From positions 6,388 to 70,387 of the forward strand of contig RPOR01000004.1 of the NCBI GenBank assembly GCA_003820645.1: 64,000 nucleotides of DNA. Direction: 5' to 3'. This stretch comes from Betaproteobacteria bacterium (lineage in GTDB: Bacteria > Pseudomonadota > Gammaproteobacteria > Burkholderiales > SG8-41). The notes below the pieces were generated by a model that was given only the letters and a program-made list of their open reading frames with translations, was not told where the DNA came from and did no database searches. The translations under genes and the position numbers were made by a program. Shown here one piece after another: positions 1-64,000 of the stretch (positions are counted from its first letter, which is position 1; the number at the start of each line of letters is the position of its first letter).

Positions 1-1
1 C

Positions 2-250
2 ATGGGTTTCGAGGCCGAAAACGAAGACCGCAAGCGTGATTTCGAAGACTGGTGCGTCGATGCCGAGATGATGCGCGCGGCCGGCAAGGATTCCCTGTTC
101 ATGCACTGCCTGCCGGCGCACCGCGGCGAGGAAGTCACCGCCGAGGTCATCGACGGACCGCACAGCGTGGTCTGGGACGAAGCGGAGAATCGCTTGCACG
201 CACAAAAAGCACTGATGGAATTTCTCCTGCTTGGCCGCGTCGACTCCTGA
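2..250 (+). CDS. argF: ornithine carbamoyltransferase, C-terminal fragment (5' end outside window)
   Basis: ORF runs off the left edge. The translation has an OTCase C-terminal signature ([13 protein letters not shown]...HAQKALM). It lies directly upstream of argG. Confidence 0.85.
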
Positions 251-339
251 TACCTGCAGCCAACGATCAATCGGGGCGGAGAGTACCATCGCAGCCGCCC
301 GCCAATGCCAAACCAACCGCCCCCTGACTGCATACGCAT

Positions 340-1572
<1,233 letters not shown>

Positions 1573-1602
1573 GCGCCTCAAATAAACCGCTTACCGGAGC
1601 CC

Positions 1603-1917
1603 ATGATGCCCAATTTCGACAACGTCTCGGTCGTCAAAAGAGCCAATGTCTATTTCGGCGGCAAATGTGTCAGCCATACGGTCTACCTGCCGGACGGCGG
1701 GCGCAAATCCGTGGGGGTCATTTTCCCCAGCGTGCTGACGTTCAACACCAGCGAACCTGAACGCATGGAAATCACGGCCGGCAGCTGCCGCATCAAGCTC
1801 CCCGGCGACCGCGACTGGCGCATGTGCCATGCCGGCGACAGCTTCAGCGTTCCCGCCAACAGCAGTTTCGACATCGAGCCGCTGGAAACCCTGCACTACG
1901 TCTGCCACTTTGGCTGA
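1603..1917 (+). CDS. ppnP: pyrimidine/purine nucleoside phosphorylase PpnP (DUF1255/YaiE family)
   Basis: 104 aa cupin-like protein. '[14 protein letters not shown]...' is typical of YaiE/PpnP. Confidence 0.8.
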
Positions 1918-1926
1918 CTCCCTGCC

Positions 1927-2520
1927 GTGACCACCATCGTTGTGGTGCGCAAGGACCGCGCAGTGGCGATTGCCGCCGACACCATGACCAAATGGGGCTC
2001 GGGGAAGGAAACGGCCGACTATGTCCTCAATCACGGCAAGCTGCTGCAGGTGGGCGACACCTGGCTGGGCCTCACCGGCAACGCCACCTTCAAGACCATA
2101 CTTGCGGATTATTTCGCACGTCCGAAAGTGAAGCCGCGTTTCGACACCCCGCTCGCCATTTTCCGCACCTGGCAGGCACTGCATGCCGCACTGAAAAGTG
2201 ATTACCAGCTGCTCCCCGGCGGACACGATGACGAACCGCTGGAATCAACGCGCTTTGATGCGCTGATCGCCAACCGCCACGGCATTTTCGGCGTCGTGGC
2301 ACACCGGACGGTGCAGGAATTCTCGCGCTACTATGCCTTCGGCAGCGGCAGCAACTATGCGATGGGTGCGCTGCATGCGCTGCACGGCAGCCGCAGTCTG
2401 GATGCCGAAACGCTGGCGCGGCGCGGCGTCGAAGCCGCTGCGGAATTTGACGACGCCACCGGCCTGCCCATCGACTCGCACCGCATCACACTGCAGGCCG
2501 GCCGCAAGCGCATGCGTTGA
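1927..2520 (+). CDS. stand-alone HslV/proteasome-beta-like Ntn hydrolase (BPH-type)
   Basis: GTG start. The protein begins M-TTIVVVRKD, with Thr right after Met as in HslV 'TTIV'. It has a 'FGSGSNYAMGA' motif. No AAA+ partner gene is adjacent. Confidence 0.6.
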   Translation: MTTIVVVRKDRAVAIAADTMTKWGSGKETADYVLNHGKLLQVGDTWLGLTGNATFKTILADYFARPKVKPRFDTPLAIFRTWQALHAALKSDYQLLPGGHDDEPLESTRFDALIANRHGIFGVVAHRTVQEFSRYYAFGSGSNYAMGALHALHGSRSLDAETLARRGVEAAAEFDDATGLPIDSHRITLQAGRKRMR

Positions 2521-2596
2521 CCGGGCGCGCCCGGCGGTTTTCCGCCCGTCGCGAAGCGTATAATCCCCGCCTGACCTAAAAGAAAGGGAGCAAGCC

Positions 2597-3088
2597 ATGC
2601 CCTCATTCGATATTGTTTCCGAAGTCAATCAGGTCGAAGTGCACAACGCCGTCGACCAGGCCAACAAGGAAGTCTCCACGCGCTTCGATTTCAAGGGTTC
2701 TGACGCCCGCATCGAGACCAACGACAAGGAAAAAACGCTGACCGTCTTCGGCGATGATGACTTCAAACTCGGCCAGGTGCGCGACGTGCTGACCGCCAAG
2801 CTCGCCAAGCGCGGCGTCGATACGCGCTGCCTGAAGCTCGGTGACCCGGAGCCCATCAGCGGCAACAAGATGAAACAGCCGATCACCGTGCGCGAAGGCA
2901 TCGAACAGGATCTCGCCAAGAAGATCGTCAAGCTGCTCAAGGACAGCAAGATGAAAGTCCAGGGCAGCATCCAGGGCGACGTGGTACGCGTCTCCGGCGC
3001 AAAAAAAGACCTGCTGCAGGACGCCATCGCCCTGATCCGCAAGTCGATCACCGAATTCCCGCTGCAGTTCAAGAATTTCCGGGACTAG
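2597..3088 (+). CDS. yajQ: YajQ family nucleotide/c-di-GMP-binding protein (UPF0234)
   Basis: 163 aa. '[34 protein letters not shown]' is the canonical YajQ N-terminus. Confidence 0.9.
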
Positions 3089-3230
3089 GTACTGCCGGCG
3101 CGTTGACAGCGCAACACCGGCCGCGCAGAATCACCCACATCATCACGGGGGCGTTGGCAGACTCCCCGGTTCCAGACGCCCCGCGTCCAAGCGCTGCCTT
3201 CGTGTGGTTCGCTACCGCGAAGGAGAGGTC

Positions 3231-4028
3231 ATGGACGAGGGCATTTCCCCTGAAAAACTGATGGCTGCGCGCAATGGCGCCGCTGCGCCGCTGCTGATTG
3301 ACGTGCGCCGCGAAGCCGCATTCCGCTCCGCACCGGACATGGCGTCCGGTGCATTGCGGCGCGATCCGGCCACCGTCGAAACCTGGGCCGATGAACTACC
3401 TGCCGCAGCCAGCATCGCGGTGTATTGCGTGCACGGCCACGAAGTCAGCCGGAATGTGACCAAAGCCCTGCGCGACCGCGGCCTCAGCGCGCAGTTTGTC
3501 GAAAACGGCATCGAGGAAGGTCTGCGTGCCGCCGGCGTTGAACTGATGGCGAAACCCGTCGACGCCGGGACCCGCTGGATCACCCGCGAGCGCCCGAAAG
3601 TCGACCGCATCGCCTGCCCCTGGCTGATCACCCGTTTTATCGATCGCGATGCCGAGTTCCTGTACGTGCCGTCAGCGGATGTAAAAATAATCGCCGCCGG
3701 GAAAAACGCCATACCGTACGACGTGCCCGACGTGGCATTCTCGCATCACGGAGAACGCTGCAGTTTCGACGCCTTCATCCGGATTTTCCGGCTTGCCGAT
3801 CCGGCGCTGCTGCAACTGGCCGACATCGTGCGCGGTGCCGACACCGGGCATCCGGAAATCGCGCCGCAATCCGCCGGCCTGGTCGCCCTGTCGCTGGGCC
3901 TGTCGCGCCTCATCTCCGCCGACCACGACCAGTTGCAGCAGGGCATGGTCATGTACGATGCGCTCTACCTGTGGTGCAGAGAAGGCCAGGATGAACGGCA
4001 CACCTGGAATCCCGCAGCCTATCGCTGA
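3231..4028 (+). CDS. rhodanese domain / ChrB C-terminal domain fusion protein
   Basis: ATG at 3231 preceded by AGGAGAGG. The N-terminal half is rhodanese-like (LIDVRR...VYCVHGHEVS). The C-terminal half has 'RERPKVDRIACPWLITRFID', typical of the ChrB C-terminal domain. chrA follows directly. Confidence 0.7.
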   Translation: MDEGISPEKLMAARNGAAAPLLIDVRREAAFRSAPDMASGALRRDPATVETWADELPAAASIAVYCVHGHEVSRNVTKALRDRGLSAQFVENGIEEGLRAAGVELMAKPVDAGTRWITRERPKVDRIACPWLITRFIDRDAEFLYVPSADVKIIAAGKNAIPYDVPDVAFSHHGERCSFDAFIRIFRLADPALLQLADIVRGADTGHPEIAPQSAGLVALSLGLSRLISADHDQLQQGMVMYDALYLWCREGQDERHTWNPAAYR

Positions 4029-4046
4029 CCTGCAAGGAAACAGTCG

Positions 4047-5399
4047 ATGAATGAAACGCCATCCGCCGCACCAACCAAGCCGCCTGCAGACATTCCCTTC
4101 TGGGACGCCTTTCGCTTCTGGCTGAAACTGGGTTTCATCAGTTTCGGCGGCCCGGCAGGCCAGATCGCGATCATGCACGAGGAATTGGTCGAACGCCGGT
4201 GCTGGATTTCCGAGCGGCGCTTCCTGCATGCGCTGAACTACTGCATGGTGCTGCCCGGCCCCGAGGCCCAGCAGCTCGCCACCTACATCGGCTGGCTGAT
4301 GCACCGCACCTGGGGTGGCATCGTCGCCGGCGGCCTGTTCGTGCTGCCCTCACTGTTCATCCTGGTCGCGCTGTCATGGATCTACATGGCCTGGGGTGAC
4401 GTGCCGACCATTGCCGGCATTCTCTACGGCATCAAACCCGCAGTCACCGCGATCGTTGTCGTCGCCGCGCTGCGCATCGGCGCGCGCGCGCTGAAAAACG
4501 GCGTGTTGTGGGCCATCGCCGCGGCCGCGTTCATCGCGCTGTTCGCGCTGAACGTGCCGTTTCCGCTGATCGTCATCGGCGCCGGCCTCATCGGTTATGT
4601 CGGCGGGCAGGTCGCGCCGAAATTGTTCGCCACCGGCGGCGGCCACGGCGCCGACGGCAAGCGTTACGGTGCGGCGGTCATCGACGACGAGACACCGACG
4701 CCCCAACACGCGCTGTTCGGCTGGAAACGGTTCGCCGCGGTGCTCGCCATCGGCCTGCTGCTGTGGGGCGCGGCGATGGCCGTGCTCGTATCCATCTACG
4801 GCGGGCAGGGCCCGCTGTCGCAGATGGGCTGGTTCTTCACCAAGGCAGCGCTGCTGACCTTCGGCGGCGCCTATGCCGTGCTGCCCTACGTCTACCAGGC
4901 TGCAGTCGAACACTACCAGTGGGTCACCCCGCTGCAGATGATCGACGGCCTCGCGCTGGGTGAAACCACGCCCGGCCCGCTGATCATGGTGGTGGCCTTC
5001 GTCGGTTTCGTCGGCGGCTGGACCACGCAGTTCCTCGGCGCCGACAGCCTGTTCAGCGCCGGCGCGCTGGCGGCAACCGTCGTCACCTTCTTCACCTTCC
5101 TGCCCAGCTTCATGTTCATCCTGCTCGGCGGCCCGCTGGTCGAAACCACGCACGGCGACCTCAAATTCACCGCACCGCTGACCGGCATCACCGCGGCCGT
5201 GGTCGGCGTCATCCTCAACCTCGCAGTGTTTTTTGCGTACCACGTGTTGTGGCCCAAGGGCCTGCAGGGCCCGTTCGACTGGCCGTCACTGGTGATCGGC
5301 GCCGGCGCGTTCATTGCGCTGTGGCGCTACAAGGTCGGCATCATGCCGGTAATCGGCGCCTGCGCCGCGCTCGGCGCCGCGTGGACGCTGCTGGTTTAA
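4047..5399 (+). CDS. chrA: chromate ion transporter ChrA (long, duplicated CHR form)
   Basis: 450-aa polytopic membrane protein. 'FWLKLGFISFGGPAGQIAIMHEELVERRCWISERRFLHALNYCMVLPGPEA' is a CHR-family signature. A second repeat carries 'TFGGAYAVLPY'. Confidence 0.9.
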   Translation: MNETPSAAPTKPPADIPFWDAFRFWLKLGFISFGGPAGQIAIMHEELVERRCWISERRFLHALNYCMVLPGPEAQQLATYIGWLMHRTWGGIVAGGLFVLPSLFILVALSWIYMAWGDVPTIAGILYGIKPAVTAIVVVAALRIGARALKNGVLWAIAAAAFIALFALNVPFPLIVIGAGLIGYVGGQVAPKLFATGGGHGADGKRYGAAVIDDETPTPQHALFGWKRFAAVLAIGLLLWGAAMAVLVSIYGGQGPLSQMGWFFTKAALLTFGGAYAVLPYVYQAAVEHYQWVTPLQMIDGLALGETTPGPLIMVVAFVGFVGGWTTQFLGADSLFSAGALAATVVTFFTFLPSFMFILLGGPLVETTHGDLKFTAPLTGITAAVVGVILNLAVFFAYHVLWPKGLQGPFDWPSLVIGAGAFIALWRYKVGIMPVIGACAALGAAWTLLV

Positions 5400-5402
5400 G
5401 CC

Positions 5403-6116
5403 TCAGCCGGCCAGCCCGGCAACCCAGCGATCGTAAATCCGGTCCGCGACCGCGTTCAGCGCGCGTACTTTTTCGCTGATCCCCTGCTCCATCTCGGCCG
5501 GCGTCTGCACCGAGGCCACGCGCCCGGCCAGCGCCTCGACTTCCTGCGCCCAGTCGCGGCACCAGGTGCGGATCAGGTCCGCGGTCATTTCGACGTGGCA
5601 CTGCATGCCGAAATGCCGGCCCAGCACAAATGCCTGGTTCGGACACCACGGGCTGGCCATGATGCGGGTCGCGCCGTCGGGAATCGCAAACGTCTCGCCG
5701 TGCCAGTGAAAGGACAGGAATGACGGCAGGTCCGCGCCCAGCCATAGTCTTGCCACCGGCTGATCGAGCACCGCCACCATGCCCCAGCCGATTTCCTTGA
5801 CCGGATTACGGGTCACCGCGGCGCCCAGCGCCTTCGCCATCAGCTGCCCGCCCAGGCAATGACCCAGCACCGGCACGTCGCGTGCCACTGCGTCGCGGAT
5901 CAGCGTCAGCACTTGCGGTATCCACGGCAGGTCGTCGTTGACGCTCATCGGTCCGCCCATGAAACACAGCCCGGCATATGCCGTCGCATCAACCGGCACC
6001 GGCTCGCCGGCATCAATCCCCACAATGCGGTAGGGAATCTTTCGCCGGTCGAGGTACGTGGCAAAATAGGCTGGCCCTTCGGTCGGCGAGTGGCGGAAAA
6101 TGGCAACGGGCTTCAT
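5403..6116 (-). CDS. class I glutamine amidotransferase-like protein
   Basis: 237 aa. 'VPVLGHCLGGQLMAKALG' is a nucleophile-elbow Cys motif of GATase1/GMP-synthase-like domains. Confidence 0.8.
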   Translation of the reverse strand: MKPVAIFRHSPTEGPAYFATYLDRRKIPYRIVGIDAGEPVPVDATAYAGLCFMGGPMSVNDDLPWIPQVLTLIRDAVARDVPVLGHCLGGQLMAKALGAAVTRNPVKEIGWGMVAVLDQPVARLWLGADLPSFLSFHWHGETFAIPDGATRIMASPWCPNQAFVLGRHFGMQCHVEMTADLIRTWCRDWAQEVEALAGRVASVQTPAEMEQGISEKVRALNAVADRIYDRWVAGLAG

Positions 6117-6130
6117 GAAAGGGATCCGGG

Positions 6131-6793
6131 ATGCGATGGAATGATTTTAAGGCAATCGGTGTCGCAGTTCTGCTCGCTGCGACACCGGTGCTGGCCGCGG
6201 ACATCAGCGTCACGGCCCTGTTCGGCGGCAAGGCGCAACTGGTCATCGACGGCGGCAAACCCCGCATGCTTTCGGCCGGGCAGACCTCGCCCGAAGGCGT
6301 GAAACTGATCGGCGCCGACAGCAGCGCTGCGGTCATCGAATTCCAGGGCAAACGCCGGACGCTGGCGTTGGGATCGGGCACCAGAATCGCCAGTGCCGAA
6401 CACGCGTCTGGCGGCGGTACCGGATCGTCAGTAACACTCACCGCCGATACCCATGGCCATTACCAGACACTGGGACAGATCAACGGCGGCACGGTGCAGT
6501 TGCTGGTGGACACCGGCGCGACGTCGATTGCCCTGCCCAGCGCCGAAGCACGGCGCCTGGGCATCAACTACCTGAACGGCGAACGCGGCTATACCCAGAC
6601 CGCGAACGGCCGTGCCCAGGCCTACAAGATCAAGCTGGATACCGTGAAAGTCGGCGACATCACGCTGTATGGCGTCGATGCCGTCGTGCTCGAGGGCGAC
6701 GGGCTGAAAATGGCGCTGCTGGGCATGAGTTTCCTCAGTCGCACCGAGATGAAACGCGACGGACAGGCGCTGACGCTGATCAAGCGCTACTGA
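6131..6793 (+). CDS. retropepsin-like (clan AA) aspartic protease, secreted or membrane-anchored
   Basis: N-terminal signal-like segment. The 'LLVDTGATSIALPSAEARRLGI' D-T-G active-site motif is typical of bacterial retropepsin-like proteases. Confidence 0.75.
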   Translation: MRWNDFKAIGVAVLLAATPVLAADISVTALFGGKAQLVIDGGKPRMLSAGQTSPEGVKLIGADSSAAVIEFQGKRRTLALGSGTRIASAEHASGGGTGSSVTLTADTHGHYQTLGQINGGTVQLLVDTGATSIALPSAEARRLGINYLNGERGYTQTANGRAQAYKIKLDTVKVGDITLYGVDAVVLEGDGLKMALLGMSFLSRTEMKRDGQALTLIKRY

Positions 6794-6885
6794 ATCGTTT
6801 TGCGGCGGCTTTTGGTTCGCCGTCCCGTGGCAGTGTGCTGCGCTGGGACGCTGTGGTGTGCCCGTCTACGATCCGCCGCACCGGA

Positions 6886-8136
6886 CTATTTCTTCGGGGC
6901 GGCAGGTTCAGCGCCGGCCATCGACAACAGGTGACCGAACTTGCTGCGCTTGGTATCCAGATATTTGCGATTGGCGCTGCGCGGCGGTGCTTCGATGGCG
7001 ACGCGTTCGACGACCTTCAGCCCGTAGTCTTCCAGCGCCGCGACCTTGTCCGGATTGTTGGTCATCAGCCGCACTTCGCGGACGCCGAGGTCGAACAGGA
7101 TGTGCGCGCCGGCACGGTAATCGCGCATGTCGGCGGCAAAACCCAACGCGTGATTGGCCTCGACGGTATCGTGGCCCTGGTCCTGCAGCGCGTAGGCGCG
7201 GATCTTGTTGAGCAGCCCGATGCCGCGACCCTCGTCGAACATGTAGACCAGCACGCCGCTGCCGGCCTGCTCGATCATGGCCATGGCCGCATCCAGCTGT
7301 TCGCCGCAGTCACAGCGCTCGGAGCCGAATACATCGCCGGTCAGGCATTGCGAATGCAGCCGGACCAGCACCGGCGTGCCCGGATTGATCTCGCCCTTGA
7401 CCAGCGCGACATAGAGATTGGTTTCGAGGTTGTCGGCGTAGGCGATCATGCGGAACTCGCCGGCCTTGCTGGTCGGCAGAACGGTTTCGGCCTTGCGGCG
7501 GATCGCGCGTTCGTTGTCGCGCCAGGCGACGAGGTCCGCGATGTCGAGGATGCGGATGCCGTGCTGTGCGGCAAAACGCTCGAGATCGGGCCGCCGCGCC
7601 ATCGTGCCGTCGGCATTCATGATTTCGCAGATCACGCCGGCGGGTTTGAGACCTGCAAGGCGGGCGAGATCCACCGCGGCTTCGGTATGACCGCGCCGCA
7701 CCAGCACGCCACCCTCCACTGCGCGCAGCGTCTGCAGGCGCCCCGGGCGGATCAGGTCGGCGGGCTTGGCGTGGTCGGCAATCGCCACCGCGATGGTACG
7801 CGCGCGGTCGTGCGCCGACATGCCGGAACCCACGCCTTCGCGGGCGTCGATCGGCGTCGCGAACGCGGTACCGAATTTGGACTGGTTGCCGGTGTCGTCG
7901 GTGATCAGTGACAGGCCCAGCGCGCGCAGCCGTTCCTCGGTCAGCGCCAGCGACACCAGGCCGCGGCCCGCGGTCGCCATAAAATTGATCGCTTCGGGCG
8001 TCGCGCGCTCGGCGGCGACGAACAGATCGCCTTCGTTCTCGCGGTCCTCGCTGTCGACGAGGATCACCATCCGGCCGCGCCGCACGTCGGGCAGGATCTG
8101 CTCGATTGCGAATTCGCTGGTTTTGCGGTCGGCCAT
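6886..8136 (-). CDS. ribBA: bifunctional 3,4-dihydroxy-2-butanone-4-phosphate synthase / GTP cyclohydrolase II
   Basis: 416 aa. The N-terminal half has 'DSEDRENEGDL' (DHBP synthase). The C-terminal half has 'HSQCLTGDVFGSERCDCGEQL' (GCH II zinc site). Confidence 0.9.
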   Translation of the reverse strand: MADRKTSEFAIEQILPDVRRGRMVILVDSEDRENEGDLFVAAERATPEAINFMATAGRGLVSLALTEERLRALGLSLITDDTGNQSKFGTAFATPIDAREGVGSGMSAHDRARTIAVAIADHAKPADLIRPGRLQTLRAVEGGVLVRRGHTEAAVDLARLAGLKPAGVICEIMNADGTMARRPDLERFAAQHGIRILDIADLVAWRDNERAIRRKAETVLPTSKAGEFRMIAYADNLETNLYVALVKGEINPGTPVLVRLHSQCLTGDVFGSERCDCGEQLDAAMAMIEQAGSGVLVYMFDEGRGIGLLNKIRAYALQDQGHDTVEANHALGFAADMRDYRAGAHILFDLGVREVRLMTNNPDKVAALEDYGLKVVERVAIEAPPRSANRKYLDTKRSKFGHLLSMAGAEPAAPKK

Positions 8137-8199
8137 CGTGTGGTCAGCGCCCGCGGCGCCCGAATATATCGTAACTAATTGTTTTTATTGATATTTTCT

Positions 8200-8835
8200 T
8201 CATGTGCGCGAGGCGATCAGGCGCAGGAATTCAGCGCGGGTCACATCCTTGTTGAATTCGCCGGTAAAGGCCGAGGTCGATGCAATCGAATGCTGCTTCT
8301 GGATGCCGCGCATGATCATGCACATGTGCTGCGCCTCGATCACCACGGCAACACCCGCGGGCTCCAGCGTCTGCTGGATGCAGTCGCGGATCTGCATGGT
8401 CAGCCGTTCCTGCACCTGCAGCCGCCGCGCGTAGGCGTCGACCACGCGCGGCACTTTCGACAGGCCGACGATGCGCCCTTTCGGGATATAGGCGACGTGC
8501 GCCTTGCCGAAAAACGGCAGCATGTGGTGCTCGCACAGCGAATACAGCTCGATGTCGCGCACGATGACCATCTGCTGATATTCCTCGGTGAACATCGCCG
8601 AGCGCAGGATTTCCGCCGGGTCAAGGTCGTAACCGTGGGTCAGATACTGCAGGGCCTTGGCCACCCGTTCCGGCGTCTTCACCAGTCCTTCCCGGTCCGG
8701 ATCCTCGCCGACATCCCTGATGATCTCCCGGTATTTCGCCGCGATGCGGCTGATCGCCTCGGGATTGTACTGGTCGATCTTGGCGTAACCGTCCATGACG
8801 TTTTCTTTGCGCATGTCGTTTCCGGAGCTGTTCAT
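8200..8835 (-). CDS. folE: GTP cyclohydrolase I
   Basis: 211 aa. '[19 protein letters not shown]' and 'RLQVQERLT' are FolE signatures. Its start overlaps the dxs stop by 4 nt. Confidence 0.9.
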
Positions 8836-10721
8836 GGTTTGCGCGGTGCAAGCCGCTCACGGATCGAATGTGCGATGCCGGCAGCATCCAGCCCGACGCT
8901 GGCAAGCTGGATTGCGGGATCACCCTGGTCGATGAAACGGTCGGGCAGGCCCAGTTGCAGCACTGCCGTCGTGCAGCCGAGTTTCTGCAATGCCTCCAGC
9001 ACCGCGCTGCCGGCGCCGCCCATCACCACGTTCTCCTCGATGGTCACCAGCAGCGCATGCGTCGCCGCGAGTTCACGCACCAGGTCTTCGTCCAGGGGTT
9101 TGACGAAACGCATGTTGGCAACGGTCGCATCGAATTCGTCGGCGACTGCTAGTGCGGGCGCCAGCATCGACCCGAACGCAAGGATGGCCACCGCCCCGGC
9201 GCCCTTGCGCCGCAGTTCACCGCGCCCCACGGGCAGCGCAGTCATCTCGCGCTGCACGACGACCCCGGGACCGCTGCCGCGCGGATAGCGGACGGCCGTC
9301 GGCGTGTTCAGCTGGAACGCGGTATAGAGCATTTGCCGGCATTCGTTTTCATCGGACGGCGTCATCACCGTCATGTTGGGCAGGCAGCGCAGGTAGGTCA
9401 AGTCGAAGCTGCCGTTGTGGGTCGCACCGTCGGCACCGACGAGGCCGCCGCGATCGAGTGCGAACACGATCGGCAGATTCTGGATCTGCACATCGTGGAT
9501 CAGCTGGTCGTAACCGCGTTGCAGAAAGGTCGAATAAATGGCCACTACCGGCTTGTAACCCTCGCAGGCCACGCCGGCGGCGAACGTCACCGCATGCTGC
9601 TCGGCAATGCCGACGTCGAAATAACGGTTGGGATGCAACTCGGCATATTTCACCATGCCGGAGCCCTCGCGCATCGCCGGCGTGATCGCCACCAGCCGCG
9701 GATCACGCTCGGCCATGTCACACAACCAGTCGCCGAACACCTGTGTATACGTCGGCTTGCCGCCGGACTTGCCGCCTGCAATGCCGCTGACATGGTCAAA
9801 CTTCGATACCCCGTGGTAGAGGATAGGATCGACCTCGGCCAGCTTGTAGCCCTGACCCTTGCGCGTAACCACGTGCAGGAACTGCGGGCCCTTCAGGCGT
9901 TTGATATTGTGCAGCGTCGGAATCAGTGCATCAAGGTCGTGGCCATCGATCGGTCCGATGTAGTTGAAGCCGAATTCCTCGAACAGCGTGCCGGGCGTGA
10001 CCATGCCTTTCATATGCTCCTCGGCGCGCCGCGCGAGGTCGCCGAGCACTTTCTCGCCGAGCCCCTTGGCCGCCGCGTAAAAGCGCCCCGACATCAGCTT
10101 CGCCAGATACTTGTTCAGCGCGCCCACCGGCGGCGAAATCGACATGTCGTTGTCGTTGAGAATCACCAGCAGATCGACGTCCATGTCGCCGGCATTGTTC
10201 ATCGCCTCGAACGCCATGCCCGCAGTCATCGCGCCGTCACCGATGATCGCCACGGCATGGCGCGGCTCACCCTTCAGCTTGGCAGCCACCGCCATGCCGA
10301 GCGCGGCGCTGATCGAGGTGCTCGAATGCGCGGTGCCGAAAGTGTCATATTCGGATTCCTCGCGCCGCGGAAAACCGGAAATGCCCTGCCACATGCGCAG
10401 GCTTTTCATCGCTTCGCGGCGACCGGTCAGTATCTTGTGGCCGTAGGTCTGGTGGCCAACGTCCCACACTAGGCGATCGTGCGGGGTGTCGAACACATAA
10501 TGCAGCGCAATGGTCAGTTCGACGGTGCCGAGGTTCGATGACAGGTGGCCGCCGGTCTGGCTGACTGAATCCAGCAGGTAGGCACGCAGTTCCGCCGCAA
10601 CGGCCGGTAGCTGGCTGCGTTCCAGCAGGCGCAGATCATGCGGCGTAGCGATGGATTTCAGCAATTCGTACATGGGCTTGCCCCGCTCACCGGCCCCGTC
10701 CATCGTCAGTATTCGACTCAT
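8832..10721 (-). CDS. dxs: 1-deoxy-D-xylulose-5-phosphate synthase
   Basis: 629 aa. '[21 protein letters not shown]' and '[17 protein letters not shown]' are TPP-binding motifs. It sits in the classical xseB-ispA-dxs order. Confidence 0.95.
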
Positions 10722-10733
10722 CTCCGCATTGTC

Positions 10734-11630
10734 TCAGAACTTGCGCAGCACGATGAAATCCGCCAGTTGTGCAAGCCGTGCCCCGCGGTCGCCGAAAGGC
10801 GCGATGGCCCGCAGCGCCTGCTCGCGCAAATCACGGGCCAGCGCCTTCGCCTGCACAATGCCCATGGCGCTGACATAGGTCGGCTTGCCCTGTTCGGCAT
10901 CCTTGCCGGCCGTTTTGCCCAGCGTCGCCGTCGGCGCCTCGGCATCGAGCACGTCATCGACCACCTGGAACGCCAGCCCGACGGCCTTGGCGAAGGCATC
11001 GACCCGTGAAAATTCCGCTTCGCTCAGTGCGTTGCCGCAACGCGCCCCGAGCACCGCTGCAGCGCGGATCAGCGCCCCCGTCTTGTGGATATGCATGAAC
11101 TCCAGTTCCGGCACGCTGAGCGATCGGCCGACGGCGGCAAGGTCTATCGCCTGTCCGCCGGCCATACCGCGCGAGCCGGCCGCGATGGCCAGGAGTTTGA
11201 TCATTTCGAGCTGCGCCGTCGCGTCGTCGGCAAGACGGTATTCACCGAGCAGCTGGAACGCCAGGCTCTGCAATGCATCGCCGACCAGCAATGCGGTGGG
11301 TTCGTCGAATTCGACATGGCAGGTCGGCTTGCCCCGCCGCAGCACATCGTCATCCATGCACGGCAGGTCATCGTGGACCAGTGAATAGGCGTGGATCAGT
11401 TCTACTGCGGCACCGGCCACCGTGACCCGCTCGGAATCGGCCCGGGACAATTCGCCGGCCGCATAGGCCAGCAGCGGTCTGACGCGCTTGCCGGCGCCCA
11501 GCGCCGCGTAACGCATGGCCGCATGCAGGCGCTGCGGCGCGATCTCCGGCTGCGGCAACACGCGCTGCAGGAAAGCTTCGATGCGCTCTTGCCCGGCAGC
11601 GGTCCAGGCCTGGAAATCAACAGCAGTCAC
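10734..11630 (-). CDS. ispA: farnesyl diphosphate synthase
   Basis: 'LVHDDLPCMDDDVLRRGKPT' (FARM) and 'FQVVDDVLD' (SARM). The tracked 397-aa ORF over-extends through xseB. A GTG at 11630 gives about 298 aa and clears the xseB stop at 11645. Confidence 0.85.
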   Translation of the reverse strand: MTAVDFQAWTAAGQERIEAFLQRVLPQPEIAPQRLHAAMRYAALGAGKRVRPLLAYAAGELSRADSERVTVAGAAVELIHAYSLVHDDLPCMDDDVLRRGKPTCHVEFDEPTALLVGDALQSLAFQLLGEYRLADDATAQLEMIKLLAIAAGSRGMAGGQAIDLAAVGRSLSVPELEFMHIHKTGALIRAAAVLGARCGNALSEAEFSRVDAFAKAVGLAFQVVDDVLDAEAPTATLGKTAGKDAEQGKPTYVSAMGIVQAKALARDLREQALRAIAPFGDRGARLAQLADFIVLRKF

Positions 11631-11644
11631 GATGGGATGCGCTG

Positions 11645-11884
11645 CTACTGCTCGGCAGCGCCGAAGTTCTTCAGTACGCTGTTTTCCAGGATCTTCACCT
11701 GTTGCTGGGCATCCTGCAGTTGCGACTGGCACAGTTTGAGCAGTTCCGCGCCGCGCTTGTAGGCGGCCAGCGACTGCTCCAGCGGCATCTGGCCCTCTTC
11801 CATGGCCGCGACGATTTTCTCGAGTTCCGCCAGCGAGGATTCGAACGTGGGTGCAGCCGATGAGGATTTGGCGGTTTTGGACAT
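11645..11884 (-). CDS. xseB: exodeoxyribonuclease VII small subunit
   Basis: 79 aa. 'FESSLAELEKIVAAMEEGQMPLEQSLAAYKRGAELLKLCQ' is canonical XseB. Confidence 0.9.
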   Translation of the reverse strand: MSKTAKSSSAAPTFESSLAELEKIVAAMEEGQMPLEQSLAAYKRGAELLKLCQSQLQDAQQQVKILENSVLKNFGAAEQ

Positions 11885-12042
11885 GAGGCGGCGCGAGCCC
11901 GCAGGAGGGACAGGAAATGTAGCGCAATCAGTGGCTTGCGGTCAATGTCGGAGACCGGCGATCGACACGGCAGCGGGGGACACCGCAATGGCATGGACAG
12001 CGCTGCGCACACCGCGCCGCAAAAATCAAACCCGGCCGGGCC

Positions 12043-13260
12043 TCAGGAATTGCGCTGGTAGCGGTCCAATACGGCGCGCGGGATCAGGCCGAGTGTGGCC
12101 AGCGGTTTCAGCGATTCGTCGTTGCTGCGCATGCAGCGTTCCCGGATTGCCAGCAGTGCCTGTGCCGCTGCCGTTTCGTTCCAGAACCAGCGCTCGACTG
12201 CCTTCGGCGCAAGCGCTCCCGGCTGTGCTGCTGCGGCCTCGAAGTAATATGTCCTGATGTCGTCGCAGGCACGTTTGATGGCTGTCCCGGCCCTGATACC
12301 GGAGGTCGGCTCGGGGTGCCCATCAAGAAATGCGGTCACGTGCTGCACGGCGTCGTCGACCGTGGGGCCGAACACACCCATCGTCGTCCGCCCGCGTCGT
12401 ATTCGGGCAAGCTCATACCACGCGGCGAGTTGCGCAATTTCATCGCGCAGCGCGCGCGCCAGCCCGCCCCGAGTGGACGCTCCCGGCGTGAAACTGACCG
12501 GACAGGCGAAGTCTTGTGCGCGATCGCCGGCGGCTGGCGCGTCCTCGGGATAATCCTCCAGCACCGGTCCCGTCGCATGCTCAAACAATGACAGCAATGT
12601 CCGCAGCACCCGTCGCTGGAAATCCGGGTCGTCAGCGGATCCCAATGGCCGGCCCAGCATGAAGGGCACCCACAGCGCACGCGGGGGTTTGATCGCCGCA
12701 GTCTGCTCGCGGATCAGGCTGATCTGCGCGGTCGCGACACCCTCGCGCTCGAGATAATGGCCCAGCGCGCCCACGGCGCACGTGCAGTTTGGTCAGACGG
12801 GGGTCAGCAATACCGCATCCACCCGGTCTTTCTTCAGCAACACCGCCAGTTCGCGGGCCTTGGGTTCGAGCGCGCGGATCGGCGCGGCACCCATGAACGA
12901 ATAGTGGAAATCCGCGACCGCGCCGACCAGACCTGCAGCCTGGAGCTCACGCAGCCGGGCCAATGGAAACACGACATTGATGTCTTCCTGGAATCCGGTG
13001 CGGTCGAAATTGACCGAGACGTGACTCATCATCAGATCCGCAGCCCGGGTGTCACCGGGTATGACCCGGTAGTCCGCGGCTCCGCTGTCAAACAGCCGAT
13101 CACCCCGCACATGCACGCCGGCCGTGGTCACGATCGCCACCCGGCGCTGACGCAATGGGGGGCCAGACTGGAATGGCGTGTCGCCGAAAGCGGGCAGATC
13201 CCGGATCTTGTCCAGGTGGTGCTTTTGTTCGGATTCGGAAAAATCAGTCAATCGCGCCAT
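12043..13260 (-). CDS. glycine/sarcosine/betaine/D-proline reductase protein-B-like selenoprotein (in-frame UGA at 12793-12795)
   Basis: ORFs 12793..13260 and 12043..12774 share one frame (13260-12774=486). The only interruption is TGA, and read-through gives ...DAVLLTPV-U-PNCTCAVGALGHYLEREG.... The N-terminal part resembles the GRDB family. A hairpin follows the TGA, and selA, selB and selC are in the window. Confidence 0.7.
12765..12781 (-). promoter_or_regulatory. candidate bacterial SECIS hairpin for the GrdB-like gene
   Basis: Minus strand: UGA, then 11 nt, then GUGCGCC-GUG-GGCGCGC. The stem is 7 bp including one G-U pair, with a G/U-containing apical loop. Confidence 0.45.
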
Positions 13261-13302
13261 GCATTTCCCCCTGAGTCCGGCGTCGGCCGCTAACGCCGCC
13301 CA

Positions 13303-13917
13303 TTATCGCCGGTGTTTGCCCACGTTCCAGCCGCTTTTGGCGAGGTGTTTCTCGCCGACGTGGATCGGTTCGTCCTCCAGCGGCGTCGCCATGGTGTCGT
13401 TCCACCGGTTCATGAATCCGAACATCGCAACCACGGCCACGATCTCCACGATCTGGCCCTCGTTCCAGTGCTGCTTCAGCTCGGCAAACATCTCGTCCGT
13501 GACCGCATTGGGTTGCGCGGCTCCGGCGATCGCCACTTCCAGTGCAGCGCGCTCGGCATCAGTGAACAGCGGGTGGCTACGGAATTCCCATACCGCCTCC
13601 AGCTTCCTGTCATCGTAACCCAGCCCGAGCGCCGCCCCGGCCGTGTGCGCCATTCAGTAGTGACAGCCGTGCGCGCGGCTGGCGACATGCGCCAGCATGC
13701 GCTTGAATGCGATTGGCACTTCGCTCTCCGGGTCCCACACCGCCGCGGCAAGTTGCGACAGCGCCTGCACCAGTTTCGGCTTGCGCTGCATGATCAACAC
13801 GCTGTTGGGCACAAAACCCAGCACCCTGACATAGGTCTGGAACGCGCCAGCCAGTTCGGGTGTCGTTTCCTGCGGCAACGGTGCCAGTCGCGGATCCGGC
13901 TTTTCGGTTTTCTTCAT
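13303..13917 (-). CDS. AhpD/carboxymuconolactone-decarboxylase-like selenoprotein (CxxU; in-frame UGA at 13654-13656)
   Basis: ORFs 13654..13917 and 13303..13653 are contiguous in one frame across TGA: ...SRAHGCHY-U-MAHTAGA.... This aligns residue for residue with the paralog motif AAGCRYCTAHNAE at 15019..15615, so U replaces the second Cys of CxxC. Confidence 0.75.
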
Positions 13918-13968
13918 GGCTGCGCTGCTCCTGTTTTGAACGATCCGGTTGAATTCGACGAGAAATTT

Positions 13969-14553
13969 TCAGGGGTCGAGACAGCGCAGCATGATTGCAG
14001 CGATATCGGTCAGAGCCGCGCGATCCGGATTCGCTTTGCCGACCAGCCGCAGCCCCTGAATTCCCGACACCAGGAAACGGGCGAGCGATGCCACGTCCGC
14101 ATCGGCGGCAATTTCGCCGCGCGCCTGCGCGCGCGTCAGGGCGTCGCAAAACGTCCCCTCGATGCGCGCCAGGCTCTGCCGCACGCGGGCAACGGTGGCC
14201 CGGTCATGGCCGGCAAGTTCGGCGGCGCAATTGCCGATGAAACAGCCGGCCCGGCCCGGCCCGGCAACGATGCGTTCGATCATTTCGCCGACAAATCCCG
14301 CGACCGCCTCGCGGACCGGCATCGGTTTTGCCAGCGCCAGATTGATGCGCGCAACCGATTCTTCTTCGTAACGGGCCAGCGAGCGATGCAGCAACGCGCG
14401 TTTGCCGCCGAACGCCGCGTAGAGACTGGAGCGGCTCAGGCCCGTCGCATTGCACAAATCGTCGAGCGAGGTCGCCTTATAGCCTTTTGCCCAGAACGCC
14501 TGCATCGCGCGCTCGAGCGCGACATCGACCTCGAATTCACGCGGACGCGCCAT
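13969..14553 (-). CDS. TetR/AcrR family transcriptional regulator
   Basis: 194 aa. The N-terminal HTH 'FWAKGYKATSLDDLCNATGLSRSSLYAAFGGKRAL' is typical TetR. Its start shares one nucleotide with the upstream stop (TGATG). Confidence 0.85.
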   Translation of the reverse strand: MARPREFEVDVALERAMQAFWAKGYKATSLDDLCNATGLSRSSLYAAFGGKRALLHRSLARYEEESVARINLALAKPMPVREAVAGFVGEMIERIVAGPGRAGCFIGNCAAELAGHDRATVARVRQSLARIEGTFCDALTRAQARGEIAADADVASLARFLVSGIQGLRLVGKANPDRAALTDIAAIMLRCLDP

Positions 14554-15002
14554 CAGCGGACCGCGTCAGCCGCGAGCCCCGCGAGCGCCTTCAGCAGATT
14601 GGGTACCACGGCACAGTTGCCGGCATCGTGGCGTTTCGCCAGATACTGCGGGTCGTTATAGCCCAGCCAGACTTGCCCGCCCGCGTCCTGCCACGCCAGC
14701 GCCTTCAGCGGCAAATCGATGCCGCTCGTCTGCGCGCACTCCATCAGCGGTGTGCCGCCCTGCGGATTGCCGAATACCAGCAATTCGGTGGGTCGCAGGT
14801 TTTTGCCGACCTTCTTGGCGCCGGCCGCGTGATCGACCCGCAGGAAGACATTCAGTCCCTTGCCCTTCGCCGCAGCCTCGAGGCGATCCATGGTGTCCTT
14901 GACGCTATGGGGACTCTTCACCGTGATCAGGCCGTCCGCGGCCGAACTCGTGGCAGCAAGCGCCGAGAGCATCAATGCAGCAACGACCGGTAATATTTTC
15001 AT
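14553..15002 (-). CDS. DUF302 domain protein with signal peptide
   Basis: Start taken at MKILPVVAALMLSALAATSSA (ATG 15002, preceded by GGAGA). 'VDHAAGAKKVGKNLRPTELLVFGNPQGGTPLM...DLPLKALAWQD' is a DUF302 signature. Confidence 0.8.
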   Translation of the reverse strand: MKILPVVAALMLSALAATSSAADGLITVKSPHSVKDTMDRLEAAAKGKGLNVFLRVDHAAGAKKVGKNLRPTELLVFGNPQGGTPLMECAQTSGIDLPLKALAWQDAGGQVWLGYNDPQYLAKRHDAGNCAVVPNLLKALAGLAADAVR

Positions 15003-15018
15003 CGTCGTCTCCTGTCGG

Positions 15019-15615
15019 TTATTTTGCATGCACACCGGGCGTCCAGCCGGATGCCGTCAGGTGCTCGCGGGCGAACTGCAAAGGGTGGTCTTCCAGCTGG
15101 GTGGCGAGCGTGTCGTTCCAGCGGTTCATCCAGCCGAACATCGAGATCACCGCGACGATTTCGATGATGGAGTCTTCCGAGTAGTGCTTCTTCAATTCGT
15201 CGAAATGCGCGTCTGTCACCGACGGCGGAGAACCACCGGCCGCCAGCGCCAGACCAAGCGCTGCGCGCTCGGCCGGCGTGAACAAGGGACTCGACTGGAA
15301 CTGCCATAATGCATGCAGTTTCTCGTCTGCCACCTTGCCGCGCTCGACAGTGCTCTCGGCATTGTGTGCCGTGCAATAGCGGCAGCCCGCTGCGTTGCTG
15401 ACGACCTCGGCAATCATGAAACGGAGCGCCGGCGGGATTTCGCCGGCATCCGCCATCACCGCATCGCGGAGTTCACGCACCAGCCTGAATATCCGCGGCT
15501 TGCGGGCAAGCGTCAACCAGCTGTTGGGTACATACCCGCGCTGCTTGCTGGCTTTTTCGAAGTCGGCGGCCAGTTCCGCCAGGCGATCGGCTGGCGCAGG
15601 TGAGATTCGGGACAT
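15019..15615 (-). CDS. AhpD/CMD-like peroxidase-related protein (Cys form, CRYC)
   Basis: 198 aa from ATG 15615, preceded by GGAGGA. It is a paralog of the 13303..13917 protein and ends similarly (MFGWMNRWNDTLAT). The tracked 456-aa ORF over-extends through the divergent promoter region. Confidence 0.8.
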   Translation of the reverse strand: MSRISPAPADRLAELAADFEKASKQRGYVPNSWLTLARKPRIFRLVRELRDAVMADAGEIPPALRFMIAEVVSNAAGCRYCTAHNAESTVERGKVADEKLHALWQFQSSPLFTPAERAALGLALAAGGSPPSVTDAHFDELKKHYSEDSIIEIVAVISMFGWMNRWNDTLATQLEDHPLQFAREHLTASGWTPGVHAK

Positions 15616-15710
15616 GGCATTTCCTCCGGGATGGTGTATTTGGTATATCCGGTTGCGCAATCGTCGCTTCGCCTGTGCCGGGCTCTGCCATCGCTTGTGC
15701 TTGACCGGTT

Positions 15711-15756
15711 GCCGGATCATTATAGAATGATCATTCCAGAATGCAATGATTCTGCC
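15711..15756. promoter_or_regulatory. nested palindromes in the divergent promoter region (candidate TetR operator)
   Basis: GATCAT-tataga-ATGATC, the perfect 12-bp palindrome GAATGATCATTC (15725-15736), and CAGAAT-gcaatg-ATTCTG (15738-15755). They lie in an AT-rich patch between the 15615 (-) and 15898 (+) starts. Confidence 0.35.
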
Positions 15757-15897
15757 GGTCCGCCTACCGCGCAATCCGCCGCGGGCGCCCGCCAAAACAT
15801 GGTATGAAGCAGACGAGCAGACTGTAAGGATTCCGCTACCGCGCCGACTGATCAGCCAAATCCCGCTACAGACCCGCGAATTTTCAGGAGCGATTTG

Positions 15898-16863
<966 letters not shown>

Positions 16864-16895
16864 CTCCATTCACCGATGCGGAACAGGCAATCTCC

Positions 16896-18281
16896 ATGAT
16901 CGAGCCGGCATTCGCGATTTATTTCTGGGGCTTCCTGCTGCTCTACGGCGGCGTGATGTACGCCATCTCCCCGCATTCCCGCACCGACGCCAGTTTTTTC
17001 ATCGGCAGCGACGATGCCGGCCGCCCGGCCACCGAGTGGGCGCTGATGTGCAGCATTTTCATCAGCTGGATCTTTGCCAAGTCCGTGACCAACGCCGCCA
17101 ACCTCGGCGCAGCCTACGGCGTGGTCGGCGGACTGGCGTACGCCGCGTACTGGCTGTCGATCCCCGTCGCCGGCATCGTCATTTACTGGCTGCGTACGCG
17201 GCATGGCGCCACCGGACTGGTGTCTTTCATCATCGGCCGCTACGGCCGGCTCGCCGCCCTGGCTTTCACCCTTGCCATCCTGATCCGGCTCTATAATGAA
17301 GTGTGGAGCAACACGGCGGTGGTCGGCGCCTATTACGGTCAGTCCGGCGAATGGACGTTCATCGCTTCCGCACTGCTGTTCACCGCGGCGACGCTGGTCT
17401 ACAGCATCAAGGGCGGGCTGCGCAGTTCCATCGTCACCGATGTCATCCAGGCGGTGCTGTTCGTCTTCGTACTGGGCGTGGTGTTGTTCCTGGTGTTGCC
17501 CAAACACGGCGTGGGCACGCTGCTGGGCGTAGGTGATTTCCGCCTGAGTGCCGGCGTCGACCTGCTGCTGGTGGCGCTGCTGCAGGTGGTGTCCTACCCC
17601 TTCCACGACCCCGTGCTCACCGACCGTGGCTTCATTACCCGCGAAAAACCCATGCTGCGCGCGATGATCGTCGCCGGCGTGCTCGGTTTCCTCTGCATAT
17701 TTGCGTTCAGCCTGGTCGGCGTGCATGCCAAGCTTGAAGGGCTCCCCGCCGGCGACAACATGCCGGGCGCCGTCGCGGTGGCCTTCGGTACTGTTCCCTA
17801 TCTGCTGATGACCGTGGTGATGATCATGGCCGCAGGTTCGACACTGGACTCGACGTTCTCGTCGGTCGCCAAGTCCGTGGGCCGCGAACTGCCGATGCTG
17901 GCGGACCGCACGCCGGGACCGCGCGCTATGGTCATCGGCATCTGGACTATGCTGGCCTTCGCGATCCTCGGCAACCTGCCGATGATCGCCGGCACCGACA
18001 TCCTGAAAGCCACCACCGTCAGCGGCACGATGGTGATGGGCCTTGCGCCGGTGTTCCTGCTGGCACCGCTGGTGAAACATTCACCGTGGAGTTTCCATCT
18101 TGCGTTCTGGCCGGGCGTTGCATTGGGCGTGCTGCTCGCCGCCGGCATGATTCCGCAGTCGTGGGCAATCGGTGACGGCAAATACGCGCTGCTGCTGGGC
18201 ACCAACCTCTACGGGCTCGCGATCTGCGTCGGCGGCTTCCTGCTGCCGCTGACCGTCCAGCGCCTGCGTGCGCCCGGCTAA
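16896..18281 (+). CDS. sodium:solute symporter (SSF)-like permease
   Basis: 461-aa polytopic membrane protein from ATG 16896. The 'GGLRSSIVTDVIQAVLFVFVLG' segment is SSF-like. The upstream part of the tracked ORF overlaps the rSAM 3' end and is discarded. Confidence 0.6.
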   Translation: MIEPAFAIYFWGFLLLYGGVMYAISPHSRTDASFFIGSDDAGRPATEWALMCSIFISWIFAKSVTNAANLGAAYGVVGGLAYAAYWLSIPVAGIVIYWLRTRHGATGLVSFIIGRYGRLAALAFTLAILIRLYNEVWSNTAVVGAYYGQSGEWTFIASALLFTAATLVYSIKGGLRSSIVTDVIQAVLFVFVLGVVLFLVLPKHGVGTLLGVGDFRLSAGVDLLLVALLQVVSYPFHDPVLTDRGFITREKPMLRAMIVAGVLGFLCIFAFSLVGVHAKLEGLPAGDNMPGAVAVAFGTVPYLLMTVVMIMAAGSTLDSTFSSVAKSVGRELPMLADRTPGPRAMVIGIWTMLAFAILGNLPMIAGTDILKATTVSGTMVMGLAPVFLLAPLVKHSPWSFHLAFWPGVALGVLLAAGMIPQSWAIGDGKYALLLGTNLYGLAICVGGFLLPLTVQRLRAPG

Positions 18282-18291
18282 GCCTGCCACC

Positions 18292-19284
18292 ATGCAACCC
18301 GGACGCAGCTGCCCGCTGCATTACCGCTACCCGCCGGCATCGCTGAACCGGCCACCGGAAATCAGCGCCGACACGCTGTATGTGATCGGCGGGCTGTATG
18401 GCAACCAGCCGGCATTGGCTGCCATCGCTGCGCTCGCGGCAGCAGAGCGAGCCCCGGTTACGCAGGTATTCAACGGCGATTTCAACTGGTTCAACCGCGA
18501 TGCCATCGGCTTCAAGAACATCAACACCGCGGTATTGGCGCACCATGCGCTGCGCGGCAATGTCGAAACCGAACTCGCCGGCGAAGGCGATGCAGCCGGC
18601 TGCGGCTGCGCCTACCCCGACCATGTCAGCGATGCCGACGTTGACCGCTCCAATGCGATGCTGGCGCAGTTGCGTGCTACCGCCCGCAGCTTTCCGGATT
18701 TGCGCAAGCGGCTGGCCACTCTGCCGATGAACCTGGTTGCTGAGGTGGGCGGCCTGCGCATTGCCATCGTGCACGGTGACTGCGAGTCGCTGGCCGGCTG
18801 GACTTACGATGAATCCGCGCTGACCTACGCCGCAGGCCTTGCCGCTGCGGCCGCACATTTCACCGCGGCGCGGGCACGGTTCATCGCCAGCAGCCATACC
18901 TGCCTGCCGGTCGCGCTGCGGCTCGACACGGTACAGGGTAATGGTGCGCTGTTCAACAACGGCGCCGCCGGCATGCCGAACTTTGCCGGCACGCAATTCG
19001 GCGTCATCACCCGCATCGCTACTACACCGGCACCGCCCGCGGCGGCGCTGTACGGCACGGTGATCGACGGCGTACATGTCGATGCCATGGCAGTGCACTA
19101 CGACCACCCGCGGTGGCTGGCCGATTTTCTCGCCAACTGGCCGGCGCACAGTGCAGGACACCTGTCCTATTACCAGCGGATCAGCAACGGGCCGCGCTAC
19201 GGGCTCCACTGGGCGATGCGCGCCGGCATCCATCTCAATACGACGCTGCTGCGCAAACTGCGGGCGGGCGGGGACATCCAATGA
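18292..19284 (+). CDS. metallophosphoesterase-like protein (degenerate motif I)
   Basis: 'FNGDFNWF', 'AIVHGDCES' and 'SSHTCLP' resemble calcineurin-like phosphoesterase motifs II-V. The first motif reads 'YVIGGLYGN' and lacks D-x-H. Confidence 0.5.
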   Translation: MQPGRSCPLHYRYPPASLNRPPEISADTLYVIGGLYGNQPALAAIAALAAAERAPVTQVFNGDFNWFNRDAIGFKNINTAVLAHHALRGNVETELAGEGDAAGCGCAYPDHVSDADVDRSNAMLAQLRATARSFPDLRKRLATLPMNLVAEVGGLRIAIVHGDCESLAGWTYDESALTYAAGLAAAAAHFTAARARFIASSHTCLPVALRLDTVQGNGALFNNGAAGMPNFAGTQFGVITRIATTPAPPAAALYGTVIDGVHVDAMAVHYDHPRWLADFLANWPAHSAGHLSYYQRISNGPRYGLHWAMRAGIHLNTTLLRKLRAGGDIQ

Positions 19285-21413
19285 GCAAAAGCAAGCTGCT
19301 GGTATCTGCGCTGATCATCGCCGGCATCGTCGCGTTTTTCGTGTTCGACCTGAAGCAGTATTTCACGCCGGACTATTTCCAGGCCCAGCGGGCGACGATA
19401 GACGCCGCGGTAAAGTCCCATCCGGTGCGCACTGCACTGCTGTTTTTTGTCACCTATGTCACGGTAACCGGACTGTCGCTGCCGGGGGCGGCGATCATGA
19501 CGCTGGCGGGTGGCGCGGTATTCGGCCTGTTGTGGGGCACGGTGATCGTGTCGTTCGCCTCGACCCTCGGCGCCACGCTGGCATTCCTCGCCTCGCGCTT
19601 CCTGCTGCGCGACTGGGTGCAGCAGCGCTTCGGCAACAAGCTGCAGCCGATCAACGACGGCATCGCCCGCGACGGCGGCTTCTATCTGTTCGCGCTGCGG
19701 CTGGTACCGGCGTTCCCGTTTTTCGTGATCAACCTGGTGATGGGCCTCACCGCTATCCGCACCTGGACTTTTTACTGGGTCAGCCAGATCGGCATGTTCG
19801 CCGGCACTGTCGTTTACGTCTACGCCGGCACGCAGCTTGGCGAGTTCCGGATTTCGGCGGGACTGCTGTTCGCCTTTGCGCTGCTGGGCGTGTTTCCGCT
19901 GGCAGCCAAGAAGCTGCTGGACGCACTGAAGGCGCGCAAGGTCTATGCCGGCTGGACACGCCCCGTGCGATTCGACCGCAACCTGGTCGTCATCGGCGCC
20001 GGATCTGCAGGACTCGTTTCATCCTACATCGCCGCGGCGGTCAAGGCCAAAGTCACGCTGGTCGAAAAACACAAAATGGGCGGCGACTGCCTGAACACCG
20101 GCTGCGTACCCTCGAAGGCGTTGATCAAGTCGGCGAAGCTGGTTGCAACGATGAAACACGCGGCCGATTACGGCCTGAAAAATGCGCAGGTGGAGTTTGA
20201 TTTCGCGGAAGTGATGGAGCGCGTGCAGCGCGTGGTGCGCGAGGTCGAACCGCATGATTCAGTCGAGCGCTACACCGCTCTGGGCGTTGAGTGCATCACC
20301 GGCACGGCAAAAATCACCTCGCCTTGGTCGGTGGAGATTGCCGACGATGCCGGAATGCGCACGCTGACCACCCGCGGCATCATCATCGCCGCCGGCGCAC
20401 GCCCGTTCGTGCCGCCGATCCCCGGCATTGAGGAAACGGGTTACCTGACCTCGGATACGGTGTGGAAGCTGCGCGCACTGCCGAAACGCCTGGTCGTGCT
20501 CGGCGGCGGCCCGATCGGCGCCGAACTCACCCAGTGTTTCGCCCGACTCGGCGCCACAGTCACCCAAGTCGAAATGCTGCCGCGGATCATGATCCGCGAA
20601 GACCCTGAGATTTCCGAGATGGTGGTGCAGCGGTTCCGCGAGGAAGGCATCGACGTGCTGGTCAACCACAAGGCGCAGCGCTGCGCCGTCGAAAACGGCG
20701 AGAAGGTGCTGTACTGTGAATCCGGCGCCAACACCGTGCGCATCGTGTTCGACGAACTGCTCTGCGCCGTCGGCCGCGTCGCCAACACCACGGGTTACGG
20801 CCTCGAGGAACTCGGCATTCCGGTAACCGGGTCACGCACCGTCGAAGTCAATGAGTTCATGCAGACGAAGTACCCGAACATCCTCGCCTGCGGCGACGTC
20901 GCCGGACCGTACCAGTTCACCCACACCGCGGCGCACACGGCCTGGTATGCGGCGGTCAACGGCCTGTTTGGTGGCTTCAAAAGGTTTCGTGCTGACTTCT
21001 CCGTGATCCCCTGGGCCACCTTCACCGATCCGGAAGTTGCTCGCGTCGGCCTCAACGAGACCGAAGCGAAGGAGAAAAACATTCCGTACGAAGTCACCAC
21101 CTACGGCATCGACGACCTCGACCGTGCCATCGCCGACGGCACCGCGCACGGTGTCGTCAAAGTGCTGACCGTGCCCCGCAAGGACAAGATCCTCGGCGCC
21201 ACGATCGCCGGCGAACACGCGGGCGATTTGATCACCGAATTCGTCACCGCGATGAAACACGGCATCGGGCTGAACAAGATTCTCGGCACCATCCACATCT
21301 ACCCGACGCTGGCCGAAGCCAACAAATACGTCGCCGGGAACTGGAAACGCGATCACGCGCCTAAAAGGTTACTGGAATGGGTGAAGAGGTTTCATGCGTG
21401 GCGGCGTAACTGA
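19281..21413 (+). CDS. TVP38/TMEM64 (DedA-like) membrane domain fused to FAD-dependent pyridine nucleotide-disulfide oxidoreductase
   Basis: ATG 19281 overlaps the upstream stop (ATGA). The N-terminal 230 aa are SNARE-associated/DedA-like (LRLVPAFPFFVINLVMG). The C-terminal part has 'VVIGAGSAGL' and the redox-active 'GGDCLNTGCVPSK' of the lipoamide dehydrogenase/mercuric reductase class. Confidence 0.8.
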   Translation: MSKSKLLVSALIIAGIVAFFVFDLKQYFTPDYFQAQRATIDAAVKSHPVRTALLFFVTYVTVTGLSLPGAAIMTLAGGAVFGLLWGTVIVSFASTLGATLAFLASRFLLRDWVQQRFGNKLQPINDGIARDGGFYLFALRLVPAFPFFVINLVMGLTAIRTWTFYWVSQIGMFAGTVVYVYAGTQLGEFRISAGLLFAFALLGVFPLAAKKLLDALKARKVYAGWTRPVRFDRNLVVIGAGSAGLVSSYIAAAVKAKVTLVEKHKMGGDCLNTGCVPSKALIKSAKLVATMKHAADYGLKNAQVEFDFAEVMERVQRVVREVEPHDSVERYTALGVECITGTAKITSPWSVEIADDAGMRTLTTRGIIIAAGARPFVPPIPGIEETGYLTSDTVWKLRALPKRLVVLGGGPIGAELTQCFARLGATVTQVEMLPRIMIREDPEISEMVVQRFREEGIDVLVNHKAQRCAVENGEKVLYCESGANTVRIVFDELLCAVGRVANTTGYGLEELGIPVTGSRTVEVNEFMQTKYPNILACGDVAGPYQFTHTAAHTAWYAAVNGLFGGFKRFRADFSVIPWATFTDPEVARVGLNETEAKEKNIPYEVTTYGIDDLDRAIADGTAHGVVKVLTVPRKDKILGATIAGEHAGDLITEFVTAMKHGIGLNKILGTIHIYPTLAEANKYVAGNWKRDHAPKRLLEWVKRFHAWRRN

Positions 21414-21439
21414 TCCATAACCGCAGAGCGCAGCTCAAC

Positions 21440-21700
21440 CACTGTTTTTGAAGTCCCCCCTTGTGAGCCGCCGAGCAGCACAGCCAAACCGGGGGGCAGT
21501 CGGCGAGCACTGTCTGAGCCCTCGCATGGTGTTCGCGAGGGCGAGTTGCGCAGCCGCCCGGTTTGGCGAGCACCGCAGGGAAGTCCAAAGGACCAGCGAG
21601 CCAGGGTCGACTTCTTTTGGTTACTTTTCTTGGCGAAGCAAGAAAAGTAACCAGCCGCCGGGCTGCTCCCGGCGAAGTTGCGCTTCTCATGAAACATAAC
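21440..21700. repeat. structured intergenic element with nested inverted repeats
   Basis: GCCAAACCGGG (21483-21493) pairs with CCCGGTTTGGC (21557-21567). CCCTCGC (21519-21525) pairs with GCGAGGG (21535-21541). A perfect 15-bp stem, TGGTTACTTTTCTTG-gcgaag-CAAGAAAAGTAACCA, spans 21618-21653. Confidence 0.45.
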
Positions 21701-21721
21701 TATTTGTTTTTATTAGTAATT

Positions 21722-22552
21722 ATGAAAAGACTCCTCTTGACCCTGCTGCTGTCAGCACTCTCGCTGACCGGCGCTGCCGAATCCTTCGACCACGACCACA
21801 AAGCCTGGTCCACGCTGCTGAAAAGGCACGTCGTGCTGATCGACGGCGGCAAAGCCTCGCAAGTCCGTTACGCCGGCTTCGCGCAAGACCGCAACGCACT
21901 GAAGACCTACCTCGGCGCGTTATCCGGAGTCACCCAATCCGAATTCAACGGCTGGACCAGGCCGCAACAGATGGCATTCCTGATCAACGCCTACAACGCC
22001 TACGCGGTGGAGAAAATCCTGACACGTTATCCCGACATCCAGTCGATCTGGGATTTCGGCAAGATTTTCGGCAACCCATTCAAGGACAAATTCTTCACGC
22101 TGCTCGGCCGCGAGTTCTCGCTGGACAGGATTGAACACGACACCCTGCGCAAACCCGGCGCCTACAGCGAACCGCGCGTGCATTTCGCCGTCAACTGCGC
22201 CTCGGTGGGTTGCCCGATGCTGCGCGAGGAAGCCTATGTCGCGGAGCGCCTGGAACCGCAGCTGGAGGAACAGACGCTGCGCTTTCTGTCCGACCGCAGC
22301 CGCAACCGTTACAACCCACAGGCCAACGCGCTGGAGGTATCCGCAATATTCAAATGGTTCAGCGAGGACTGGACCAGCGGTTATCGCGGTTTTGACGGCA
22401 ATGGCATCGCCATGCAGTCAAGGGAGCAGTTCTTCGCCAAATACGCGAGCCTGCTGGCCGACCAACAGGCAGAGCGGAATGCGATCACGGCACGCAAGGC
22501 CAGCCTCCGCTTCCTGGATTATGATTGGGCCCTGAACGACGCGAAACGGTAG
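21722..22552 (+). CDS. DUF547 domain protein with signal peptide
   Basis: MKRLLLTLLLSALSLTGAAE signal. 'FLINAYNAYAVEKIL' and 'HFAVNCASVGCPML' are DUF547 hallmarks. Confidence 0.75.
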   Translation: MKRLLLTLLLSALSLTGAAESFDHDHKAWSTLLKRHVVLIDGGKASQVRYAGFAQDRNALKTYLGALSGVTQSEFNGWTRPQQMAFLINAYNAYAVEKILTRYPDIQSIWDFGKIFGNPFKDKFFTLLGREFSLDRIEHDTLRKPGAYSEPRVHFAVNCASVGCPMLREEAYVAERLEPQLEEQTLRFLSDRSRNRYNPQANALEVSAIFKWFSEDWTSGYRGFDGNGIAMQSREQFFAKYASLLADQQAERNAITARKASLRFLDYDWALNDAKR

Positions 22553-22607
22553 ATGTGCACCCGCCATTATTCGTCATCCCTGATCCCCGCAATCATTCGA
22601 TCCTGTT

Positions 22608-23294
22608 GTGTCACTGTCCGTCATCATCCCCGCACTCAATGAAGCCGAACATATCGCGACGACGCTCGACAGCCTGCAGCCGCTGCGGCGGCGCGGCGCG
22701 GAGATCATCGTCGTCGACGGCGGCAGCGATGACGGCACAGTGGAACTTGCGCGCGGCGGAGCCGACCGGGTATTGACCGCCCCACGCGGCCGCGCCCGGC
22801 AGATGAACGCCGGTGCCGCCGCCGCAAGCGGTGAGATCCTCTGCTTTCTGCATGCGGACTCGCGTCTGCCGGAAGGCGCCGACGGACTGATGATCGACGG
22901 CCTCGCCCGCAGCCGCCGCAGCTGGGGCCGCTTTGATGTACACATCGCGGGCCGCCATCCGCTGCTGCGCGTGATCGCACGGATGATGAACTGGCGCTCG
23001 CGACTCACCGGCATCGCCACCGGCGACCACGGCCTGTTCGTCACGCGCTCGCTGTTTGAGGCGGCCGGTCATTTCCCGGAAATCGCCTTGATGGAAGACA
23101 TTGCGTTTTCGCGGCAGCTGAAAATCTACGGTGCGCCGCTGTGTATCGCGCACAGACTGACCACTTCCGGGCGCCGCTGGGAAAAACACGGCGTATGGCG
23201 CACGATGCTGCTGATGTGGCGGCTGCGCCTCGCCTACTGGCTGGGCGCCGACCCCGACAGGCTTGCACGCCAGTATGGCCGGCACCAGCGCTGA
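22608..23294 (+). CDS. GT2-like glycosyltransferase ('rSAM/selenodomain-associated transferase 2' type)
   Basis: GTG start. 'SVIIPALNEAEHIATTL...IIVVDGGSDDGT' is a GT-A fold DxD-type N-terminus. It sits in the conserved context with DUF2064 and the ArsS-type rSAM. Confidence 0.75.
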   Translation: MSLSVIIPALNEAEHIATTLDSLQPLRRRGAEIIVVDGGSDDGTVELARGGADRVLTAPRGRARQMNAGAAAASGEILCFLHADSRLPEGADGLMIDGLARSRRSWGRFDVHIAGRHPLLRVIARMMNWRSRLTGIATGDHGLFVTRSLFEAAGHFPEIALMEDIAFSRQLKIYGAPLCIAHRLTTSGRRWEKHGVWRTMLLMWRLRLAYWLGADPDRLARQYGRHQR

Positions 23295-23922
23295 AACAGC
23301 CCTGCTGGTATTTGCCAAGGCACCGGTCGCCGGCGCGGTAAAGACACGCCTGATACCGCTCCTCGGTGCCGGGGGTGCGGCCGCGCTGCACGGCCGGCTG
23401 ATTGTCCGGGCGCTCGCTACCGCACACGCAGCAGCACCCGACAAACTCGCGCTGTGGTGTGCGCCCGACGCCACCCATCCCTGGCTGCGGTCTGCCGCGG
23501 CACGATACCGCGCCGACCTGTGTGCCCAGCATGGCACCGATCTCGGTGCGCGCATGGCCCACGCCTTCGCCACCACGCTGCGGCAGACGAAATACACCAT
23601 CTGCATCGGCGCCGATTGCCCGGCGCTGACTCCGCAACACCTGCACGACGCCGCCGCAGCGCTGCGCACCGGCAATGATGCGGTATTCGTACCGGCCGAA
23701 GACGGCGGTTACGCGCTGATCGGCCTGGCACGCCATGTGCCGCAGCTATTTGCAGACATGGCCTGGGGTGAGTCGACCGTCATGGCGCAGACCCGTGCGC
23801 GCCTGCACGCAGCCGGGCTGTGCTGGCAGGAACTGGCCACGCTGTGGGATGTCGATCGCGCGGAGGACTATCTCCGGCTGCAACAATCGGGGTTGATGAA
23901 TGACTTGCCGTCGCCGGTTTGA
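23275..23922 (+). CDS. DUF2064 nucleotidyltransferase-like protein ('rSAM/selenodomain-associated transferase 1' type)
   Basis: 'ALLVFAKAPVAGAVKTRL' and 'VFVPAEDGGYALIGL' are DUF2064 signatures. It overlaps the upstream gene by 20 nt. Confidence 0.75.
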   Translation: MAGTSAETALLVFAKAPVAGAVKTRLIPLLGAGGAAALHGRLIVRALATAHAAAPDKLALWCAPDATHPWLRSAAARYRADLCAQHGTDLGARMAHAFATTLRQTKYTICIGADCPALTPQHLHDAAAALRTGNDAVFVPAEDGGYALIGLARHVPQLFADMAWGESTVMAQTRARLHAAGLCWQELATLWDVDRAEDYLRLQQSGLMNDLPSPV

Positions 23923-24679
23923 GTGGCTGCTGCTGGCCGCAGCGGTACTCATCGCCGGTGCCGCATTCGCCGTCGAAGATACTCTGGCAGTCGCAGCATT
24001 CTCGACCGCGCGGCCCGGCAGCTCACTGCCGGCGGGCTGGACACCGCTGGCGGCTTCGAACATCAAGACGCTGACGCGTTATACGCTGGTCGATGACGGC
24101 GGCGTCACCGTGCTGCGCGCCGAGTCGCAGGCCGGGGCATCGGGACTGTCGCGGCCATTGCGCGTGCATCCGGCGGAATTCCCGTGGCTGCGCTGGCGCT
24201 GGAAAATCGACAACCTGATCGCCGGTGCCGATCTCCGGACCAGGGAAGGCGACGACTTCCCGGCGCGGCTCTATGTGATGTTCGACTACCCGCTGGACAA
24301 GCTGCCGTTCCTCGAACGCAACAAACTGCGGCTTGCAAGGGCGCTGTTCGATCCCCATCTTCCTGCTGCGACGCTGTGTTATGTCTGGGACGGCAAGGCG
24401 AAGTTAGAGACGCTGGTGCCGAGCGCGTATACCGATCGCGTGAAGCTGATTGTCGTCGAGTCCGGCGCGACGCGCGTTAAACGCTGGGTCGATGTGGAGC
24501 GCAATGTCGCAGCCGATTTTCGTGCCGCGTTCGGCGAGGACGCGCCGGCCATCGTGGCGATCGCGGTGGCCACGGATACGGATAATACCGGCGCCTTTGC
24601 CACAACCTATTTTGGAGATATTGTGTTTTATAAACAAAGACTTGATAAATCACGGCCACAGGGCATTGCGCAGCCGTGA
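23900..24679 (+). CDS. DUF3047 domain protein with signal peptide
   Basis: Signal-like N-terminus. 'LRWRWKIDNLI...GDDFPARLYVMFD' is typical of DUF3047. It overlaps the upstream gene by 23 nt. Confidence 0.7.
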   Translation: MTCRRRFEWLLLAAAVLIAGAAFAVEDTLAVAAFSTARPGSSLPAGWTPLAASNIKTLTRYTLVDDGGVTVLRAESQAGASGLSRPLRVHPAEFPWLRWRWKIDNLIAGADLRTREGDDFPARLYVMFDYPLDKLPFLERNKLRLARALFDPHLPAATLCYVWDGKAKLETLVPSAYTDRVKLIVVESGATRVKRWVDVERNVAADFRAAFGEDAPAIVAIAVATDTDNTGAFATTYFGDIVFYKQRLDKSRPQGIAQP

Positions 24680-24833
24680 AGAAATTGTTGTTGCCTTTTG
24701 GGGGGGGCTGGGAAAGAATAGCCGCTCCTTTTTGCAGTTACCGCTGCTACGCCCTGCCGGCTTCATAACTCTTAAGAATCAACCCCTTGAATAGCCGTAG
24801 CCGGCCGCTCAAACCGTAATCATCGCCCGCTGC

Positions 24834-25937
24834 ATGTCCGATCTCTCCAGCGTCACCGCGTTCAGCAGGACGTCCCCGCAACTCCCTGTGCAGTGGTACT
24901 TCGACCCGCGCATCCATGCAGTCGAACAACGCCTGCTGTTCGACAATGGGCCGGGCTACGTCGGCCACGAGCTGATGGTGCCGAATGCCGGCGACTACCA
25001 CGCGCTGGCATGGCAGAACAACGCGCAGGCACTGGTGCGCAACGCCGATGGCGTCGAACTACTGTCGAACATCTGTCGCCATCGCCAGGCGGTGATCCTC
25101 AAGGGCCGCGGGAATGCGCAGAACATCATCTGCCCGCTGCACCGCTGGACCTATGGACTCGACGGCAAGCTGCTGGGTGCCCCCCATTTCGCCGACAACC
25201 CGTGCCTCGATCTGGCACGCACACCGCTCAGCCACTGGAACGGCCTGCTGTTCGCGGGGCCGCGTGACATCGCGCGCGATCTGGCACAGGTCGGGGTCAT
25301 GAGCGATCTGGATTTCTCCGGCTACATGCTCGACCGTGTCGAAGTCGAGGAATACGCCTGCAACTGGAAGACCTTCATTGAAGTCTATCTGGAGGACTAC
25401 CACGTCGAGCCGTTCCATCCGGGCCTGGGCCAGTTCGTCAACGTCGCCGATCTGCGCTGGGAATTCGGCGACTGGCACAGCGTGCAGACCTGCGGCATCA
25501 AGAACGGCCTTGCCCGTCCCGGCAGCCCGGTTTACCGGCGCTGGCATGAACAGCTGCTGCGCTATGATGCAGGCAAACAGCCGGTGCACGGTGCGATCTG
25601 GCTGACCTATTTTCCGAACATCATGGTCGAATGGTACCCGCATGTGCTGGTCATCAGCGCGGTCATTCCGCGCGGCCCGGAGGCCTGCAGCAACGTCGTC
25701 GAGTTTTATTACCCCGAAGACATTGCGCTGTTCGAACGCGAGTTCGTCGAGGCCGAACAGGCCGCCTATCGGGAAACTGCCATCGAGGACGCCGAGATCA
25801 TCGCCCGCATGACCGAAGGCCGCCGCGCACTGTGGCAGCAGGGACGCAGCGAAACCGGTCCTTACCAGACACCGCTGGAAGACGGTATGGTGCACTTCCA
25901 CGAATTTTTGCGGCGCGAAGTGGCGCCCCACCTGTAG
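24834..25937 (+). CDS. Rieske [2Fe-2S] aromatic-ring-hydroxylating oxygenase alpha-subunit-like protein
   Basis: 'CRHRQAVIL...ICPLHRWTY' is a Rieske CxH...CxxH motif. The C-terminal catalytic-domain-like region has 'EDYHVEPFHPG'. Confidence 0.8.
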   Translation: MSDLSSVTAFSRTSPQLPVQWYFDPRIHAVEQRLLFDNGPGYVGHELMVPNAGDYHALAWQNNAQALVRNADGVELLSNICRHRQAVILKGRGNAQNIICPLHRWTYGLDGKLLGAPHFADNPCLDLARTPLSHWNGLLFAGPRDIARDLAQVGVMSDLDFSGYMLDRVEVEEYACNWKTFIEVYLEDYHVEPFHPGLGQFVNVADLRWEFGDWHSVQTCGIKNGLARPGSPVYRRWHEQLLRYDAGKQPVHGAIWLTYFPNIMVEWYPHVLVISAVIPRGPEACSNVVEFYYPEDIALFEREFVEAEQAAYRETAIEDAEIIARMTEGRRALWQQGRSETGPYQTPLEDGMVHFHEFLRREVAPHL

Positions 25938-25977
25938 TTTAAATTATTTAATAAAAACAGATACTTGAAAATACAAT

Positions 25978-26005
25978 GGGGCAGCCTGGGGCTGCCCCAT
26001 TTTTT
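25978..26005 (+). terminator. rho-independent terminator
   Basis: GGGGCAGCC-tgg-GGCTGCCCC followed by ATTTTTT, 40 nt after the Rieske gene stop. Confidence 0.7.
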
Positions 26006-26074
26006 CCTGCGCTTGATTTTCGGTTGGCGTTTGTTACCTTTGCCCCCTCTCTCCCACTCAGCCGGACTGTCGCA

Positions 26075-26923
26075 ATGGCCCACACCACACTCGTCAGTGC
26101 CGAAGAAACCGCAGCGCACCTGAACGATCCGCAGTGGATCATCTGTGACTGCCGGCATGATCTCGCGAACCACAGCGCCGGCTACCGGGCCTACCGCAGC
26201 GGACATATTCCCGGTGCCCGTTTTCTGCATCTGGACGCCGACCTGTCCGGGCCGAAAACCGGGCTGACCGGCCGTCATCCGCTGCCGCACCCGGCGACCT
26301 TCTGTCTGCGCGTGGGCGCACTCGGGATCGCCAATGACACGCAGGTCGTCACCTACGATGACACCGGGGGTGCCTACGCCGCAAGACTGTGGTGGATGCT
26401 GCGCTGGGTCGGCCACACGCGCGTCGCTGTGCTGGATGGCGGCTGGCAGGCCTGGACCCGGGCCGGACTGCCGGTCACGGTTGAGCAGCCGGTTGCCGCA
26501 CCCACGAATTTTGACGGACGATTGCAGCCGATGGCCGTCGACAGTGCGCAGCTGCTGACAAACCTGCAGAACCCCACGGCGCTGGTGCTCGATGCCCGCA
26601 GCAGCGACCGTTTCCGCGGCGAGCATGAGCCGCTCGATCCGGTGGCCGGGCACATACCCGGCGCGGTCAACCGGTTTTTCAAACTCAATCTTGACGCCAA
26701 CGGCCGCTTCAAGGCACCGGGCGTATTGAAACAGGAATTCAGCGCCGTACTCGACGGGCATGGTCCGGAAGCCATCGTGCATCAGTGCGGCTCCGGCGTC
26801 ACTGCCTGCCACAACCTGCTGGCAATGGAAATTGCCGGGTTGCACGGGTCCCGTCTTTACCCGGGATCCTGGAGCGAATGGGTCAGCGACCGCAGGCGTC
26901 CGGTCGCCACGGGCAACGCCTGA
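26075..26923 (+). CDS. sseA: 3-mercaptopyruvate/thiosulfate sulfurtransferase (tandem rhodanese)
   Basis: 282 aa from ATG 26075. 'YRSGHIPGARFLHLD' and the active-site 'HQCGSGVTACH' are SseA-type. Confidence 0.8.
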   Translation: MAHTTLVSAEETAAHLNDPQWIICDCRHDLANHSAGYRAYRSGHIPGARFLHLDADLSGPKTGLTGRHPLPHPATFCLRVGALGIANDTQVVTYDDTGGAYAARLWWMLRWVGHTRVAVLDGGWQAWTRAGLPVTVEQPVAAPTNFDGRLQPMAVDSAQLLTNLQNPTALVLDARSSDRFRGEHEPLDPVAGHIPGAVNRFFKLNLDANGRFKAPGVLKQEFSAVLDGHGPEAIVHQCGSGVTACHNLLAMEIAGLHGSRLYPGSWSEWVSDRRRPVATGNA

Positions 26924-26945
26924 TCGCCGCGCCGGGACGGAATGC

Positions 26946-27329
26946 GTGAAGCTGCTGCTCGCGGATTTGATTCTCGTCGTTCATTTCGCGTTCGTGCTGT
27001 TCGTCGTCGGTGGCCTGCCGCTGATCTGGATCGGCGCGGCGGCCGGCTGGCGCTGGATACGCGACATCCGTTTTCGCACTGCGCACCTCGCGGCAATTCT
27101 CATCGTCAGCGCGGAAGCCGTGGCCGGCATCTGGTGCCCGCTGACGGTGTGGGAGGATGCGCTGCGCGGCGTCGATCAGGACCAGAGCTTCATCGGGCGC
27201 TGGATCCACGCAGTGCTGTTCTACGAGCTGCCGGCATGGATCTTCACCACGGCATATCTCGCGTTCGCCGCCTTGATCGCCCTGACCTGGTGGCAAGTGC
27301 CGCCGCGCCGGTTATCGGCGCGGCAATGA
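26946..27329 (+). CDS. DUF2784 membrane protein
   Basis: GTG 26946. 'LILVVHFAFVLFVVGGLPLIWIG...AVAGIWCPLTVWE' is typical of DUF2784. Confidence 0.6.
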   Translation: MKLLLADLILVVHFAFVLFVVGGLPLIWIGAAAGWRWIRDIRFRTAHLAAILIVSAEAVAGIWCPLTVWEDALRGVDQDQSFIGRWIHAVLFYELPAWIFTTAYLAFAALIALTWWQVPPRRLSARQ

Positions 27330-27373
27330 AAAAGGGGCGCTGCGCGCCCCTTCTGCCCCGCGGTTGATGACCG

Positions 27374-28645
27374 CTACACCAGCGCCTCGGCCCAGATATT
27401 GCGGGCCCAGCCCCAGGCATAGGTGGCTTCCGCGCTGCTCGCCGCCGTCGAAACTCCGCCGGCGCCCTTGACCGGTGCGATGGTCTTCTGCGCGGCATCG
27501 TAGCGATGTACCGAAGCCACATGCATTGCGCTGTCGCCGCTGACGAAGCTGTAGCAGGTATTCATCATCATCGGATCGGCATTGACCGGCCGTCCATTGA
27601 TCAGGGCCACCACCGCCGCGGCGCAGACCTTCGCATGCTGGTTGGCCATGCTGCCGGACTTGGGCATGCCCGGCCCCGACAGCGTGCTGTCACCGAGGAC
27701 ATGCACGCCCTTCACCGCGGTCGATTCACAGGTCAGCCAGTCGACACCGCACCAGCGGTTGTTCGCCGTAATCAAACCGCTTTTCACCGCAATATCGGCT
27801 GCGCGCTGCGCGGGTACGACGTTGAGCACATCGCCCCGCACGTTGTCGAACTGCAGCTTGATGGTCATGCCCTTGACGTCGACGTCGGCGATCTCGCTGT
27901 TCGGACGATACTCGATCATGCCCTTGTACATGCCGTTCCAGGCCGCAAGAAACAGTCCCTTCTTGGAAGTGATATCCGGGTTTGAGTCGAGCACGATGAT
28001 TTTCGACTTCGGCTTTGCCTTCCTGAAATAACTGGCGACCTGGCAGACGCGCTCGTAAGGTCCGGGGGGGCAGCGATACGGCGCCAGCGGGATCTGCAGC
28101 ACATAGACACCGCCGTCGCGCATGGACTCCAGCTGCTTGCGCAGCGCGACTGTCTGCGCACCGGCCTTCCATGCATGCAGGATGCGATTCTGCGCGTCAG
28201 CATTTTTCAGTGCCGGGATCTGCTCGGACATGAACTCGATGCCGGGTGACACGATCACGCGATCGTACGACAGGCTGTCTCCACCCGCGAGGCGCACCTG
28301 CCGCTTTGCGGCGTCGATTGCCACCGCTGAATCGCGGATCACATTGATGCCGCGCTGGCGCAAGCCGTCGTAACTGAATGTGATGTCGCCCATCTGCGCA
28401 TTGCCACCGAGCACCAGATTGCTGATCGGGCAGGAAATGAAATGCTGGTTGGGCTCGACCAGCGTCACGTCGATGTCGGGCGCCCACAGCTTGACGAACT
28501 TGGCCGCCGTCGCGCCGCCGTAGCCGCCGCCGACCACCACCACGCGCCCCGCACTGGCGCCACCCGTGGCGGCGCAGCCAGTCACCGCTGTAACGCCGGC
28601 ACTGACCGAGGCCCACTTCATGAACTCCCGTCTGGATAATGTCAT
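27374..28645 (-). CDS. fccB: flavocytochrome c sulfide dehydrogenase, flavoprotein subunit
   Basis: Tat signal 'SRREFMKWA'. 'VVVVGGGYGGATAAKF' is an FAD fold. Full-length resemblance to FccB/SoxF, with a cytochrome c gene upstream. Confidence 0.85.
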   Translation of the reverse strand: MTLSRREFMKWASVSAGVTAVTGCAATGGASAGRVVVVGGGYGGATAAKFVKLWAPDIDVTLVEPNQHFISCPISNLVLGGNAQMGDITFSYDGLRQRGINVIRDSAVAIDAAKRQVRLAGGDSLSYDRVIVSPGIEFMSEQIPALKNADAQNRILHAWKAGAQTVALRKQLESMRDGGVYVLQIPLAPYRCPPGPYERVCQVASYFRKAKPKSKIIVLDSNPDITSKKGLFLAAWNGMYKGMIEYRPNSEIADVDVKGMTIKLQFDNVRGDVLNVVPAQRAADIAVKSGLITANNRWCGVDWLTCESTAVKGVHVLGDSTLSGPGMPKSGSMANQHAKVCAAAVVALINGRPVNADPMMMNTCYSFVSGDSAMHVASVHRYDAAQKTIAPVKGAGGVSTAASSAEATYAWGWARNIWAEALV

Positions 28646-28654
28646 CGCGTCCTC

Positions 28655-28990
28655 CTAACGTGCAGCCGGCGCAGGGGTCGCGCGGCCCGGGGTGACCGAC
28701 GCGAAATAACCCGCGATCAGGTCGAGTTGCTCGGGGGTATAACCCTTGGCGTGCTGATGCATGATGGTCGCCGGGCGCTTGCCGTCACGGAACTCCTGCA
28801 ACTGCCTGAGCAGATAATCCTTGTTCTGTCCGGCGAGGCTGGGCGGCACACTGTTGACGCTGCGGCCATCGGTTCCATGGCAGGCAAAACAGGTCGCAGC
28901 CAGGCTGCGGGCATACTGAGCATCTGCTGCAGCCGCAGATTGCGCCCAGCCGGCTATGAGCACGGCCAGCAATGTCGCTGCTTTAAGCAT
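28655..28990 (-). CDS. fccA: monoheme cytochrome c (FccA/SoxE-like partner of FccB)
   Basis: 111 aa from ATG 28990, preceded by GGAGGA. It has a signal peptide and one 'CFACH' haem-binding motif. Confidence 0.75.
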   Translation of the reverse strand: MLKAATLLAVLIAGWAQSAAAADAQYARSLAATCFACHGTDGRSVNSVPPSLAGQNKDYLLRQLQEFRDGKRPATIMHQHAKGYTPEQLDLIAGYFASVTPGRATPAPAAR

Positions 28991-29123
28991 GTCATCCTCC
29001 ATCAACGGTTTAACCACTGGCACCCGTTCAGATCGGGCTTTTCCGATTAATCCAGTGTCCGTGCAAAGCGGCTGACTGTCAACGAAGCAGCGGCACCGGA
29101 CAATCGGGTGCCCCGCCGGGTTG

Positions 29124-31385
<2,262 letters not shown>

Positions 31386-31417
31386 GGTTGTCCGATCATG
31401 GGCATTGGAGTGGGACC

Positions 31418-31726
31418 TCAGTTCTCTTCCATTACGCACTGTAACGGATGTTGGTGCTGCTTGGCGTACGACTTTACCTGTTCGACTTTGGTGGCTGCAA
31501 CATCCCGGGGAAATATACCGCATACGCCCATGCCGTCGCGGTGCACCTTGAGCATGACCTGGGTCGCGCGTTCACGGCTGAGGGCAAAGAAACGCTGCAA
31601 CACGGCTACGACGAAATCCATCGGCGTGTAGTCGTCGTTGAGCAGCAGCACCTTGAACATCGGTGGCGGCTTGGTCTTGGTACGTTTCGCCTCAAGGACG
31701 GTGTCTTCACGCTGCCTGTTTGCCAT
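31418..31726 (-). CDS. clpS: ATP-dependent Clp protease adaptor ClpS
   Basis: 102 aa. '[20 protein letters not shown]' is canonical ClpS. It lies directly upstream of clpA. Confidence 0.9.
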
Positions 31727-32038
31727 GCCGGTGGACTGTACGTGTAACGCGCCTCAAATGATCCCTGCGGGTGCCCGCAACAATGACCGTTCCATTGCCG
31801 CGACCCTGCTCCGGACCTATTGTCTCCGGAATTGAGAATTTTTCAAGTGGCGGAATATTAAGGGCAAAACGGGCTCCACCCGGCCGCGCCCGTCCCCGCT
31901 TGACATTCGCCCGTAAATACCCTAGAAAGCAGTCGGGTGTTGGGGTTCAGGCTTTATCGCAAGACCAGATTGGCCACTGCGATCCTTGGAACTCGAACAA
32001 ATCGCGGAGCCCATCCGCTTTTCTATCAAGGCAGGCAT

Positions 32039-32242
32039 ATGGCAACTGGTACTGTGAAATGGTTCAATGACTCCAAAGGTTACGGGTTCATCACTCCTGA
32101 TGACGGCAGCGAAGACCTCTTCGCGCACTTCTCGGCGATCCAGATGAACGGCTTCAAAACACTGAAAGAAGGCCAAAAGGTGTCGTTCGAGGTCACCCAG
32201 GGACCGAAGGGCAAGCAAGCCTCAAACATCCAAGCAGCCTGA
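32039..32242 (+). CDS. cspA: cold-shock protein (CspA family)
   Basis: 67 aa. '[29 protein letters not shown]' carries the RNP1/RNP2 motifs. About 310 nt lie between it and the divergent clpS start. Confidence 0.9.
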
Positions 32243-32292
32243 AGCTGTGAGATTTCGCCCCCGGCAGCAATGCCGGAGGCCCTGTGCGGCTT

Positions 32293-32329
32293 AAAGCCCG
32301 CATGACCCCAAAGGTCTGCGGGCTTTTTT
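32293..32329 (+). terminator. rho-independent terminator after cspA
   Basis: AAAGCCCGCA...TGCGGGCTTTTTT hairpin with a T-run. Confidence 0.7.
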
Positions 32330-32540
32330 CCGCGCAACATCCGACAGCCCGCCGGGTCGGACCCGCGGGCAGTGATTTATGACGCATGCAATAAATGCGA
32401 TAATTCTGCGACGGACCAGCACGGTACGAGCAGCGGATGGCCCACTCAATCGTGCTCGAGCAACGCCCCGGGACGCCCCTACAAGATCGCCGAAACAGGC
32501 CGATCACTTGCCACACCCAATTTCGAACGGAGACTGAGAA

Positions 32541-33917
32541 ATGACTGGAAAACTGGACCTGCTCAAAATCGCGCAGGAAGAACAGAGCGGCGACCTGTTT
32601 AAGTACCTCGACAGCATCTACAAACGGTCCACAGTGCAACCCACGGGCTACACCGATGCGATCATCTGGGAAGGCGGCAACAACGCCGGCGGCGTCAAAC
32701 CCGTCGCGCACGCATTTACCGACATGTTCGCGCTGAACGGCACTCTGATGGCACTCGACGTGCTGGGGCTGCCGTTCCTCGGGGTGCCGATGATGGCGCA
32801 ATTCCGCCACGACACCAAGCTGGTTTCGCTGGAATGGTTCGGCAAGCTGGACTACACCGCGCTCAAATGGTCGACCGCCGGCGATTTCATGGTCAACGAG
32901 AATGGCAAGAAAGTGGTCGTGGCGGGCAAATCCGCCAACGCGCCGCTGCGTACGGCGGCCGGGGTCTACTGCAACGTCCGACCCTACGGCACGATCACCA
33001 GCATCCGTTTCATGCCCGGCCTGCCGTATTCGCAGGACAAGAAGAAATTTGTTGTGGACCGCGCCACCGGCAACATCCATTCGGAAATGAACACCCCAGG
33101 CGTGCGCATGGCCTACGCCGCACGGCTGTTCCTGAAAATGGTGCACGAAACCGGCCAGATCGGCCGTGTTGCGACCAAGCCGACGCAAGCCCAGGAAGAC
33201 GCCATCAACGCCGGCATCATGCGCTGGCTGCTCCAGGGCACGAAATTCCAGCTCAAGCGCCAGTACACCGTTGACGCCTACCAGGAACACAAGGCCAATG
33301 TCGATGCGATCGTCGCGCTGCTGCCGAAGGACTTCAAGGCGGGCATGGAAAACTGGGGCGGCGAGATTTACGAACACATCTCGGACACCAACTTCGGCCT
33401 GCTGCTGCACGACATGATCCGTCAGCGCAAGTGCGTCGTCTACGCGACTGACCTCGACGGCGACCGGCTGACCGACCTGATGGCTGATGCGCCCGACGTG
33501 CTGCGCGACTGGGGCCAGATGGTACTCGATCATGCCAAGACCGGCCTGAAAATGCAGAACGTCTGGAAGGACATGGGCTTCACCATGACCAACGGCAAGG
33601 ACATGACCAGCGTGATGTACCGGATCCACGGCGCGCCGATTTACGAGCAGACGCTCGGCTCGGCCGATGCGATGCTGCTGCGCCTGCTCGCCGGAGACGA
33701 AACCGTAGGCGGCGAGAAACAGCCCTACGATCCGCGCATCCACTTCGTGTTGATCAACGAGGCTTACAAGGCCGCCAATCCGGGCAACACCGAGCTCGCC
33801 CGGTGGCTAGACGCGCAGCTGGCGACCTTCGACAAGGTCTACGCCGGCAAGCGACCGCGTTACCTCGACGGCTACAACAAGCTCAAGGAAGCGATCAAAC
33901 CCTGGGGCAGCAAGTAA
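32541..33917 (+). CDS. hypothetical protein, 458 aa, no family recognised
   Basis: Long uninterrupted ORF bracketed by terminator-like hairpins on both sides. No signal peptide, TM segment or catalytic motif that I can identify. Confidence 0.6.
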   Translation: MTGKLDLLKIAQEEQSGDLFKYLDSIYKRSTVQPTGYTDAIIWEGGNNAGGVKPVAHAFTDMFALNGTLMALDVLGLPFLGVPMMAQFRHDTKLVSLEWFGKLDYTALKWSTAGDFMVNENGKKVVVAGKSANAPLRTAAGVYCNVRPYGTITSIRFMPGLPYSQDKKKFVVDRATGNIHSEMNTPGVRMAYAARLFLKMVHETGQIGRVATKPTQAQEDAINAGIMRWLLQGTKFQLKRQYTVDAYQEHKANVDAIVALLPKDFKAGMENWGGEIYEHISDTNFGLLLHDMIRQRKCVVYATDLDGDRLTDLMADAPDVLRDWGQMVLDHAKTGLKMQNVWKDMGFTMTNGKDMTSVMYRIHGAPIYEQTLGSADAMLLRLLAGDETVGGEKQPYDPRIHFVLINEAYKAANPGNTELARWLDAQLATFDKVYAGKRPRYLDGYNKLKEAIKPWGSK

Positions 33918-33944
33918 GCCCTGCTGCCCGCTGAGCACATCGCA

Positions 33945-33992
33945 GCGCCTAAATGACAACGCCCGCAGCCGCGGGCGTTGTCATTTAGGCGC
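33945..33992. terminator. 22-bp perfect-stem hairpin (terminator-like, no U-tract)
   Basis: GCGCCTAAATGACAACGCCCGC-agcc-GCGGGCGTTGTCATTTAGGCGC, 27 nt after the stop of the 458-aa ORF. Confidence 0.55.
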
Positions 33993-34236
33993 ACTGCGGC
34001 CGGTGCGCCCCTGTTTGTCCTGCCCCCTGGCTCCAGCACCGATCCCGCATGGCGTCACGCGGTACTTTGCAATGACGCGCGCTGATCTTTGAGAGGAGTA
34101 CGCCGCGTCATATACAAATGTTTGCGTTTCTGGGATTCTATGTATAATGCATCGCAGCAATGACTATGACATTGTTTTTCATAATATGAAATATTGAGCC
34201 TGATCCTCCTTTCCCGACGAGCCCAGGAGACCGACC

Positions 34237-35865
<1,629 letters not shown>

Positions 35866-35887
35866 GCGGTGTCCGGCGCCGCCACCA

Positions 35888-35913
35888 GGCCCCCGCGCCG
35901 GCGGGGGCTTTTT
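35888..35913 (+). terminator. rho-independent terminator after aceB
   Basis: GCCCCCGC-gccg-GCGGGGGC followed by TTTTTT. Confidence 0.75.
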
Positions 35914-35938
35914 TATTTGCACTTCCCCGGAACTGCAC

Positions 35939-36568
35939 ATGTCCGCACTGATCCTGCTGAACAAGCCGTATGGCGTGATCTGCCAATTCAGCCCGTCCGG
36001 CAAGCATCCGACGCTCAAGGATTATGTGGACGTTCCCGGCTTCTACCCGGCCGGACGGCTGGACACCGACAGCGAAGGCCTGGTCGTGCTCACCGCTGAC
36101 GGCGGTTTGCAGCACACCATCACCGACCCGCGCCACAAGCTGGCCAAGACTTATTTCGTGCAGGTCGAAGGGCTGCCGGATGACGCGGCGCTGGCGCCGC
36201 TGCGGGCCGGGATCGCCCTCGGCGACTATCGCGCCCGCCCGGCGGAAGCCCTGTTGACCGCGCCGCCCGACTGGCTGTGGCCGCGGGTGCCACCGATTCG
36301 CGCGCGCCAAGCGATACCCACGGCATGGCTGCAGCTGACGCTCCGCGAAGGGCGCAACCGCCAGGTGCGGCGCATGACCGCAGCCGCCGGCTTCCCCACC
36401 TTGCGCCTGATCCGTTACAGCGTCGGGCCATGGACATTGGCCGGCATCGAACCCGGCACATGGCAGTATGCCGATTCGTCAATTCTGCGTTACACGAAGG
36501 ACTCCAGTCCCGCGTCCGGCCACCGCCACGCCCATGGCCGCCACTCGGGCAAACGGCGTACTACGTGA
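35939..36568 (+). CDS. rluE: 23S rRNA pseudouridine synthase (RluE-like, RsuA family)
   Basis: 'ILLNKPYGVICQFS...YPAGRLDTDSEGLVVLTADG' carries the catalytic Asp motif of the RsuA/RluE family. Confidence 0.8.
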   Translation: MSALILLNKPYGVICQFSPSGKHPTLKDYVDVPGFYPAGRLDTDSEGLVVLTADGGLQHTITDPRHKLAKTYFVQVEGLPDDAALAPLRAGIALGDYRARPAEALLTAPPDWLWPRVPPIRARQAIPTAWLQLTLREGRNRQVRRMTAAAGFPTLRLIRYSVGPWTLAGIEPGTWQYADSSILRYTKDSSPASGHRHAHGRHSGKRRTT

Positions 36569-36714
36569 CAAGCTATTGTTTTTATTCAACTGTTTTGCGC
36601 AAATTCTTTCGCAACCCTGTCAACTGGTTGCTGATCGGTCCGTTATTGGCGCTTGACCGACTCTTTCGGTCAAGGCCGCAAGGTCTGGTAGATCAACCAC
36701 TAATTGAGGAAATC

Positions 36715-36897
36715 ATGAGCAAACTGTTTGCCGCCATTATCGCTGCCGTATTCGCCACCGCCACTGTTGCCCCGGCCTTCGCCGCGGAACAAAAGAAAGA
36801 AGAGAAGAAAGTGCAGAAAAAAGACGGCACCGGCGATAAAGCCCAGAAGAAAGAAATGAAGAAGGAAGAGAAAAAAGACGGCAGCAGCAAGAAGTAA
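36715..36897 (+). CDS. small secreted Lys/Glu-rich protein (60 aa)
   Basis: GAGGAA RBS. Signal peptide MSKLFAAIIAAVFATATVAPAFA-AE, then a K/E-rich tail. Its own terminator follows. Confidence 0.5.
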   Translation: MSKLFAAIIAAVFATATVAPAFAAEQKKEEKKVQKKDGTGDKAQKKEMKKEEKKDGSSKK

Positions 36898-36916
36898 TCC
36901 GCACCGGCTGTCCGGG

Positions 36917-36945
36917 AAAGGCAGGGCTGATGCCCTGCTTTTTTT
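36917..36945 (+). terminator. rho-independent terminator
   Basis: GCAGGGC-tgat-GCCCTGC followed by TTTTTTT. Confidence 0.75.
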
Positions 36946-37058
36946 GTCCGCAATTTACCCATTTGTCATTTATTGGCGCATAGGCTAATGTGGCGGCGCT
37001 CGCATCGAGCCGCTGGCCGATGGTCGGCCGGCTGATCCAGTCCAACCAGGGAGGAAGC

Positions 37059-37208
37059 ATGAAGAAGCTGCTCGCAATCGCGTTTGCCACAATCTTCGCA
37101 ACCGTATCCGTTGCTCCGGTGTTCGCCGCGGAAAAGAAAGAGGCGGCAAAAGTCGACTGCAAGGATCCGAAAAACAAGAATCATAAAGATTGCAAAGCGA
37201 AGAAATAA
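37059..37208 (+). CDS. small secreted Lys-rich protein (49 aa), paralog of 36715..36897
   Basis: GGAGGAAGC RBS. Signal peptide MKKLLAIAFATIFATVSVAPVFA-AE, then a K-rich tail with two Cys. Its own terminator follows. Confidence 0.5.
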   Translation: MKKLLAIAFATIFATVSVAPVFAAEKKEAAKVDCKDPKNKNHKDCKAKK

Positions 37209-37231
37209 CGCAGTAATTCCTCGCACTTTGG

Positions 37232-37262
37232 AAAAGGCAGGGTAATCCCCTGCCTTTTTTTT
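37232..37262 (+). terminator. rho-independent terminator
   Basis: GGCAGGG-taatc-CCCTGCC followed by a run of eight T. Confidence 0.75.
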
Positions 37263-37300
37263 GCTTTTGAGGCATGGACAGCCGGCGATAGAATAAGCGT

Positions 37301-37762
37301 ATGCCGGATCAGGATCGCCAATGGAAGCCGAACGTAACCGTCGCCGCGGTGGTAGAGCGTAATGGCGCATTCCTGCTGGTCGAGGAACAGACTGCCGACG
37401 GCCTGCGCTACAACCAGCCCGCCGGCCACCTTGAGGCCGGCGAATCGCTGCTCGATGCCGTCGTGCGGGAGACGCTGGAGGAAACGGCCTGGCAGTTCAC
37501 ACCGACCGCGCTGATCGGCGTCTACCAGTACCGTCAGCGGCAAAGCGGCATAACCTACCTCCGGTTTGCCTTCACCGGCAATTTGTCAGGACACGACGCC
37601 AACCGGCCACTCGATACCGGCATTGTCGATGCGCTGTGGCTGCCGGCCGCGGCGATCCACGCCACCCGCGCACGACACCGCAGCCCGCTGCTGCTGCAGT
37701 GCGTTGAAGATTATCTCGCGGGGCAGCGCTATCCACTGGACCTGCTGTATCACCACGTTTAG
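37301..37762 (+). CDS. NUDIX hydrolase
   Basis: 153 aa. '[22 protein letters not shown]' is a Nudix box (GX5EX7REUXEEXGU). Confidence 0.8.
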
Positions 37763-37766
37763 GATC

Positions 37767-38921
37767 ATGGCACGCAAGCAGAAAATCGTCGTTGGCATGT
37801 CGGGCGGAGTCGACTCTTCGGTGACCGCGCTGCTGCTCAAGCAGCAGGGGCACGAAGTCGTCGGCCTGTTCATGAAAAACTGGGAAGACGACGATACCGA
37901 CGAACACTGCACCTCACGCCGGGACCTGGTCGACGCCGTGGCGGTTGCCGATCGCATCGGCATCGAAATCGAAGCCGTCAATTTCAGCGCCGAGTACAAG
38001 GACCGCGTGTTCAGCGAATTCCTCAGCGAATACCGCGCGGGACGCACCCCCAATCCGGACGTGCTGTGCAATGCCGAAATCAAGTTCAAGGCCTTCCTCG
38101 ATCATGCGATGAACCTCGGCGCGGACCGCATCGCCACGGGGCACTATGCGCAGGTGCGCGAAGTCGACGGGCAATACCAGTTGCTGAAAGCCGAAGACGG
38201 CACCAAGGACCAGAGCTATTTCCTTTACCGACTCAACCAGCACCAGCTCGCAAAAACCTGGTTTCCGCTGGGTGCGCTCTACAAGCGCGACGTGCGCGAA
38301 ATTGCGCGCCGCGAGGGCCTGCCCAACCACGACAAGAAGGATTCGACCGGCATCTGCTTCATCGGCGAGCGCCCGTTCCGCGAATTCCTGAACCGCTATC
38401 TACCGGCGAATCCCGGCGACATCGTCACACCCGAAGGCGTCAAGGTCGGCACGCACATGGGGCTGATGTTTTACACGCTGGGACAGCGCCAGGGCCTGGG
38501 GATTGGCGGCACCCGCCACGGCGACGGCGACGCCTGGTATGTCGCACGCAAGGACATGCAGAAAAATCAGCTTGTGGTCGTGCAGGGGCATGACCATACA
38601 TTGCTGCTGGCCGACCAGCTGACTGCCGTCAACCTGAACTGGATCAGCGGCGATGCGCCGCACACCGCGTGGGTCTACGGTGCCAAGACACGCTACCGCC
38701 AGGCCGATGCGGCCTGTTCGCTGTCCGCAGTGACACCGGGGAAATGCGTTGTCGAGTTCGCCGAAAACCAGTGGGCAGTGACCCCGGGGCAGTCGGTGGT
38801 GATTTATGAGAGCCGCGTCTGCATCGGCGGCGGCATCATCGAATCTGCCCGCCAGGCGCAGGCCACGCCGCGGGTGACCACATGCCCGCCGGATTCAGAA
38901 CCCTTCGCCGGTCACGGATAA
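37767..38921 (+). CDS. mnmA: tRNA 2-thiouridine(34) synthase
   Basis: 384 aa from '[24 protein letters not shown]' (PP-loop). 'GHYAQV...DQSYFLY' motifs are present. Confidence 0.9.
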
Positions 38922-38989
38922 GCGCAACGCGTGGAACGACAACAGCGGGCACCGTTGATCACCCATCGCTCCGCGCTCGCCACGACCAG

Positions 38990-39598
38990 TCAACCCGGCG
39001 CGGTATCCTTGAACGACTGGCGCTGCGCCAGTTTATCCGCGAGCCGCCCCAGATTCGGATGATTGCGGCGCCACGGCAGGTCCGGCAGGCGCAGGTCGAG
39101 AAAACCCAGACTGCAGCCGACGGCGATGTCGGCAAGGTTGAAAAAATCCCCGGTGCACCACGGCTTGGCGGCGAGATCGTCCGCAAGCATCTGCAATACG
39201 CGGTCGATCTTGCCCTGCTGGCGCGCGATCCAATACGGCGACTGTTGCGCGGCCGCACGGCGTTTTTCCATGACGATGTTCACGGCGGCATCGGTGCATC
39301 CATCCGCCAGCGCCTCCCAGCGCCGCACCTGGATGCGCGGCCGCTTCTCCCCGGGGATCAGCCGGTTGCCCGGACTTGCGTTGTCCAGATACTCGACGAT
39401 CACGCGCGAATCGAAAATCGTGTTTTCATCATCGAGCACCAGCACCGGGATCTTGCCCAGCGGATTGAATCTGGACACCGTGCTGTTCTCGGCATGGGGC
39501 GAGTCGATGATGAATTCGCATTCCATGCGCTTCTCGGCCAGCGCGACACGCACCTTGCGGGTGTAGGGACTGGTGGCAGTCCCGATCAGCTTCATCAT
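38990..39598 (-). CDS. glutathione S-transferase
   Basis: 'MKLIGTATSPYTRKVRVALAEK...NPLGKIPVLVLDD' is a GST N-terminal thioredoxin-fold motif. Two adjacent ATGs lie at 39598 and 39595. Confidence 0.85.
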   Translation of the reverse strand: MMKLIGTATSPYTRKVRVALAEKRMECEFIIDSPHAENSTVSRFNPLGKIPVLVLDDENTIFDSRVIVEYLDNASPGNRLIPGEKRPRIQVRRWEALADGCTDAAVNIVMEKRRAAAQQSPYWIARQQGKIDRVLQMLADDLAAKPWCTGDFFNLADIAVGCSLGFLDLRLPDLPWRRNHPNLGRLADKLAQRQSFKDTAPG

Positions 39599-39712
39599 AT
39601 GGATTGTTGCAGGGAAAAACGCCCGCGGAGTATAACATTGCGGACCTTGACGCCCTGCTCTGCTGCCCGTTAGGCTTGCAGTCCACCGCAACCGCCTGAA
39701 GAAAGGTCACGC

Positions 39713-40486
39713 ATGGGCGCTCCCACTGAACAATTCATACTCTTTACCCAGCCTGGGTGAAGCAGTTGCCTCCGGGCGAAAGAGTTTCTTTCGCGCAAAA
39801 AAATAGATTTCGTCGCCATCGATGTATTGAACGATCCGCAGGGCCGTGAACGTCTGCTCAAGTTCGGCGTGCGCAATGTGCCGGTCGTGGCCAGGGGCGA
39901 ACAGTTTGTCTTTGGCCAGAACCTGGAAGACGTCGCCGAGTTCGTCGGTTTGCAGGGCACCGGCCACAAGCCGCTGCCGCCCGAAGAACTGATCCGGAAG
40001 TGGGTGCTGGTGCTGCGCGCAGTGCAACGCTACCTGCGCCAGATGCCGGCCGACAGGCTTAACGAACGCGTCATCGACAACCGCGACCGCTCGATCCGCT
40101 ATATGGGACATCACGTGTTCCGCATCGGTGAAGCGTTCCTCGAGACCGTCGAAGGCGGGGTCGAATATGCCGTGCAGCTTGCCAATATTCCGCCCGCGGA
40201 CGGCACTTTCACCACCGGCGACGAAATCGCACGCTACGGCGACACCGTGATCGCGCGGCTGGAAAAATGGTGGGCCAACCTCGAGGACAAATCCTGCCAG
40301 CAGAAAATCAAGACCTTCTTCGGCATGCAACCGATCTACATGCTCTACGAGCGCTCGACCTGGCACAGCGCGCAACACGCGCGCCAGCTGATGGCCGTGC
40401 TCGAACGCTACGGCATCGAACCGAACCAGCGGCTGACCACGGACGATCTGGCCGGATTGCCGCTGCCCGAAAGACTCTGGGAATAA
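39713..40486 (+). CDS. glutaredoxin-like (UxxC) / DinB-like fusion selenoprotein (in-frame UGA at 39758-39760)
   Basis: The tracked ORF starts arbitrarily at TTG 39827, in the middle of a Grx fold. Reading the same frame from ATG 39713 gives MGAPTEQFILFTQPG-U-SSCLRAKEFLSRKKIDFVAIDVLNDPQG...VPVVARGEQFVFG. That places U at the first position of the Grx CxxC. The C-terminal domain has DinB-like His residues (MGHHVFRIGE, WHSAQHARQL). Confidence 0.65.
39776..39794 (+). promoter_or_regulatory. candidate bacterial SECIS hairpin for the Grx-DinB gene
   Basis: UGA, then 15 nt, then GCGAAAGA-GUU-UCUUUCGC. The stem is 8 bp and perfect, with a GUU apical loop. Confidence 0.45.
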
Positions 40487-40517
40487 TTATTAAAATAGTT
40501 TTTTAAAAACAATAATT

Positions 40518-40548
40518 TAAAACGGCGCCCGCGAGGCGCCGTTTTTTT
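40518..40548. terminator. bidirectional rho-independent terminator
   Basis: AAAACGGCGCC-cgcga-GGCGCCGTTTTTTT between convergent genes, with an A-run on one side and a T-run on the other. Confidence 0.7.
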
Positions 40549-40563
40549 GCCCAGGCAGTGCCA

Positions 40564-41530
40564 TTACTGCGGCTGTATGCCCGCCGCCTTGACGATCCTG
40601 CCGTAGAGCGCGAGATCGCTGTTGATGACCTGCGCAAACTGCTCCGGCGTATTGCCGACCAGTTCATTGCCGCCCTGCGTCGCCAGCCGGTCGATGACGT
40701 CGGGCATTTTCAATGCCTTCACCACCTCACGGTTCAGCCGCTCGATCAGCGGGCGCGGCGTACCGGCCGGCGCCACCACCGCCTGCCATTGCGTCAGCGC
40801 AAAATCCTTCAGCCCGAGTTCCTGCAGCGTCGGCACATCCGGCAGCGCGGAGGCGCGTTTTGCGCCGCTCACACCGATCGCGCGCAGCTTGCCACGCAGT
40901 TGCGGCACCGCGGTGATCACGGTATCGAACATGTAGTTGATCTGGCCGCCGAGCAGCGCCGCCAGCGCCAGCGCGCTGCCGGTATACGGCACATGGATCG
41001 ATTTGGTGCTGGTCATCAGGTTGAACAACTCACCCGAAAGATGATTGCCGCCGCCGATGCCGGTCGAGCCGTAGGTCATCTGCCCGGGCTTCGACTGCAG
41101 CAGCTTGATGAAATCCGGCAGCGACTTGACCGGTGCCGCCGGCGGCACGACCAGTACGTACATATACGACGTACCCTGCGTGATCGGCGCGAAATCCCTG
41201 ACCGGATCGTACGGCAACTTCCGGTACAGGTGCGGATTGACGGTCATCGGCCCGCTGTTGCCCATCAGCAGCGTGTAACCGTCGGCCGGTGCTTTAGCCA
41301 CCAGATCGGTGCCGATGCCGCCATTGGCACCGGCGCGGTTGTCGACGACGACAGTCTGCCCCAGCGCCTCGGTCAGCTTCTGGGCAATTGTGCGCGTAAA
41401 AATGTCTCCCGCGCCGCCAGGCGCGTACGGGCAGATGAAGCGGATCGGTTTGGTCGGATAGCTCCCTGCGGCGGCCTGCAGTGGCAGTGGCTGCGCACAG
41501 CAGTGCAGCAACCAGCGTACGCAACAACAT
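40564..41530 (-). pseudogene. Bug/TctC-family periplasmic solute-binding protein with an apparent 1-nt frameshift after the signal peptide
   Basis: The mature domain (YPTKPIRFICPYAPGGAGD...) is in one frame. The only good RBS (GAGGGAG) and signal peptide (MLLRTLVAALLCAATATA) are in another frame starting at 41530. The two frames meet near 41468-41480. Confidence 0.5.
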
Positions 41531-41702
41531 CGTCTACTCCCTCGATTGAATGGCGATGCGCTCAGCGGCGCACCGCACCTGCATTTCAGCATAGCACGGG
41601 CCTGCGCAGTTACGCTAAACTGCGCCTTCCGCAATTCCGTGGTGTTCCCGCAACGATGTCCAGCCGCATGACTCGCCACACCCGCCGCACGGCCACGCCG
41701 CG

Positions 41703-43106
41703 ATGGTGAATCCAGCCGCAGCCGCGCGTCGCGCGTTGCCATCGCTGGACCGCCTGCTCGGCAGCACGGCGGTGGCAGGGCTCATTGCGGCGCATGGCCG
41801 CAGCCGCGTAACCGAAGCCCTGCGCGCAGCACTCGAAGCCGAGCGCGCGCGGCTGGCCGCACCCGGGGCCGCCGCCTACGACGAAGCCCGTTTTCTGCAC
41901 GCCTGTGCCGGCGCACTGCACAGTTCCGCTGCACCGTCGCTGAAACCCGTATTCAATTTGACCGGCACCGTGCTGCACACCAACCTCGGTCGTGCCGTGA
42001 TGCCGCAGGTCGCGGCCGAGGCGGTGATGGCCGCAATGATCCGTCCGGTCAATCTCGAATTCGAGCTGGCGACCGGTGCCCGCGGCGAGCGCGACAGTCA
42101 TGTCGAACGCTGGCTGAAGCAGCTGACCGGCGGCGAGAAGGCCGTTGCCGTCAACAACAACGCTGCGGCCGTGTATCTCGCCCTGAACACGCTGGCCCTG
42201 CGCAAGGAAGTGCTGGTCTCGCGCGGCGAACTCATCGAAATCGGCGGCGCGTTCCGCATCCCCGACATCATGGCCCGTGCCGGAGCCAAACTGGTCGAGG
42301 TCGGCACCACCAACCGCACGCACCTGAAGGATTTCGCCGAGGCGATCACCCCGCGCACTGCGGCCATCATGAAGGTGCACACCAGCAATTACGTGGTGCA
42401 GGGCTTCACCGCCAGCGTGCCCGAACCGGAACTTGCCCGGCTTGCCCACGCGCACCAGTTGCCGTTCATCGTCGACCTGGGCAGCGGCACGCTGATCGAT
42501 CTCGAACACTACGGACTGCCGCACGAACCGACGCCGCGGGAAACGCTGGCGCACGGCGCCGATGTCGTCACCTTCAGCGGCGACAAGCTGCTCGGCGGAC
42601 CCCAGGCGGGATTGCTGGTCGGCCGCCGCGACCTGATGGCACGCATCGCCAAGAATCCGATGAAGCGCGCACTGCGCCTCGACAAACTGACGCTGACGGC
42701 GCTCGACGCAGTGCTGCGCCTCTACCTGCATCCGGAACGGCTGCACGAGGCGCTGCCGGCGCTGCGGATGCTGACCCGTGCCACCGACGAGATCGCTGCA
42801 CAGGCAGCGCGCCTCGCACCCCAGGTCGCCGCTGCACTGGGGGATGCCTGGCGCGTCGCAATCGTGCCCTGCAAAAGCCAGATCGGCAGCGGTGCGCTGC
42901 CGGTCGACGCGCTGCCCAGTGCCGGCCTGGCGATGACACCAGCCGCCAGGAAGAAAACCGATGTCGGTCCGCTCGCCGCGGCCTTCCGCGCGCTGCCGGT
43001 GCCGGTGATTGGCCATATCAAGGACGGCGCGTTGATCCTCGACCTGCGCTGCCTGGATCACGAGGATGAATTTGTCAGCCAGCTACAGGGGCTACGCCTC
43101 AAATAG
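41703..43106 (+). CDS. selA: L-seryl-tRNA(Sec) selenium transferase
   Basis: 467 aa. '[16 protein letters not shown]', '[19 protein letters not shown]' and '[17 protein letters not shown]' match SelA end to end. Confidence 0.9.
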
Positions 43107-43184
43107 TCAGATGGTTTTCATAATGTCCCGCCAGATAAACAGCAGCCTTCAAAAAACTGGAGTACGCCCAAATGCAAGGCGCAC

Positions 43185-43235
43185 GAAATTTTGCGCAGTG
43201 CCGCATACTCGATGTATGCAAGCCAGCAAAATTTC
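43185..43235 (+). promoter_or_regulatory. nested inverted repeats in the selA-selB spacer
   Basis: GAAATTTTGC (43185-43194) pairs with GCAAAATTTC (43226-43235). These enclose GCATAC-tcgat-GTATGC (43203-43219). The spacer is 179 nt and comparatively AT-rich. Confidence 0.35.
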
Positions 43236-43285
43236 GGGCAACGCAGCAGTTGGGATGAAATCCGGCTTTTGGAAGGAATAACCGG

Positions 43286-45307
43286 ATGATCATTGCCACC
43301 GCAGGCCATATCGACCACGGCAAAACGCTGCTGGTCAAAACCCTGACCGGCACCGACACCGATCGCCTGCCCGAGGAAAAGGCGCGCGGCATCTCCATCG
43401 ACCTCGGTTTCGCCTATCTGCCGCTCGACGGCGGCGGCCTGATCGGCTTCGTCGACGTGCCCGGCCACGAGCGCTTCATCCGCAACATGCTGGCCGGCGT
43501 ATCGGGCATCGATTTCGCGCTGCTGATCGTCGCCGCCGACGACGGGGTGATGCCGCAGACCATCGAGCACCTGCAGATCCTCGACCTGCTGCATGTGGCC
43601 CGCGGCACTGCGGTGATCACCAAGATCGACCGCGTCGATCCGGCACGCATCGATGAAGTGCGCGCCCAGGTGCAGGCACTGCTGGCGCCGACCACGCTGG
43701 CCGGCGCGACCATCCATCCGGTATCGGCGGTGAGCGGCGCCGGCATGGCCGAATTGAAAACGCTGCTGCTGGACGCCGCCACCGCGCAGCACCGGCGCCG
43801 TGCCGAAGGCCAGCACCTGCGCTACGCAATCGACCGTGCCTTCAGCATTGCCGGCAGCGGCACCGTGGTCACCGGCACGGTATTCAACGGCACGGTGCAT
43901 ACCGGCGACAAGCTGGTGATCTCGCCCGCCGGGCGGGAAGTGCGGGTGCGGGGCATCCAGATTCACGGCAAAGCTGCGGAACAGGCGCGCGCCGGTGAAC
44001 GCTGCGCACTGAACCTGACCGGCGCCGATGTCGAAGCGGTGCGCCGCGGCGACTGGGTCATGGCCGCCGCGATCCACCGCCCGACGCGCCGGCTCGACGT
44101 ACGCCTGAGCGTGCTGCCGGGAGAGGCCCGTGCACTGAAACACTGGACGCCGGTGCACCTGCACCTCGCCACCGCCGATGTCACCGCGCGCGTATCGCTG
44201 CGGCGCGGCGACGCGCTGGCGCCGGGCAGCGGCGGCATCGCCCAACTGGTACTCGATGAACCTGTGGCGGCACTGCACGGCGACCGCTTCATCCTGCGCG
44301 ACCAGTCCTCCACGCGCACCCTCGGCGGCGGCAGCATCATCGATCCGCTGCCGCCCACCGCCCGCCGCAGCAAGGCGCGCGATGCGGAGCTCGCTGCGCT
44401 CGAGGCCGCAGACCCGGACACGGCGCTCGCCGCATTGTCGGCCAACGACAAACGCCCGCTCGATCCGGCCCATTTCGAAGCCATTTTCAACGTGCTGCCC
44501 GAAGTGGCCGGTGCCGCCTATGCCAAAGCCGGGCTGGTGCCGCTGGGCAAGGACCGCCAGATCGCCATCCGCCAGCAGCGGCTCGATGCGCTGCGGGCGA
44601 CGATCACGAGCAAAGTCCAGGCCTTTCACCAGGCACACCCGCAGGCGCCGGGCATGGACGTCGAAGCCTTGCGCACCGCACTCGCGCCCGAGCTCGATGC
44701 CGACGCCTTCGGCCATGTGCTGCGCCTGCTCGCCGACCAGCGCGTCATCGAGATCCACAGTTCGCTGGTGCGCAAGCGGGGACATGACACCACCGCCAAC
44801 AGCGCCGATGCACAGCTGTGGGAACTGGTACAGCCGGCACTGGCTGCCGCCGGCTTCAATCCGCCGCCACTGCGCGAACTCGCGCCGCAGCTGAAACTGA
44901 AAGATGCAATCCTCAAGGATTTCGTCTACCGCCAGATGAAGGCCGGCAAGCTCTACCGCGTCGGCGCCGAACGTTTCTATCCGAAGCCGACCATGGCCAC
45001 GCTCGCAGCAACCGCCCACGCCACCGCGGCACAACAGCCCAACGGTCTGTTCACCGCAGCACAATACCGCGATGCCACCGGCATCGGCCGCACGCTCGCG
45101 ATTGAAATCCTCGACACGCTGGACGGTCTGACCGTCACCCAGCGTGTGGGCGACCAGCGCAAGATGCGCAAGGATTTCGTACCCATCCTCGGCGCCGCCG
45201 AACCCGCGCCACCGCCTGTCCCCGGGACCGCCGCCAAAGCGCAGCCGCAGAAGGCCGCGGCGCAAAAGCCGCAGCAACGCCCACCGTTTCGCAACAAACG
45301 TTACTGA
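43286..45307 (+). CDS. selB: selenocysteine-specific translation elongation factor
   Basis: '[44 protein letters not shown]...VDVPGHERF' is a G-domain identical in layout to SelB. Winged-helix C-terminal domains follow, then about 45 aa of Pro/Ala/Gln/Lys-rich tail. Confidence 0.9.
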
Positions 45308-45316
45308 GAGCACTTC

Positions 45317-46225
45317 ATGTCCACTACTGCATTTGACGTCATCATCATCGGCGAAGGCATCGCCGGCCTCACCGCCGCGGGCGCACTGGCGAAACACGGC
45401 CTGAGCGCCGCTACATTCGAACAACAGATCTTCGGCGGCCTGGTCCTCAACATCAACGAACTTGATCCCGCACCGCCCGGCGGCGAAGCCGGCGGCGCCG
45501 CGTTCGCCGCCGAAATGACCCAGGCCAATGCCGAGGCCGGCGTCACCAGCATCCAGGAACCGGTCACCGCCGTTGCCGCGGCAGACGGCGGCTTCGGCGT
45601 GACCACCGAGGGCGGCGGCTACCGCGCGCGCCAGGTCATCGTCGCCAGCGGCGCCAGACTGAAAATGCTCGGCGTGCCCGGCGAAACCGAATTCGAAGGC
45701 CGCGGCGTGTCGAAATGCGCCGATTGCGACGGCCCGATGTTCCAGAACGAAACCGTCGCCGTGATCGGCGGCGGTGATTCCGCGCTGCAGGAAGCACAGG
45801 TGCTCACGCATTACTGCGGCAAGGTGCTCCTGATCCATCGCGGCGCGGCGTTCCGCGCGCAGCAGCGCTTCATCGACCGGGTCCAGGCCAACGAAAAAAT
45901 CGAATCCCGCTTCGGTACCACCGTTGAAGCCATCGTCGGCGGCCAGATGGTCGAAAAGCTGCGCCTGCGCAGTGCTGCCGGCACCGAAGAAATCCCCTGC
46001 GCCGGCGTGTTCGCCTACATCGGCCTCGAACCCAACACCGGTTTCCTGCCCGCGGGCGTGCAGTGCGATGCGCGCGGCTTCATCACCGCCGGCGACACGC
46101 TGGAAACCGCCGTCAGCGGGCTGTGGGCCGTTGGCGCGGTGCGCAGCGGCTGCGGCGGCAGCCTCGCCGATGCAATGGCCGAAGCCAGGCGCGCCGCGGA
46201 CGCGGTCGCCGCACGCTTGAAATAA
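45317..46225 (+). CDS. thioredoxin-reductase-like FAD/NAD(P)-dependent disulfide oxidoreductase
   Basis: 'DVIIIGEGIAGLTAA' and 'GRGVSKCADCDGPMFQNETVAVIGGGDSALQEA' parallel E. coli TrxB '[33 protein letters not shown]'. It starts 9 nt after the selB stop. Confidence 0.8.
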   Translation: MSTTAFDVIIIGEGIAGLTAAGALAKHGLSAATFEQQIFGGLVLNINELDPAPPGGEAGGAAFAAEMTQANAEAGVTSIQEPVTAVAAADGGFGVTTEGGGYRARQVIVASGARLKMLGVPGETEFEGRGVSKCADCDGPMFQNETVAVIGGGDSALQEAQVLTHYCGKVLLIHRGAAFRAQQRFIDRVQANEKIESRFGTTVEAIVGGQMVEKLRLRSAAGTEEIPCAGVFAYIGLEPNTGFLPAGVQCDARGFITAGDTLETAVSGLWAVGAVRSGCGGSLADAMAEARRAADAVAARLK

Positions 46226-46241
46226 CTCAGCCGGCTGCAGC

Positions 46242-46802
46242 TCAGGTTTTGCGCGGCGCGCCGACTTCGAGCCGCGCCCAGCCCGCGCGGCCGATGCGCC
46301 GCAGCGTCTCGATGTTGTCGCGGTAAATGCGTTCGGTATCGGGGTGCGCAGCCACGGCGCGCTCGATGCTCGATTCGCGCAGCAGGTGCAGCGTCGGATA
46401 CGGCGAACGGTTGGTGCAGTTGGTGACGTCGTCGGGCTCGGTATCGGCAAACCGGTACTGCGGGTGAAAACTCGCCACCTGCAGCACACCTTCGTAACCG
46501 AGGTCCGCGACCAGCGCGTCAGCAATTTCGAGGAAATCGTTGTAATCCAGAAAGTCACCCAGCACCTGCGGATGGATCAGCAGCGTTGTTTCGGTTTCAT
46601 GCTCAGGAGCTGTTGCCAGCAGCTGCAGCTCCGCGGCAAGCACTTCTAGCAGTGCTTCCGGCGTCGCCGCATCGCTGACCACGTAGCGAATGCGCTCCCC
46701 GGCGTATACTGCGCGCGCAAACGGACACAGGTTGAGCCCGATCACGGCATTGACCAGCCAGTTCCGGGTCGCGGCAAGCACTTCATCTGCAGACGCTGTC
46801 AT
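46242..46802 (-). CDS. DUF1415 family protein
   Basis: 'LNLCPFARAV', 'VASFHPQYRF' and 'TNRSPYPTLHLLRE' are DUF1415 signatures. Start taken at MTASADEV. Confidence 0.7.
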   Translation of the reverse strand: MTASADEVLAATRNWLVNAVIGLNLCPFARAVYAGERIRYVVSDAATPEALLEVLAAELQLLATAPEHETETTLLIHPQVLGDFLDYNDFLEIADALVADLGYEGVLQVASFHPQYRFADTEPDDVTNCTNRSPYPTLHLLRESSIERAVAAHPDTERIYRDNIETLRRIGRAGWARLEVGAPRKT

Positions 46803-46839
46803 TTCAACGCTTTCGTCACCGCAACACGGTAACCAGTTC

Positions 46840-47391
46840 ATGGCGCTCAACGCAACCATCTTCAAGATCGACCTGACCATCACCGACATGGACCGTGGTT
46901 ACTACGCCACCCATGCAGTGGTACTGGCCCGCCATCCGTCGGAAACCGACGAGCGCATGATGGTACGGCTGCTCGCCTTCGCGCTCAATGCCGACGCAGC
47001 GCTGACTTTCGGCAAGGGCCTGAGCAGCGACGACGAACCGGACCTCTGGCAGAAAGACCTCACCGGGTCGATCCAGCTGTGGATCGATGTCGGATTGCCG
47101 GACGAGAAATCGGTGCGCCGGGCCTGTGGCCGCGCGGCACAGGTGCGCATCTACACCTACGGCGGTTTCATCGCCGAACGCTGGTGGCAGCAAGTGCAGG
47201 CCAACCTTGCGCGCCCCGACAATCTGACGGTGATCGACCTGCCGCAGGCGGCCACGCGCAGCATGGCCGCGCTCGCACAGCGCACGCTGCAGCTGCAGTG
47301 CACGATCCAGGACGGCACCGCCTGGCTGACCGACGGCGACGACACTGTGGAGATCACGCCGGTCGTGCGCCACGCCGCCCGCAAGCGATAA
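46840..47391 (+). CDS. yaeQ: YaeQ family protein
   Basis: 'MALNATIFKIDLTITDMDRGYYATHAVVLARHPSETDERMMVRLLAFAL' is the canonical YaeQ N-terminus. Confidence 0.8.
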   Translation: MALNATIFKIDLTITDMDRGYYATHAVVLARHPSETDERMMVRLLAFALNADAALTFGKGLSSDDEPDLWQKDLTGSIQLWIDVGLPDEKSVRRACGRAAQVRIYTYGGFIAERWWQQVQANLARPDNLTVIDLPQAATRSMAALAQRTLQLQCTIQDGTAWLTDGDDTVEITPVVRHAARKR

Positions 47392-47440
47392 AAAAACCGC
47401 CGGTCGGCGCCGGCGGTTGATGGTCGCGGTTGCGCGGCCG

Positions 47441-48430
47441 CTACTTCTTCAGGCCCTTGGCCATGCCCAGATCGGTGAGGATTTCGGTGTAGATCTTCTC
47501 TTCCGCATCGAGATCCTTCCTGAACGTCGCGGAGTCGGCATAGGCATCGAACCAGCCGTGTTTTTCGAGCTGCTGCTTCCAGGCGTCGGTCTTCACCATC
47601 TGGCCCAGCGCCTTGTCCCAGTAGGCGATCACGTCCTTCGAAATACCCGGCGGCGCAAACACGCCGCGCCAGTGCAGGATCGCGACGTCGATGCCCAGCG
47701 AGCGCCAGGTCGGCACCTTGGCGAGGTCACCGGGCAGTGGCTGCGGTGCCGAGACCGCGATCACCCGCGCCTTGCCCGCCTTGACCTGTTCGATGGCCTC
47801 CGACAGGCCGGTCGAAATTACCGGCACGTGGCCGCCGAGCAGCTGGATCATCAGATCACCGCCGCTCTTGAACGACACCACCTTGATTTTTTTCGGATCG
47901 ATGCCCGAAGCCATCACCGGACGCAGGATGTTCATCTGGTCGTTGCTCGGCACCGTGCCGACGCCGAACGGCACCGACTCCGGATTCTGCTTTAGCTTGT
48001 CGAAAATATCCTGCGGTGACTTGAACGGCGAATCAGCGCGCACCACCCAGGCCACGTATTCGGTGATCAACCGGCCGATTGGCGTCACGTCCTTGTGCGT
48101 CAGCGGCGTGGTGCCGACGATGCGATTGACATAAATGCGGTTCGACTCGACGTACAGGACATGGCCGTCGCCTTTTTTCTGGTTGACCTGGGTGCGCGCG
48201 ACGTTGCCGCCCGCGCCGCCGACATTCTTGATGACAAAGGTCTGCGGAAACAGCTTGGCCTCGCGCAACGCCGTTTCCATCGCCCGCCCCGTCAGGTCCA
48301 GGCCGCCACCGGCGTTGCCCGCCACCACCATTTCGACCGGTTTGTCCGGATAGCCCGCGGCCATCGCCGGAGCGGTCATCATGGCCAGCACACCGGCGAA
48401 GCCGATGGCCAACCCGCGTAATGTAGTCAT
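47441..48430 (-). CDS. Bug/TctC-family tripartite tricarboxylate transporter substrate-binding protein
   Basis: 329 aa. Signal peptide, then 'YPDKPVEMVVAGNAGGGLD'. Bug-family layout. Confidence 0.85.
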   Translation of the reverse strand: MTTLRGLAIGFAGVLAMMTAPAMAAGYPDKPVEMVVAGNAGGGLDLTGRAMETALREAKLFPQTFVIKNVGGAGGNVARTQVNQKKGDGHVLYVESNRIYVNRIVGTTPLTHKDVTPIGRLITEYVAWVVRADSPFKSPQDIFDKLKQNPESVPFGVGTVPSNDQMNILRPVMASGIDPKKIKVVSFKSGGDLMIQLLGGHVPVISTGLSEAIEQVKAGKARVIAVSAPQPLPGDLAKVPTWRSLGIDVAILHWRGVFAPPGISKDVIAYWDKALGQMVKTDAWKQQLEKHGWFDAYADSATFRKDLDAEEKIYTEILTDLGMAKGLKK

Positions 48431-48585
48431 TGCATCCTCCTGTTCCTGTTATTGATTGGGTTTGTCAGTGCGCCGAAAGTATAACGCGGCATACCCCATC
48501 CGCCGCGATGCCACCACAGTCTGGAACACCCTTACGCGCATGCACCGCCGGGCTTTACAATGGCGCCTCGCAACAGCAGTACAAC

Positions 48586-48680
48586 GGAAGGGAATCGCTC
48601 CCGGTGGGGCGGCCGGACTTCAAACCCGGTAGGGGCCGCGAGCGGTCCTGTGTGGGTTCGACTCCCACTCTCTTCCGCCA
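48586..48680 (+). tRNA. selC: tRNA-Sec (anticodon UCA)
   Basis: 95 nt: GGAAGGGAATCGCTCCCGGTGGGGCGGCCGGACTTCAAACCCGG...GGTTCGACTCCCACTCTCTTCCGCCA. It is near-collinear with E. coli selC. It has an 8-bp acceptor stem (one G-U pair), anticodon TCA at 48620-48622, a long variable arm and an encoded CCA. Confidence 0.9.
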
Positions 48681-48732
48681 TCATTCCGTCCGGTCCGCCA
48701 CGCAGCGACCGGCGCCGCAGAGGAGCAGCGCG

Positions 48733-50118
48733 ATGAGTTTCGCCACAGAAATATCTAATAAAATCAATGAGTTACAATATAGCGTTCTGCCAGCCGATGC
48801 CGTGCACTGGGCCAAGGTCGGCATCCTCGACACCGTCGGCGTAACCATCGCCGGCGCCGCCGAAGACGCCACACGTATCGTGCTCGGCGTATCCGGTTCG
48901 AGCAGCGGTCCGTCGCTGGTGTTCGGCCACGCGCGGCGCGTCGGCGCACTCGACGCCGCGCTGGTCAACGGCACCGCCTCGCACGCGCTCGATTTCGACG
49001 ACTGCAACAACACGCTGGGCGGCCATCCCTCGGTGCCCATCCTGCCCGCGCTGTTCGCGCTCGCCGATGAAACCGGCGCGACGGGCAAAGACTTCATCGC
49101 CGCCTACGTCGCCGGCTTCGAGACGGAATGCAAACTGTCGATGGTGGTGAACTTCCACCAGTACACCAAAGGCTGGCACCCGACGACGACCATCGGCGTG
49201 TTCGGCAGTGCGGCGGCGTGCGCGCACCTGCTGAAACTGTCGGTTGAAAAAACCGCCACCGCGCTGTCGATCGCGGCTTCGCTCGCCGCCGGCGTCAAAT
49301 CGAATTTCGGCACCATGACCAAACCGCTGCACGTCGGCCACTGCGCGAGGAGCGGCCTGTTCGCCGCGCTGCTCGCGCGCGACGGCTTCACCGCCGGCGC
49401 CACGGCGTTTGAGCACAAGCAGGGTTATTTCGAGGTGTTCAACGGCACCGGCAACTACGACGCCACAAAAGCCATCCCGGCGTGGGCCAATCCGCTGGAC
49501 ATCACCCGCCCCGGCATCGCCATCAAGTCGTATCCCTGCTGCGGCAGCACCCACCCGGCGATCGACTGCATGCTGGAACTGGTACAAAAGCACGACCTCA
49601 AGCCCGAGCAGGTCGCGCGCATCGATTCCTGGACCCACCCCCGCCGGCTCGAGCACACCAACCGCCCGGACCCGCAGTCCAATCTCGATGCCAAGTTCAG
49701 CGTGCAGTACACGCTGGCGCGCGCGCTGAAGGACCGCACCGTCAAGCTTGAACACTTCGAAGGCGACAACTGGAAAGACCCGGCGACGCGCGCCATCCTG
49801 CCGAAAATCCACGTCGCGACCTACACCACCGCGCAGTTCCCCGCCGACAACCACTTCGGCGCCGAAGTGAAGGTCACGCTGACCGACGGCCGCGTCGTCG
49901 GCACCAAGACCGACCAGGCACTGGGCCGTACCGTCGACAAGCCGCTGCCCGCCGACCGGCTCAAGGACAAGTTCGACAACTGCGCCGCGCGTGCATTGTC
50001 AGCGGACAACGTGGCGCGGCTTTACGCGGCGATACAGGATTTCGAGAACGCGAACGACGTGCGGGAGATTGCGGCGCTGGCAGCGGGACGGGGTGGGCCG
50101 CAGCGCGTCGCTGCGTAA
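48733..50118 (+). CDS. MmgE/PrpD family protein (paralog 1)
   Basis: 461 aa from ATG 48733, preceded by AGGAG. 'ASHALDFDD' and the general 2-methylcitrate-dehydratase-family layout. Confidence 0.85.
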   Translation: MSFATEISNKINELQYSVLPADAVHWAKVGILDTVGVTIAGAAEDATRIVLGVSGSSSGPSLVFGHARRVGALDAALVNGTASHALDFDDCNNTLGGHPSVPILPALFALADETGATGKDFIAAYVAGFETECKLSMVVNFHQYTKGWHPTTTIGVFGSAAACAHLLKLSVEKTATALSIAASLAAGVKSNFGTMTKPLHVGHCARSGLFAALLARDGFTAGATAFEHKQGYFEVFNGTGNYDATKAIPAWANPLDITRPGIAIKSYPCCGSTHPAIDCMLELVQKHDLKPEQVARIDSWTHPRRLEHTNRPDPQSNLDAKFSVQYTLARALKDRTVKLEHFEGDNWKDPATRAILPKIHVATYTTAQFPADNHFGAEVKVTLTDGRVVGTKTDQALGRTVDKPLPADRLKDKFDNCAARALSADNVARLYAAIQDFENANDVREIAALAAGRGGPQRVAA

Positions 50119-50401
50119 TCACCGACGCCATCTCGCGAATCTGCACGATCAGTGGGCCATGCAGTGCCACCGGCTGCGGTCATCCCCTTGCTCAGTCGAT
50201 CCTGATACCCGGCAGCTTTACGCACGGGTCGCCTCCTGCGGAAAATCTGCGTTGCGCCCAACCGGCATATCATTGCTGTCCAGGCGCGACTCGCGCTGCG
50301 GATTCCGCATTGCGTTACCTTGACACTGGTATGCGCTGCGCTCTAAATTCGCCACTCCTGCAGTGTGTCCAATTCCTCCCGATTTCCCGAAAGTCCAGAA
50401 A

Positions 50402-51883
50402 ATGAACAGCTTTGACGTAATCGTCGTCGGCAAGGGCAATGCCGCGCTGTGCGCCGCCCTGGCGGCCCATGACCAGGGCGCGCGCGTCGCCGTGCTCGAA
50501 GCCGCCAACGAGGACGAATCCGGCGGCAACAGCCGCTTCGCCGGCGGCGTGATGCGTTTCGCCTACGAGACCGTGGAAGACCTGACCAAGGTCACCGACA
50601 TCACGCCGCAGGAAATCGCCGAGACCGACTTCGGCACCAACACCCGCGAGGAATTCCTCGACAAGATCTACCAGCTCACCGCCTACCGTACCGACCCCGA
50701 CCTGTCGGAATACCTGGTCAACGAAAGCCTGCCGACGATGATCTGGCTGCGCGCGAAGGGCGTGAAGTTCGTGCCCAACTGGGGCCGCCAGTCGGCGGTG
50801 GTCGACGGCAAGCGCCGCTTCTTCGGCAACATGCCGATCGAGGCCCATGGCGGCGGTGCCGGGCTGGTGCAGTACCTCGACAAGGCCGTGCAGAAAGCCG
50901 GCATCCCGGTGTACTACGAGACCCGCGCGATCAGCCTGATCTACGACGGCGCGACCGTCAGCGGCGTGCGCGTGCGCCAGAAGGGCAAGGCTTTCGACAT
51001 GGTAGCGAAATCCGTCGTGCTCGCCTGCGGCGGTTTCGAGGCCAATCCGGAAATGCGTGCACGCTACCTCGGGCCGGGCTGGGAACTGGCGAAGGTGCGC
51101 GGCACGCGCTTCAACGTCGGCGACGGCCTGAAAATGGCGCTCGACATCGGCGCCGCGCCCTACGGCAACTGGTCGGGCTGCCACGCTACCGGCTGGGACC
51201 GCTACGCGCCGGAATTCGGCGACGTCAGCGTCGGCGACCAGTTCCAGAAGCACAGCTACATCTTCGGCCTGCTGATCAATGCCGACGGCAAGCGTTTCGT
51301 CGACGAAGGCTACGATTTTCACTCCTTCACCTACGCCAAGTACGGCGGGGAAGTGCTGAAACAGCCCGGCCAGTTCGCCTGGCAGGTGTTCGACTCCAAG
51401 GTCACCAAGCTGCTGCGCTCCGAGTACCGCATCAAGTTCGTCACCAAGGTCAGCGCCAACACGCTGGAGGAACTGGCGACCAAGCTCGAAGGCGTCAACC
51501 CCCAGGGTTTCCTCAAGACCGTGCGCGACTACAACAACGCGGTGATGAAGGATGTGCCCTTCAACCACGTGATCAAGGACGGCAAGGGCACCGTCGGCAT
51601 CGAGCCGCCGAAGTCGAACTGGGCGCAGCCGCTGGACACCCCGCCCTACGACGCCTATGCCACCACCTGCGGCATCACCTTCACCTTCGGCGGGCTGCGC
51701 ATCGACAAGGACACCGCGCAGGTTGTCGATTCCAACCAGTTGCCGATCCCCGGCCTGTACTGCGCCGGCGAAATGGTCGGTGGCCTGTTCTATTTCAACT
51801 ACGCCAGCGGCACGGGTCTGGTCTCGGGTGCGGTGTTCGGCAAGCTCGCTGGCACTTCCGCCGGGCAGCACGCCAAAGCCTAG
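50402..51883 (+). CDS. tcuA: FAD-dependent tricarballylate dehydrogenase-like flavoprotein
   Basis: 'FDVIVVGKGNAALCAALAAHDQGARVAVLEAANEDESGGNSRFAGG' and the C-terminal 'GLYCAGEMVGGLFYFNY' match the TcuA/fumarate-reductase flavoprotein class. Confidence 0.8.
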   Translation: MNSFDVIVVGKGNAALCAALAAHDQGARVAVLEAANEDESGGNSRFAGGVMRFAYETVEDLTKVTDITPQEIAETDFGTNTREEFLDKIYQLTAYRTDPDLSEYLVNESLPTMIWLRAKGVKFVPNWGRQSAVVDGKRRFFGNMPIEAHGGGAGLVQYLDKAVQKAGIPVYYETRAISLIYDGATVSGVRVRQKGKAFDMVAKSVVLACGGFEANPEMRARYLGPGWELAKVRGTRFNVGDGLKMALDIGAAPYGNWSGCHATGWDRYAPEFGDVSVGDQFQKHSYIFGLLINADGKRFVDEGYDFHSFTYAKYGGEVLKQPGQFAWQVFDSKVTKLLRSEYRIKFVTKVSANTLEELATKLEGVNPQGFLKTVRDYNNAVMKDVPFNHVIKDGKGTVGIEPPKSNWAQPLDTPPYDAYATTCGITFTFGGLRIDKDTAQVVDSNQLPIPGLYCAGEMVGGLFYFNYASGTGLVSGAVFGKLAGTSAGQHAKA

Positions 51884-51890
51884 GCCGCGC

Positions 51891-53300
51891 ATGTCGTCAA
51901 GCAAACCTCCGCTGCTCGCTGACGCGACGCGCGATCTTGCGCGGTTCGGTGCAGCATTGCGCTACGACGACATCCCGGCGGATGTGATCGCCCGCATCAA
52001 GCTCTCGCTACTCGACAGCCTCGGCTGCTGCCTCTACGGCGCGACGCTGCCATGGACGCGCAAGGTTGCCGAACTCGCGGATGCAGAAGGTGCACAGCCG
52101 GTCGCGACGCTGATCGGCCTCGGCCGCAAGACCTCGCCGGCGCTCGCCGCGCTGGTCAACGGCACTTCGGGCCATGCTTTCGAACTCGACGACATCCACA
52201 AGGAATCCATCGTCCACGCCGGTTCGATCGCGACGCCCGTGGCGCTGGGCCTCGCCGAAGCGCGCGGAAAAGTGTCCGGACGTGACCTGCTGACGGCGAT
52301 CGTCGCCGGCTATGAAATCGGCCACCGCGTCGGCAATGCGGCGACGATGAGCCTGTTTTTCCGCGGCTTCCATCCGCAGGGCACCTCGGGCGCGTTCGTC
52401 GCCGCTGCGACTGCGGCCCGTATGCTCGACCTCGACGCGATGCAGTTTCAGCACGCGCTGGGGATAGTCGGCTCGCAGGCCGGCGGCCTGATGGCGGCGC
52501 AGGAAGGGGCGATGGTCAAACGTTTCCACAGCGGCCGCGCGGCGCAGAGCGGGGTCTATGCGGCACAGCTCGCGTCCCGCGGCTTCACCGGCATCCTCGA
52601 TGCGCTGGAAGCGCCGTACGGCGGTTACCTGTCGACGTATTCAGACCAGCCCAACCCGTCGCGATTGACCGCAGGCCTCGGCACGATCTGGGAAACGCTC
52701 AACGTCGGCTACAAACCGCACGCCAGCGTCACCAGCATCCACAGCGCGCTCGATGCGCTGTCCGAACTGATGAAGGAACACGGCCTCAAGGCCGCCGATA
52801 TCGCGAAAGTCGAGACCGGGCTGTCGCCGATGACCCATGTGCACTGCGCCTGGGAATACCAGGCGCAGGGCGTCACCGCAGCACAGATGAACCTCTATTA
52901 CGGCATGGCGGTGATCGCGCTCGACGGCGCGGCGTTCACCGAACAGTTCCGCGAGGCGCGGCTCGCCGATCCGCAGGTCCTCGATTTCATTGCGCGTATC
53001 ACGGCGCACGTCGATCCCGAGATCGAAAACCTGGGCGCACCCTTCCGCCATGCCTCGCGCGTGAAAATCACCACGCGCGATGGCCGCGTGTTCGAGAAGC
53101 TGTCGCTGCATCGCCGCGGCAGCCCGGAGAATCCGCTGTCAGCGGCAGAAGTTGTGCACAAGTTCCGCAATGTCGTCGCCCCGTGCATGACCAAGGCTGT
53201 GGCCGAGCGCATCATCGGCGCAGTCGAGCGTTGCGATACCCTCGCCGACATCGGCGAACTGGCGGCACTCGTCGGTGCTGCGGTCGCGCTGCCGAAATGA
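51891..53300 (+). CDS. MmgE/PrpD family protein (paralog 2)
   Basis: 469 aa. 'GHAFELDDIHKESIVHAGS'. It starts 7 nt after the tcuA stop. Confidence 0.85.
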   Translation: MSSSKPPLLADATRDLARFGAALRYDDIPADVIARIKLSLLDSLGCCLYGATLPWTRKVAELADAEGAQPVATLIGLGRKTSPALAALVNGTSGHAFELDDIHKESIVHAGSIATPVALGLAEARGKVSGRDLLTAIVAGYEIGHRVGNAATMSLFFRGFHPQGTSGAFVAAATAARMLDLDAMQFQHALGIVGSQAGGLMAAQEGAMVKRFHSGRAAQSGVYAAQLASRGFTGILDALEAPYGGYLSTYSDQPNPSRLTAGLGTIWETLNVGYKPHASVTSIHSALDALSELMKEHGLKAADIAKVETGLSPMTHVHCAWEYQAQGVTAAQMNLYYGMAVIALDGAAFTEQFREARLADPQVLDFIARITAHVDPEIENLGAPFRHASRVKITTRDGRVFEKLSLHRRGSPENPLSAAEVVHKFRNVVAPCMTKAVAERIIGAVERCDTLADIGELAALVGAAVALPK

Positions 53301-53371
53301 CGCCACAGGACAACATATAAGTATTTGTTTTCATTAAATTTCCTTACTGACCCGTCACAGGACTCCGCACC

Positions 53372-54769
53372 ATGGCCAAACAATCCACCAGCGACAACCC
53401 CTACACCCGCGGCATGGCCGCCTTCGTTTCCGGACTCACCTACGACAAGATTCCGGAGGAAGTGCGCCATCGCAACAAGCTGCTGATGCTGGATGCGCTG
53501 GGCTGCGCGCTCTACGGCGCGGATCTCGAATGGAGCCGCATCCTGCAGGACACGCTGGAGCGCGTCGATGCGACGCGCACCTGCAGCGTGTGGGGCACGA
53601 AGAAGAAACTCTCCGCGCCGCATGCCGCGCTGGTCAACGGCACGCAGGTGCAGGGCTTCGAACTCGACGACGTGCACCGCGCCGGCGTGCTGCATGTCGG
53701 CGCCGTGGTGCTGCCAGCGCTGATCTCGGTCACTGAAATGAAACCGGGCATGAGCGGCAAGGAATTCCTGACTTCCGCGGTCGCCGGTTACGAGATCGGC
53801 CCGCGCGTCGGCCTGTGCATGGGCCCCTCGCACATCGCCTCGGGGTGGCACTCGGGCGCAACGCTGGGCGTATTCTCCGCCGCCGCAGGTGCGGCGCGCG
53901 GCCTGAAGCTCGACACCGACAAGACCGTGCACGCGCTGGGCATCGCCGGCACCCAGGCCGCGGGCCTGATGGCCGCGCAGTTCGGCGCAATGGTCAAGCG
54001 CATGCATGCCGGCCGTTCCTCGCAGTCGGGTCTCTACGGCGCGCTGTTCGCCGAGGCCGGCTTCACCGGCATCCTCAACGTGCTGGAGAGCGAATACGGC
54101 GGTTTCTGCACGACGATGTCGCAGTCGACCGACAAGTTCAACCTGAAGGAACTGACTGCCGGGCTGGGCGAGGTGTGGCAGACCATGGGCATCGCGCTGA
54201 AGTTCTACGCCTGCGTCGGCACCAACCACACCACGCTGGACGCGCTGCGCGACATGCGCAATGAACGCCCATTCACCCATAACGACGTAAAGAAGGTCGT
54301 CGTCCATGGTTCCGAAGTCACGGTGCACCACGTCGGCTGGCCGTACGAGCCGCAGGGCCTGACTTCGGCCCAGCTCAACATGCCGTACTGCATCGCCGCC
54401 TGGCTGATCGAAAACGACTGTTTCGTCGACCAGTTCACCGAAGCGATGGTCGCCGACCCGCAACGCATCGCGCTGTCGAAAAAGGTCGAGGTCATCCACG
54501 ACCCGGCGATCACCGCGCTGGGCGCCAAGCTGCGCCACAAGGTCCACGTCGAGCTGCACCTCAACGACGGCACGGTGATGAAACGCACCATCGAAGCCGC
54601 ACGCGGCAGCGAGAAACATTTCGCCTCGGACGCCGAGATCATCGAGAAATTCGAGAAGCTCGCGTCCAAGGCATTGCCCAAGGCGCGCGTCGCAGAACTG
54701 TGCGATGCGGTGATGGGCATCGAGAAGCTGCCCGATGCCACGGTGCTGTCGAAGCTGCTCGCCGCCTGA
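53372..54769 (+). CDS. MmgE/PrpD family protein (paralog 3)
   Basis: 465 aa. 'VQGFELDDVHRAGVLHVGA'. Confidence 0.85.
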   Translation: MAKQSTSDNPYTRGMAAFVSGLTYDKIPEEVRHRNKLLMLDALGCALYGADLEWSRILQDTLERVDATRTCSVWGTKKKLSAPHAALVNGTQVQGFELDDVHRAGVLHVGAVVLPALISVTEMKPGMSGKEFLTSAVAGYEIGPRVGLCMGPSHIASGWHSGATLGVFSAAAGAARGLKLDTDKTVHALGIAGTQAAGLMAAQFGAMVKRMHAGRSSQSGLYGALFAEAGFTGILNVLESEYGGFCTTMSQSTDKFNLKELTAGLGEVWQTMGIALKFYACVGTNHTTLDALRDMRNERPFTHNDVKKVVVHGSEVTVHHVGWPYEPQGLTSAQLNMPYCIAAWLIENDCFVDQFTEAMVADPQRIALSKKVEVIHDPAITALGAKLRHKVHVELHLNDGTVMKRTIEAARGSEKHFASDAEIIEKFEKLASKALPKARVAELCDAVMGIEKLPDATVLSKLLAA

Positions 54770-54785
54770 TCGGGCCGGCCCGATC

Positions 54786-56147
54786 ATGGCTGCCGCCCCC
54801 ACCGCAGCCCGCACGCTCGCGGAATTTGCGACCGGGCTCAAGTACGAAGACATTCCGGCGGCCGCGCGCGAGCGGGCGCGGCAATGCATCATCGATACCA
54901 CCGGCGCCGCGCTGTTCGGGTCGCGCCTGCCGTGGAGCAGGATCGTCGCGGGACATGCCCGCAACTGCGGCGGCAACGGCAGCAGCCGGGTGATCGGCAC
55001 CGCATTGAGCGTTTCGCCACCCGCCGCGGCACTGGCCAACGGCGTCTGTGCCCATGCCTTCGAACTCGACGGCCTGCGCAAGCCCAGCGCCGGTGTGCAC
55101 CCCGGCGCAATCCTGCTGCCGGCGGCACTGGCCGTGGCCGAAGAACGGCACGCCGGCGGCCGCGAGCTGCTGACCGCCTTCGTGGCCGGCACCGAAGTGA
55201 TGTTCCGCATCGGCCTTGCCGCAAAACAGACCACCGAAGCGCTGGGCTTTCATGCACCAGGCATCAACGGCCCGTACGGTTCGGCGATCGTCGCCGGCAA
55301 ACTGCTGGGCCTCGACGCCGCGAGACTCATCCAGGCGCTGGGCATCGCCGGTTCGCTGGGCGGCGGCCTGCTCGCCTTCGCCAAGGCCGGTAACGGCGCA
55401 ATGGTCAAGCGCCTGCACATGGGCCGTGCAGCCGAAGCCGGCGTGGTCGCCGCGCTGCTCGCACGCGATGGCTACGAAGGACCGGACACGGTGCTGGAAG
55501 GCCAATACGGTTACCTCGAAGCCTATGCCCGCGACGGCGACGCCTCGCAATTCACCAAAGGCCTCGGCACGCATTACGACATCGTTCACGCCTGCCTCAA
55601 GCGTTACGCCTGCCACATCACCGCGCATACCCCCGTGCAGTCGCTGCAGGAACTGCGCGCCGAGCATGGCTTCAATGGCGACGATGTCGCCGCGCTGACC
55701 ATCCATGCCCGGCACAAGATCCTGTCCCACCACGACATCCGCGAGCCGCGCGACGTCGCCGGGGCGCAATACAGCGTGCCGTTCTGCGCGGCGATCGCAC
55801 TCTACTACGACGTGAATGATCCGCTGGCGTTTTCCGAAGCCGCGCTCAATGACATGAAGGTGCGCGCGCTGGCCCGCGGCCTGACGCTGGTCGAAATGAG
55901 TGAAACGGAAAAAGGCGGCGCTTGGGCCACCCGGGTCGGGGTAACGCTGAAGGACGGGCGGAAGTTCGAACGCTTTGCCGAGGAGTTCAAGGGCACACCG
56001 GCATCGCCGTTGTCGACGGATGAATTGCGGACCAAATTCATGCGCATGGCCGGCGCGGATGCGCGCGCGACGCAACTGCATGCACAGCTCACGGCGCTGG
56101 AAGACGTCAGCGATTGCCGTACGCTGGCCATCGGCAGCGTCGATTGA
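54786..56147 (+). CDS. MmgE/PrpD family protein (paralog 4)
   Basis: 453 aa from ATG 54786. 'CAHAFELDGLRKPSAGVHPGA'. Confidence 0.85.
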   Translation: MAAAPTAARTLAEFATGLKYEDIPAAARERARQCIIDTTGAALFGSRLPWSRIVAGHARNCGGNGSSRVIGTALSVSPPAAALANGVCAHAFELDGLRKPSAGVHPGAILLPAALAVAEERHAGGRELLTAFVAGTEVMFRIGLAAKQTTEALGFHAPGINGPYGSAIVAGKLLGLDAARLIQALGIAGSLGGGLLAFAKAGNGAMVKRLHMGRAAEAGVVAALLARDGYEGPDTVLEGQYGYLEAYARDGDASQFTKGLGTHYDIVHACLKRYACHITAHTPVQSLQELRAEHGFNGDDVAALTIHARHKILSHHDIREPRDVAGAQYSVPFCAAIALYYDVNDPLAFSEAALNDMKVRALARGLTLVEMSETEKGGAWATRVGVTLKDGRKFERFAEEFKGTPASPLSTDELRTKFMRMAGADARATQLHAQLTALEDVSDCRTLAIGSVD

Positions 56148-56408
56148 GCCGATGGCAGCAACCCGGTAGGCGTTTGTCGCCGGCAATGCGGCATTTTCGG
56201 CGGCATGCCGCCCATGCGTGACGACGGTGCGCTGGTCTCCGCATCGCGCACAGCGCCGTCAGCGGTTACAATCGCCGCGGTTCACTCACCCCGCCGACCT
56301 GATTGTCCATCCAGTCATCGCTTGTGAAGGCTCTGCGTTATTCGTGCGTCTACTGCCAGCGCGTATAACCGATTTAAATAAATGTTTAAAATCCATGGCT
56401 TACAATAA

Positions 56409-58436
56409 ATGCTGATTTATGCGCTGACGATATTTGCAAGCGCGTTCCTGCTGTTCCTGGTGCAACCGATCCTGGCGAAACAGATCCTGCCGTGGTTCGG
56501 CGGTTCGGCCGCGGTATGGACCACCTGCCTGATGTTTTTCCAGTTGGTGCTGCTGCTCGGTTACGCCTATGCCGACTGGACCATCCGCTTCCTGAGGCCG
56601 CGTCCGCAAGTCATCCTGCATGTGGCGCTGATCGTGTTCAGCCTGGTCTCGCTGCCGATCATTGCCGGCAGCGACTGGAAACCGGACGGCGACGAGGATC
56701 CGACATGGCTGATCCTTGGCCTGCTGACCGCGACGATCGGGCTGCCCTATTTTCTGCTGTCGACCACCGGCCCGCTGCTGCAGGCATGGTTCGCGCGCAG
56801 CTATCCGCGCACGCGCAACGTCTACCGGCTGTTCGCACTGTCGAACGGCGCATCGCTGGTCGCGCTGGTGGCCTATCCGTTCGTGGTCGAACCGTACGTC
56901 ACGACCCATGAGCAATCGGTGGGCTGGAGCATGACTTACGCGCTGTTCGCAGCCCTTTGTGCGACATCCGCTTTTTTCAGTCTGCGCCCGCCCGCCGGTT
57001 CCCCGGCGATACCGGCCGGCACGCTGGTCGACGATGGTCCGGCGCCGCGCGCGATGGATTACCTGCTGTGGATGACGCTTGCCGCGATGGGCTCGTTCAT
57101 GCTGATCGCGGTGACCAACCATATTACCCATGATATCGCTTCGGTGCCGTTCCTGTGGATCCTGCCGCTGACGCTGTACCTGCTGTCGTTTGTGCTGTGC
57201 TTCGAAGGCCGCAACTGGTACCAGCGAAAGATTTTCTTCGGACCGCTGCTGGTCATCGTGGCCGCGATGGCGTGGGCGCTGCATGCCGACGGCGGCGTCA
57301 TGGACATCAAGGAGGCCATTCCGCTGTTCGCAACCGGCCTGTTCGTGATGTGCATGTTTTTCCATGGCGAACTCGCGGCACTGAAACCGGCGCCGCGTCA
57401 TCTCACCGGCTATTACCTGATGATTTCGCTGGGCGGTGCGGTCGGCGGCCTGCTGATCGGCTTCGTCGCGCCGAAATTTTTCAACACCTACTACGAATTC
57501 GGTATCGGACTGATTTTCACCGCATTGCTTGCCGCCCACCTCGTGCGCCGCCTGCTGCCGTTGGTGCCGGTAATGGCGCTGGTAGCCGCCGGTTTCACCG
57601 GATTTCATGTCTACAGCTACGTCGACATGCTGGCCAAAGATGCCCGGGTCATGTCGCGCAATTTCTACGGCACGCTGCGCGTCAAGGATTTCGGCGATGA
57701 AGCATCCGCGACCGGCACACGCCGGCTGATGCATGGCGTGATCATGCATGGCGAGCAGTTCCTGGCCCCGGAGCGCCGCATGCTGCCGACCACGTATTAC
57801 GGCCCCGATTCCGGCATCGGGCGCATCATCAACATCAAGCGCGCAGCCGCAGGCGGCATGCGCGTCGGCGTGGTGGGCCTGGGCACCGGCACGCTCGCGG
57901 TCTACGGCCGCAAGGGCGACAGCTACCGTTTCTACGAGATCAACCCGCAGGTCATCGACGTCGCCCGCACCGAATTCACCTATCTCGGCGAAACTCCGGC
58001 AACGGTCGAAACCCTGCTCGGCGACGCGCGGCTGACAATGGAGCGTGAACCGGCGCAGCATTACGACGTACTGGCCATTGACGCTTTCTCCAGCGATTCA
58101 ATTCCCACCCACCTGGTGACGCACCAGGCGATGGGCATCTACCTGAAAAACATCAAGGCCGACGGCGTGATCGCCTTCCACGTCACCAACCGCTTCCTCA
58201 ATCTGGCGCCGGTGGTGAAACGCATAGCCGACGAGTCCGGCCTGCATACGGTGCTGATCAGCGACGATCCTGACGAGGCATCGGACTTCGCGAAGACGGA
58301 CTGGGTGTTGGTGTCGCGCCGTGCCGCAGTGCTGGCGGACAAGCGCATCACCGACGCCGCAGAGCCGATCGGCGAGATACCCGGCCTGCGGTTATGGACC
58401 GACAGCTTCAACAACCTGTTCAAGATCCTGAAGTAA
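56409..58436 (+). CDS. polytopic membrane domain fused to a spermidine-synthase-like SAM-dependent transferase
   Basis: 675 aa. The N-terminal ~400 aa are multi-TM. The C-terminal part has 'VGVVGLGTGTLAVYG...YDVLAIDAFSSDSIPTHL', a spermidine synthase/methyltransferase fold. Confidence 0.7.
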   Translation: MLIYALTIFASAFLLFLVQPILAKQILPWFGGSAAVWTTCLMFFQLVLLLGYAYADWTIRFLRPRPQVILHVALIVFSLVSLPIIAGSDWKPDGDEDPTWLILGLLTATIGLPYFLLSTTGPLLQAWFARSYPRTRNVYRLFALSNGASLVALVAYPFVVEPYVTTHEQSVGWSMTYALFAALCATSAFFSLRPPAGSPAIPAGTLVDDGPAPRAMDYLLWMTLAAMGSFMLIAVTNHITHDIASVPFLWILPLTLYLLSFVLCFEGRNWYQRKIFFGPLLVIVAAMAWALHADGGVMDIKEAIPLFATGLFVMCMFFHGELAALKPAPRHLTGYYLMISLGGAVGGLLIGFVAPKFFNTYYEFGIGLIFTALLAAHLVRRLLPLVPVMALVAAGFTGFHVYSYVDMLAKDARVMSRNFYGTLRVKDFGDEASATGTRRLMHGVIMHGEQFLAPERRMLPTTYYGPDSGIGRIINIKRAAAGGMRVGVVGLGTGTLAVYGRKGDSYRFYEINPQVIDVARTEFTYLGETPATVETLLGDARLTMEREPAQHYDVLAIDAFSSDSIPTHLVTHQAMGIYLKNIKADGVIAFHVTNRFLNLAPVVKRIADESGLHTVLISDDPDEASDFAKTDWVLVSRRAAVLADKRITDAAEPIGEIPGLRLWTDSFNNLFKILK

Positions 58437-58514
58437 ACCGCCCTCCCGCAGCGCATGCGGGGGGGCTATCATGTGGCCGTTGAAAAAACCCGGCACGGCC
58501 TCATTTTGCAGGAT

Positions 58515-59933
58515 ATGTCCATGATCACCACCATCCGGTTGTTTTTTGGATATTTTTTGACTGCACCATGGTTCAAGGCAGCAACGGCTTTGCCGTGGCT
58601 GCTGTGCGGTGCACTGCTGCCGATGGCCGTTGCCGCGCAACCGGCGAGCGACCCTCGCAACCTGCCGACGCTCGCGCCGATAGTCAGTCAGGTCACGCCC
58701 GCCGTGGTCAATGTCTCGGTCATCACGCGTGCGCCGATGGAAGACAACCCGCTGTTCCGCGATCCGTTCTTCCGCCGTTTCTTCAATCTGCCCGACCGCC
58801 CGCAGCGGCAGGAGCAGGCCACGGGTTCCGGCGTCATCGTCGATGCGGCGCGCGGATTCATCCTGACCAACAACCATGTCATCAAGGATGCCGAACAGAT
58901 CATCGTCACGCTGAAGGACCGGCGGCAGTTCCCGGCGAAGCTGATCGGCACCGACCCCGGCACCGACATCGCGGTACTGCAGATCAGCGCACCGGGCCTG
59001 TCGGCGCTGCGTATCGGCGACTCCGATGGGCTGCAGGTCGGCGATTACGTGCTCGCGATCGGCAACCCGTTCGGCATCGGCCAGACGGTGACTTCGGGCA
59101 TTATCAGCGCGCTGGGCCGCAGCGGGCTGTCGGTGGAAGGGTACGAGGATTTCATCCAGACCGACGCGTCGATCAATCCCGGCAACTCGGGCGGCGCCCT
59201 GGTCAACCTGCGCGGCGAACTGATCGGCATCAACACCGCGATCATCGGTCCGGCCGGCGGCAACGTCGGCATCGGCTTTGCCGTGCCCTCGGCGATGGCG
59301 CGCGCGGTGATGGCCCAGATCGTGCGCTACGGCGAAGTACGCCGGGGACGCCTCGGCATTGAAATGGCCGATGTGACGCCTGAGGTGCAGCGCAAGCTGC
59401 GGCTGCCATCGCTCGACGGCGCATTGATTGCCAAAGTCGACCCGGGATCACCCGCTGAACGCGCCGGCCTGCGCGAAGGGGATGTCGTCACCGCACTCAA
59501 CGGCCGCACCGTGCGCGGCTTCACCGACCTGCGCGCACGCCTCGGCCTGACGGCGGTCGGCGACGAAGTCGAGATGAGCATCGTGCGCGAAGGCGGCGAG
59601 CGGCGCATACGCACCCGCATCGCGGCGCCGCAGGCATCGGGCAACGGCGAAGCACAGGCGGTGGCGCGGCTGCCGGGCCTGCGGGTGGTCGAGATCGAAC
59701 CCGGCAGTCCGCTGGCGCAGCGTCTGCGCGGCGGCGGCCTGGTCGTCGCCGCCGTCGATCCGGGCAGCCGCGCGCTGCAGGCCGGTTTCCGCCCCGGCGA
59801 CATCATCTATGCCGTCAACCGCCAGCGCGTGCAGTCACTGGCCGAATTCCAGGCGGTACTGAGCGCCGCAGAACGCGGCTACGCAGTCAGCCTGCTGCGC
59901 GGCGATTTTAGCGTGACGATTATCATCCGCTGA
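58515..59933 (+). CDS. degQ: Do/DegQ family periplasmic serine endoprotease
   Basis: 'GSGVIVDAARGFILTNNHV', 'TDASINPGNSGGALVN' (catalytic Ser) and two PDZ-like regions. Confidence 0.85.
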   Translation: MSMITTIRLFFGYFLTAPWFKAATALPWLLCGALLPMAVAAQPASDPRNLPTLAPIVSQVTPAVVNVSVITRAPMEDNPLFRDPFFRRFFNLPDRPQRQEQATGSGVIVDAARGFILTNNHVIKDAEQIIVTLKDRRQFPAKLIGTDPGTDIAVLQISAPGLSALRIGDSDGLQVGDYVLAIGNPFGIGQTVTSGIISALGRSGLSVEGYEDFIQTDASINPGNSGGALVNLRGELIGINTAIIGPAGGNVGIGFAVPSAMARAVMAQIVRYGEVRRGRLGIEMADVTPEVQRKLRLPSLDGALIAKVDPGSPAERAGLREGDVVTALNGRTVRGFTDLRARLGLTAVGDEVEMSIVREGGERRIRTRIAAPQASGNGEAQAVARLPGLRVVEIEPGSPLAQRLRGGGLVVAAVDPGSRALQAGFRPGDIIYAVNRQRVQSLAEFQAVLSAAERGYAVSLLRGDFSVTIIIR

Positions 59934-59939
59934 ACGTGC

Positions 59940-61181
59940 TCAGCTGCGCGAGCGGCGCACCAGCCAGCCGCCAACCCCGAGCAGTGCGGAGTTCGCCAGC
60001 CACACCGGGGCATAACCGAACGCAGTGCCCAGGGTGCCGAATACCAGCGGAATGACCAGATGGGTGAAGTTGTTGACCGTCACCCGCAGTCCGGCCGCCT
60101 CGGATGCACGTCCGGTCGGGGCCAGTGAATAGATCAGCGACATCGACATCGGCTGACCGCAGCCCACGCCCAGGCCCAGCAGGAAGGACACTGCGCATAG
60201 CGCATACGGGTTCTTGAAAAACGGGAACAGGGTGAATGCAAAAGCGCCGACAAAGATCGCGTAGACGAGGATCTGTGCCTCGGTGGAACGCTTGAGCAAC
60301 CAGGGCAGCAACGCCCGGATGACGAAAGTCGCCAGCGCGAACGCCCCGAGAATGATGCCGATGACGGACGCTGACAGGCCGATGCCATGCCCGTACACCG
60401 GCATGTAGAAATTGAACAGGTCCCAGCCCGCGGATATGAAACCGCTGGCAATGAAGGTATTGCGCAGGCGCGGCGCGCGCCACAGGTCCATCGCGCCACC
60501 GGTCGCGGTAGCGCCGGGCGACTTTGCGGCGCCCGGCAGGAAACCGGGCCGCAGCCACAGCATCAGCACCGGGATCACCGTGAACGACGCCAGAACCAGG
60601 AAGGTTCGGATATGGCCGAGATAGTCGATCGCGAAGCCCGCGATCAGCGGACCGAGAAAGCCGGCCCCGGAGAAACCCAGGCTGACCAGCGCGTAGTTGC
60701 GTGAACGGTGCTGCGTGCCGCCGATGCCGCCGGCAATGCCGGTGACGGTGACGAAAAAGAAATGGAACGACGTCCCCAGCAGGAACGACGCGATATAGAG
60801 CGTGGCCATCATCGGCCAGATCGCCGTCAATGACAGCGCGGCCGCCAGACCGACACTGCCCAGCAGCATCGGCAGCCGCGGACCGACACGGTCGGCAAGG
60901 CGCCCGATGGCGATCGCGAACAGCATCGGACACAACGCATACAACGCCATCAGGATGCCGACTTCCATCTGCGTCGCGCCGGACTCCAGCGCAAACAACG
61001 CCACCACGACCCGGCTGCCGCCGAAGGCGATGTGGTTGAGGACGATCAGGACGAGGGTGAGATAAATGGCCATCAGCGGGCTGCAGACGTTGCGCGGCCT
61101 GTCGGCCGCAGCAGCAGGGCTGCGCGGCGCCGGCGCGACGATTTTAGCATTGCTGCCACCAGCAGCTGCGGCTGGTTCCAT
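59940..61181 (-). CDS. MFS transporter
   Basis: 12-TM-type hydrophobic profile. 'IGRLADRVGPRLPMLLG' is an MFS loop 2-3 motif. The start is uncertain: ATG 61181 or 61073. Confidence 0.7.
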   Translation of the reverse strand: MEPAAAAGGSNAKIVAPAPRSPAAAADRPRNVCSPLMAIYLTLVLIVLNHIAFGGSRVVVALFALESGATQMEVGILMALYALCPMLFAIAIGRLADRVGPRLPMLLGSVGLAAALSLTAIWPMMATLYIASFLLGTSFHFFFVTVTGIAGGIGGTQHRSRNYALVSLGFSGAGFLGPLIAGFAIDYLGHIRTFLVLASFTVIPVLMLWLRPGFLPGAAKSPGATATGGAMDLWRAPRLRNTFIASGFISAGWDLFNFYMPVYGHGIGLSASVIGIILGAFALATFVIRALLPWLLKRSTEAQILVYAIFVGAFAFTLFPFFKNPYALCAVSFLLGLGVGCGQPMSMSLIYSLAPTGRASEAAGLRVTVNNFTHLVIPLVFGTLGTAFGYAPVWLANSALLGVGGWLVRRSRS

Positions 61182-61273
61182 ATCGTAGATAACGACTTCC
61201 GGAATTTCACGAGAGGCCGAAGCCGGAGCGCAGCCAGCAGGCTGCACCTGATTTCCGTATCGTGGCGATCGGT

Positions 61274-62278
61274 TCAGACGCGCAGCAGATGCACAGCAAA
61301 CTGCCGATCGGCATCGACCCAGACCTGCGCGGGACGGAACCCCGCCGCCTGCGCCAGCCGCTGGAATTGCTCGATCGAGTACTTGCACGAGTTTTCGGTG
61401 TGCATGCGTTCGCCGGCGGCAAACGCAAAGGTGCGGCCGCTGACGGTGACGGTCTGGGCGCGCAGGCTTTCAAGGTGCATTTCGATGCGTCCGGCGGCGG
61501 CGTCGTAAAACGCCACATGCCGGAACTGATCCAGATCGAAATCGGCGGCGAGCATGCGGTTGATGCGGCGCAGGAGGTTCAGGTTGAACTCGGCGGTCAC
61601 GCCCTGCGCATCGTTGTACGCCGCATGCAGCACCTGCGGATCCTTTTTCAGGTCCACGCCGACGAGCATTGCACCCTGCGCGCCGGCCAGGCTGCGTGCA
61701 CGGCCGAGGAAATCCTGCGCTTCGGCCATCGTCAGGTTACCGATGGTCGAGCCGGGAAAATAGATCACCCGATGCGAAGCCCTGACATGCGCGAGTTCGG
61801 GCATGCGCAACGGCTGCATGTAATCGGCGCAGATGGCGGTGATCGGCAGTGCGGGGAACGTCGCCGCCAGTCGCGCCGTCGAGGCGCGCAACGCATCGGC
61901 GGCAATGTCGACCGGCACATAGGCCGCAGGATGCAGCGTGCGCAGCAGCACTTCCGTCTTGACGCTGGCGCCGCTGCCGAACTCGATGAGCAGGGCGCCC
62001 TGGCTCAGCTGCGCCGCCATGTCGGCCGCGCAATCCCGCATCAGCGCCAGTTCGACGCGGGTCGGATAGTATTCGGGCAATTCGCAGATCGCCTCGAACA
62101 GTGCACAGCCCCGTGCATCGTAGAAATATTTGGGGGGCAGCGCTTTGGGTGTCGCGCCGAGTCCGGCGAGCACATCTTCAAGGAAGCGCTCAGCTGCCGG
62201 CTGCTGGTCCAGCACGGACACGGCGGGTGCATCGGCGGCAGGCGACCCGCCAGCTCTGACCGGGATGCCTGATGTCAT
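61274..62278 (-). CDS. egtD: L-histidine N(alpha)-methyltransferase (EgtD family)
   Basis: 'PKALPPKYFYDARGCALFEAICELPEYYPTRVELALM' and 'EFGSGAS' are EgtD-family signatures. No egtB-like gene is adjacent. Confidence 0.75.
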   Translation of the reverse strand: MTSGIPVRAGGSPAADAPAVSVLDQQPAAERFLEDVLAGLGATPKALPPKYFYDARGCALFEAICELPEYYPTRVELALMRDCAADMAAQLSQGALLIEFGSGASVKTEVLLRTLHPAAYVPVDIAADALRASTARLAATFPALPITAICADYMQPLRMPELAHVRASHRVIYFPGSTIGNLTMAEAQDFLGRARSLAGAQGAMLVGVDLKKDPQVLHAAYNDAQGVTAEFNLNLLRRINRMLAADFDLDQFRHVAFYDAAAGRIEMHLESLRAQTVTVSGRTFAFAAGERMHTENSCKYSIEQFQRLAQAAGFRPAQVWVDADRQFAVHLLRV

Positions 62279-62341
62279 GGGTGGTGCGGCGGCGTCACGG
62301 CTGTGCAGTGGAGGAACGGTGCGACTGCGCCACCGTGCCCC

Positions 62342-63211
62342 TCAACCCGAGGTATTCGCAGCGTAGCGGGTTTCCATCCACCGTTTGATGCGGTTGGCAT
62401 CCCCGATCCGCGTGAGCTTGCCCCAGGAATCGAGCAACACAATGATCACCGGCTTGCCGGCGATGTTCGCCTGCATCACCAGGCAGCGTCCCGCCTCGGA
62501 GATGTAACCGGTCTTGGACAATCCAATCCGCCAATCCGGGCTGCTCACCAGCCGGTTGGAATTGCGATAGACCGTCGGCTGGCCTTTGGCAGCCCGGATC
62601 GTCAATCCGCTGTCGGTCGTAAACTCGCGGATCAGCGGATACTGGTAGGCTGCAGCGACCATTTTGGTCAAATCCTGTGCGGTGGATACGTTGTCGCTTG
62701 ACAGACCGGTACCATCGACAAACCGGCTGCGCCACATGCCGAGCTCAACTGCTTTCTGATTCATCGCCGCGACAAACGCCGCGGTGCCCCCGGGGAATAC
62801 CCGGGTCAGCGCCTCCGCAGCGCGGTTCTCCGAGGCCATCAACGCCAGTTGCAGCAACTCCCCCCGGGTCAGCACTGTCCCGATGCGCAGCCGCGAGGTG
62901 GTACCCTTGATCAGGTCCTTGTCCGCCTCGCTGATGACGATCTGTTCAGTCAGCGGCAACCCGGCGTCAATCACCACCATCGCCGTCATCAGTTTGGTAA
63001 TGGAGGCGATCGGCACCACATTGTCGATATTCTTGGCAAACAGCGTCTGGCCAGCGGTCTGGTCGACGACCAGCGCCGCGGAAGACTTCAGCGCTGGCGC
63101 TTCGGCGCCACCCGCAACAGACTTGACCTTGCGGGTCTTGCGGTCCTGCGGTTCACTGAGCGCAGGCGACGTGGCCAGAATGGCAATCAGGAATACGAGC
63201 AGCCAGCGCAT
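62342..63211 (-). CDS. pbpG: D-alanyl-D-alanine endopeptidase (PBP7-like)
   Basis: Signal peptide from ATG 63211. 'PIASITKLMTAMVV' (SxxK) and 'MASENRAA' (SxN) motifs. Confidence 0.85.
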   Translation of the reverse strand: MRWLLVFLIAILATSPALSEPQDRKTRKVKSVAGGAEAPALKSSAALVVDQTAGQTLFAKNIDNVVPIASITKLMTAMVVIDAGLPLTEQIVISEADKDLIKGTTSRLRIGTVLTRGELLQLALMASENRAAEALTRVFPGGTAAFVAAMNQKAVELGMWRSRFVDGTGLSSDNVSTAQDLTKMVAAAYQYPLIREFTTDSGLTIRAAKGQPTVYRNSNRLVSSPDWRIGLSKTGYISEAGRCLVMQANIAGKPVIIVLLDSWGKLTRIGDANRIKRWMETRYAANTSG

Positions 63212-63379
63212 CGATAGGCCCTCCCCTCGAATGTTTTCATTAAATTCCCTTGTAAAATACAGGCTTAGGCTGGTTTTTTCAACAACTTTGATTGCCGTGC
63301 ATGGCACTCTGGAGTGCGGGATGCGAAAAAAATCACCGCAGGGTTAAGGAAAAAGCCACAAAAAACAACGCATCCAGGC

Positions 63380-63422
63380 AAAAAAAACTCCGCGCCGGAC
63401 AAATTAGGTTGTCCGGGCGGAG
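63380..63422 (-). terminator. rho-independent terminator on the minus strand with no annotated gene upstream of it
   Basis: Minus strand: CTCCGCCCGGACAA-cctaat-TTGTCCGGCGCGGAG (one bulged G) followed by eight T. Confidence 0.6.
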
Positions 63423-63662
63423 CTTAAAGAGACCCTGCAGACGACCCGCTCAGCACAGGTCACTGCAATTGCCGGGCCTCCGAGGAGGAAAAACCAGAAT
63501 CTGAGCCACAGCCAGCGCCGTCACGGCGACGCTGTCTCAACGCGATGAACATAGCGGGTCCGGCTTACGCCAAACTTACAGGCCGTCAGGTTGCAGCACA
63601 TTGCGCCTGTCAGCCCAGTATCATCAACATGATCCCGCAATCACCATTGAACCGACCGCCCC

Positions 63663-64000
63663 ATGCGCGTGCTGATCGTTGAAGACCACCCGATATTGGC
63701 TGACGGACTGATCATCGCGCTGAAAAGCGCCGATTACGCCGTGGACCATGCGGCCACCGGCGAGCAGGCCGACCACATGCTGGCGACCCAGACATACGAC
63801 GCGGTCATACTCGACATCGGCCTGCCCAAGCTCGACGGCTATGAAGTCCTGCGCCGGATGCGGCGTAAAGGCTCGAAGACGCCGGTGCTGATGCTGACGG
63901 CGCGGGATGCGCTGGAAGATCGGGTCAAGGGACTCGACCTCGGCGCCGACGACTACCTGACCAAGCCCTACGATCTGCCGGAACTGGAGGCGCGCGTACG
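63663..64000 (+). CDS. OmpR/PhoB-family response regulator, N-terminal receiver domain (3' end outside window)
   Basis: 'MRVLIVEDHPILADGL...YDAVILDIGLPKLDGYEVLRRMR...PVLMLTARD...GADDYLTKP' is a canonical receiver domain. The frame stays open to the window edge. Confidence 0.85.
   Translation, partial: MRVLIVEDHPILADGLIIALKSADYAVDHAATGEQADHMLATQTYDAVILDIGLPKLDGYEVLRRMRRKGSKTPVLMLTARDALEDRVKGLDLGADDYLTKPYDLPELEARV

Follow-up and report, generated by a model that had tools for sequence, protein, structure and literature searches.

The 64,000-nt stretch of DNA analysed here (the window), which belongs to an uncultured Burkholderiales bacterium, contains three selenoprotein genes and the genes of Sec insertion inside 37 kb. 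This closeness probably reflects vertical inheritance of selenoprotein genes linked to the Sec machinery, and the window adds a further case of the known proximity of such genes to the decoding apparatus. The concentration of selenium genes pointed out in the initial annotation is real, but it does not form one unit: two modules are set in a housekeeping backbone. Module A, grx-dinB(Sec)-selA-selB-trxR-like-selC, would be a self-contained Sec-decoding cassette. Module B, the five-gene operon ahpD(Cys)-DUF302-tetR-ahpD(Sec)-grdB-like(Sec) between xseB and ArsS, appears to be equally self-contained, under its own TetR-type operator. The two modules probably occupy two variable points of the conserved backbone as long-resident elements, inherited vertically in one clade of uncultured Burkholderiales.

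Selenoprotein Genes and Their UGA Codons

All selenium items listed in the initial annotation, namely three UGA-containing genes, selA-selB, a TrxR-like gene, selC and an ArsS cluster, were borne out. The features of module B and of the adjoining cluster are as follows.

12043–13260, minus strand: GrdB/PrdB-like selenoprotein gene, 405 aa, motif TPV-U-PNC (PF07355, 34.8 bits, gathering score 22)
12793–12795, minus strand: UGA of the GrdB-like gene, read as Sec from translation and conservation
12765–12781, minus strand: SECIS-like hairpin of the GrdB-like gene, 7 bp, loop GUG, 14 nt past the U of UGA
13303–13917, minus strand: AhpD/CMD-like selenoprotein gene, 204 aa, motif GCHY-U (PF02627, 38 bits versus 23)
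13654–13656, minus strand: UGA of the AhpD-like gene, read as Sec from translation and orthologue comparison
13623–13641, minus strand: SECIS-like hairpin of the AhpD-like gene, 8 bp, loop GGC/GGU
13969–14553, minus strand: TetR-family regulator (NCBIfam TetR-type matches; Pfam TetR_N and TetR_C_13 in orthologues)
14553–15035, minus strand: DUF302 protein (PF03625, 74.9 bits), N-terminus signal-peptide-like
15019–15615, minus strand: Cys-containing AhpD-like paralogue (GCRYC) that opens the operon (NCBIfam matches)
15721–15740, no strand: imperfect palindrome TATAGAATGATCATTCCAGA with the core GAATGATCATTC, presumed operator for the TetR of module B
15895–24679, plus strand: ArsS-type radical-SAM cluster (profile matches; Pfam of orthologues)

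Module A comprises the following features.

39713–40486, plus strand: glutaredoxin-DinB fusion selenoprotein gene, 257 aa, motif QPG-U-SSC (PF00462, 49.4 bits; PF12867, 27.1 bits)
39758–39760, plus strand: UGA of the Grx-DinB gene, read as Sec from its conservation
39776–39794, plus strand: SECIS-like hairpin of the Grx-DinB gene, 8 bp, loop GUU
41703–43106, plus strand: selA (TIGR00474, 571 bits, cut-off 268)
43286–45307, plus strand: selB (TIGR00475, 419 bits, cut-off 242; SelB winged-helix domains PF09106 and PF09107)
45317–46225, plus strand: low-Mr thioredoxin-reductase-like flavoprotein, CADC motif, 9 nt past selB
48586–48680, plus strand: selC, tRNA-Sec with anticodon UCA (ARAGORN; RF01852, 75.9 bits, gathering score 47)

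The in-frame stops at 12793–12795(−), 13654–13656(−) and 39758–39760(+) are each TGA. Judged from sequence comparison, they are Sec codons rather than gene ends, because they are conserved across orthologues, correspond to Cys in homologues and are followed by conserved hairpins. TGA was kept in 10 of 10 Grx-DinB loci, 14 of 14 GrdB-like loci and 11 distinct AhpD loci at protein identities of 48–91%. The hairpins, of 7–8 bp, start 14–18 nt past each UGA, and comparison of orthologues gave invariant third-codon positions in the stems together with compensatory pair changes.

Among the 120 best homologues of the GrdB-like protein, 117 are fragments of 232–259 aa, apparently gene calls cut at TGA, and more distant homologues have PVC (PVC-xx-C) at the Sec position. 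The consensus fold of its hairpin includes a compensatory change of U-A to G-C in two of nine sequences; third-codon positions do not vary at codons +3 to +6 or at +8, and conservation is 0.85 at +7. Orthologues of the AhpD-like protein have Cys in three loci (L146, L156 and L158), as does the GCRYC paralogue in the window, and its hairpin displays a compensatory C-G to U-A change, G-U/A-U alternation and conservation of synonymous sites. Fragments of ~220 aa, also apparently cut at TGA, form the majority of the 120 best Grx-DinB homologues. The Grx-DinB stem is unchanged down to 48% protein identity, with third-codon conservation of 1.00 over codons +6 to +11, and is built of the codons AAA, TTT and CTT, rare in this GC-rich genome.

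Pfam assigned GRDB, CMD and Glutaredoxin plus DinB_2 to the three genes, each above its gathering score; no Pfam family matched the C-terminal region (~250 aa) of the GrdB-like protein. All three selenoproteins are below curated NCBIfam cut-offs: the GrdB-like protein with the PrdB and selenoprotein-B models, the AhpD-like protein with TIGR01926 (67.6 bits, cut-off 81.8) and the Grx-DinB protein with every NCBIfam model. A scan for additional in-frame-TGA selenoproteins, which the initial annotation proposed for the whole genome, was run on the window and found none beyond the three.

Structure and Distribution of the Modules

The backbone reads dxs-ispA-xseB ... rhodanese-clpA-clpS ... malate synthase-rluE-nudix-mnmA-gst, and ~26 kb of housekeeping genes separate the modules in the window. 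Module A stands directly after nudix-mnmA(-gst) in 11 related MAG loci (the window, L002–L005, L007, L008, L010, L012, L067 and L165), with tRNA-Sec in every one that extends far enough, and is missing from 54 relatives that also have the nudix-mnmA(-gst) backbone. It is restricted to a clade, L067 being the one distant carrier, and in the MnmA tree the Sec-positive loci cluster together as one clade. The inserts between grx-dinB and selA vary by locus and the adjacency of these genes is kept; in the window the module is interrupted by an inserted tctC gene and then by DUF1415-yaeQ-tctC. The TrxR-like gene comes after selB in all module A loci that are long enough, and in L007, L008 and L067 it is directly followed by tRNA-Sec. 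Its product scores 227 bits with TIGR01292, below the cut-off of 343, and its best PDB matches are TrxB enzymes.

Module B is located between xseB/ispA and ArsS in many loci, and the architecture of module B plus ArsS is repeated in L172 and L173. The Cys paralogue of AhpD has 43–47% identity to the Sec form. The palindrome occurs once in the window versus 0.01 expected. Each of the inspected loci with TetR (18 distinct ones besides the window) likewise has a single copy, ~30–190 nt (mostly 30–140) before the gene that opens the TetR operon. These loci include L171, without ArsS, and L107 and L139, where the palindrome is 2.7 kb from ArsS; it is presumed to be the TetR operator of module B. 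A shared selenium "regulon", as suggested earlier, is unsupported, since this palindrome stands before module B only and the modules vary independently.

Comparison with Sec-negative relatives, which had been recommended, revealed syntenic flanks with the modules present or absent on a common backbone. In a single-cell genome (L059) the order is dxs-ispA-rhodanese-clpA, without module B and without ArsS. In one MAG besides the window (GCA_038144955.1), SelA and the GrdB-like gene lie on a single contig, 27 kb apart and in the order of the window. The adjacency of grx-dinB and selAB in 11 species-level loci is beyond chance, and the spacing of 27–28 kb recurs in this second MAG. In L007, which carries module A, the 4-kb stretch preceding clpA is occupied by unrelated genes, so a short backbone common to both modules is not universal; the modules are gained or lost independently. 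A different and denser selenium cluster was found at the xseB site of L171, where TetR, Prx, two AhpD(Sec) genes, a GrdB-like(Sec) gene, a deiodinase-family Sec gene and a Pyr_redox-SelD fusion are gathered in 11 kb, with ArsS absent within 10 kb of module B. Co-inheritance, one of two interpretations offered initially, is supported by the conserved block in related MAGs, by the single clade of module A and by this cluster.

Among the ~60 window ORFs scanned, no selD, selU or yqeB/C was found, in agreement with the initial annotation, which was also right that mobility genes are absent and housekeeping genes interspersed: the same scan met no integrase, transposase or conjugation genes. A search for a direct repeat of the tRNA end or another significant flanking repeat found none, and GC, GC3 and codon usage of the module genes do not differ from those of the neighbours.

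The ArsS-Type Radical-SAM Cluster

The cluster encodes ArsS, an SSS-type transporter, a 338-aa protein to which no family was assigned, a DedA/VTT-fused FAD disulfide reductase, DUF547, a TIGR04283 GT2, a TIGR04282 DUF2064 protein and DUF3047. The ArsS of the window is a Cys form (..GSSCGG; TIGR04167, 458 bits, cut-off 300), and the Sec position of the family is Cys in 80 of 80 relatives. In 15 of the 40 informative ArsS-anchored loci, the 6.5 kb before ArsS contains module B genes; ispA directly adjoins ArsS, with module B absent, in 13, and neither is upstream in another 12. Module B genes stand within the same distance upstream in five of six loci anchored on the GrdB-like gene.

The ArsS cluster is at most a Cys-type backbone resident loosely linked to module B. 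An obligate link to selenium is unsupported, because the position is Cys in 80 of 80 relatives and the cluster keeps its place without module B in 13 loci. The coupling of the radical-SAM product with selenoprotein chemistry, the other initial interpretation, is weak: the Cys-type ArsS of all 80 relatives, the 13 and the 12 loci without module B, L171 and an operator that follows TetR speak against it, but the adjacency in at least six arrangements and the loci L146 and L156 speak for it. A looser functional link, suggested by this recurring adjacency, may exist. Relatives lacking selABCD and retaining the region with Cys codons and the same radical-SAM cluster had been named as a sign of no special linkage; one half of this was found, as loci with Cys codons and the same cluster exist.

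Origin of the Linkage

A UGA-containing gene without selABC would be useless, and selABC without such a gene equally so; because each needs the other, linked sets would survive gain and loss together. We infer this selective reason, and the redox roles of the encoded proteins are likewise putative; the TrxR-like enzyme, for instance, might serve to regenerate the Grx-DinB selenoprotein or to supply SelD with reduced selenium compounds. Conservation is no proof of selection for linkage, because vertical descent alone keeps arrangements among close relatives. From the recurrent adjacency of module B and ArsS, part of the cluster may be functional beyond mere linkage. Taken further, the (seleno)proteins that module B encodes, AhpD-like and GrdB-like, could be redox accessories of an ArsS-type pathway, for example in handling thiol-reactive trivalent organo-metalloid intermediates, so that the radical-SAM cluster and module B form one metabolic unit with Sec as an optional upgrade of Cys. 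This seems to us a tentative, rather unlikely explanation of the 37-kb closeness. The adjacency outlasts divergent and swapped gene orders and further arrangements: the GrdB-like gene alone is directly divergent from ArsS in L112 and L114, only AhpD and TetR are present in L117, and the same-strand arrangement occurs in L146, L156, L158 and L149, with a Cys-form AhpD ending ~20 bp before ArsS in L146 and L156. An ArsM-like methyltransferase adjoins ArsS in L084, and the curated family NF041537 is an arsenite methyltransferase fused to an AhpD-domain selenoprotein (PMC13188914). However, besides the loci where ArsS or module B stands without the other, the operator remains with the TetR operon even 2.7 kb from ArsS, the contexts of Cys-type GrdB-like homologues are unrelated, and the upstream flank of ArsS varies in its mixture of redox and metal-stress genes (Prx, OsmC, DoxX, ECF sigma/NrsF, bufferin), which suggests an insertion hot spot; moreover, the sampled loci are all related, and the counts are not independent.

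That two unrelated insertions entered the same backbone and were merely inherited, their proximity being meaningless, is improbable in our opinion, even if the ~26 kb of housekeeping genes between the modules, their separate control elements and independent variation agree with it and any arrangement may be common to close relatives by descent. The minimal backbone between the insertion points is ~11 kb (L059), and two independent events that close in a ~4 Mb genome (the 4.02-Mb contig of L082 serving as proxy) would, by our estimate, be a sub-percent expectation. Furthermore, grx-dinB keeps adjoining selA despite differing insertions, the xseB site of L171 has independently accumulated selD and four Sec genes, and linkage of selenoprotein genes to selABC is documented (PMC1794560). 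A recently acquired mobile island carrying the selenium trait is highly improbable: a tRNA gene, a common island boundary, does stand at the end of module A, and the clade-restricted distribution with the distant carrier L067 would fit, but the lack of mobility genes, repeats and compositional anomaly in the window, together with interspersed housekeeping genes and flanks syntenic with Sec-negative relatives, largely refutes it. Vertically inherited linkage to the decoding machinery is the explanation preferred here.

Comparison with Known Systems

In Alpha-, Beta- and Gammaproteobacteria, selA-selB-selC operons neighbour fdhA (Zhang et al. 2006, PMC1794560), transfer of the Sec trait has been argued to need co-transfer of a selenoprotein gene (PMC1794560), and selD is seldom contiguous with selAB (PMC1273633). 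The window shares with these operons clustered selABC, an adjacent selenoprotein gene, selD elsewhere and inheritance as a unit. It differs in that the neighbour is a glutaredoxin-DinB fusion rather than formate dehydrogenase, the interval from selB to selC includes a TrxR-like gene, another selenoprotein operon is 26 kb off, and there is no sign of horizontal transfer in the window.

Reviewed selenoprotein operons include grdA-grdB, prdB-prdC, Prx-like/AhpD-like pairs, SAO and Tso (PMC13188914). Like these, module B unites two Sec thiol-type oxidoreductases, AhpD-like CxxU and GrdB-like UxxC, in one operon, and this co-transcription suggests a common redox process. The combination of both with TetR, DUF302 and a Cys AhpD paralogue is absent from the operons of PMC13188914, and unlike grd/prd operons, the window has none of the partners grdA, grdC, grdE and prdA.

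The ArsS family (TIGR04167), named "arsenosugar biosynthesis" in NCBIfam, includes GxxU Sec variants. The window agrees with it in a score over the cut-off, the CX3CX2C motif, the Cys-rich C-terminal domain and TIGR04282/TIGR04283, and the DedA-fused FAD disulfide reductase, DUF547 and DUF3047 are likewise there. It differs in having Cys at the Sec position, as do the 80 relatives, and in lacking an ArsM-type methyltransferase in the cluster.

For a fusion of NADH oxidoreductase (COG1252) with SelD, a role in providing selenium in reduced form was predicted (Zhang et al. 2008, PMC2432076; TIGR03169). The low-Mr TrxR-type flavoprotein after selB is separate and unfused, unlike this protein, and its role in selenium reduction is putative; in both cases genes of the Sec pathway are physically connected with a pyridine-nucleotide disulfide oxidoreductase. 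Such a SelD fusion is present near module B in L171.

Selenium-Related Genes of the Region

The concentration of selenium genes within about 37 kb (positions 12043–48680), claimed in the initial annotation, was confirmed, and the assignments of SelA, SelB, ArsS, TIGR04283, TIGR04282 and tRNA-Sec are solid. The window derives from a metagenome-assembled Betaproteobacteria/Burkholderiales genome, and its DNA also occurs in JGI sample 3300027818. Coding frames were chosen via third-position GC, the GC content of the window being 63%, and the genes were named using NCBIfam and Pfam. The selenium genes belong to module B, an operon located between xseB and ArsS, and to module A, located after the nudix-mnmA-gst backbone. 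The lack of selD, selU, yqeB/C and mobility genes was also borne out by scanning about 60 ORFs within the 64-kb window.

Order of genes in the span
dxs-ispA-xseB, minus strand, first in the gene order
15615 to 12043, minus strand, module B operon: AhpD-like (Cys), DUF302, TetR, AhpD-like (TGA) and GrdB-like (TGA)
13303–13917, minus strand, AhpD-like gene with TGA
12043–13260, minus strand, GrdB-like gene with TGA
15895–24679, plus strand, ArsS cluster
between the ArsS cluster and module A: Rieske oxygenase, rhodanese, FCSD/cytochrome c, clpA/clpS, cspA, a gene of a 458-aa protein, malate synthase, rluE, nudix, mnmA, gst
39713–40486, plus strand, Grx-DinB gene with TGA, the first after gst
then tctC, selA, selB, TrxR-like, DUF1415, yaeQ, tctC and tRNA-Sec, followed by PrpD-family genes

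Selenocysteine Codons in Three Gene Families

The in-frame stops of the three genes earlier described as UGA-containing redox genes are all TGA, and their reading as selenocysteine (Sec) is upheld by comparative data. With the protein sequence conserved on both sides, TGA is kept in 10 out of 10 Grx-DinB loci (48–99% identity), in 14 out of 14 GrdB-like loci (49–83%) and in 11 distinct AhpD loci (57–91%). Cys was found at the GrdB-like Sec position (PVC-xx-C) in the distant homologues P0005, P0107 and P0112, and the corresponding AhpD codon is TGC (Cys) in orthologues from the related loci L146, L156 and L158 and in the paralogue from the window itself. For Grx-DinB, the equivalence with Cys exists at the domain level only (the Grx active-site position), and no Cys orthologue was found among the best 120 matches.

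A hairpin of 7–8 bp, starting 14–18 nt past the U of UGA, is present in all three genes and has a triloop beginning with G (GUG, GGC/GGU and GUU). Third-codon positions are invariant over the codons of the stems versus 0.4–0.8 elsewhere, and compensatory changes are seen in two of the three hairpins. Folding of the three SECIS candidates as single sequences gave hairpins, but with non-significant energies (z = 0.63, 0.20 and −0.99), and comparative analysis was used in its place. Two scans of the window for further in-frame TGA candidates revealed just the three known sites and ordinary gene ends. In our opinion, the comparative data are decisive, and the three TGAs are predicted to be Sec codons.

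Three abundant environmental families, namely the Grx-DinB fusion, the GrdB-like proteins, whose C-terminal region is novel, and the AhpD-like proteins, would then be genuine selenoproteins. Almost all the retrieved database entries of these families are truncated and, where named, are called "hypothetical" or "DinB family". Among the best 120 database homologues, 117 of the GrdB-like ones are fragments starting 3' of TGA, and most of those of Grx-DinB are fragments of about 220 aa. Each family scores under the curated family cut-offs, and therefore the annotation can be corrected in many Burkholderiales MAGs.

The GrdB-like protein of the window differs from protein B of glycine/sarcosine/betaine/proline reductases, as its best score is 98 bits against the equivalog cut-off of 300 and its match to PF07355 is confined to the last third of the model. 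The partner genes grdA/grdC/grdE or prdA were not found in the window, and its identification as a true protein B is not supported.

Module A and Its Inheritance

The Sec-decoding machinery is represented by SelA (TIGR00474, 571 bits versus the cut-off of 268), SelB (TIGR00475, 419 bits versus 242) with the C-terminal SECIS-binding winged-helix domains PF09106 and PF09107, and selC, encoding tRNA-Sec with the anticodon UCA (ARAGORN; RF01852, 75.9 bits versus 47). Among solved structures, those of TrxB enzymes are the closest to the TrxR-like protein, which has a CADC motif; its score of 227 bits is below the TrxB cut-off of 343.

Comparison of 80 genomes anchored on MnmA showed that the nudix-mnmA(-gst) backbone is widespread in Betaproteobacteria. 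In 11 loci, grx-dinB(TGA), selA, selB and the TrxR-like gene are located immediately 3' of it, and tRNA-Sec was found in every module A locus of sufficient reach. All the module A genes are missing from 54 loci having at least 4 kb 3' of the backbone. When Sec-negative loci were compared with the window by tblastx, synteny stopped at gst; beyond that, the noisy output was of no use. The interval between grx-dinB and selA varies by locus (none, tctC, a Sel1-repeat protease and others), and their adjacency is kept throughout. Since tRNA-Sec comes right after the TrxR-like gene, at a distance of about 20–110 nt, in L007, L008 and L067, the ancestral cassette was grx-dinB-selA-selB-trxR-like-selC; in the window and in L003, DUF1415-yaeQ-tctC is inserted 5' of selC. 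Sec-positive loci, with the exception of L067, group together in the MnmA neighbour-joining tree, which fits one old acquisition of module A and its vertical inheritance since then.

MnmA is a 2-thiouridine synthase, and its product is the SelU substrate. The position of module A next to mnmA was considered incidental, since the 54 relatives without the Sec module also keep nudix-mnmA-gst.

Module A supplies the decoding machinery together with a flavoprotein reductase and one selenoprotein as its client. The TrxR-like enzyme may reduce the U-x-x-C Grx-DinB protein; alternatively, it may supply reduced selenium, by analogy with the known SelD-fused NADH oxidoreductase (PMC2432076).

Module B, Its Putative Operator and the ArsS Cluster

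Modules A and B are two independently regulated units, the latter being a thiol/selenol redox operon predicted to be TetR-controlled. A putative palindromic operator, TATAGAATGATCATTCCA, precedes the TetR-encoding operon at 15721–15740 and occurs a single time in the window (0.01 expected). All 18 distinct TetR-carrying loci inspected, like the window, have one copy each, placed a short distance 5' of the gene that opens the operon, and no similar element is present near module A in the window. The palindrome belongs to module B because it keeps to the TetR operon even in L171, where ArsS is missing, and in L107 and L139, where ArsS is 2.7 kb away. Module B may be responsive to oxidants, electrophiles or metalloids.

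The ArsS-type rSAM cluster, noted earlier, was also recognised by us, ArsS giving 458 bits versus the cut-off of 300 (TIGR04167). Its CX3CX2C motif is CNQSCLHC in translation, PF04055 and PF12345 are found in orthologues, and the DUF3641 C-terminal domain is present. The adjoining transferases belong to TIGR04282 (194 bits versus 134) and TIGR04283 (281 bits versus 182). No methyltransferase that could be the ArsM (arsenite methyltransferase) partner, which would provide methylated As(III) as substrate, is encoded within 15895–24679, and, among the relatives, an ArsM-like gene was found in L084 only. A selenoprotein form of ArsS, with Sec at the C-terminal GxxU position, was ruled out by the Cys codon at this position in the window (TGC) and in 80 out of 80 relatives (TGC or TGT). 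Another member of the cluster, a 338-aa protein (18268–19284, plus strand), is kept in most ArsS loci with 44–75% identity and has no match in Pfam or NCBIfam.

A bipartite DNA motif, GTAAGG-N15-CGAC(T), located at 15822–15851 and 45–70 nt 5' of the ArsS start, is found in all window-type loci and may be an ECF-type promoter. As an RNA element it was rejected, having neither an Rfam match nor a consensus fold. ArsS loci without the TetR module have a different conserved upstream motif, TTTCCGsTATCATCC.

The loci studied (80 metagenome loci anchored on ArsS and six loci anchored on the GrdB-like gene) share the backbone dxs-ispA-xseB-[variable]-ArsS cluster-Rieske-rhodanese-FCSD-clpA. Upstream of ArsS, the 40 informative ArsS-anchored loci contain module B genes (15), directly adjoining ispA (13) or neither (12). 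In the single-cell genome locus L059, both ArsS and module B are missing, and the order is dxs-ispA-rhodanese-clpA.

Functional coupling of module B with the ArsS cluster, close to the link between the rSAM product and selenoprotein chemistry suggested in the initial annotation, appears rather unlikely. The two stay adjacent in no fewer than six arrangements, an AhpD orthologue of the Cys form lies on the same strand 20 bp 5' of ArsS in L146 and L156, and the curated selenoprotein family NF041537 fuses ArsM with an AhpD domain (PMC13188914). However, many ArsS clusters have no module B, L171 has the module B genes without ArsS, and the ArsS upstream flank is variable, containing redox and metal-stress genes (Prx, OsmC, DoxX, ECF sigma/NrsF, bufferin). 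Moreover, Cys-type GrdB-like homologues occur in unrelated contexts, and neither ArsS nor AhpD was found next to P0005 and P0112. The other explanation offered at the outset, co-inheritance, stood, being consistent with the blocks kept in related MAGs and with the MnmA tree, and the initial interpretation is upheld in part.

A still broader reading unites the ArsS cluster and module B into one organo-metalloid pathway (arsenic or possibly selenium), in which Sec/Cys proteins would bind or reduce trivalent intermediates, and alongside it the TrxR-like and Grx-DinB proteins would form a dedicated couple that reduces selenium and delivers it for Sec synthesis. If true, the region would be an integrated metalloid-handling neighbourhood, beyond mere linkage; we consider this improbable.

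In L084 (5650–9500), L107 (7500–8700), L156 (1–2700) and L093 (7100–9100), the set of genes in the ArsS upstream flanks includes bufferin-type BufA1 with MbnB/DUF692, DoxX, ECF sigma with NrsF anti-sigma, OsmC and a SelL-related Prx. This flank looks like an insertion hot spot.

Aggregation of Selenium Genes in Related Genomes

A single 51.4-kb contig of GCA_038144955.1 carries SelA (about 12.7–14.1 kb) and, at about 41.4 kb, the GrdB-like gene, their order being that of the window, and the module B–ArsS architecture recurs in L172 and L173. A denser selenium island occupies the same xseB site in L171 (GCA_016192825.1, JACPTK010000025.1, 1–11400). Within 11 kb, it comprises TetR, a Prx related to SelL, GrdB-like(TGA) with an AhpD(TGA) gene on either side, a deiodinase-family gene with an in-frame TGA (GSYT-TGA-PPF), an OsmC-like hydrolase, a DsbH/DsbD_N protein and, 8 kb from module B, a Pyr_redox-SelD fusion (TIGR00476, 257 bits versus 125). 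From these arrangements it may be concluded that selenium-trait genes aggregate repeatedly in this lineage.

A mobile genomic island was rejected, as no integrase or transposase was found among the scanned ORFs of the window, flanking repeats are missing and the composition is uniform. Neither the composition nor the repeat search points to recent transfer.

The clustering matches what has been published on selA-selB-selC operons, which have a selenoprotein gene next to them, and the Sec trait has been argued to persist or move solely as a linked set (PMC1794560); selD is mostly located away from selAB (PMC1273633). Such linkage would be kept because Sec genes and the machinery depend on each other.

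The principle of linkage is, hence, already known, and the finding reveals no new kind of system. No earlier description of this composition or of the three selenoprotein subfamilies was found in the literature, the coverage of which was incomplete, and module B or the Grx-DinB family may have been described before. The rule of selABC linkage with a selenoprotein gene is extended past fdhA, and the cassette variant with the TrxR-like gene between selB and selC is a candidate either for reducing selenium or for recycling the selenoprotein encoded beside it. For one lineage, the comparison gives concrete evidence of selenium-trait genes gathering at certain sites of the chromosome.

Other Observations

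The 458-aa protein (32541–33917, plus strand), syntenic between cspA and malate synthase and having 85–88% identity in relatives, gave no match in Pfam and NCBIfam. Hercynine is the common precursor of ergothioneine and selenoneine, and a gene of EgtD (histidine N-alpha-methyltransferase; TIGR03438, 416 bits) adjoins an MFS transporter at 59940–62278 on the minus strand; no EgtB or SenA-type partner was found within the window. The chrB-b RNA motif (RF03086, 54 bits) is located at 3146–3197, immediately 5' of the genes of rhodanese/ChrB_C and the chromate transporter ChrA (3204–5399), and this pair is also syntenic in L166 and L172. Just 3' of tRNA-Sec, four MmgE/PrpD-family paralogues follow in a run (48733–56147, plus strand) with TcuA (tricarballylate dehydrogenase) and TctC-type binding proteins, which suggests a tricarboxylate catabolic cluster.

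What the first reader, a model, noticed from the sequence alone, without database searches (positions are those of the whole stretch)
13303..13917. AhpD/CMD-like protein with a CxxU redox motif, and a Cys paralog 1.1 kb away
ORFs 13654..13917 and 13303..13653 abut across a single TGA in one frame. The junction reads GCHY-U-MAHTAG. The paralog at 15019..15615 reads GCRY-C-TAHNAE at the equivalent place, so U replaces the resolving Cys of the AhpD-type CxxC. A Sec form and a Cys form in the same operon make a useful natural comparison. I could not find a clean SECIS hairpin by eye. Only weak GC-rich pairings such as CGGCC...GGCUG lie 13-35 nt downstream, so the recoding element is unresolved.
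Basis: partly seen in the sequence, partly recalled or inferred. Interest (0 to 1): 0.7.

Follow-up and report, generated by a model that had tools for sequence, protein, structure and literature searches.

The report
AhpD-like selenoprotein gene, SECIS found
The two abutting reading frames are one gene for a small redox protein that reads a UGA stop codon as selenocysteine; this kind of selenoprotein has been known since 2005, so it is a well-supported but ordinary find.

Summary
Window 13303..13917 (-) is one 204-codon gene interrupted only by TGA at 13654..13656, and the junction reads GCHY-U-MAHTAG.

The TGA aligns without gaps to the second Cys of the CxxC motif in the 198-aa paralog (48% identity) and in 165 Cys homologs. 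Fifty homologous genes in other genomes keep TGA at exactly this column. Both halves are under purifying selection.

Its 7-bp core forms in all 48 distinct TGA-form sequences but not in Cys homologs that encode the same peptide. selA, selB and tRNA-Sec lie in the same window.

The protein belongs to the AhpD-like (COG2128/TIGR01926, CxxU) selenoprotein family described in 2005. The closest solved structure is the debrominase Bmp8.

- Sec replaces the attacking Cys (Cys133 of M. tuberculosis AhpD), not the resolving one.
- The neighbouring paralog is a deep outgroup. Better Cys comparators, up to 81% identical, exist elsewhere.
- "Same operon" is not shown.

The next gene (12043..13260) is a second, PrdB-like selenoprotein. 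Verdict: a real new member of a known kind, of modest interest.

The parts
13303..13917 (-). Complete selenoprotein gene: 204 codons plus TAA stop, CMD/AhpD-like fold, C85-H-Y-U88 redox motif
   Evidence: sequence and translation; Pfam CMD, 38 bits against a cutoff of 23, residues 47-129; full-length relatives 57-94% identical in 80 genome loci
13654..13656 (-). UGA codon 88, read as selenocysteine
   Evidence: Aligned to Cys in the paralog and in 165 Cys homologs. TGA is kept in 50 homologous genes and in all 13 full-length orthologs compared codon by codon
13663..13665 (-). Cys85 codon (TGT), the first residue of CxxU and the likely resolving thiol
   Evidence: TGC/TGT is invariant in this column in all homologs
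13621..13643 (-). SECIS-like hairpin starting 10 nt after the UGA: C14-G36, G15-U35, G16-C34, C17-G33, C18-G32, G19xG31 mismatch, G20-C30, G21-U29, G22-C28, (C23-G27), G-rich apical loop
   Evidence: -14.8 kcal/mol, 73% of the ensemble; Sec forms -14.6 against Cys forms -7.7 kcal/mol; 96% of cells paired, C-G to U-A compensation
13928..13932 (-). Shine-Dalgarno AGGAG, 10 nt before the ATG at 13917. There is none before the internal ATG at 13653
   Evidence: Read directly
15019..15615 (-). Cys paralog (198 aa, GCRYCTAHNAE), CMD family, a deep outgroup of the Sec clade
13969..14553 (-). TetR-family regulator directly upstream, 51 nt before the selenoprotein start
   Evidence: TetR_N and TetR_C_13. 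Conserved upstream neighbour
14553..15035 (-). DUF302 protein with an N-terminal signal-like segment, lying between the Cys paralog and TetR
12043..13260 (-). Second selenoprotein gene, 42 nt downstream: PrdB/GrdB-like, 405 aa, TGA at 12793..12795 (TPV-U-PNCTC), hairpin at 12765..12781
12028..12043 (-). Terminator-like hairpin with a T run immediately after the PrdB-like stop
   Evidence: a pattern match only
41703..43106 (+). selA (selenocysteine synthase)
   Evidence: TIGR00474, 571 bits against a cutoff of 268
43286..45307 (+). selB (Sec-specific elongation factor that binds SECIS)
   Evidence: TIGR00475, 419 bits against a cutoff of 242
48586..48680 (+). tRNA-Sec (anticodon UCA)
   Evidence: ARAGORN; Rfam RF01852, 75.9 bits

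Best explanation
Window 13303..13917 (-) is a single functional gene for a 204-residue selenoprotein of the AhpD-like / carboxymuconolactone-decarboxylase (CMD) fold.

Recoding (inferred from established bacterial Sec decoding). During translation, the UGA at codon 88 is read as selenocysteine. The hairpin at 13621..13643, which starts 10 nt after the UGA and has a G-rich apical loop, recruits SelB-GTP-Sec-tRNA(Sec). selA, selB and tRNA-Sec are all encoded about 30 kb away in the same window.

Chemistry (inferred, not shown). The product carries a Cys85-x-x-Sec88 centre followed by His91 at the start of the catalytic helix. Sec occupies the position of the attacking Cys of M. tuberculosis AhpD (Cys133). 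The selenolate would attack an oxidised or electrophilic substrate, such as a protein sulfenate or disulfide, a hydroperoxide, or, as in its closest solved relative Bmp8, a carbon-bound halogen. Cys85 would then resolve the adduct into an intramolecular selenenylsulfide, which a cellular dithiol system re-reduces.

Context. In this lineage the gene sits behind a TetR regulator and in front of a second, PrdB-like selenoprotein. This suggests ligand-induced expression and possibly a shared redox pathway.

Evolution. Sec arose from Cys once inside this Burkholderiales-centred subfamily, and there have been a few reversions.
For: In-frame TGA aligned to Cys:
- Paralog match: 48% identity, E 9e-62, no gap near the motif.
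- 50 genes carry TGA and 45 carry TGC/TGT in the same column across 80 genome loci.
- All 120 best full-length database proteins have Cys there, at 81% identity or less. Genomes nevertheless hold 86-94% identical TGA forms, so gene callers are splitting the Sec forms.

One domain spans the TGA (Pfam CMD, residues 47-129).

Purifying selection on both sides. Codon differences from 13 orthologs are 394 synonymous to 126 non-synonymous upstream, and 515 to 185 downstream, with TGA kept in all 13.

SECIS:
- At least 6 of 7 core pairs form in all 48 distinct Sec-form sequences (7 of 7 in 35 of them). Among 45 Cys forms that encode nearly the same peptide the commonest count is 3 of 7.
- Local MFE is -14.6 +/- 2.1 against -7.7 +/- 2.8 kcal/mol, Mann-Whitney p about 1e-13.
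- 96% of cells are paired, against 31-64% when the partner columns are slid. C18-G32 changes to U-A in 4 sequences.
- The apical loop is CGGCG, CGUCG or GGUCG. [quoted passage not shown]

Other support:
- Machinery: tRNA-Sec, selA and selB.
- A Shine-Dalgarno sequence precedes only the first ATG.
- A second gene 42 nt downstream shows the same pattern of conserved TGA plus hairpin.
- Family precedent: AhpD-like COG2128/TIGR01926 CxxU selenoproteins (PMC1088965, PMC2398784, PMC13188914).
- Position of Sec: the second Cys, Cys133, of MtAhpD makes the cross-link to AhpC (PMC6626918).
Against: - There is no direct evidence of selenium incorporation or of expression.
- In the window's own sequence the hairpin has a G-G mismatch and is only marginally better than GC-rich shuffles (z = -2.2 for 27 nt, not significant in longer windows). 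The case for it rests on comparison.
- Covariation is thin: one pair shows double changes and two pairs are invariant. The sequences are also related, so the statistics overstate independence.
- No Rfam family matches.
- All NCBIfam '(seleno)protein' models score below their cutoffs (TIGR01926: 67.6 against 81.8).
- The substrate is unknown. The Glu of the AhpD proton relay is not at the expected spacing. No ahpC or bmp genes are nearby.
- Which of the two residues attacks first may differ between family members. In B. thailandensis AhpD the first Cys matters more (PMC6626918).
Confidence: 0.9

Rival explanations
1. The gene is a pseudogene, or a sequencing or assembly error: a CMD gene inactivated by a nonsense mutation at a Cys codon (TGC/TGT to TGA is a single base change).
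For: A single base separates TGC/TGT from TGA. Gene callers treat the locus as two fragments: no full-length Sec form appears among the top database proteins.
Against: The same TGA occurs in 50 genes from about 40 independent assemblies. Synonymous changes outnumber non-synonymous ones about 3:1 on both sides of the TGA. A hairpin specific to the TGA forms follows it. No other stops or frameshifts are present.
Confidence: 0.02
2. The locus is a split gene. Translation terminates at UGA and re-initiates at the overlapping AUG (UGAAUG), giving 87-aa and 116-aa polypeptides that assemble into a CMD fold lacking the second redox residue.
For: The stop and an ATG are directly adjacent. Some termination at UGA is expected whenever selenium or SelB is limiting.
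Against: The Met after the Cys/Sec position is present in 117 of the 120 Cys homologs listed and in most Cys-form genes, so the ATG is not an adaptation to a split. There is no Shine-Dalgarno sequence before it. The split would remove the residue that is invariant Cys elsewhere. The conserved hairpin and the Sec machinery in the window would have no explanation.
Confidence: 0.03
3. UGA is read through as a standard amino acid (Trp, Cys or Gly), either by near-cognate suppression or by a reassigned code, and no selenium is involved.
For: Cys or Trp insertion at UGA occurs at low level in bacteria when selenium is scarce (general knowledge).
Against: UGA is used as an ordinary stop in this window, for example by selB at 45305..45307 and by TetR at 13969..13971, so the code is not reassigned. 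A dedicated tRNA-Sec, selA and selB are present. The hairpin has the position and loop expected for SelB recruitment.
Confidence: 0.03

Closest known systems
AhpD-like selenoprotein family (COG2128 / TIGR01926, CxxU motif; Zhang, Fomenko & Gladyshev 2005; 'AhpD-like 1' in the GOS survey; listed in BSepDB 2026)
   Same: It has the same fold family (Pfam CMD) and the same CxxU motif, with Sec at the second Cys of CxxC. There are widespread Cys homologs and a bacterial SECIS hairpin directly after the UGA. The best NCBIfam hit is TIGR01926 (PMC1088965, PMC2398784, PMC13188914).
   Different: It scores below the TIGR01926 cutoff (67.6 against 81.8 bits) and far below every NCBIfam '(seleno)protein' model. 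It belongs to a Burkholderiales-centred subclade with the signature H-G-C-H-Y-U-M-A-H-T-A-G. That subclade includes tandem Sec paralogs and, in the window's lineage, a TetR / PrdB-like selenoprotein neighbourhood. The originally described members were marine metagenome reads.
Bmp8, tetrabromopyrrole debrominase of marine Pseudoalteromonas/Marinomonas (PDB 6OHI, 6OHJ)
   Same: It is the closest solved structure: E 3.9e-29, 33% identity over 178 aligned positions, covering nearly the full length of both proteins. The G-C-x-Y-C-x-x-H motif is in register. Bmp8 is proposed to dehalogenate by oxidising its cysteines to a disulfide (PMC5577590).
   Different: Bmp8 has Cys-Cys, not Cys-Sec. It sits in the bmp halogenated-pyrrole biosynthesis cluster, and no halogenase or other bmp gene is near this locus. 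Dehalogenase activity here is untested.
Mycobacterium tuberculosis AhpD (alkylhydroperoxidase D, reductant of AhpC)
   Same: It shares the CMD/AhpD helical fold and a CxxC-type redox centre at the start of a helix, followed by a His. The second position, Cys133, is the one that attacks the partner (PMC3141380, PMC6626918).
   Different: Sequence similarity is only remote. M. tuberculosis AhpD itself was not among the PDB matches at E <= 1; other AhpD-like structures such as PA0269 matched at E about 4e-08. The His lies at +3 rather than +4. No Glu lies 12 residues before the first Cys (R73 here; read). No ahpC is adjacent. The protein has a single-domain 204-aa architecture.
GrdA/GrdB and PrdB selenoprotein reductases of Clostridia (for the neighbouring gene and the pairing)
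   Same: The downstream gene matches Pfam GRDB and TIGR04483 PrdB over residues 35-227. It has Sec in a U-x-x-C motif at the equivalent place. A CxxU protein beside a UxxC protein recalls GrdA beside GrdB (PMC13188914).
   Different: All scores are far below the family cutoffs (98 against 300 bits). The protein carries an extra C-terminal region of about 180 residues with no Pfam match. No prdA, prdC, grdA or grdC is nearby. The host is a proteobacterium (its closest relatives are Burkholderiales MAGs), not an amino-acid-fermenting Clostridium. The CMD gene is a facultative neighbour.

Membership tests
Bacterial selenoprotein gene (UGA-Sec recoding) | In-frame UGA aligned to Cys in homologs | tested here: met
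   the column holds TGA in 50 genes, and Cys in 45 genes and 120 database proteins.
Bacterial selenoprotein gene (UGA-Sec recoding) | Coding constraint continues on both sides of the UGA | tested here: met
   394 synonymous to 126 non-synonymous changes upstream and 515 to 185 downstream; one CMD domain spans the UGA.
Bacterial selenoprotein gene (UGA-Sec recoding) | SECIS stem-loop immediately downstream of the UGA, with a small apical loop containing G | tested here: met
   the hairpin at 13621..13643 is conserved in all Sec forms and absent from Cys forms, and the loop is CGGCG, CGUCG or GGUCG. SelB binding was not tested.
Bacterial selenoprotein gene (UGA-Sec recoding) | Genome encodes selA, selB, selC (tRNA-Sec) and selD | tested here: inconclusive
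   selA, selB and tRNA-Sec are present in the window. selD was not found in the 64 kb, and the rest of the genome is not available.
Bacterial selenoprotein gene (UGA-Sec recoding) | Selenium is actually incorporated into the protein | not testable with these tools
   This needs 75Se labelling or mass spectrometry.
CMD / AhpD-like superfamily (Pfam PF02627) | Domain score above the Pfam gathering threshold | tested here: met
   38 bits against a cutoff of 23 for the Sec protein, and 42.1 bits for the paralog.
AhpD-like selenoprotein family, TIGR01926 'peroxidase-related enzyme' / COG2128 | Score above the curated TIGR01926 cutoff | tested here: not met
   67.6 bits against a cutoff of 81.8. It is the best-scoring model and covers residues 17-182 of 204. 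The protein is therefore a relative or outlier subfamily, not a member by NCBI's threshold.
AhpD-like selenoprotein family, TIGR01926 'peroxidase-related enzyme' / COG2128 | CxxU motif, with Sec at the second Cys of CxxC | tested here: met
   The motif is as listed for the family in PMC1088965 and PMC13188914.
Canonical AhpD (AhpC reductant, M. tuberculosis type) | Proton-relay residues E-x11-C-x-x-C-x3-H | tested here: not met
   From, residue 73 (12 residues before Cys85) is Arg, and the His is at +3 (H91) rather than +4. The HMMER alignment to PA0269-type proteins puts Thr92 opposite the relay His.
Canonical AhpD (AhpC reductant, M. tuberculosis type) | Genetic linkage to ahpC | tested here: not met
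   The neighbours are TetR, DUF302, a PrdB-like gene, xseB and ispA. No peroxiredoxin was seen in the flanks examined.
Bmp8-type reductive debrominase | Full-length sequence homology with the catalytic Cys pair in register | tested here: met
   E 3.9e-29, 33% identity over 178 positions.
Bmp8-type reductive debrominase | Location in a bmp-type halogenated-pyrrole or phenol biosynthetic cluster, or demonstrated dehalogenation | tested here: not met
   No halogenase, CYP450 or carrier-protein genes lie nearby. Activity is not testable here.
PrdB/GrdB selenoprotein B family (neighbouring gene 12043..13260) | Score above the curated cutoffs (TIGR04483 at 300 bits, TIGR01918 at 65.45 bits) | tested here: not met
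   98.3 and 48.9 bits. Only the Pfam GRDB match passes (34.8 against 22). The U-x-x-C motif is in register.

The most novel reading that the evidence does not exclude
The AhpD-like CxxU selenoprotein and the adjacent PrdB-like UxxC selenoprotein may form a TetR-controlled two-selenoprotein redox module that has not been described. The two genes recur next to each other in different gene orders, and often beside an ArsS-like radical-SAM gene, a DUF302 gene and a Cys-type CMD paralog. One possibility is a GrdA/GrdB-like reductase pair. Another is a selenium-dependent version of the Bmp8 reaction: a bacterial CMD-fold reductive dehalogenase, or organo-metalloid-processing enzyme, that has converged on the Sec chemistry of iodothyronine deiodinases.
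Probability: 0.12. Interest if true: 0.6.

Novelty: new member of a known kind. Interest (0 to 1): 0.3.

Why it matters
For annotation, this gene and dozens of its orthologs in Burkholderiales genomes are split into two fragments by gene callers. No full-length Sec form appears among the closest proteins in a 5.8-billion-sequence collection. No curated NCBIfam selenoprotein model reaches its cutoff on it. The TGA column, the H-G-C-H-Y-U signature and the hairpin defined here would allow these genes to be called correctly.

For biology, the subfamily gives a clean natural series for asking what Sec buys over Cys in a CxxC redox centre. There was one Cys-to-Sec gain, several apparent reversions up to 81% identical to the Sec form, and co-varying His residues at positions -5 and -2. 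Its homology to the debrominase Bmp8 and its pairing with a second selenoprotein give testable leads to a function, which is unknown for the whole AhpD-like selenoprotein family. None of this changes current understanding, because selenoproteins of this type have been catalogued since 2005.

Tried and rejected
- Single-sequence folding of 71-nt and 141-nt stretches around the UGA gave energies no better than shuffles (z -0.36 and +1.02). The isolated 27-nt hairpin reached only z -2.2. In this GC-rich sequence a lone fold cannot identify the SECIS, and only the Sec-versus-Cys comparison did.
- Rfam found nothing at the locus at gathering thresholds, or at E <= 10 over 12650..13750.
- I looked for a conserved operon partner among the more distant Sec forms. 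Their neighbours (a family that looks like pyridoxamine-phosphate oxidase, a pirin-like family, a UvrA-like ATPase family, TctC/Bug-like receptors) vary and give no functional clue. These names are my reading of the cluster representatives and were not scanned against a family library.
- I scanned the window for further in-frame-TGA genes. A GC3 filter failed, missing the two real ones. A codon-usage score then ranked only 13654-6 and 12793-5 as convincing. The other high scorers are ordinary stops between adjacent same-frame genes.
- The Bmp8 mechanism papers (El Gamal 2016, Chekan 2019, Agarwal 2017) and Haft & Tolstoy 2025 are not held. I could not establish which Bmp8 Cys attacks the halogen, or whether this neighbourhood has been described.
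- Canonical AhpD membership is rejected: the relay Glu and the His spacing are not met, and no ahpC is nearby.
- The pseudogene, split-gene and code-reassignment readings are rejected on comparative grounds.
- I did not run a structure prediction. The sequence match to a solved structure is already strong, and the tool does not return coordinates that could settle which residue is exposed.

Full report
**1. The observation**

On the minus strand, ORF 13654..13917 (87 codons, ATG start) and ORF 13303..13653 (116 codons) are in the same frame. A single TGA at 13654..13656 separates them. The uninterrupted translation is 204 residues with GCHY*MAHTAG at the junction. An AGGAG lies 10 nt before the first ATG. 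Nothing similar precedes the ATG that directly follows the TGA.

The paralog at 15019..15615 (-) is 198 aa with GCRYCTAHNAE. BLASTP of the fused protein against it gives 48% identity and E 9e-62. The only gap lies downstream of the motif, so the TGA falls on the second Cys of CxxC. Both proteins match Pfam CMD (PF02627) above threshold. In the Sec protein the domain covers residues 47-129, so it straddles codon 88.

**2. Is it more than chance?**

A scan of one genome per species returned 80 loci encoding relatives that are 57-94% identical.
- In those loci plus the window, 50 genes have TGA in exactly this column and 45 have TGC or TGT. The flanking residues are conserved in both groups: (K/R)RxxAHVASRAHGC(H/R/Q)Y-[U/C]-MAHTAG.
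- Thirteen full-length orthologs were compared with the window gene codon by codon. All keep the TGA and have no other stop. Synonymous differences outnumber non-synonymous ones on both sides: 394 to 126 upstream and 515 to 185 downstream.
- This excludes a pseudogene or a sequencing error.
- In a 5.8-billion-protein collection, the 120 best full-length hits all have Cys and reach at most 81% identity. The 86-94% identical TGA orthologs seen in the genomes are missing, which suggests gene callers split them.

**3. The recoding element**

Folding the window sequence alone is uninformative in this GC-rich context. The z-scores are -0.36 and +1.02 for 71 and 141 nt, and -2.2 for the isolated 27-nt hairpin. 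Comparison is decisive.

Counting from the T of TGA, nucleotides 16-22 pair with 28-34 in every TGA form.
- At least 6 of 7 pairs form in all 48 distinct sequences, and all 7 form in 35 of them. In 45 Cys forms that encode almost the same peptide the commonest count is 3 of 7.
- Local folding energy (nt 13-38) is -14.6 +/- 2.1 against -7.7 +/- 2.8 kcal/mol, Mann-Whitney p about 1e-13. The sequences are related, so this p-value overstates independence.
- On a 36-sequence alignment, 96% of cells are paired, against 31-64% when the partner columns are slid.
- C18-G32 becomes U-A in four sequences: Ala GCC to GCU together with Arg CGG to Gln CAG. Two pairs vary by wobble.
- The apical loop is CGGCG, CGUCG or GGUCG. 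This fits the published description of bacterial SECIS elements: directly downstream of the UGA, with a small apical loop containing G (PMC1088965).

In the window and its closest relatives an Arg-to-Gly change (CGG to GGG) creates a G19-G31 mismatch. There the helix is extended at its base by C14-G36 and G15-U35, through the Thr codon ACG. The resulting hairpin at 13621..13643 (-) has -14.8 kcal/mol and takes 73% of the ensemble. Rfam has no matching family.

**4. The machinery**

The same window encodes:
- tRNA-Sec at 48586..48680;
- selA at 41703..43106;
- selB at 43286..45307.

UGA is otherwise used as a stop, for example by selB itself and by the TetR gene, so the code is not reassigned. 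selD was not found in the 64 kb. It may lie elsewhere in the genome.

**5. What the protein is**

The best NCBIfam model is TIGR01926 'peroxidase-related enzyme', at 67.6 bits against a cutoff of 81.8. The models labelled '(seleno)protein' (NF053654, NF041238) score far below their cutoffs.

TIGR01926/COG2128 is the family known in the literature as 'AhpD-like' selenoproteins with a CxxU motif.
- It was first reported from the Sargasso Sea (27 sequences, PMC1088965).
- There were 299 in the GOS survey (PMC2398784).
- It is listed in the 2026 review (PMC13188914) and in BSepDB (PMC13326102).

The closest solved structure is the debrominase Bmp8 (6OHI): E 3.9e-29, 33% identity over 178 positions, with the G-C-x-Y-C-x-x-H motif in register. 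Bmp8 is proposed to remove bromine reductively by oxidising its cysteines to a disulfide (PMC5577590).

Similarity to canonical AhpD is remote. The relay Glu is missing at the expected spacing (Arg73 here), the His is at +3 rather than +4, and no ahpC is nearby.

**6. Which residue is replaced**

In M. tuberculosis AhpD the second Cys of CxxC (Cys133) forms the cross-link with AhpC Cys61, and Cys130 is partly buried (PMC6626918). The proton relay is described in PMC3141380. Sec here replaces that second position. That also fits the general rule that Sec replaces the catalytic nucleophile. The same paper reports that in B. thailandensis AhpD the first Cys matters more, so the assignment remains an inference.

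The Sec forms carry a distinctive signature:
- His at U-5 in 49 of 50 Sec forms, against 28 of 165 Cys forms;
- His at U-2 in 33 of 50 Sec forms, against 1 of 165 Cys forms.

**7. Evolution**

I built a neighbour-joining tree of 105 sequences, without support values. All Sec forms fall in one large clade nested within Cys forms, and parsimony infers a Cys root and five changes. About four Cys lineages lie inside the Sec clade and look like reversions. One of them is P0001 (81% identical), which is sister to the window's group.

Several genomes carry two tandem Sec copies (L019, L022, L023, L025, L027, L032). The window's own Cys paralog is a deep outgroup with its own 79-96% identical orthologs. 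It is therefore a poor 'natural comparison', and P0001-P0008 are better.

**8. Context**

Five co-directional genes with short gaps run as follows:
- CMD(Cys), 15019..15615;
- DUF302, 14553..15035;
- TetR, 13969..14553;
- CMD(Sec), 13303..13917;
- a 405-aa PrdB/GrdB-like gene, 12043..13260.

A terminator-like hairpin follows at 12028..12043.

The last gene is itself a selenoprotein. It has an in-frame TGA at 12793..12795 in TPV-U-PNCTC. It matches Pfam GRDB and aligns with PrdB, though below the NCBIfam cutoffs. The TGA is conserved and is followed by a GUGCGCC-GUG-GGCGCAC hairpin at +15..+31 in many genome and metagenome loci.

The order TetR, CMD(Sec), PrdB-like, xseB, ispA recurs in at least 14 genome loci. 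Elsewhere the CMD(Sec) gene lies after the PrdB-like gene (L083, L084, L088), or divergent from it (L093), or is absent (L082, L085, L089, L090). L001 has CMD(Sec) without the PrdB-like gene. The linkage is thus recurrent but facultative. That is suggestive of a shared pathway, not proof of one. 'Same operon' for the Sec and Cys paralogs is not established.

An ArsS-like radical-SAM gene (TIGR04167, Cys form) and a solute symporter are transcribed divergently and also recur in these neighbourhoods. More distant Sec forms have unrelated neighbours.

**9. Mechanism and confidence**

Shown by the data:
- one gene, with a conserved UGA at a Cys column;
- coding constraint on both halves;
- a hairpin specific to the UGA forms, in the right place;
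- Sec machinery present in the window.

Inferred:
- SelB-dependent Sec insertion;
- a Cys85/Sec88 selenenylsulfide redox cycle in which Sec attacks;
- TetR-controlled expression.

Unknown: the substrate. Candidates are peroxide or AhpC-type reduction, disulfide reduction, Bmp8-like dehalogenation, or service to the PrdB-like partner.

I put 0.9 on the selenoprotein reading. The pseudogene, split-gene and non-Sec read-through alternatives each get about 0.02-0.03.

**10. Novelty**

This is a new member, arguably a new subclade, of a selenoprotein family catalogued since 2005. What is added here:
- a comparatively defined SECIS;
- the correction of which Cys is replaced;
- the evolutionary pattern of one gain with reversions;
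- the adjacent PrdB-like selenoprotein.

Interest is modest at 0.3. The most novel reading not excluded is a two-selenoprotein module or a Sec-dependent Bmp8-like dehalogenase (probability about 0.12).

Noticed in passing
window 12043..13260 (-); TGA at 12793..12795; hairpin at 12765..12781: A second selenoprotein gene lies 42 nt downstream. It is PrdB/GrdB-like, 405 aa, with the motif TPV-U-PNCTC and a C-terminal region of about 180 residues with no Pfam match. The TGA and a GUGCGCC-GUG-GGCGCAC hairpin are conserved in many genome and metagenome loci.
   Followed up: partly
window 15895..16863 (+) and 16644..18281 (+): An ArsS-like radical-SAM gene (TIGR04167 'arsenosugar biosynthesis radical SAM (seleno)protein', 458 bits, Cys form here) and a sodium:solute symporter-family gene are transcribed divergently from the CMD/DUF302/TetR cluster. 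ArsS-like genes recur beside the CMD and PrdB-like genes in many related loci.
   Followed up: partly
window 41703..46225 (+) and 48586..48680 (+): selA and selB are followed directly by a thioredoxin-reductase-like gene (45317..46225), with tRNA-Sec 2.4 kb further on. No formate dehydrogenase gene was seen next to them, which differs from the selA-selB-selC-fdhA arrangement described for Betaproteobacteria in PMC1794560. No selD hit was found in the window.
   Followed up: partly
loci L019, L022, L023, L025, L027, L032: These genomes carry two Sec-containing CMD paralogs, each with its own TGA and hairpin. They are tandem in four of the loci (L022, L023, L025, L027) and flank the PrdB-like gene in L019 and L032.
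   Followed up: partly
window 13660..13671 (-), residues 83-86; all Sec-form loci: There is a sequence signature coupled to Sec. His at U-5 occurs in 49 of 50 Sec forms against 28 of 165 Cys forms. His at U-2 occurs in 33 of 50 against 1 of 165. The sequences are not phylogenetically independent, and the functional meaning is unknown.
   Followed up: partly
window 19113..21410 (+): This is a fusion of a VTT/DedA-type membrane domain with a pyridine nucleotide-disulfide oxidoreductase and its dimerisation domain, 766 aa in all. A DUF547 gene follows at 21563..22552.
   Followed up: no
window 3146..3197 (+): An Rfam chrB-b RNA motif (RF03086) scores 54.2 bits against a gathering score of 36.5, upstream of the ORF at 3204..4028.
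   Followed up: no
window 14553..15035 (-): The DUF302 protein has a signal-peptide-like N-terminus (MKILPVVAALMLSALAATSSAADG). It is conserved between the Cys-type CMD gene and TetR in related loci.
   Followed up: no
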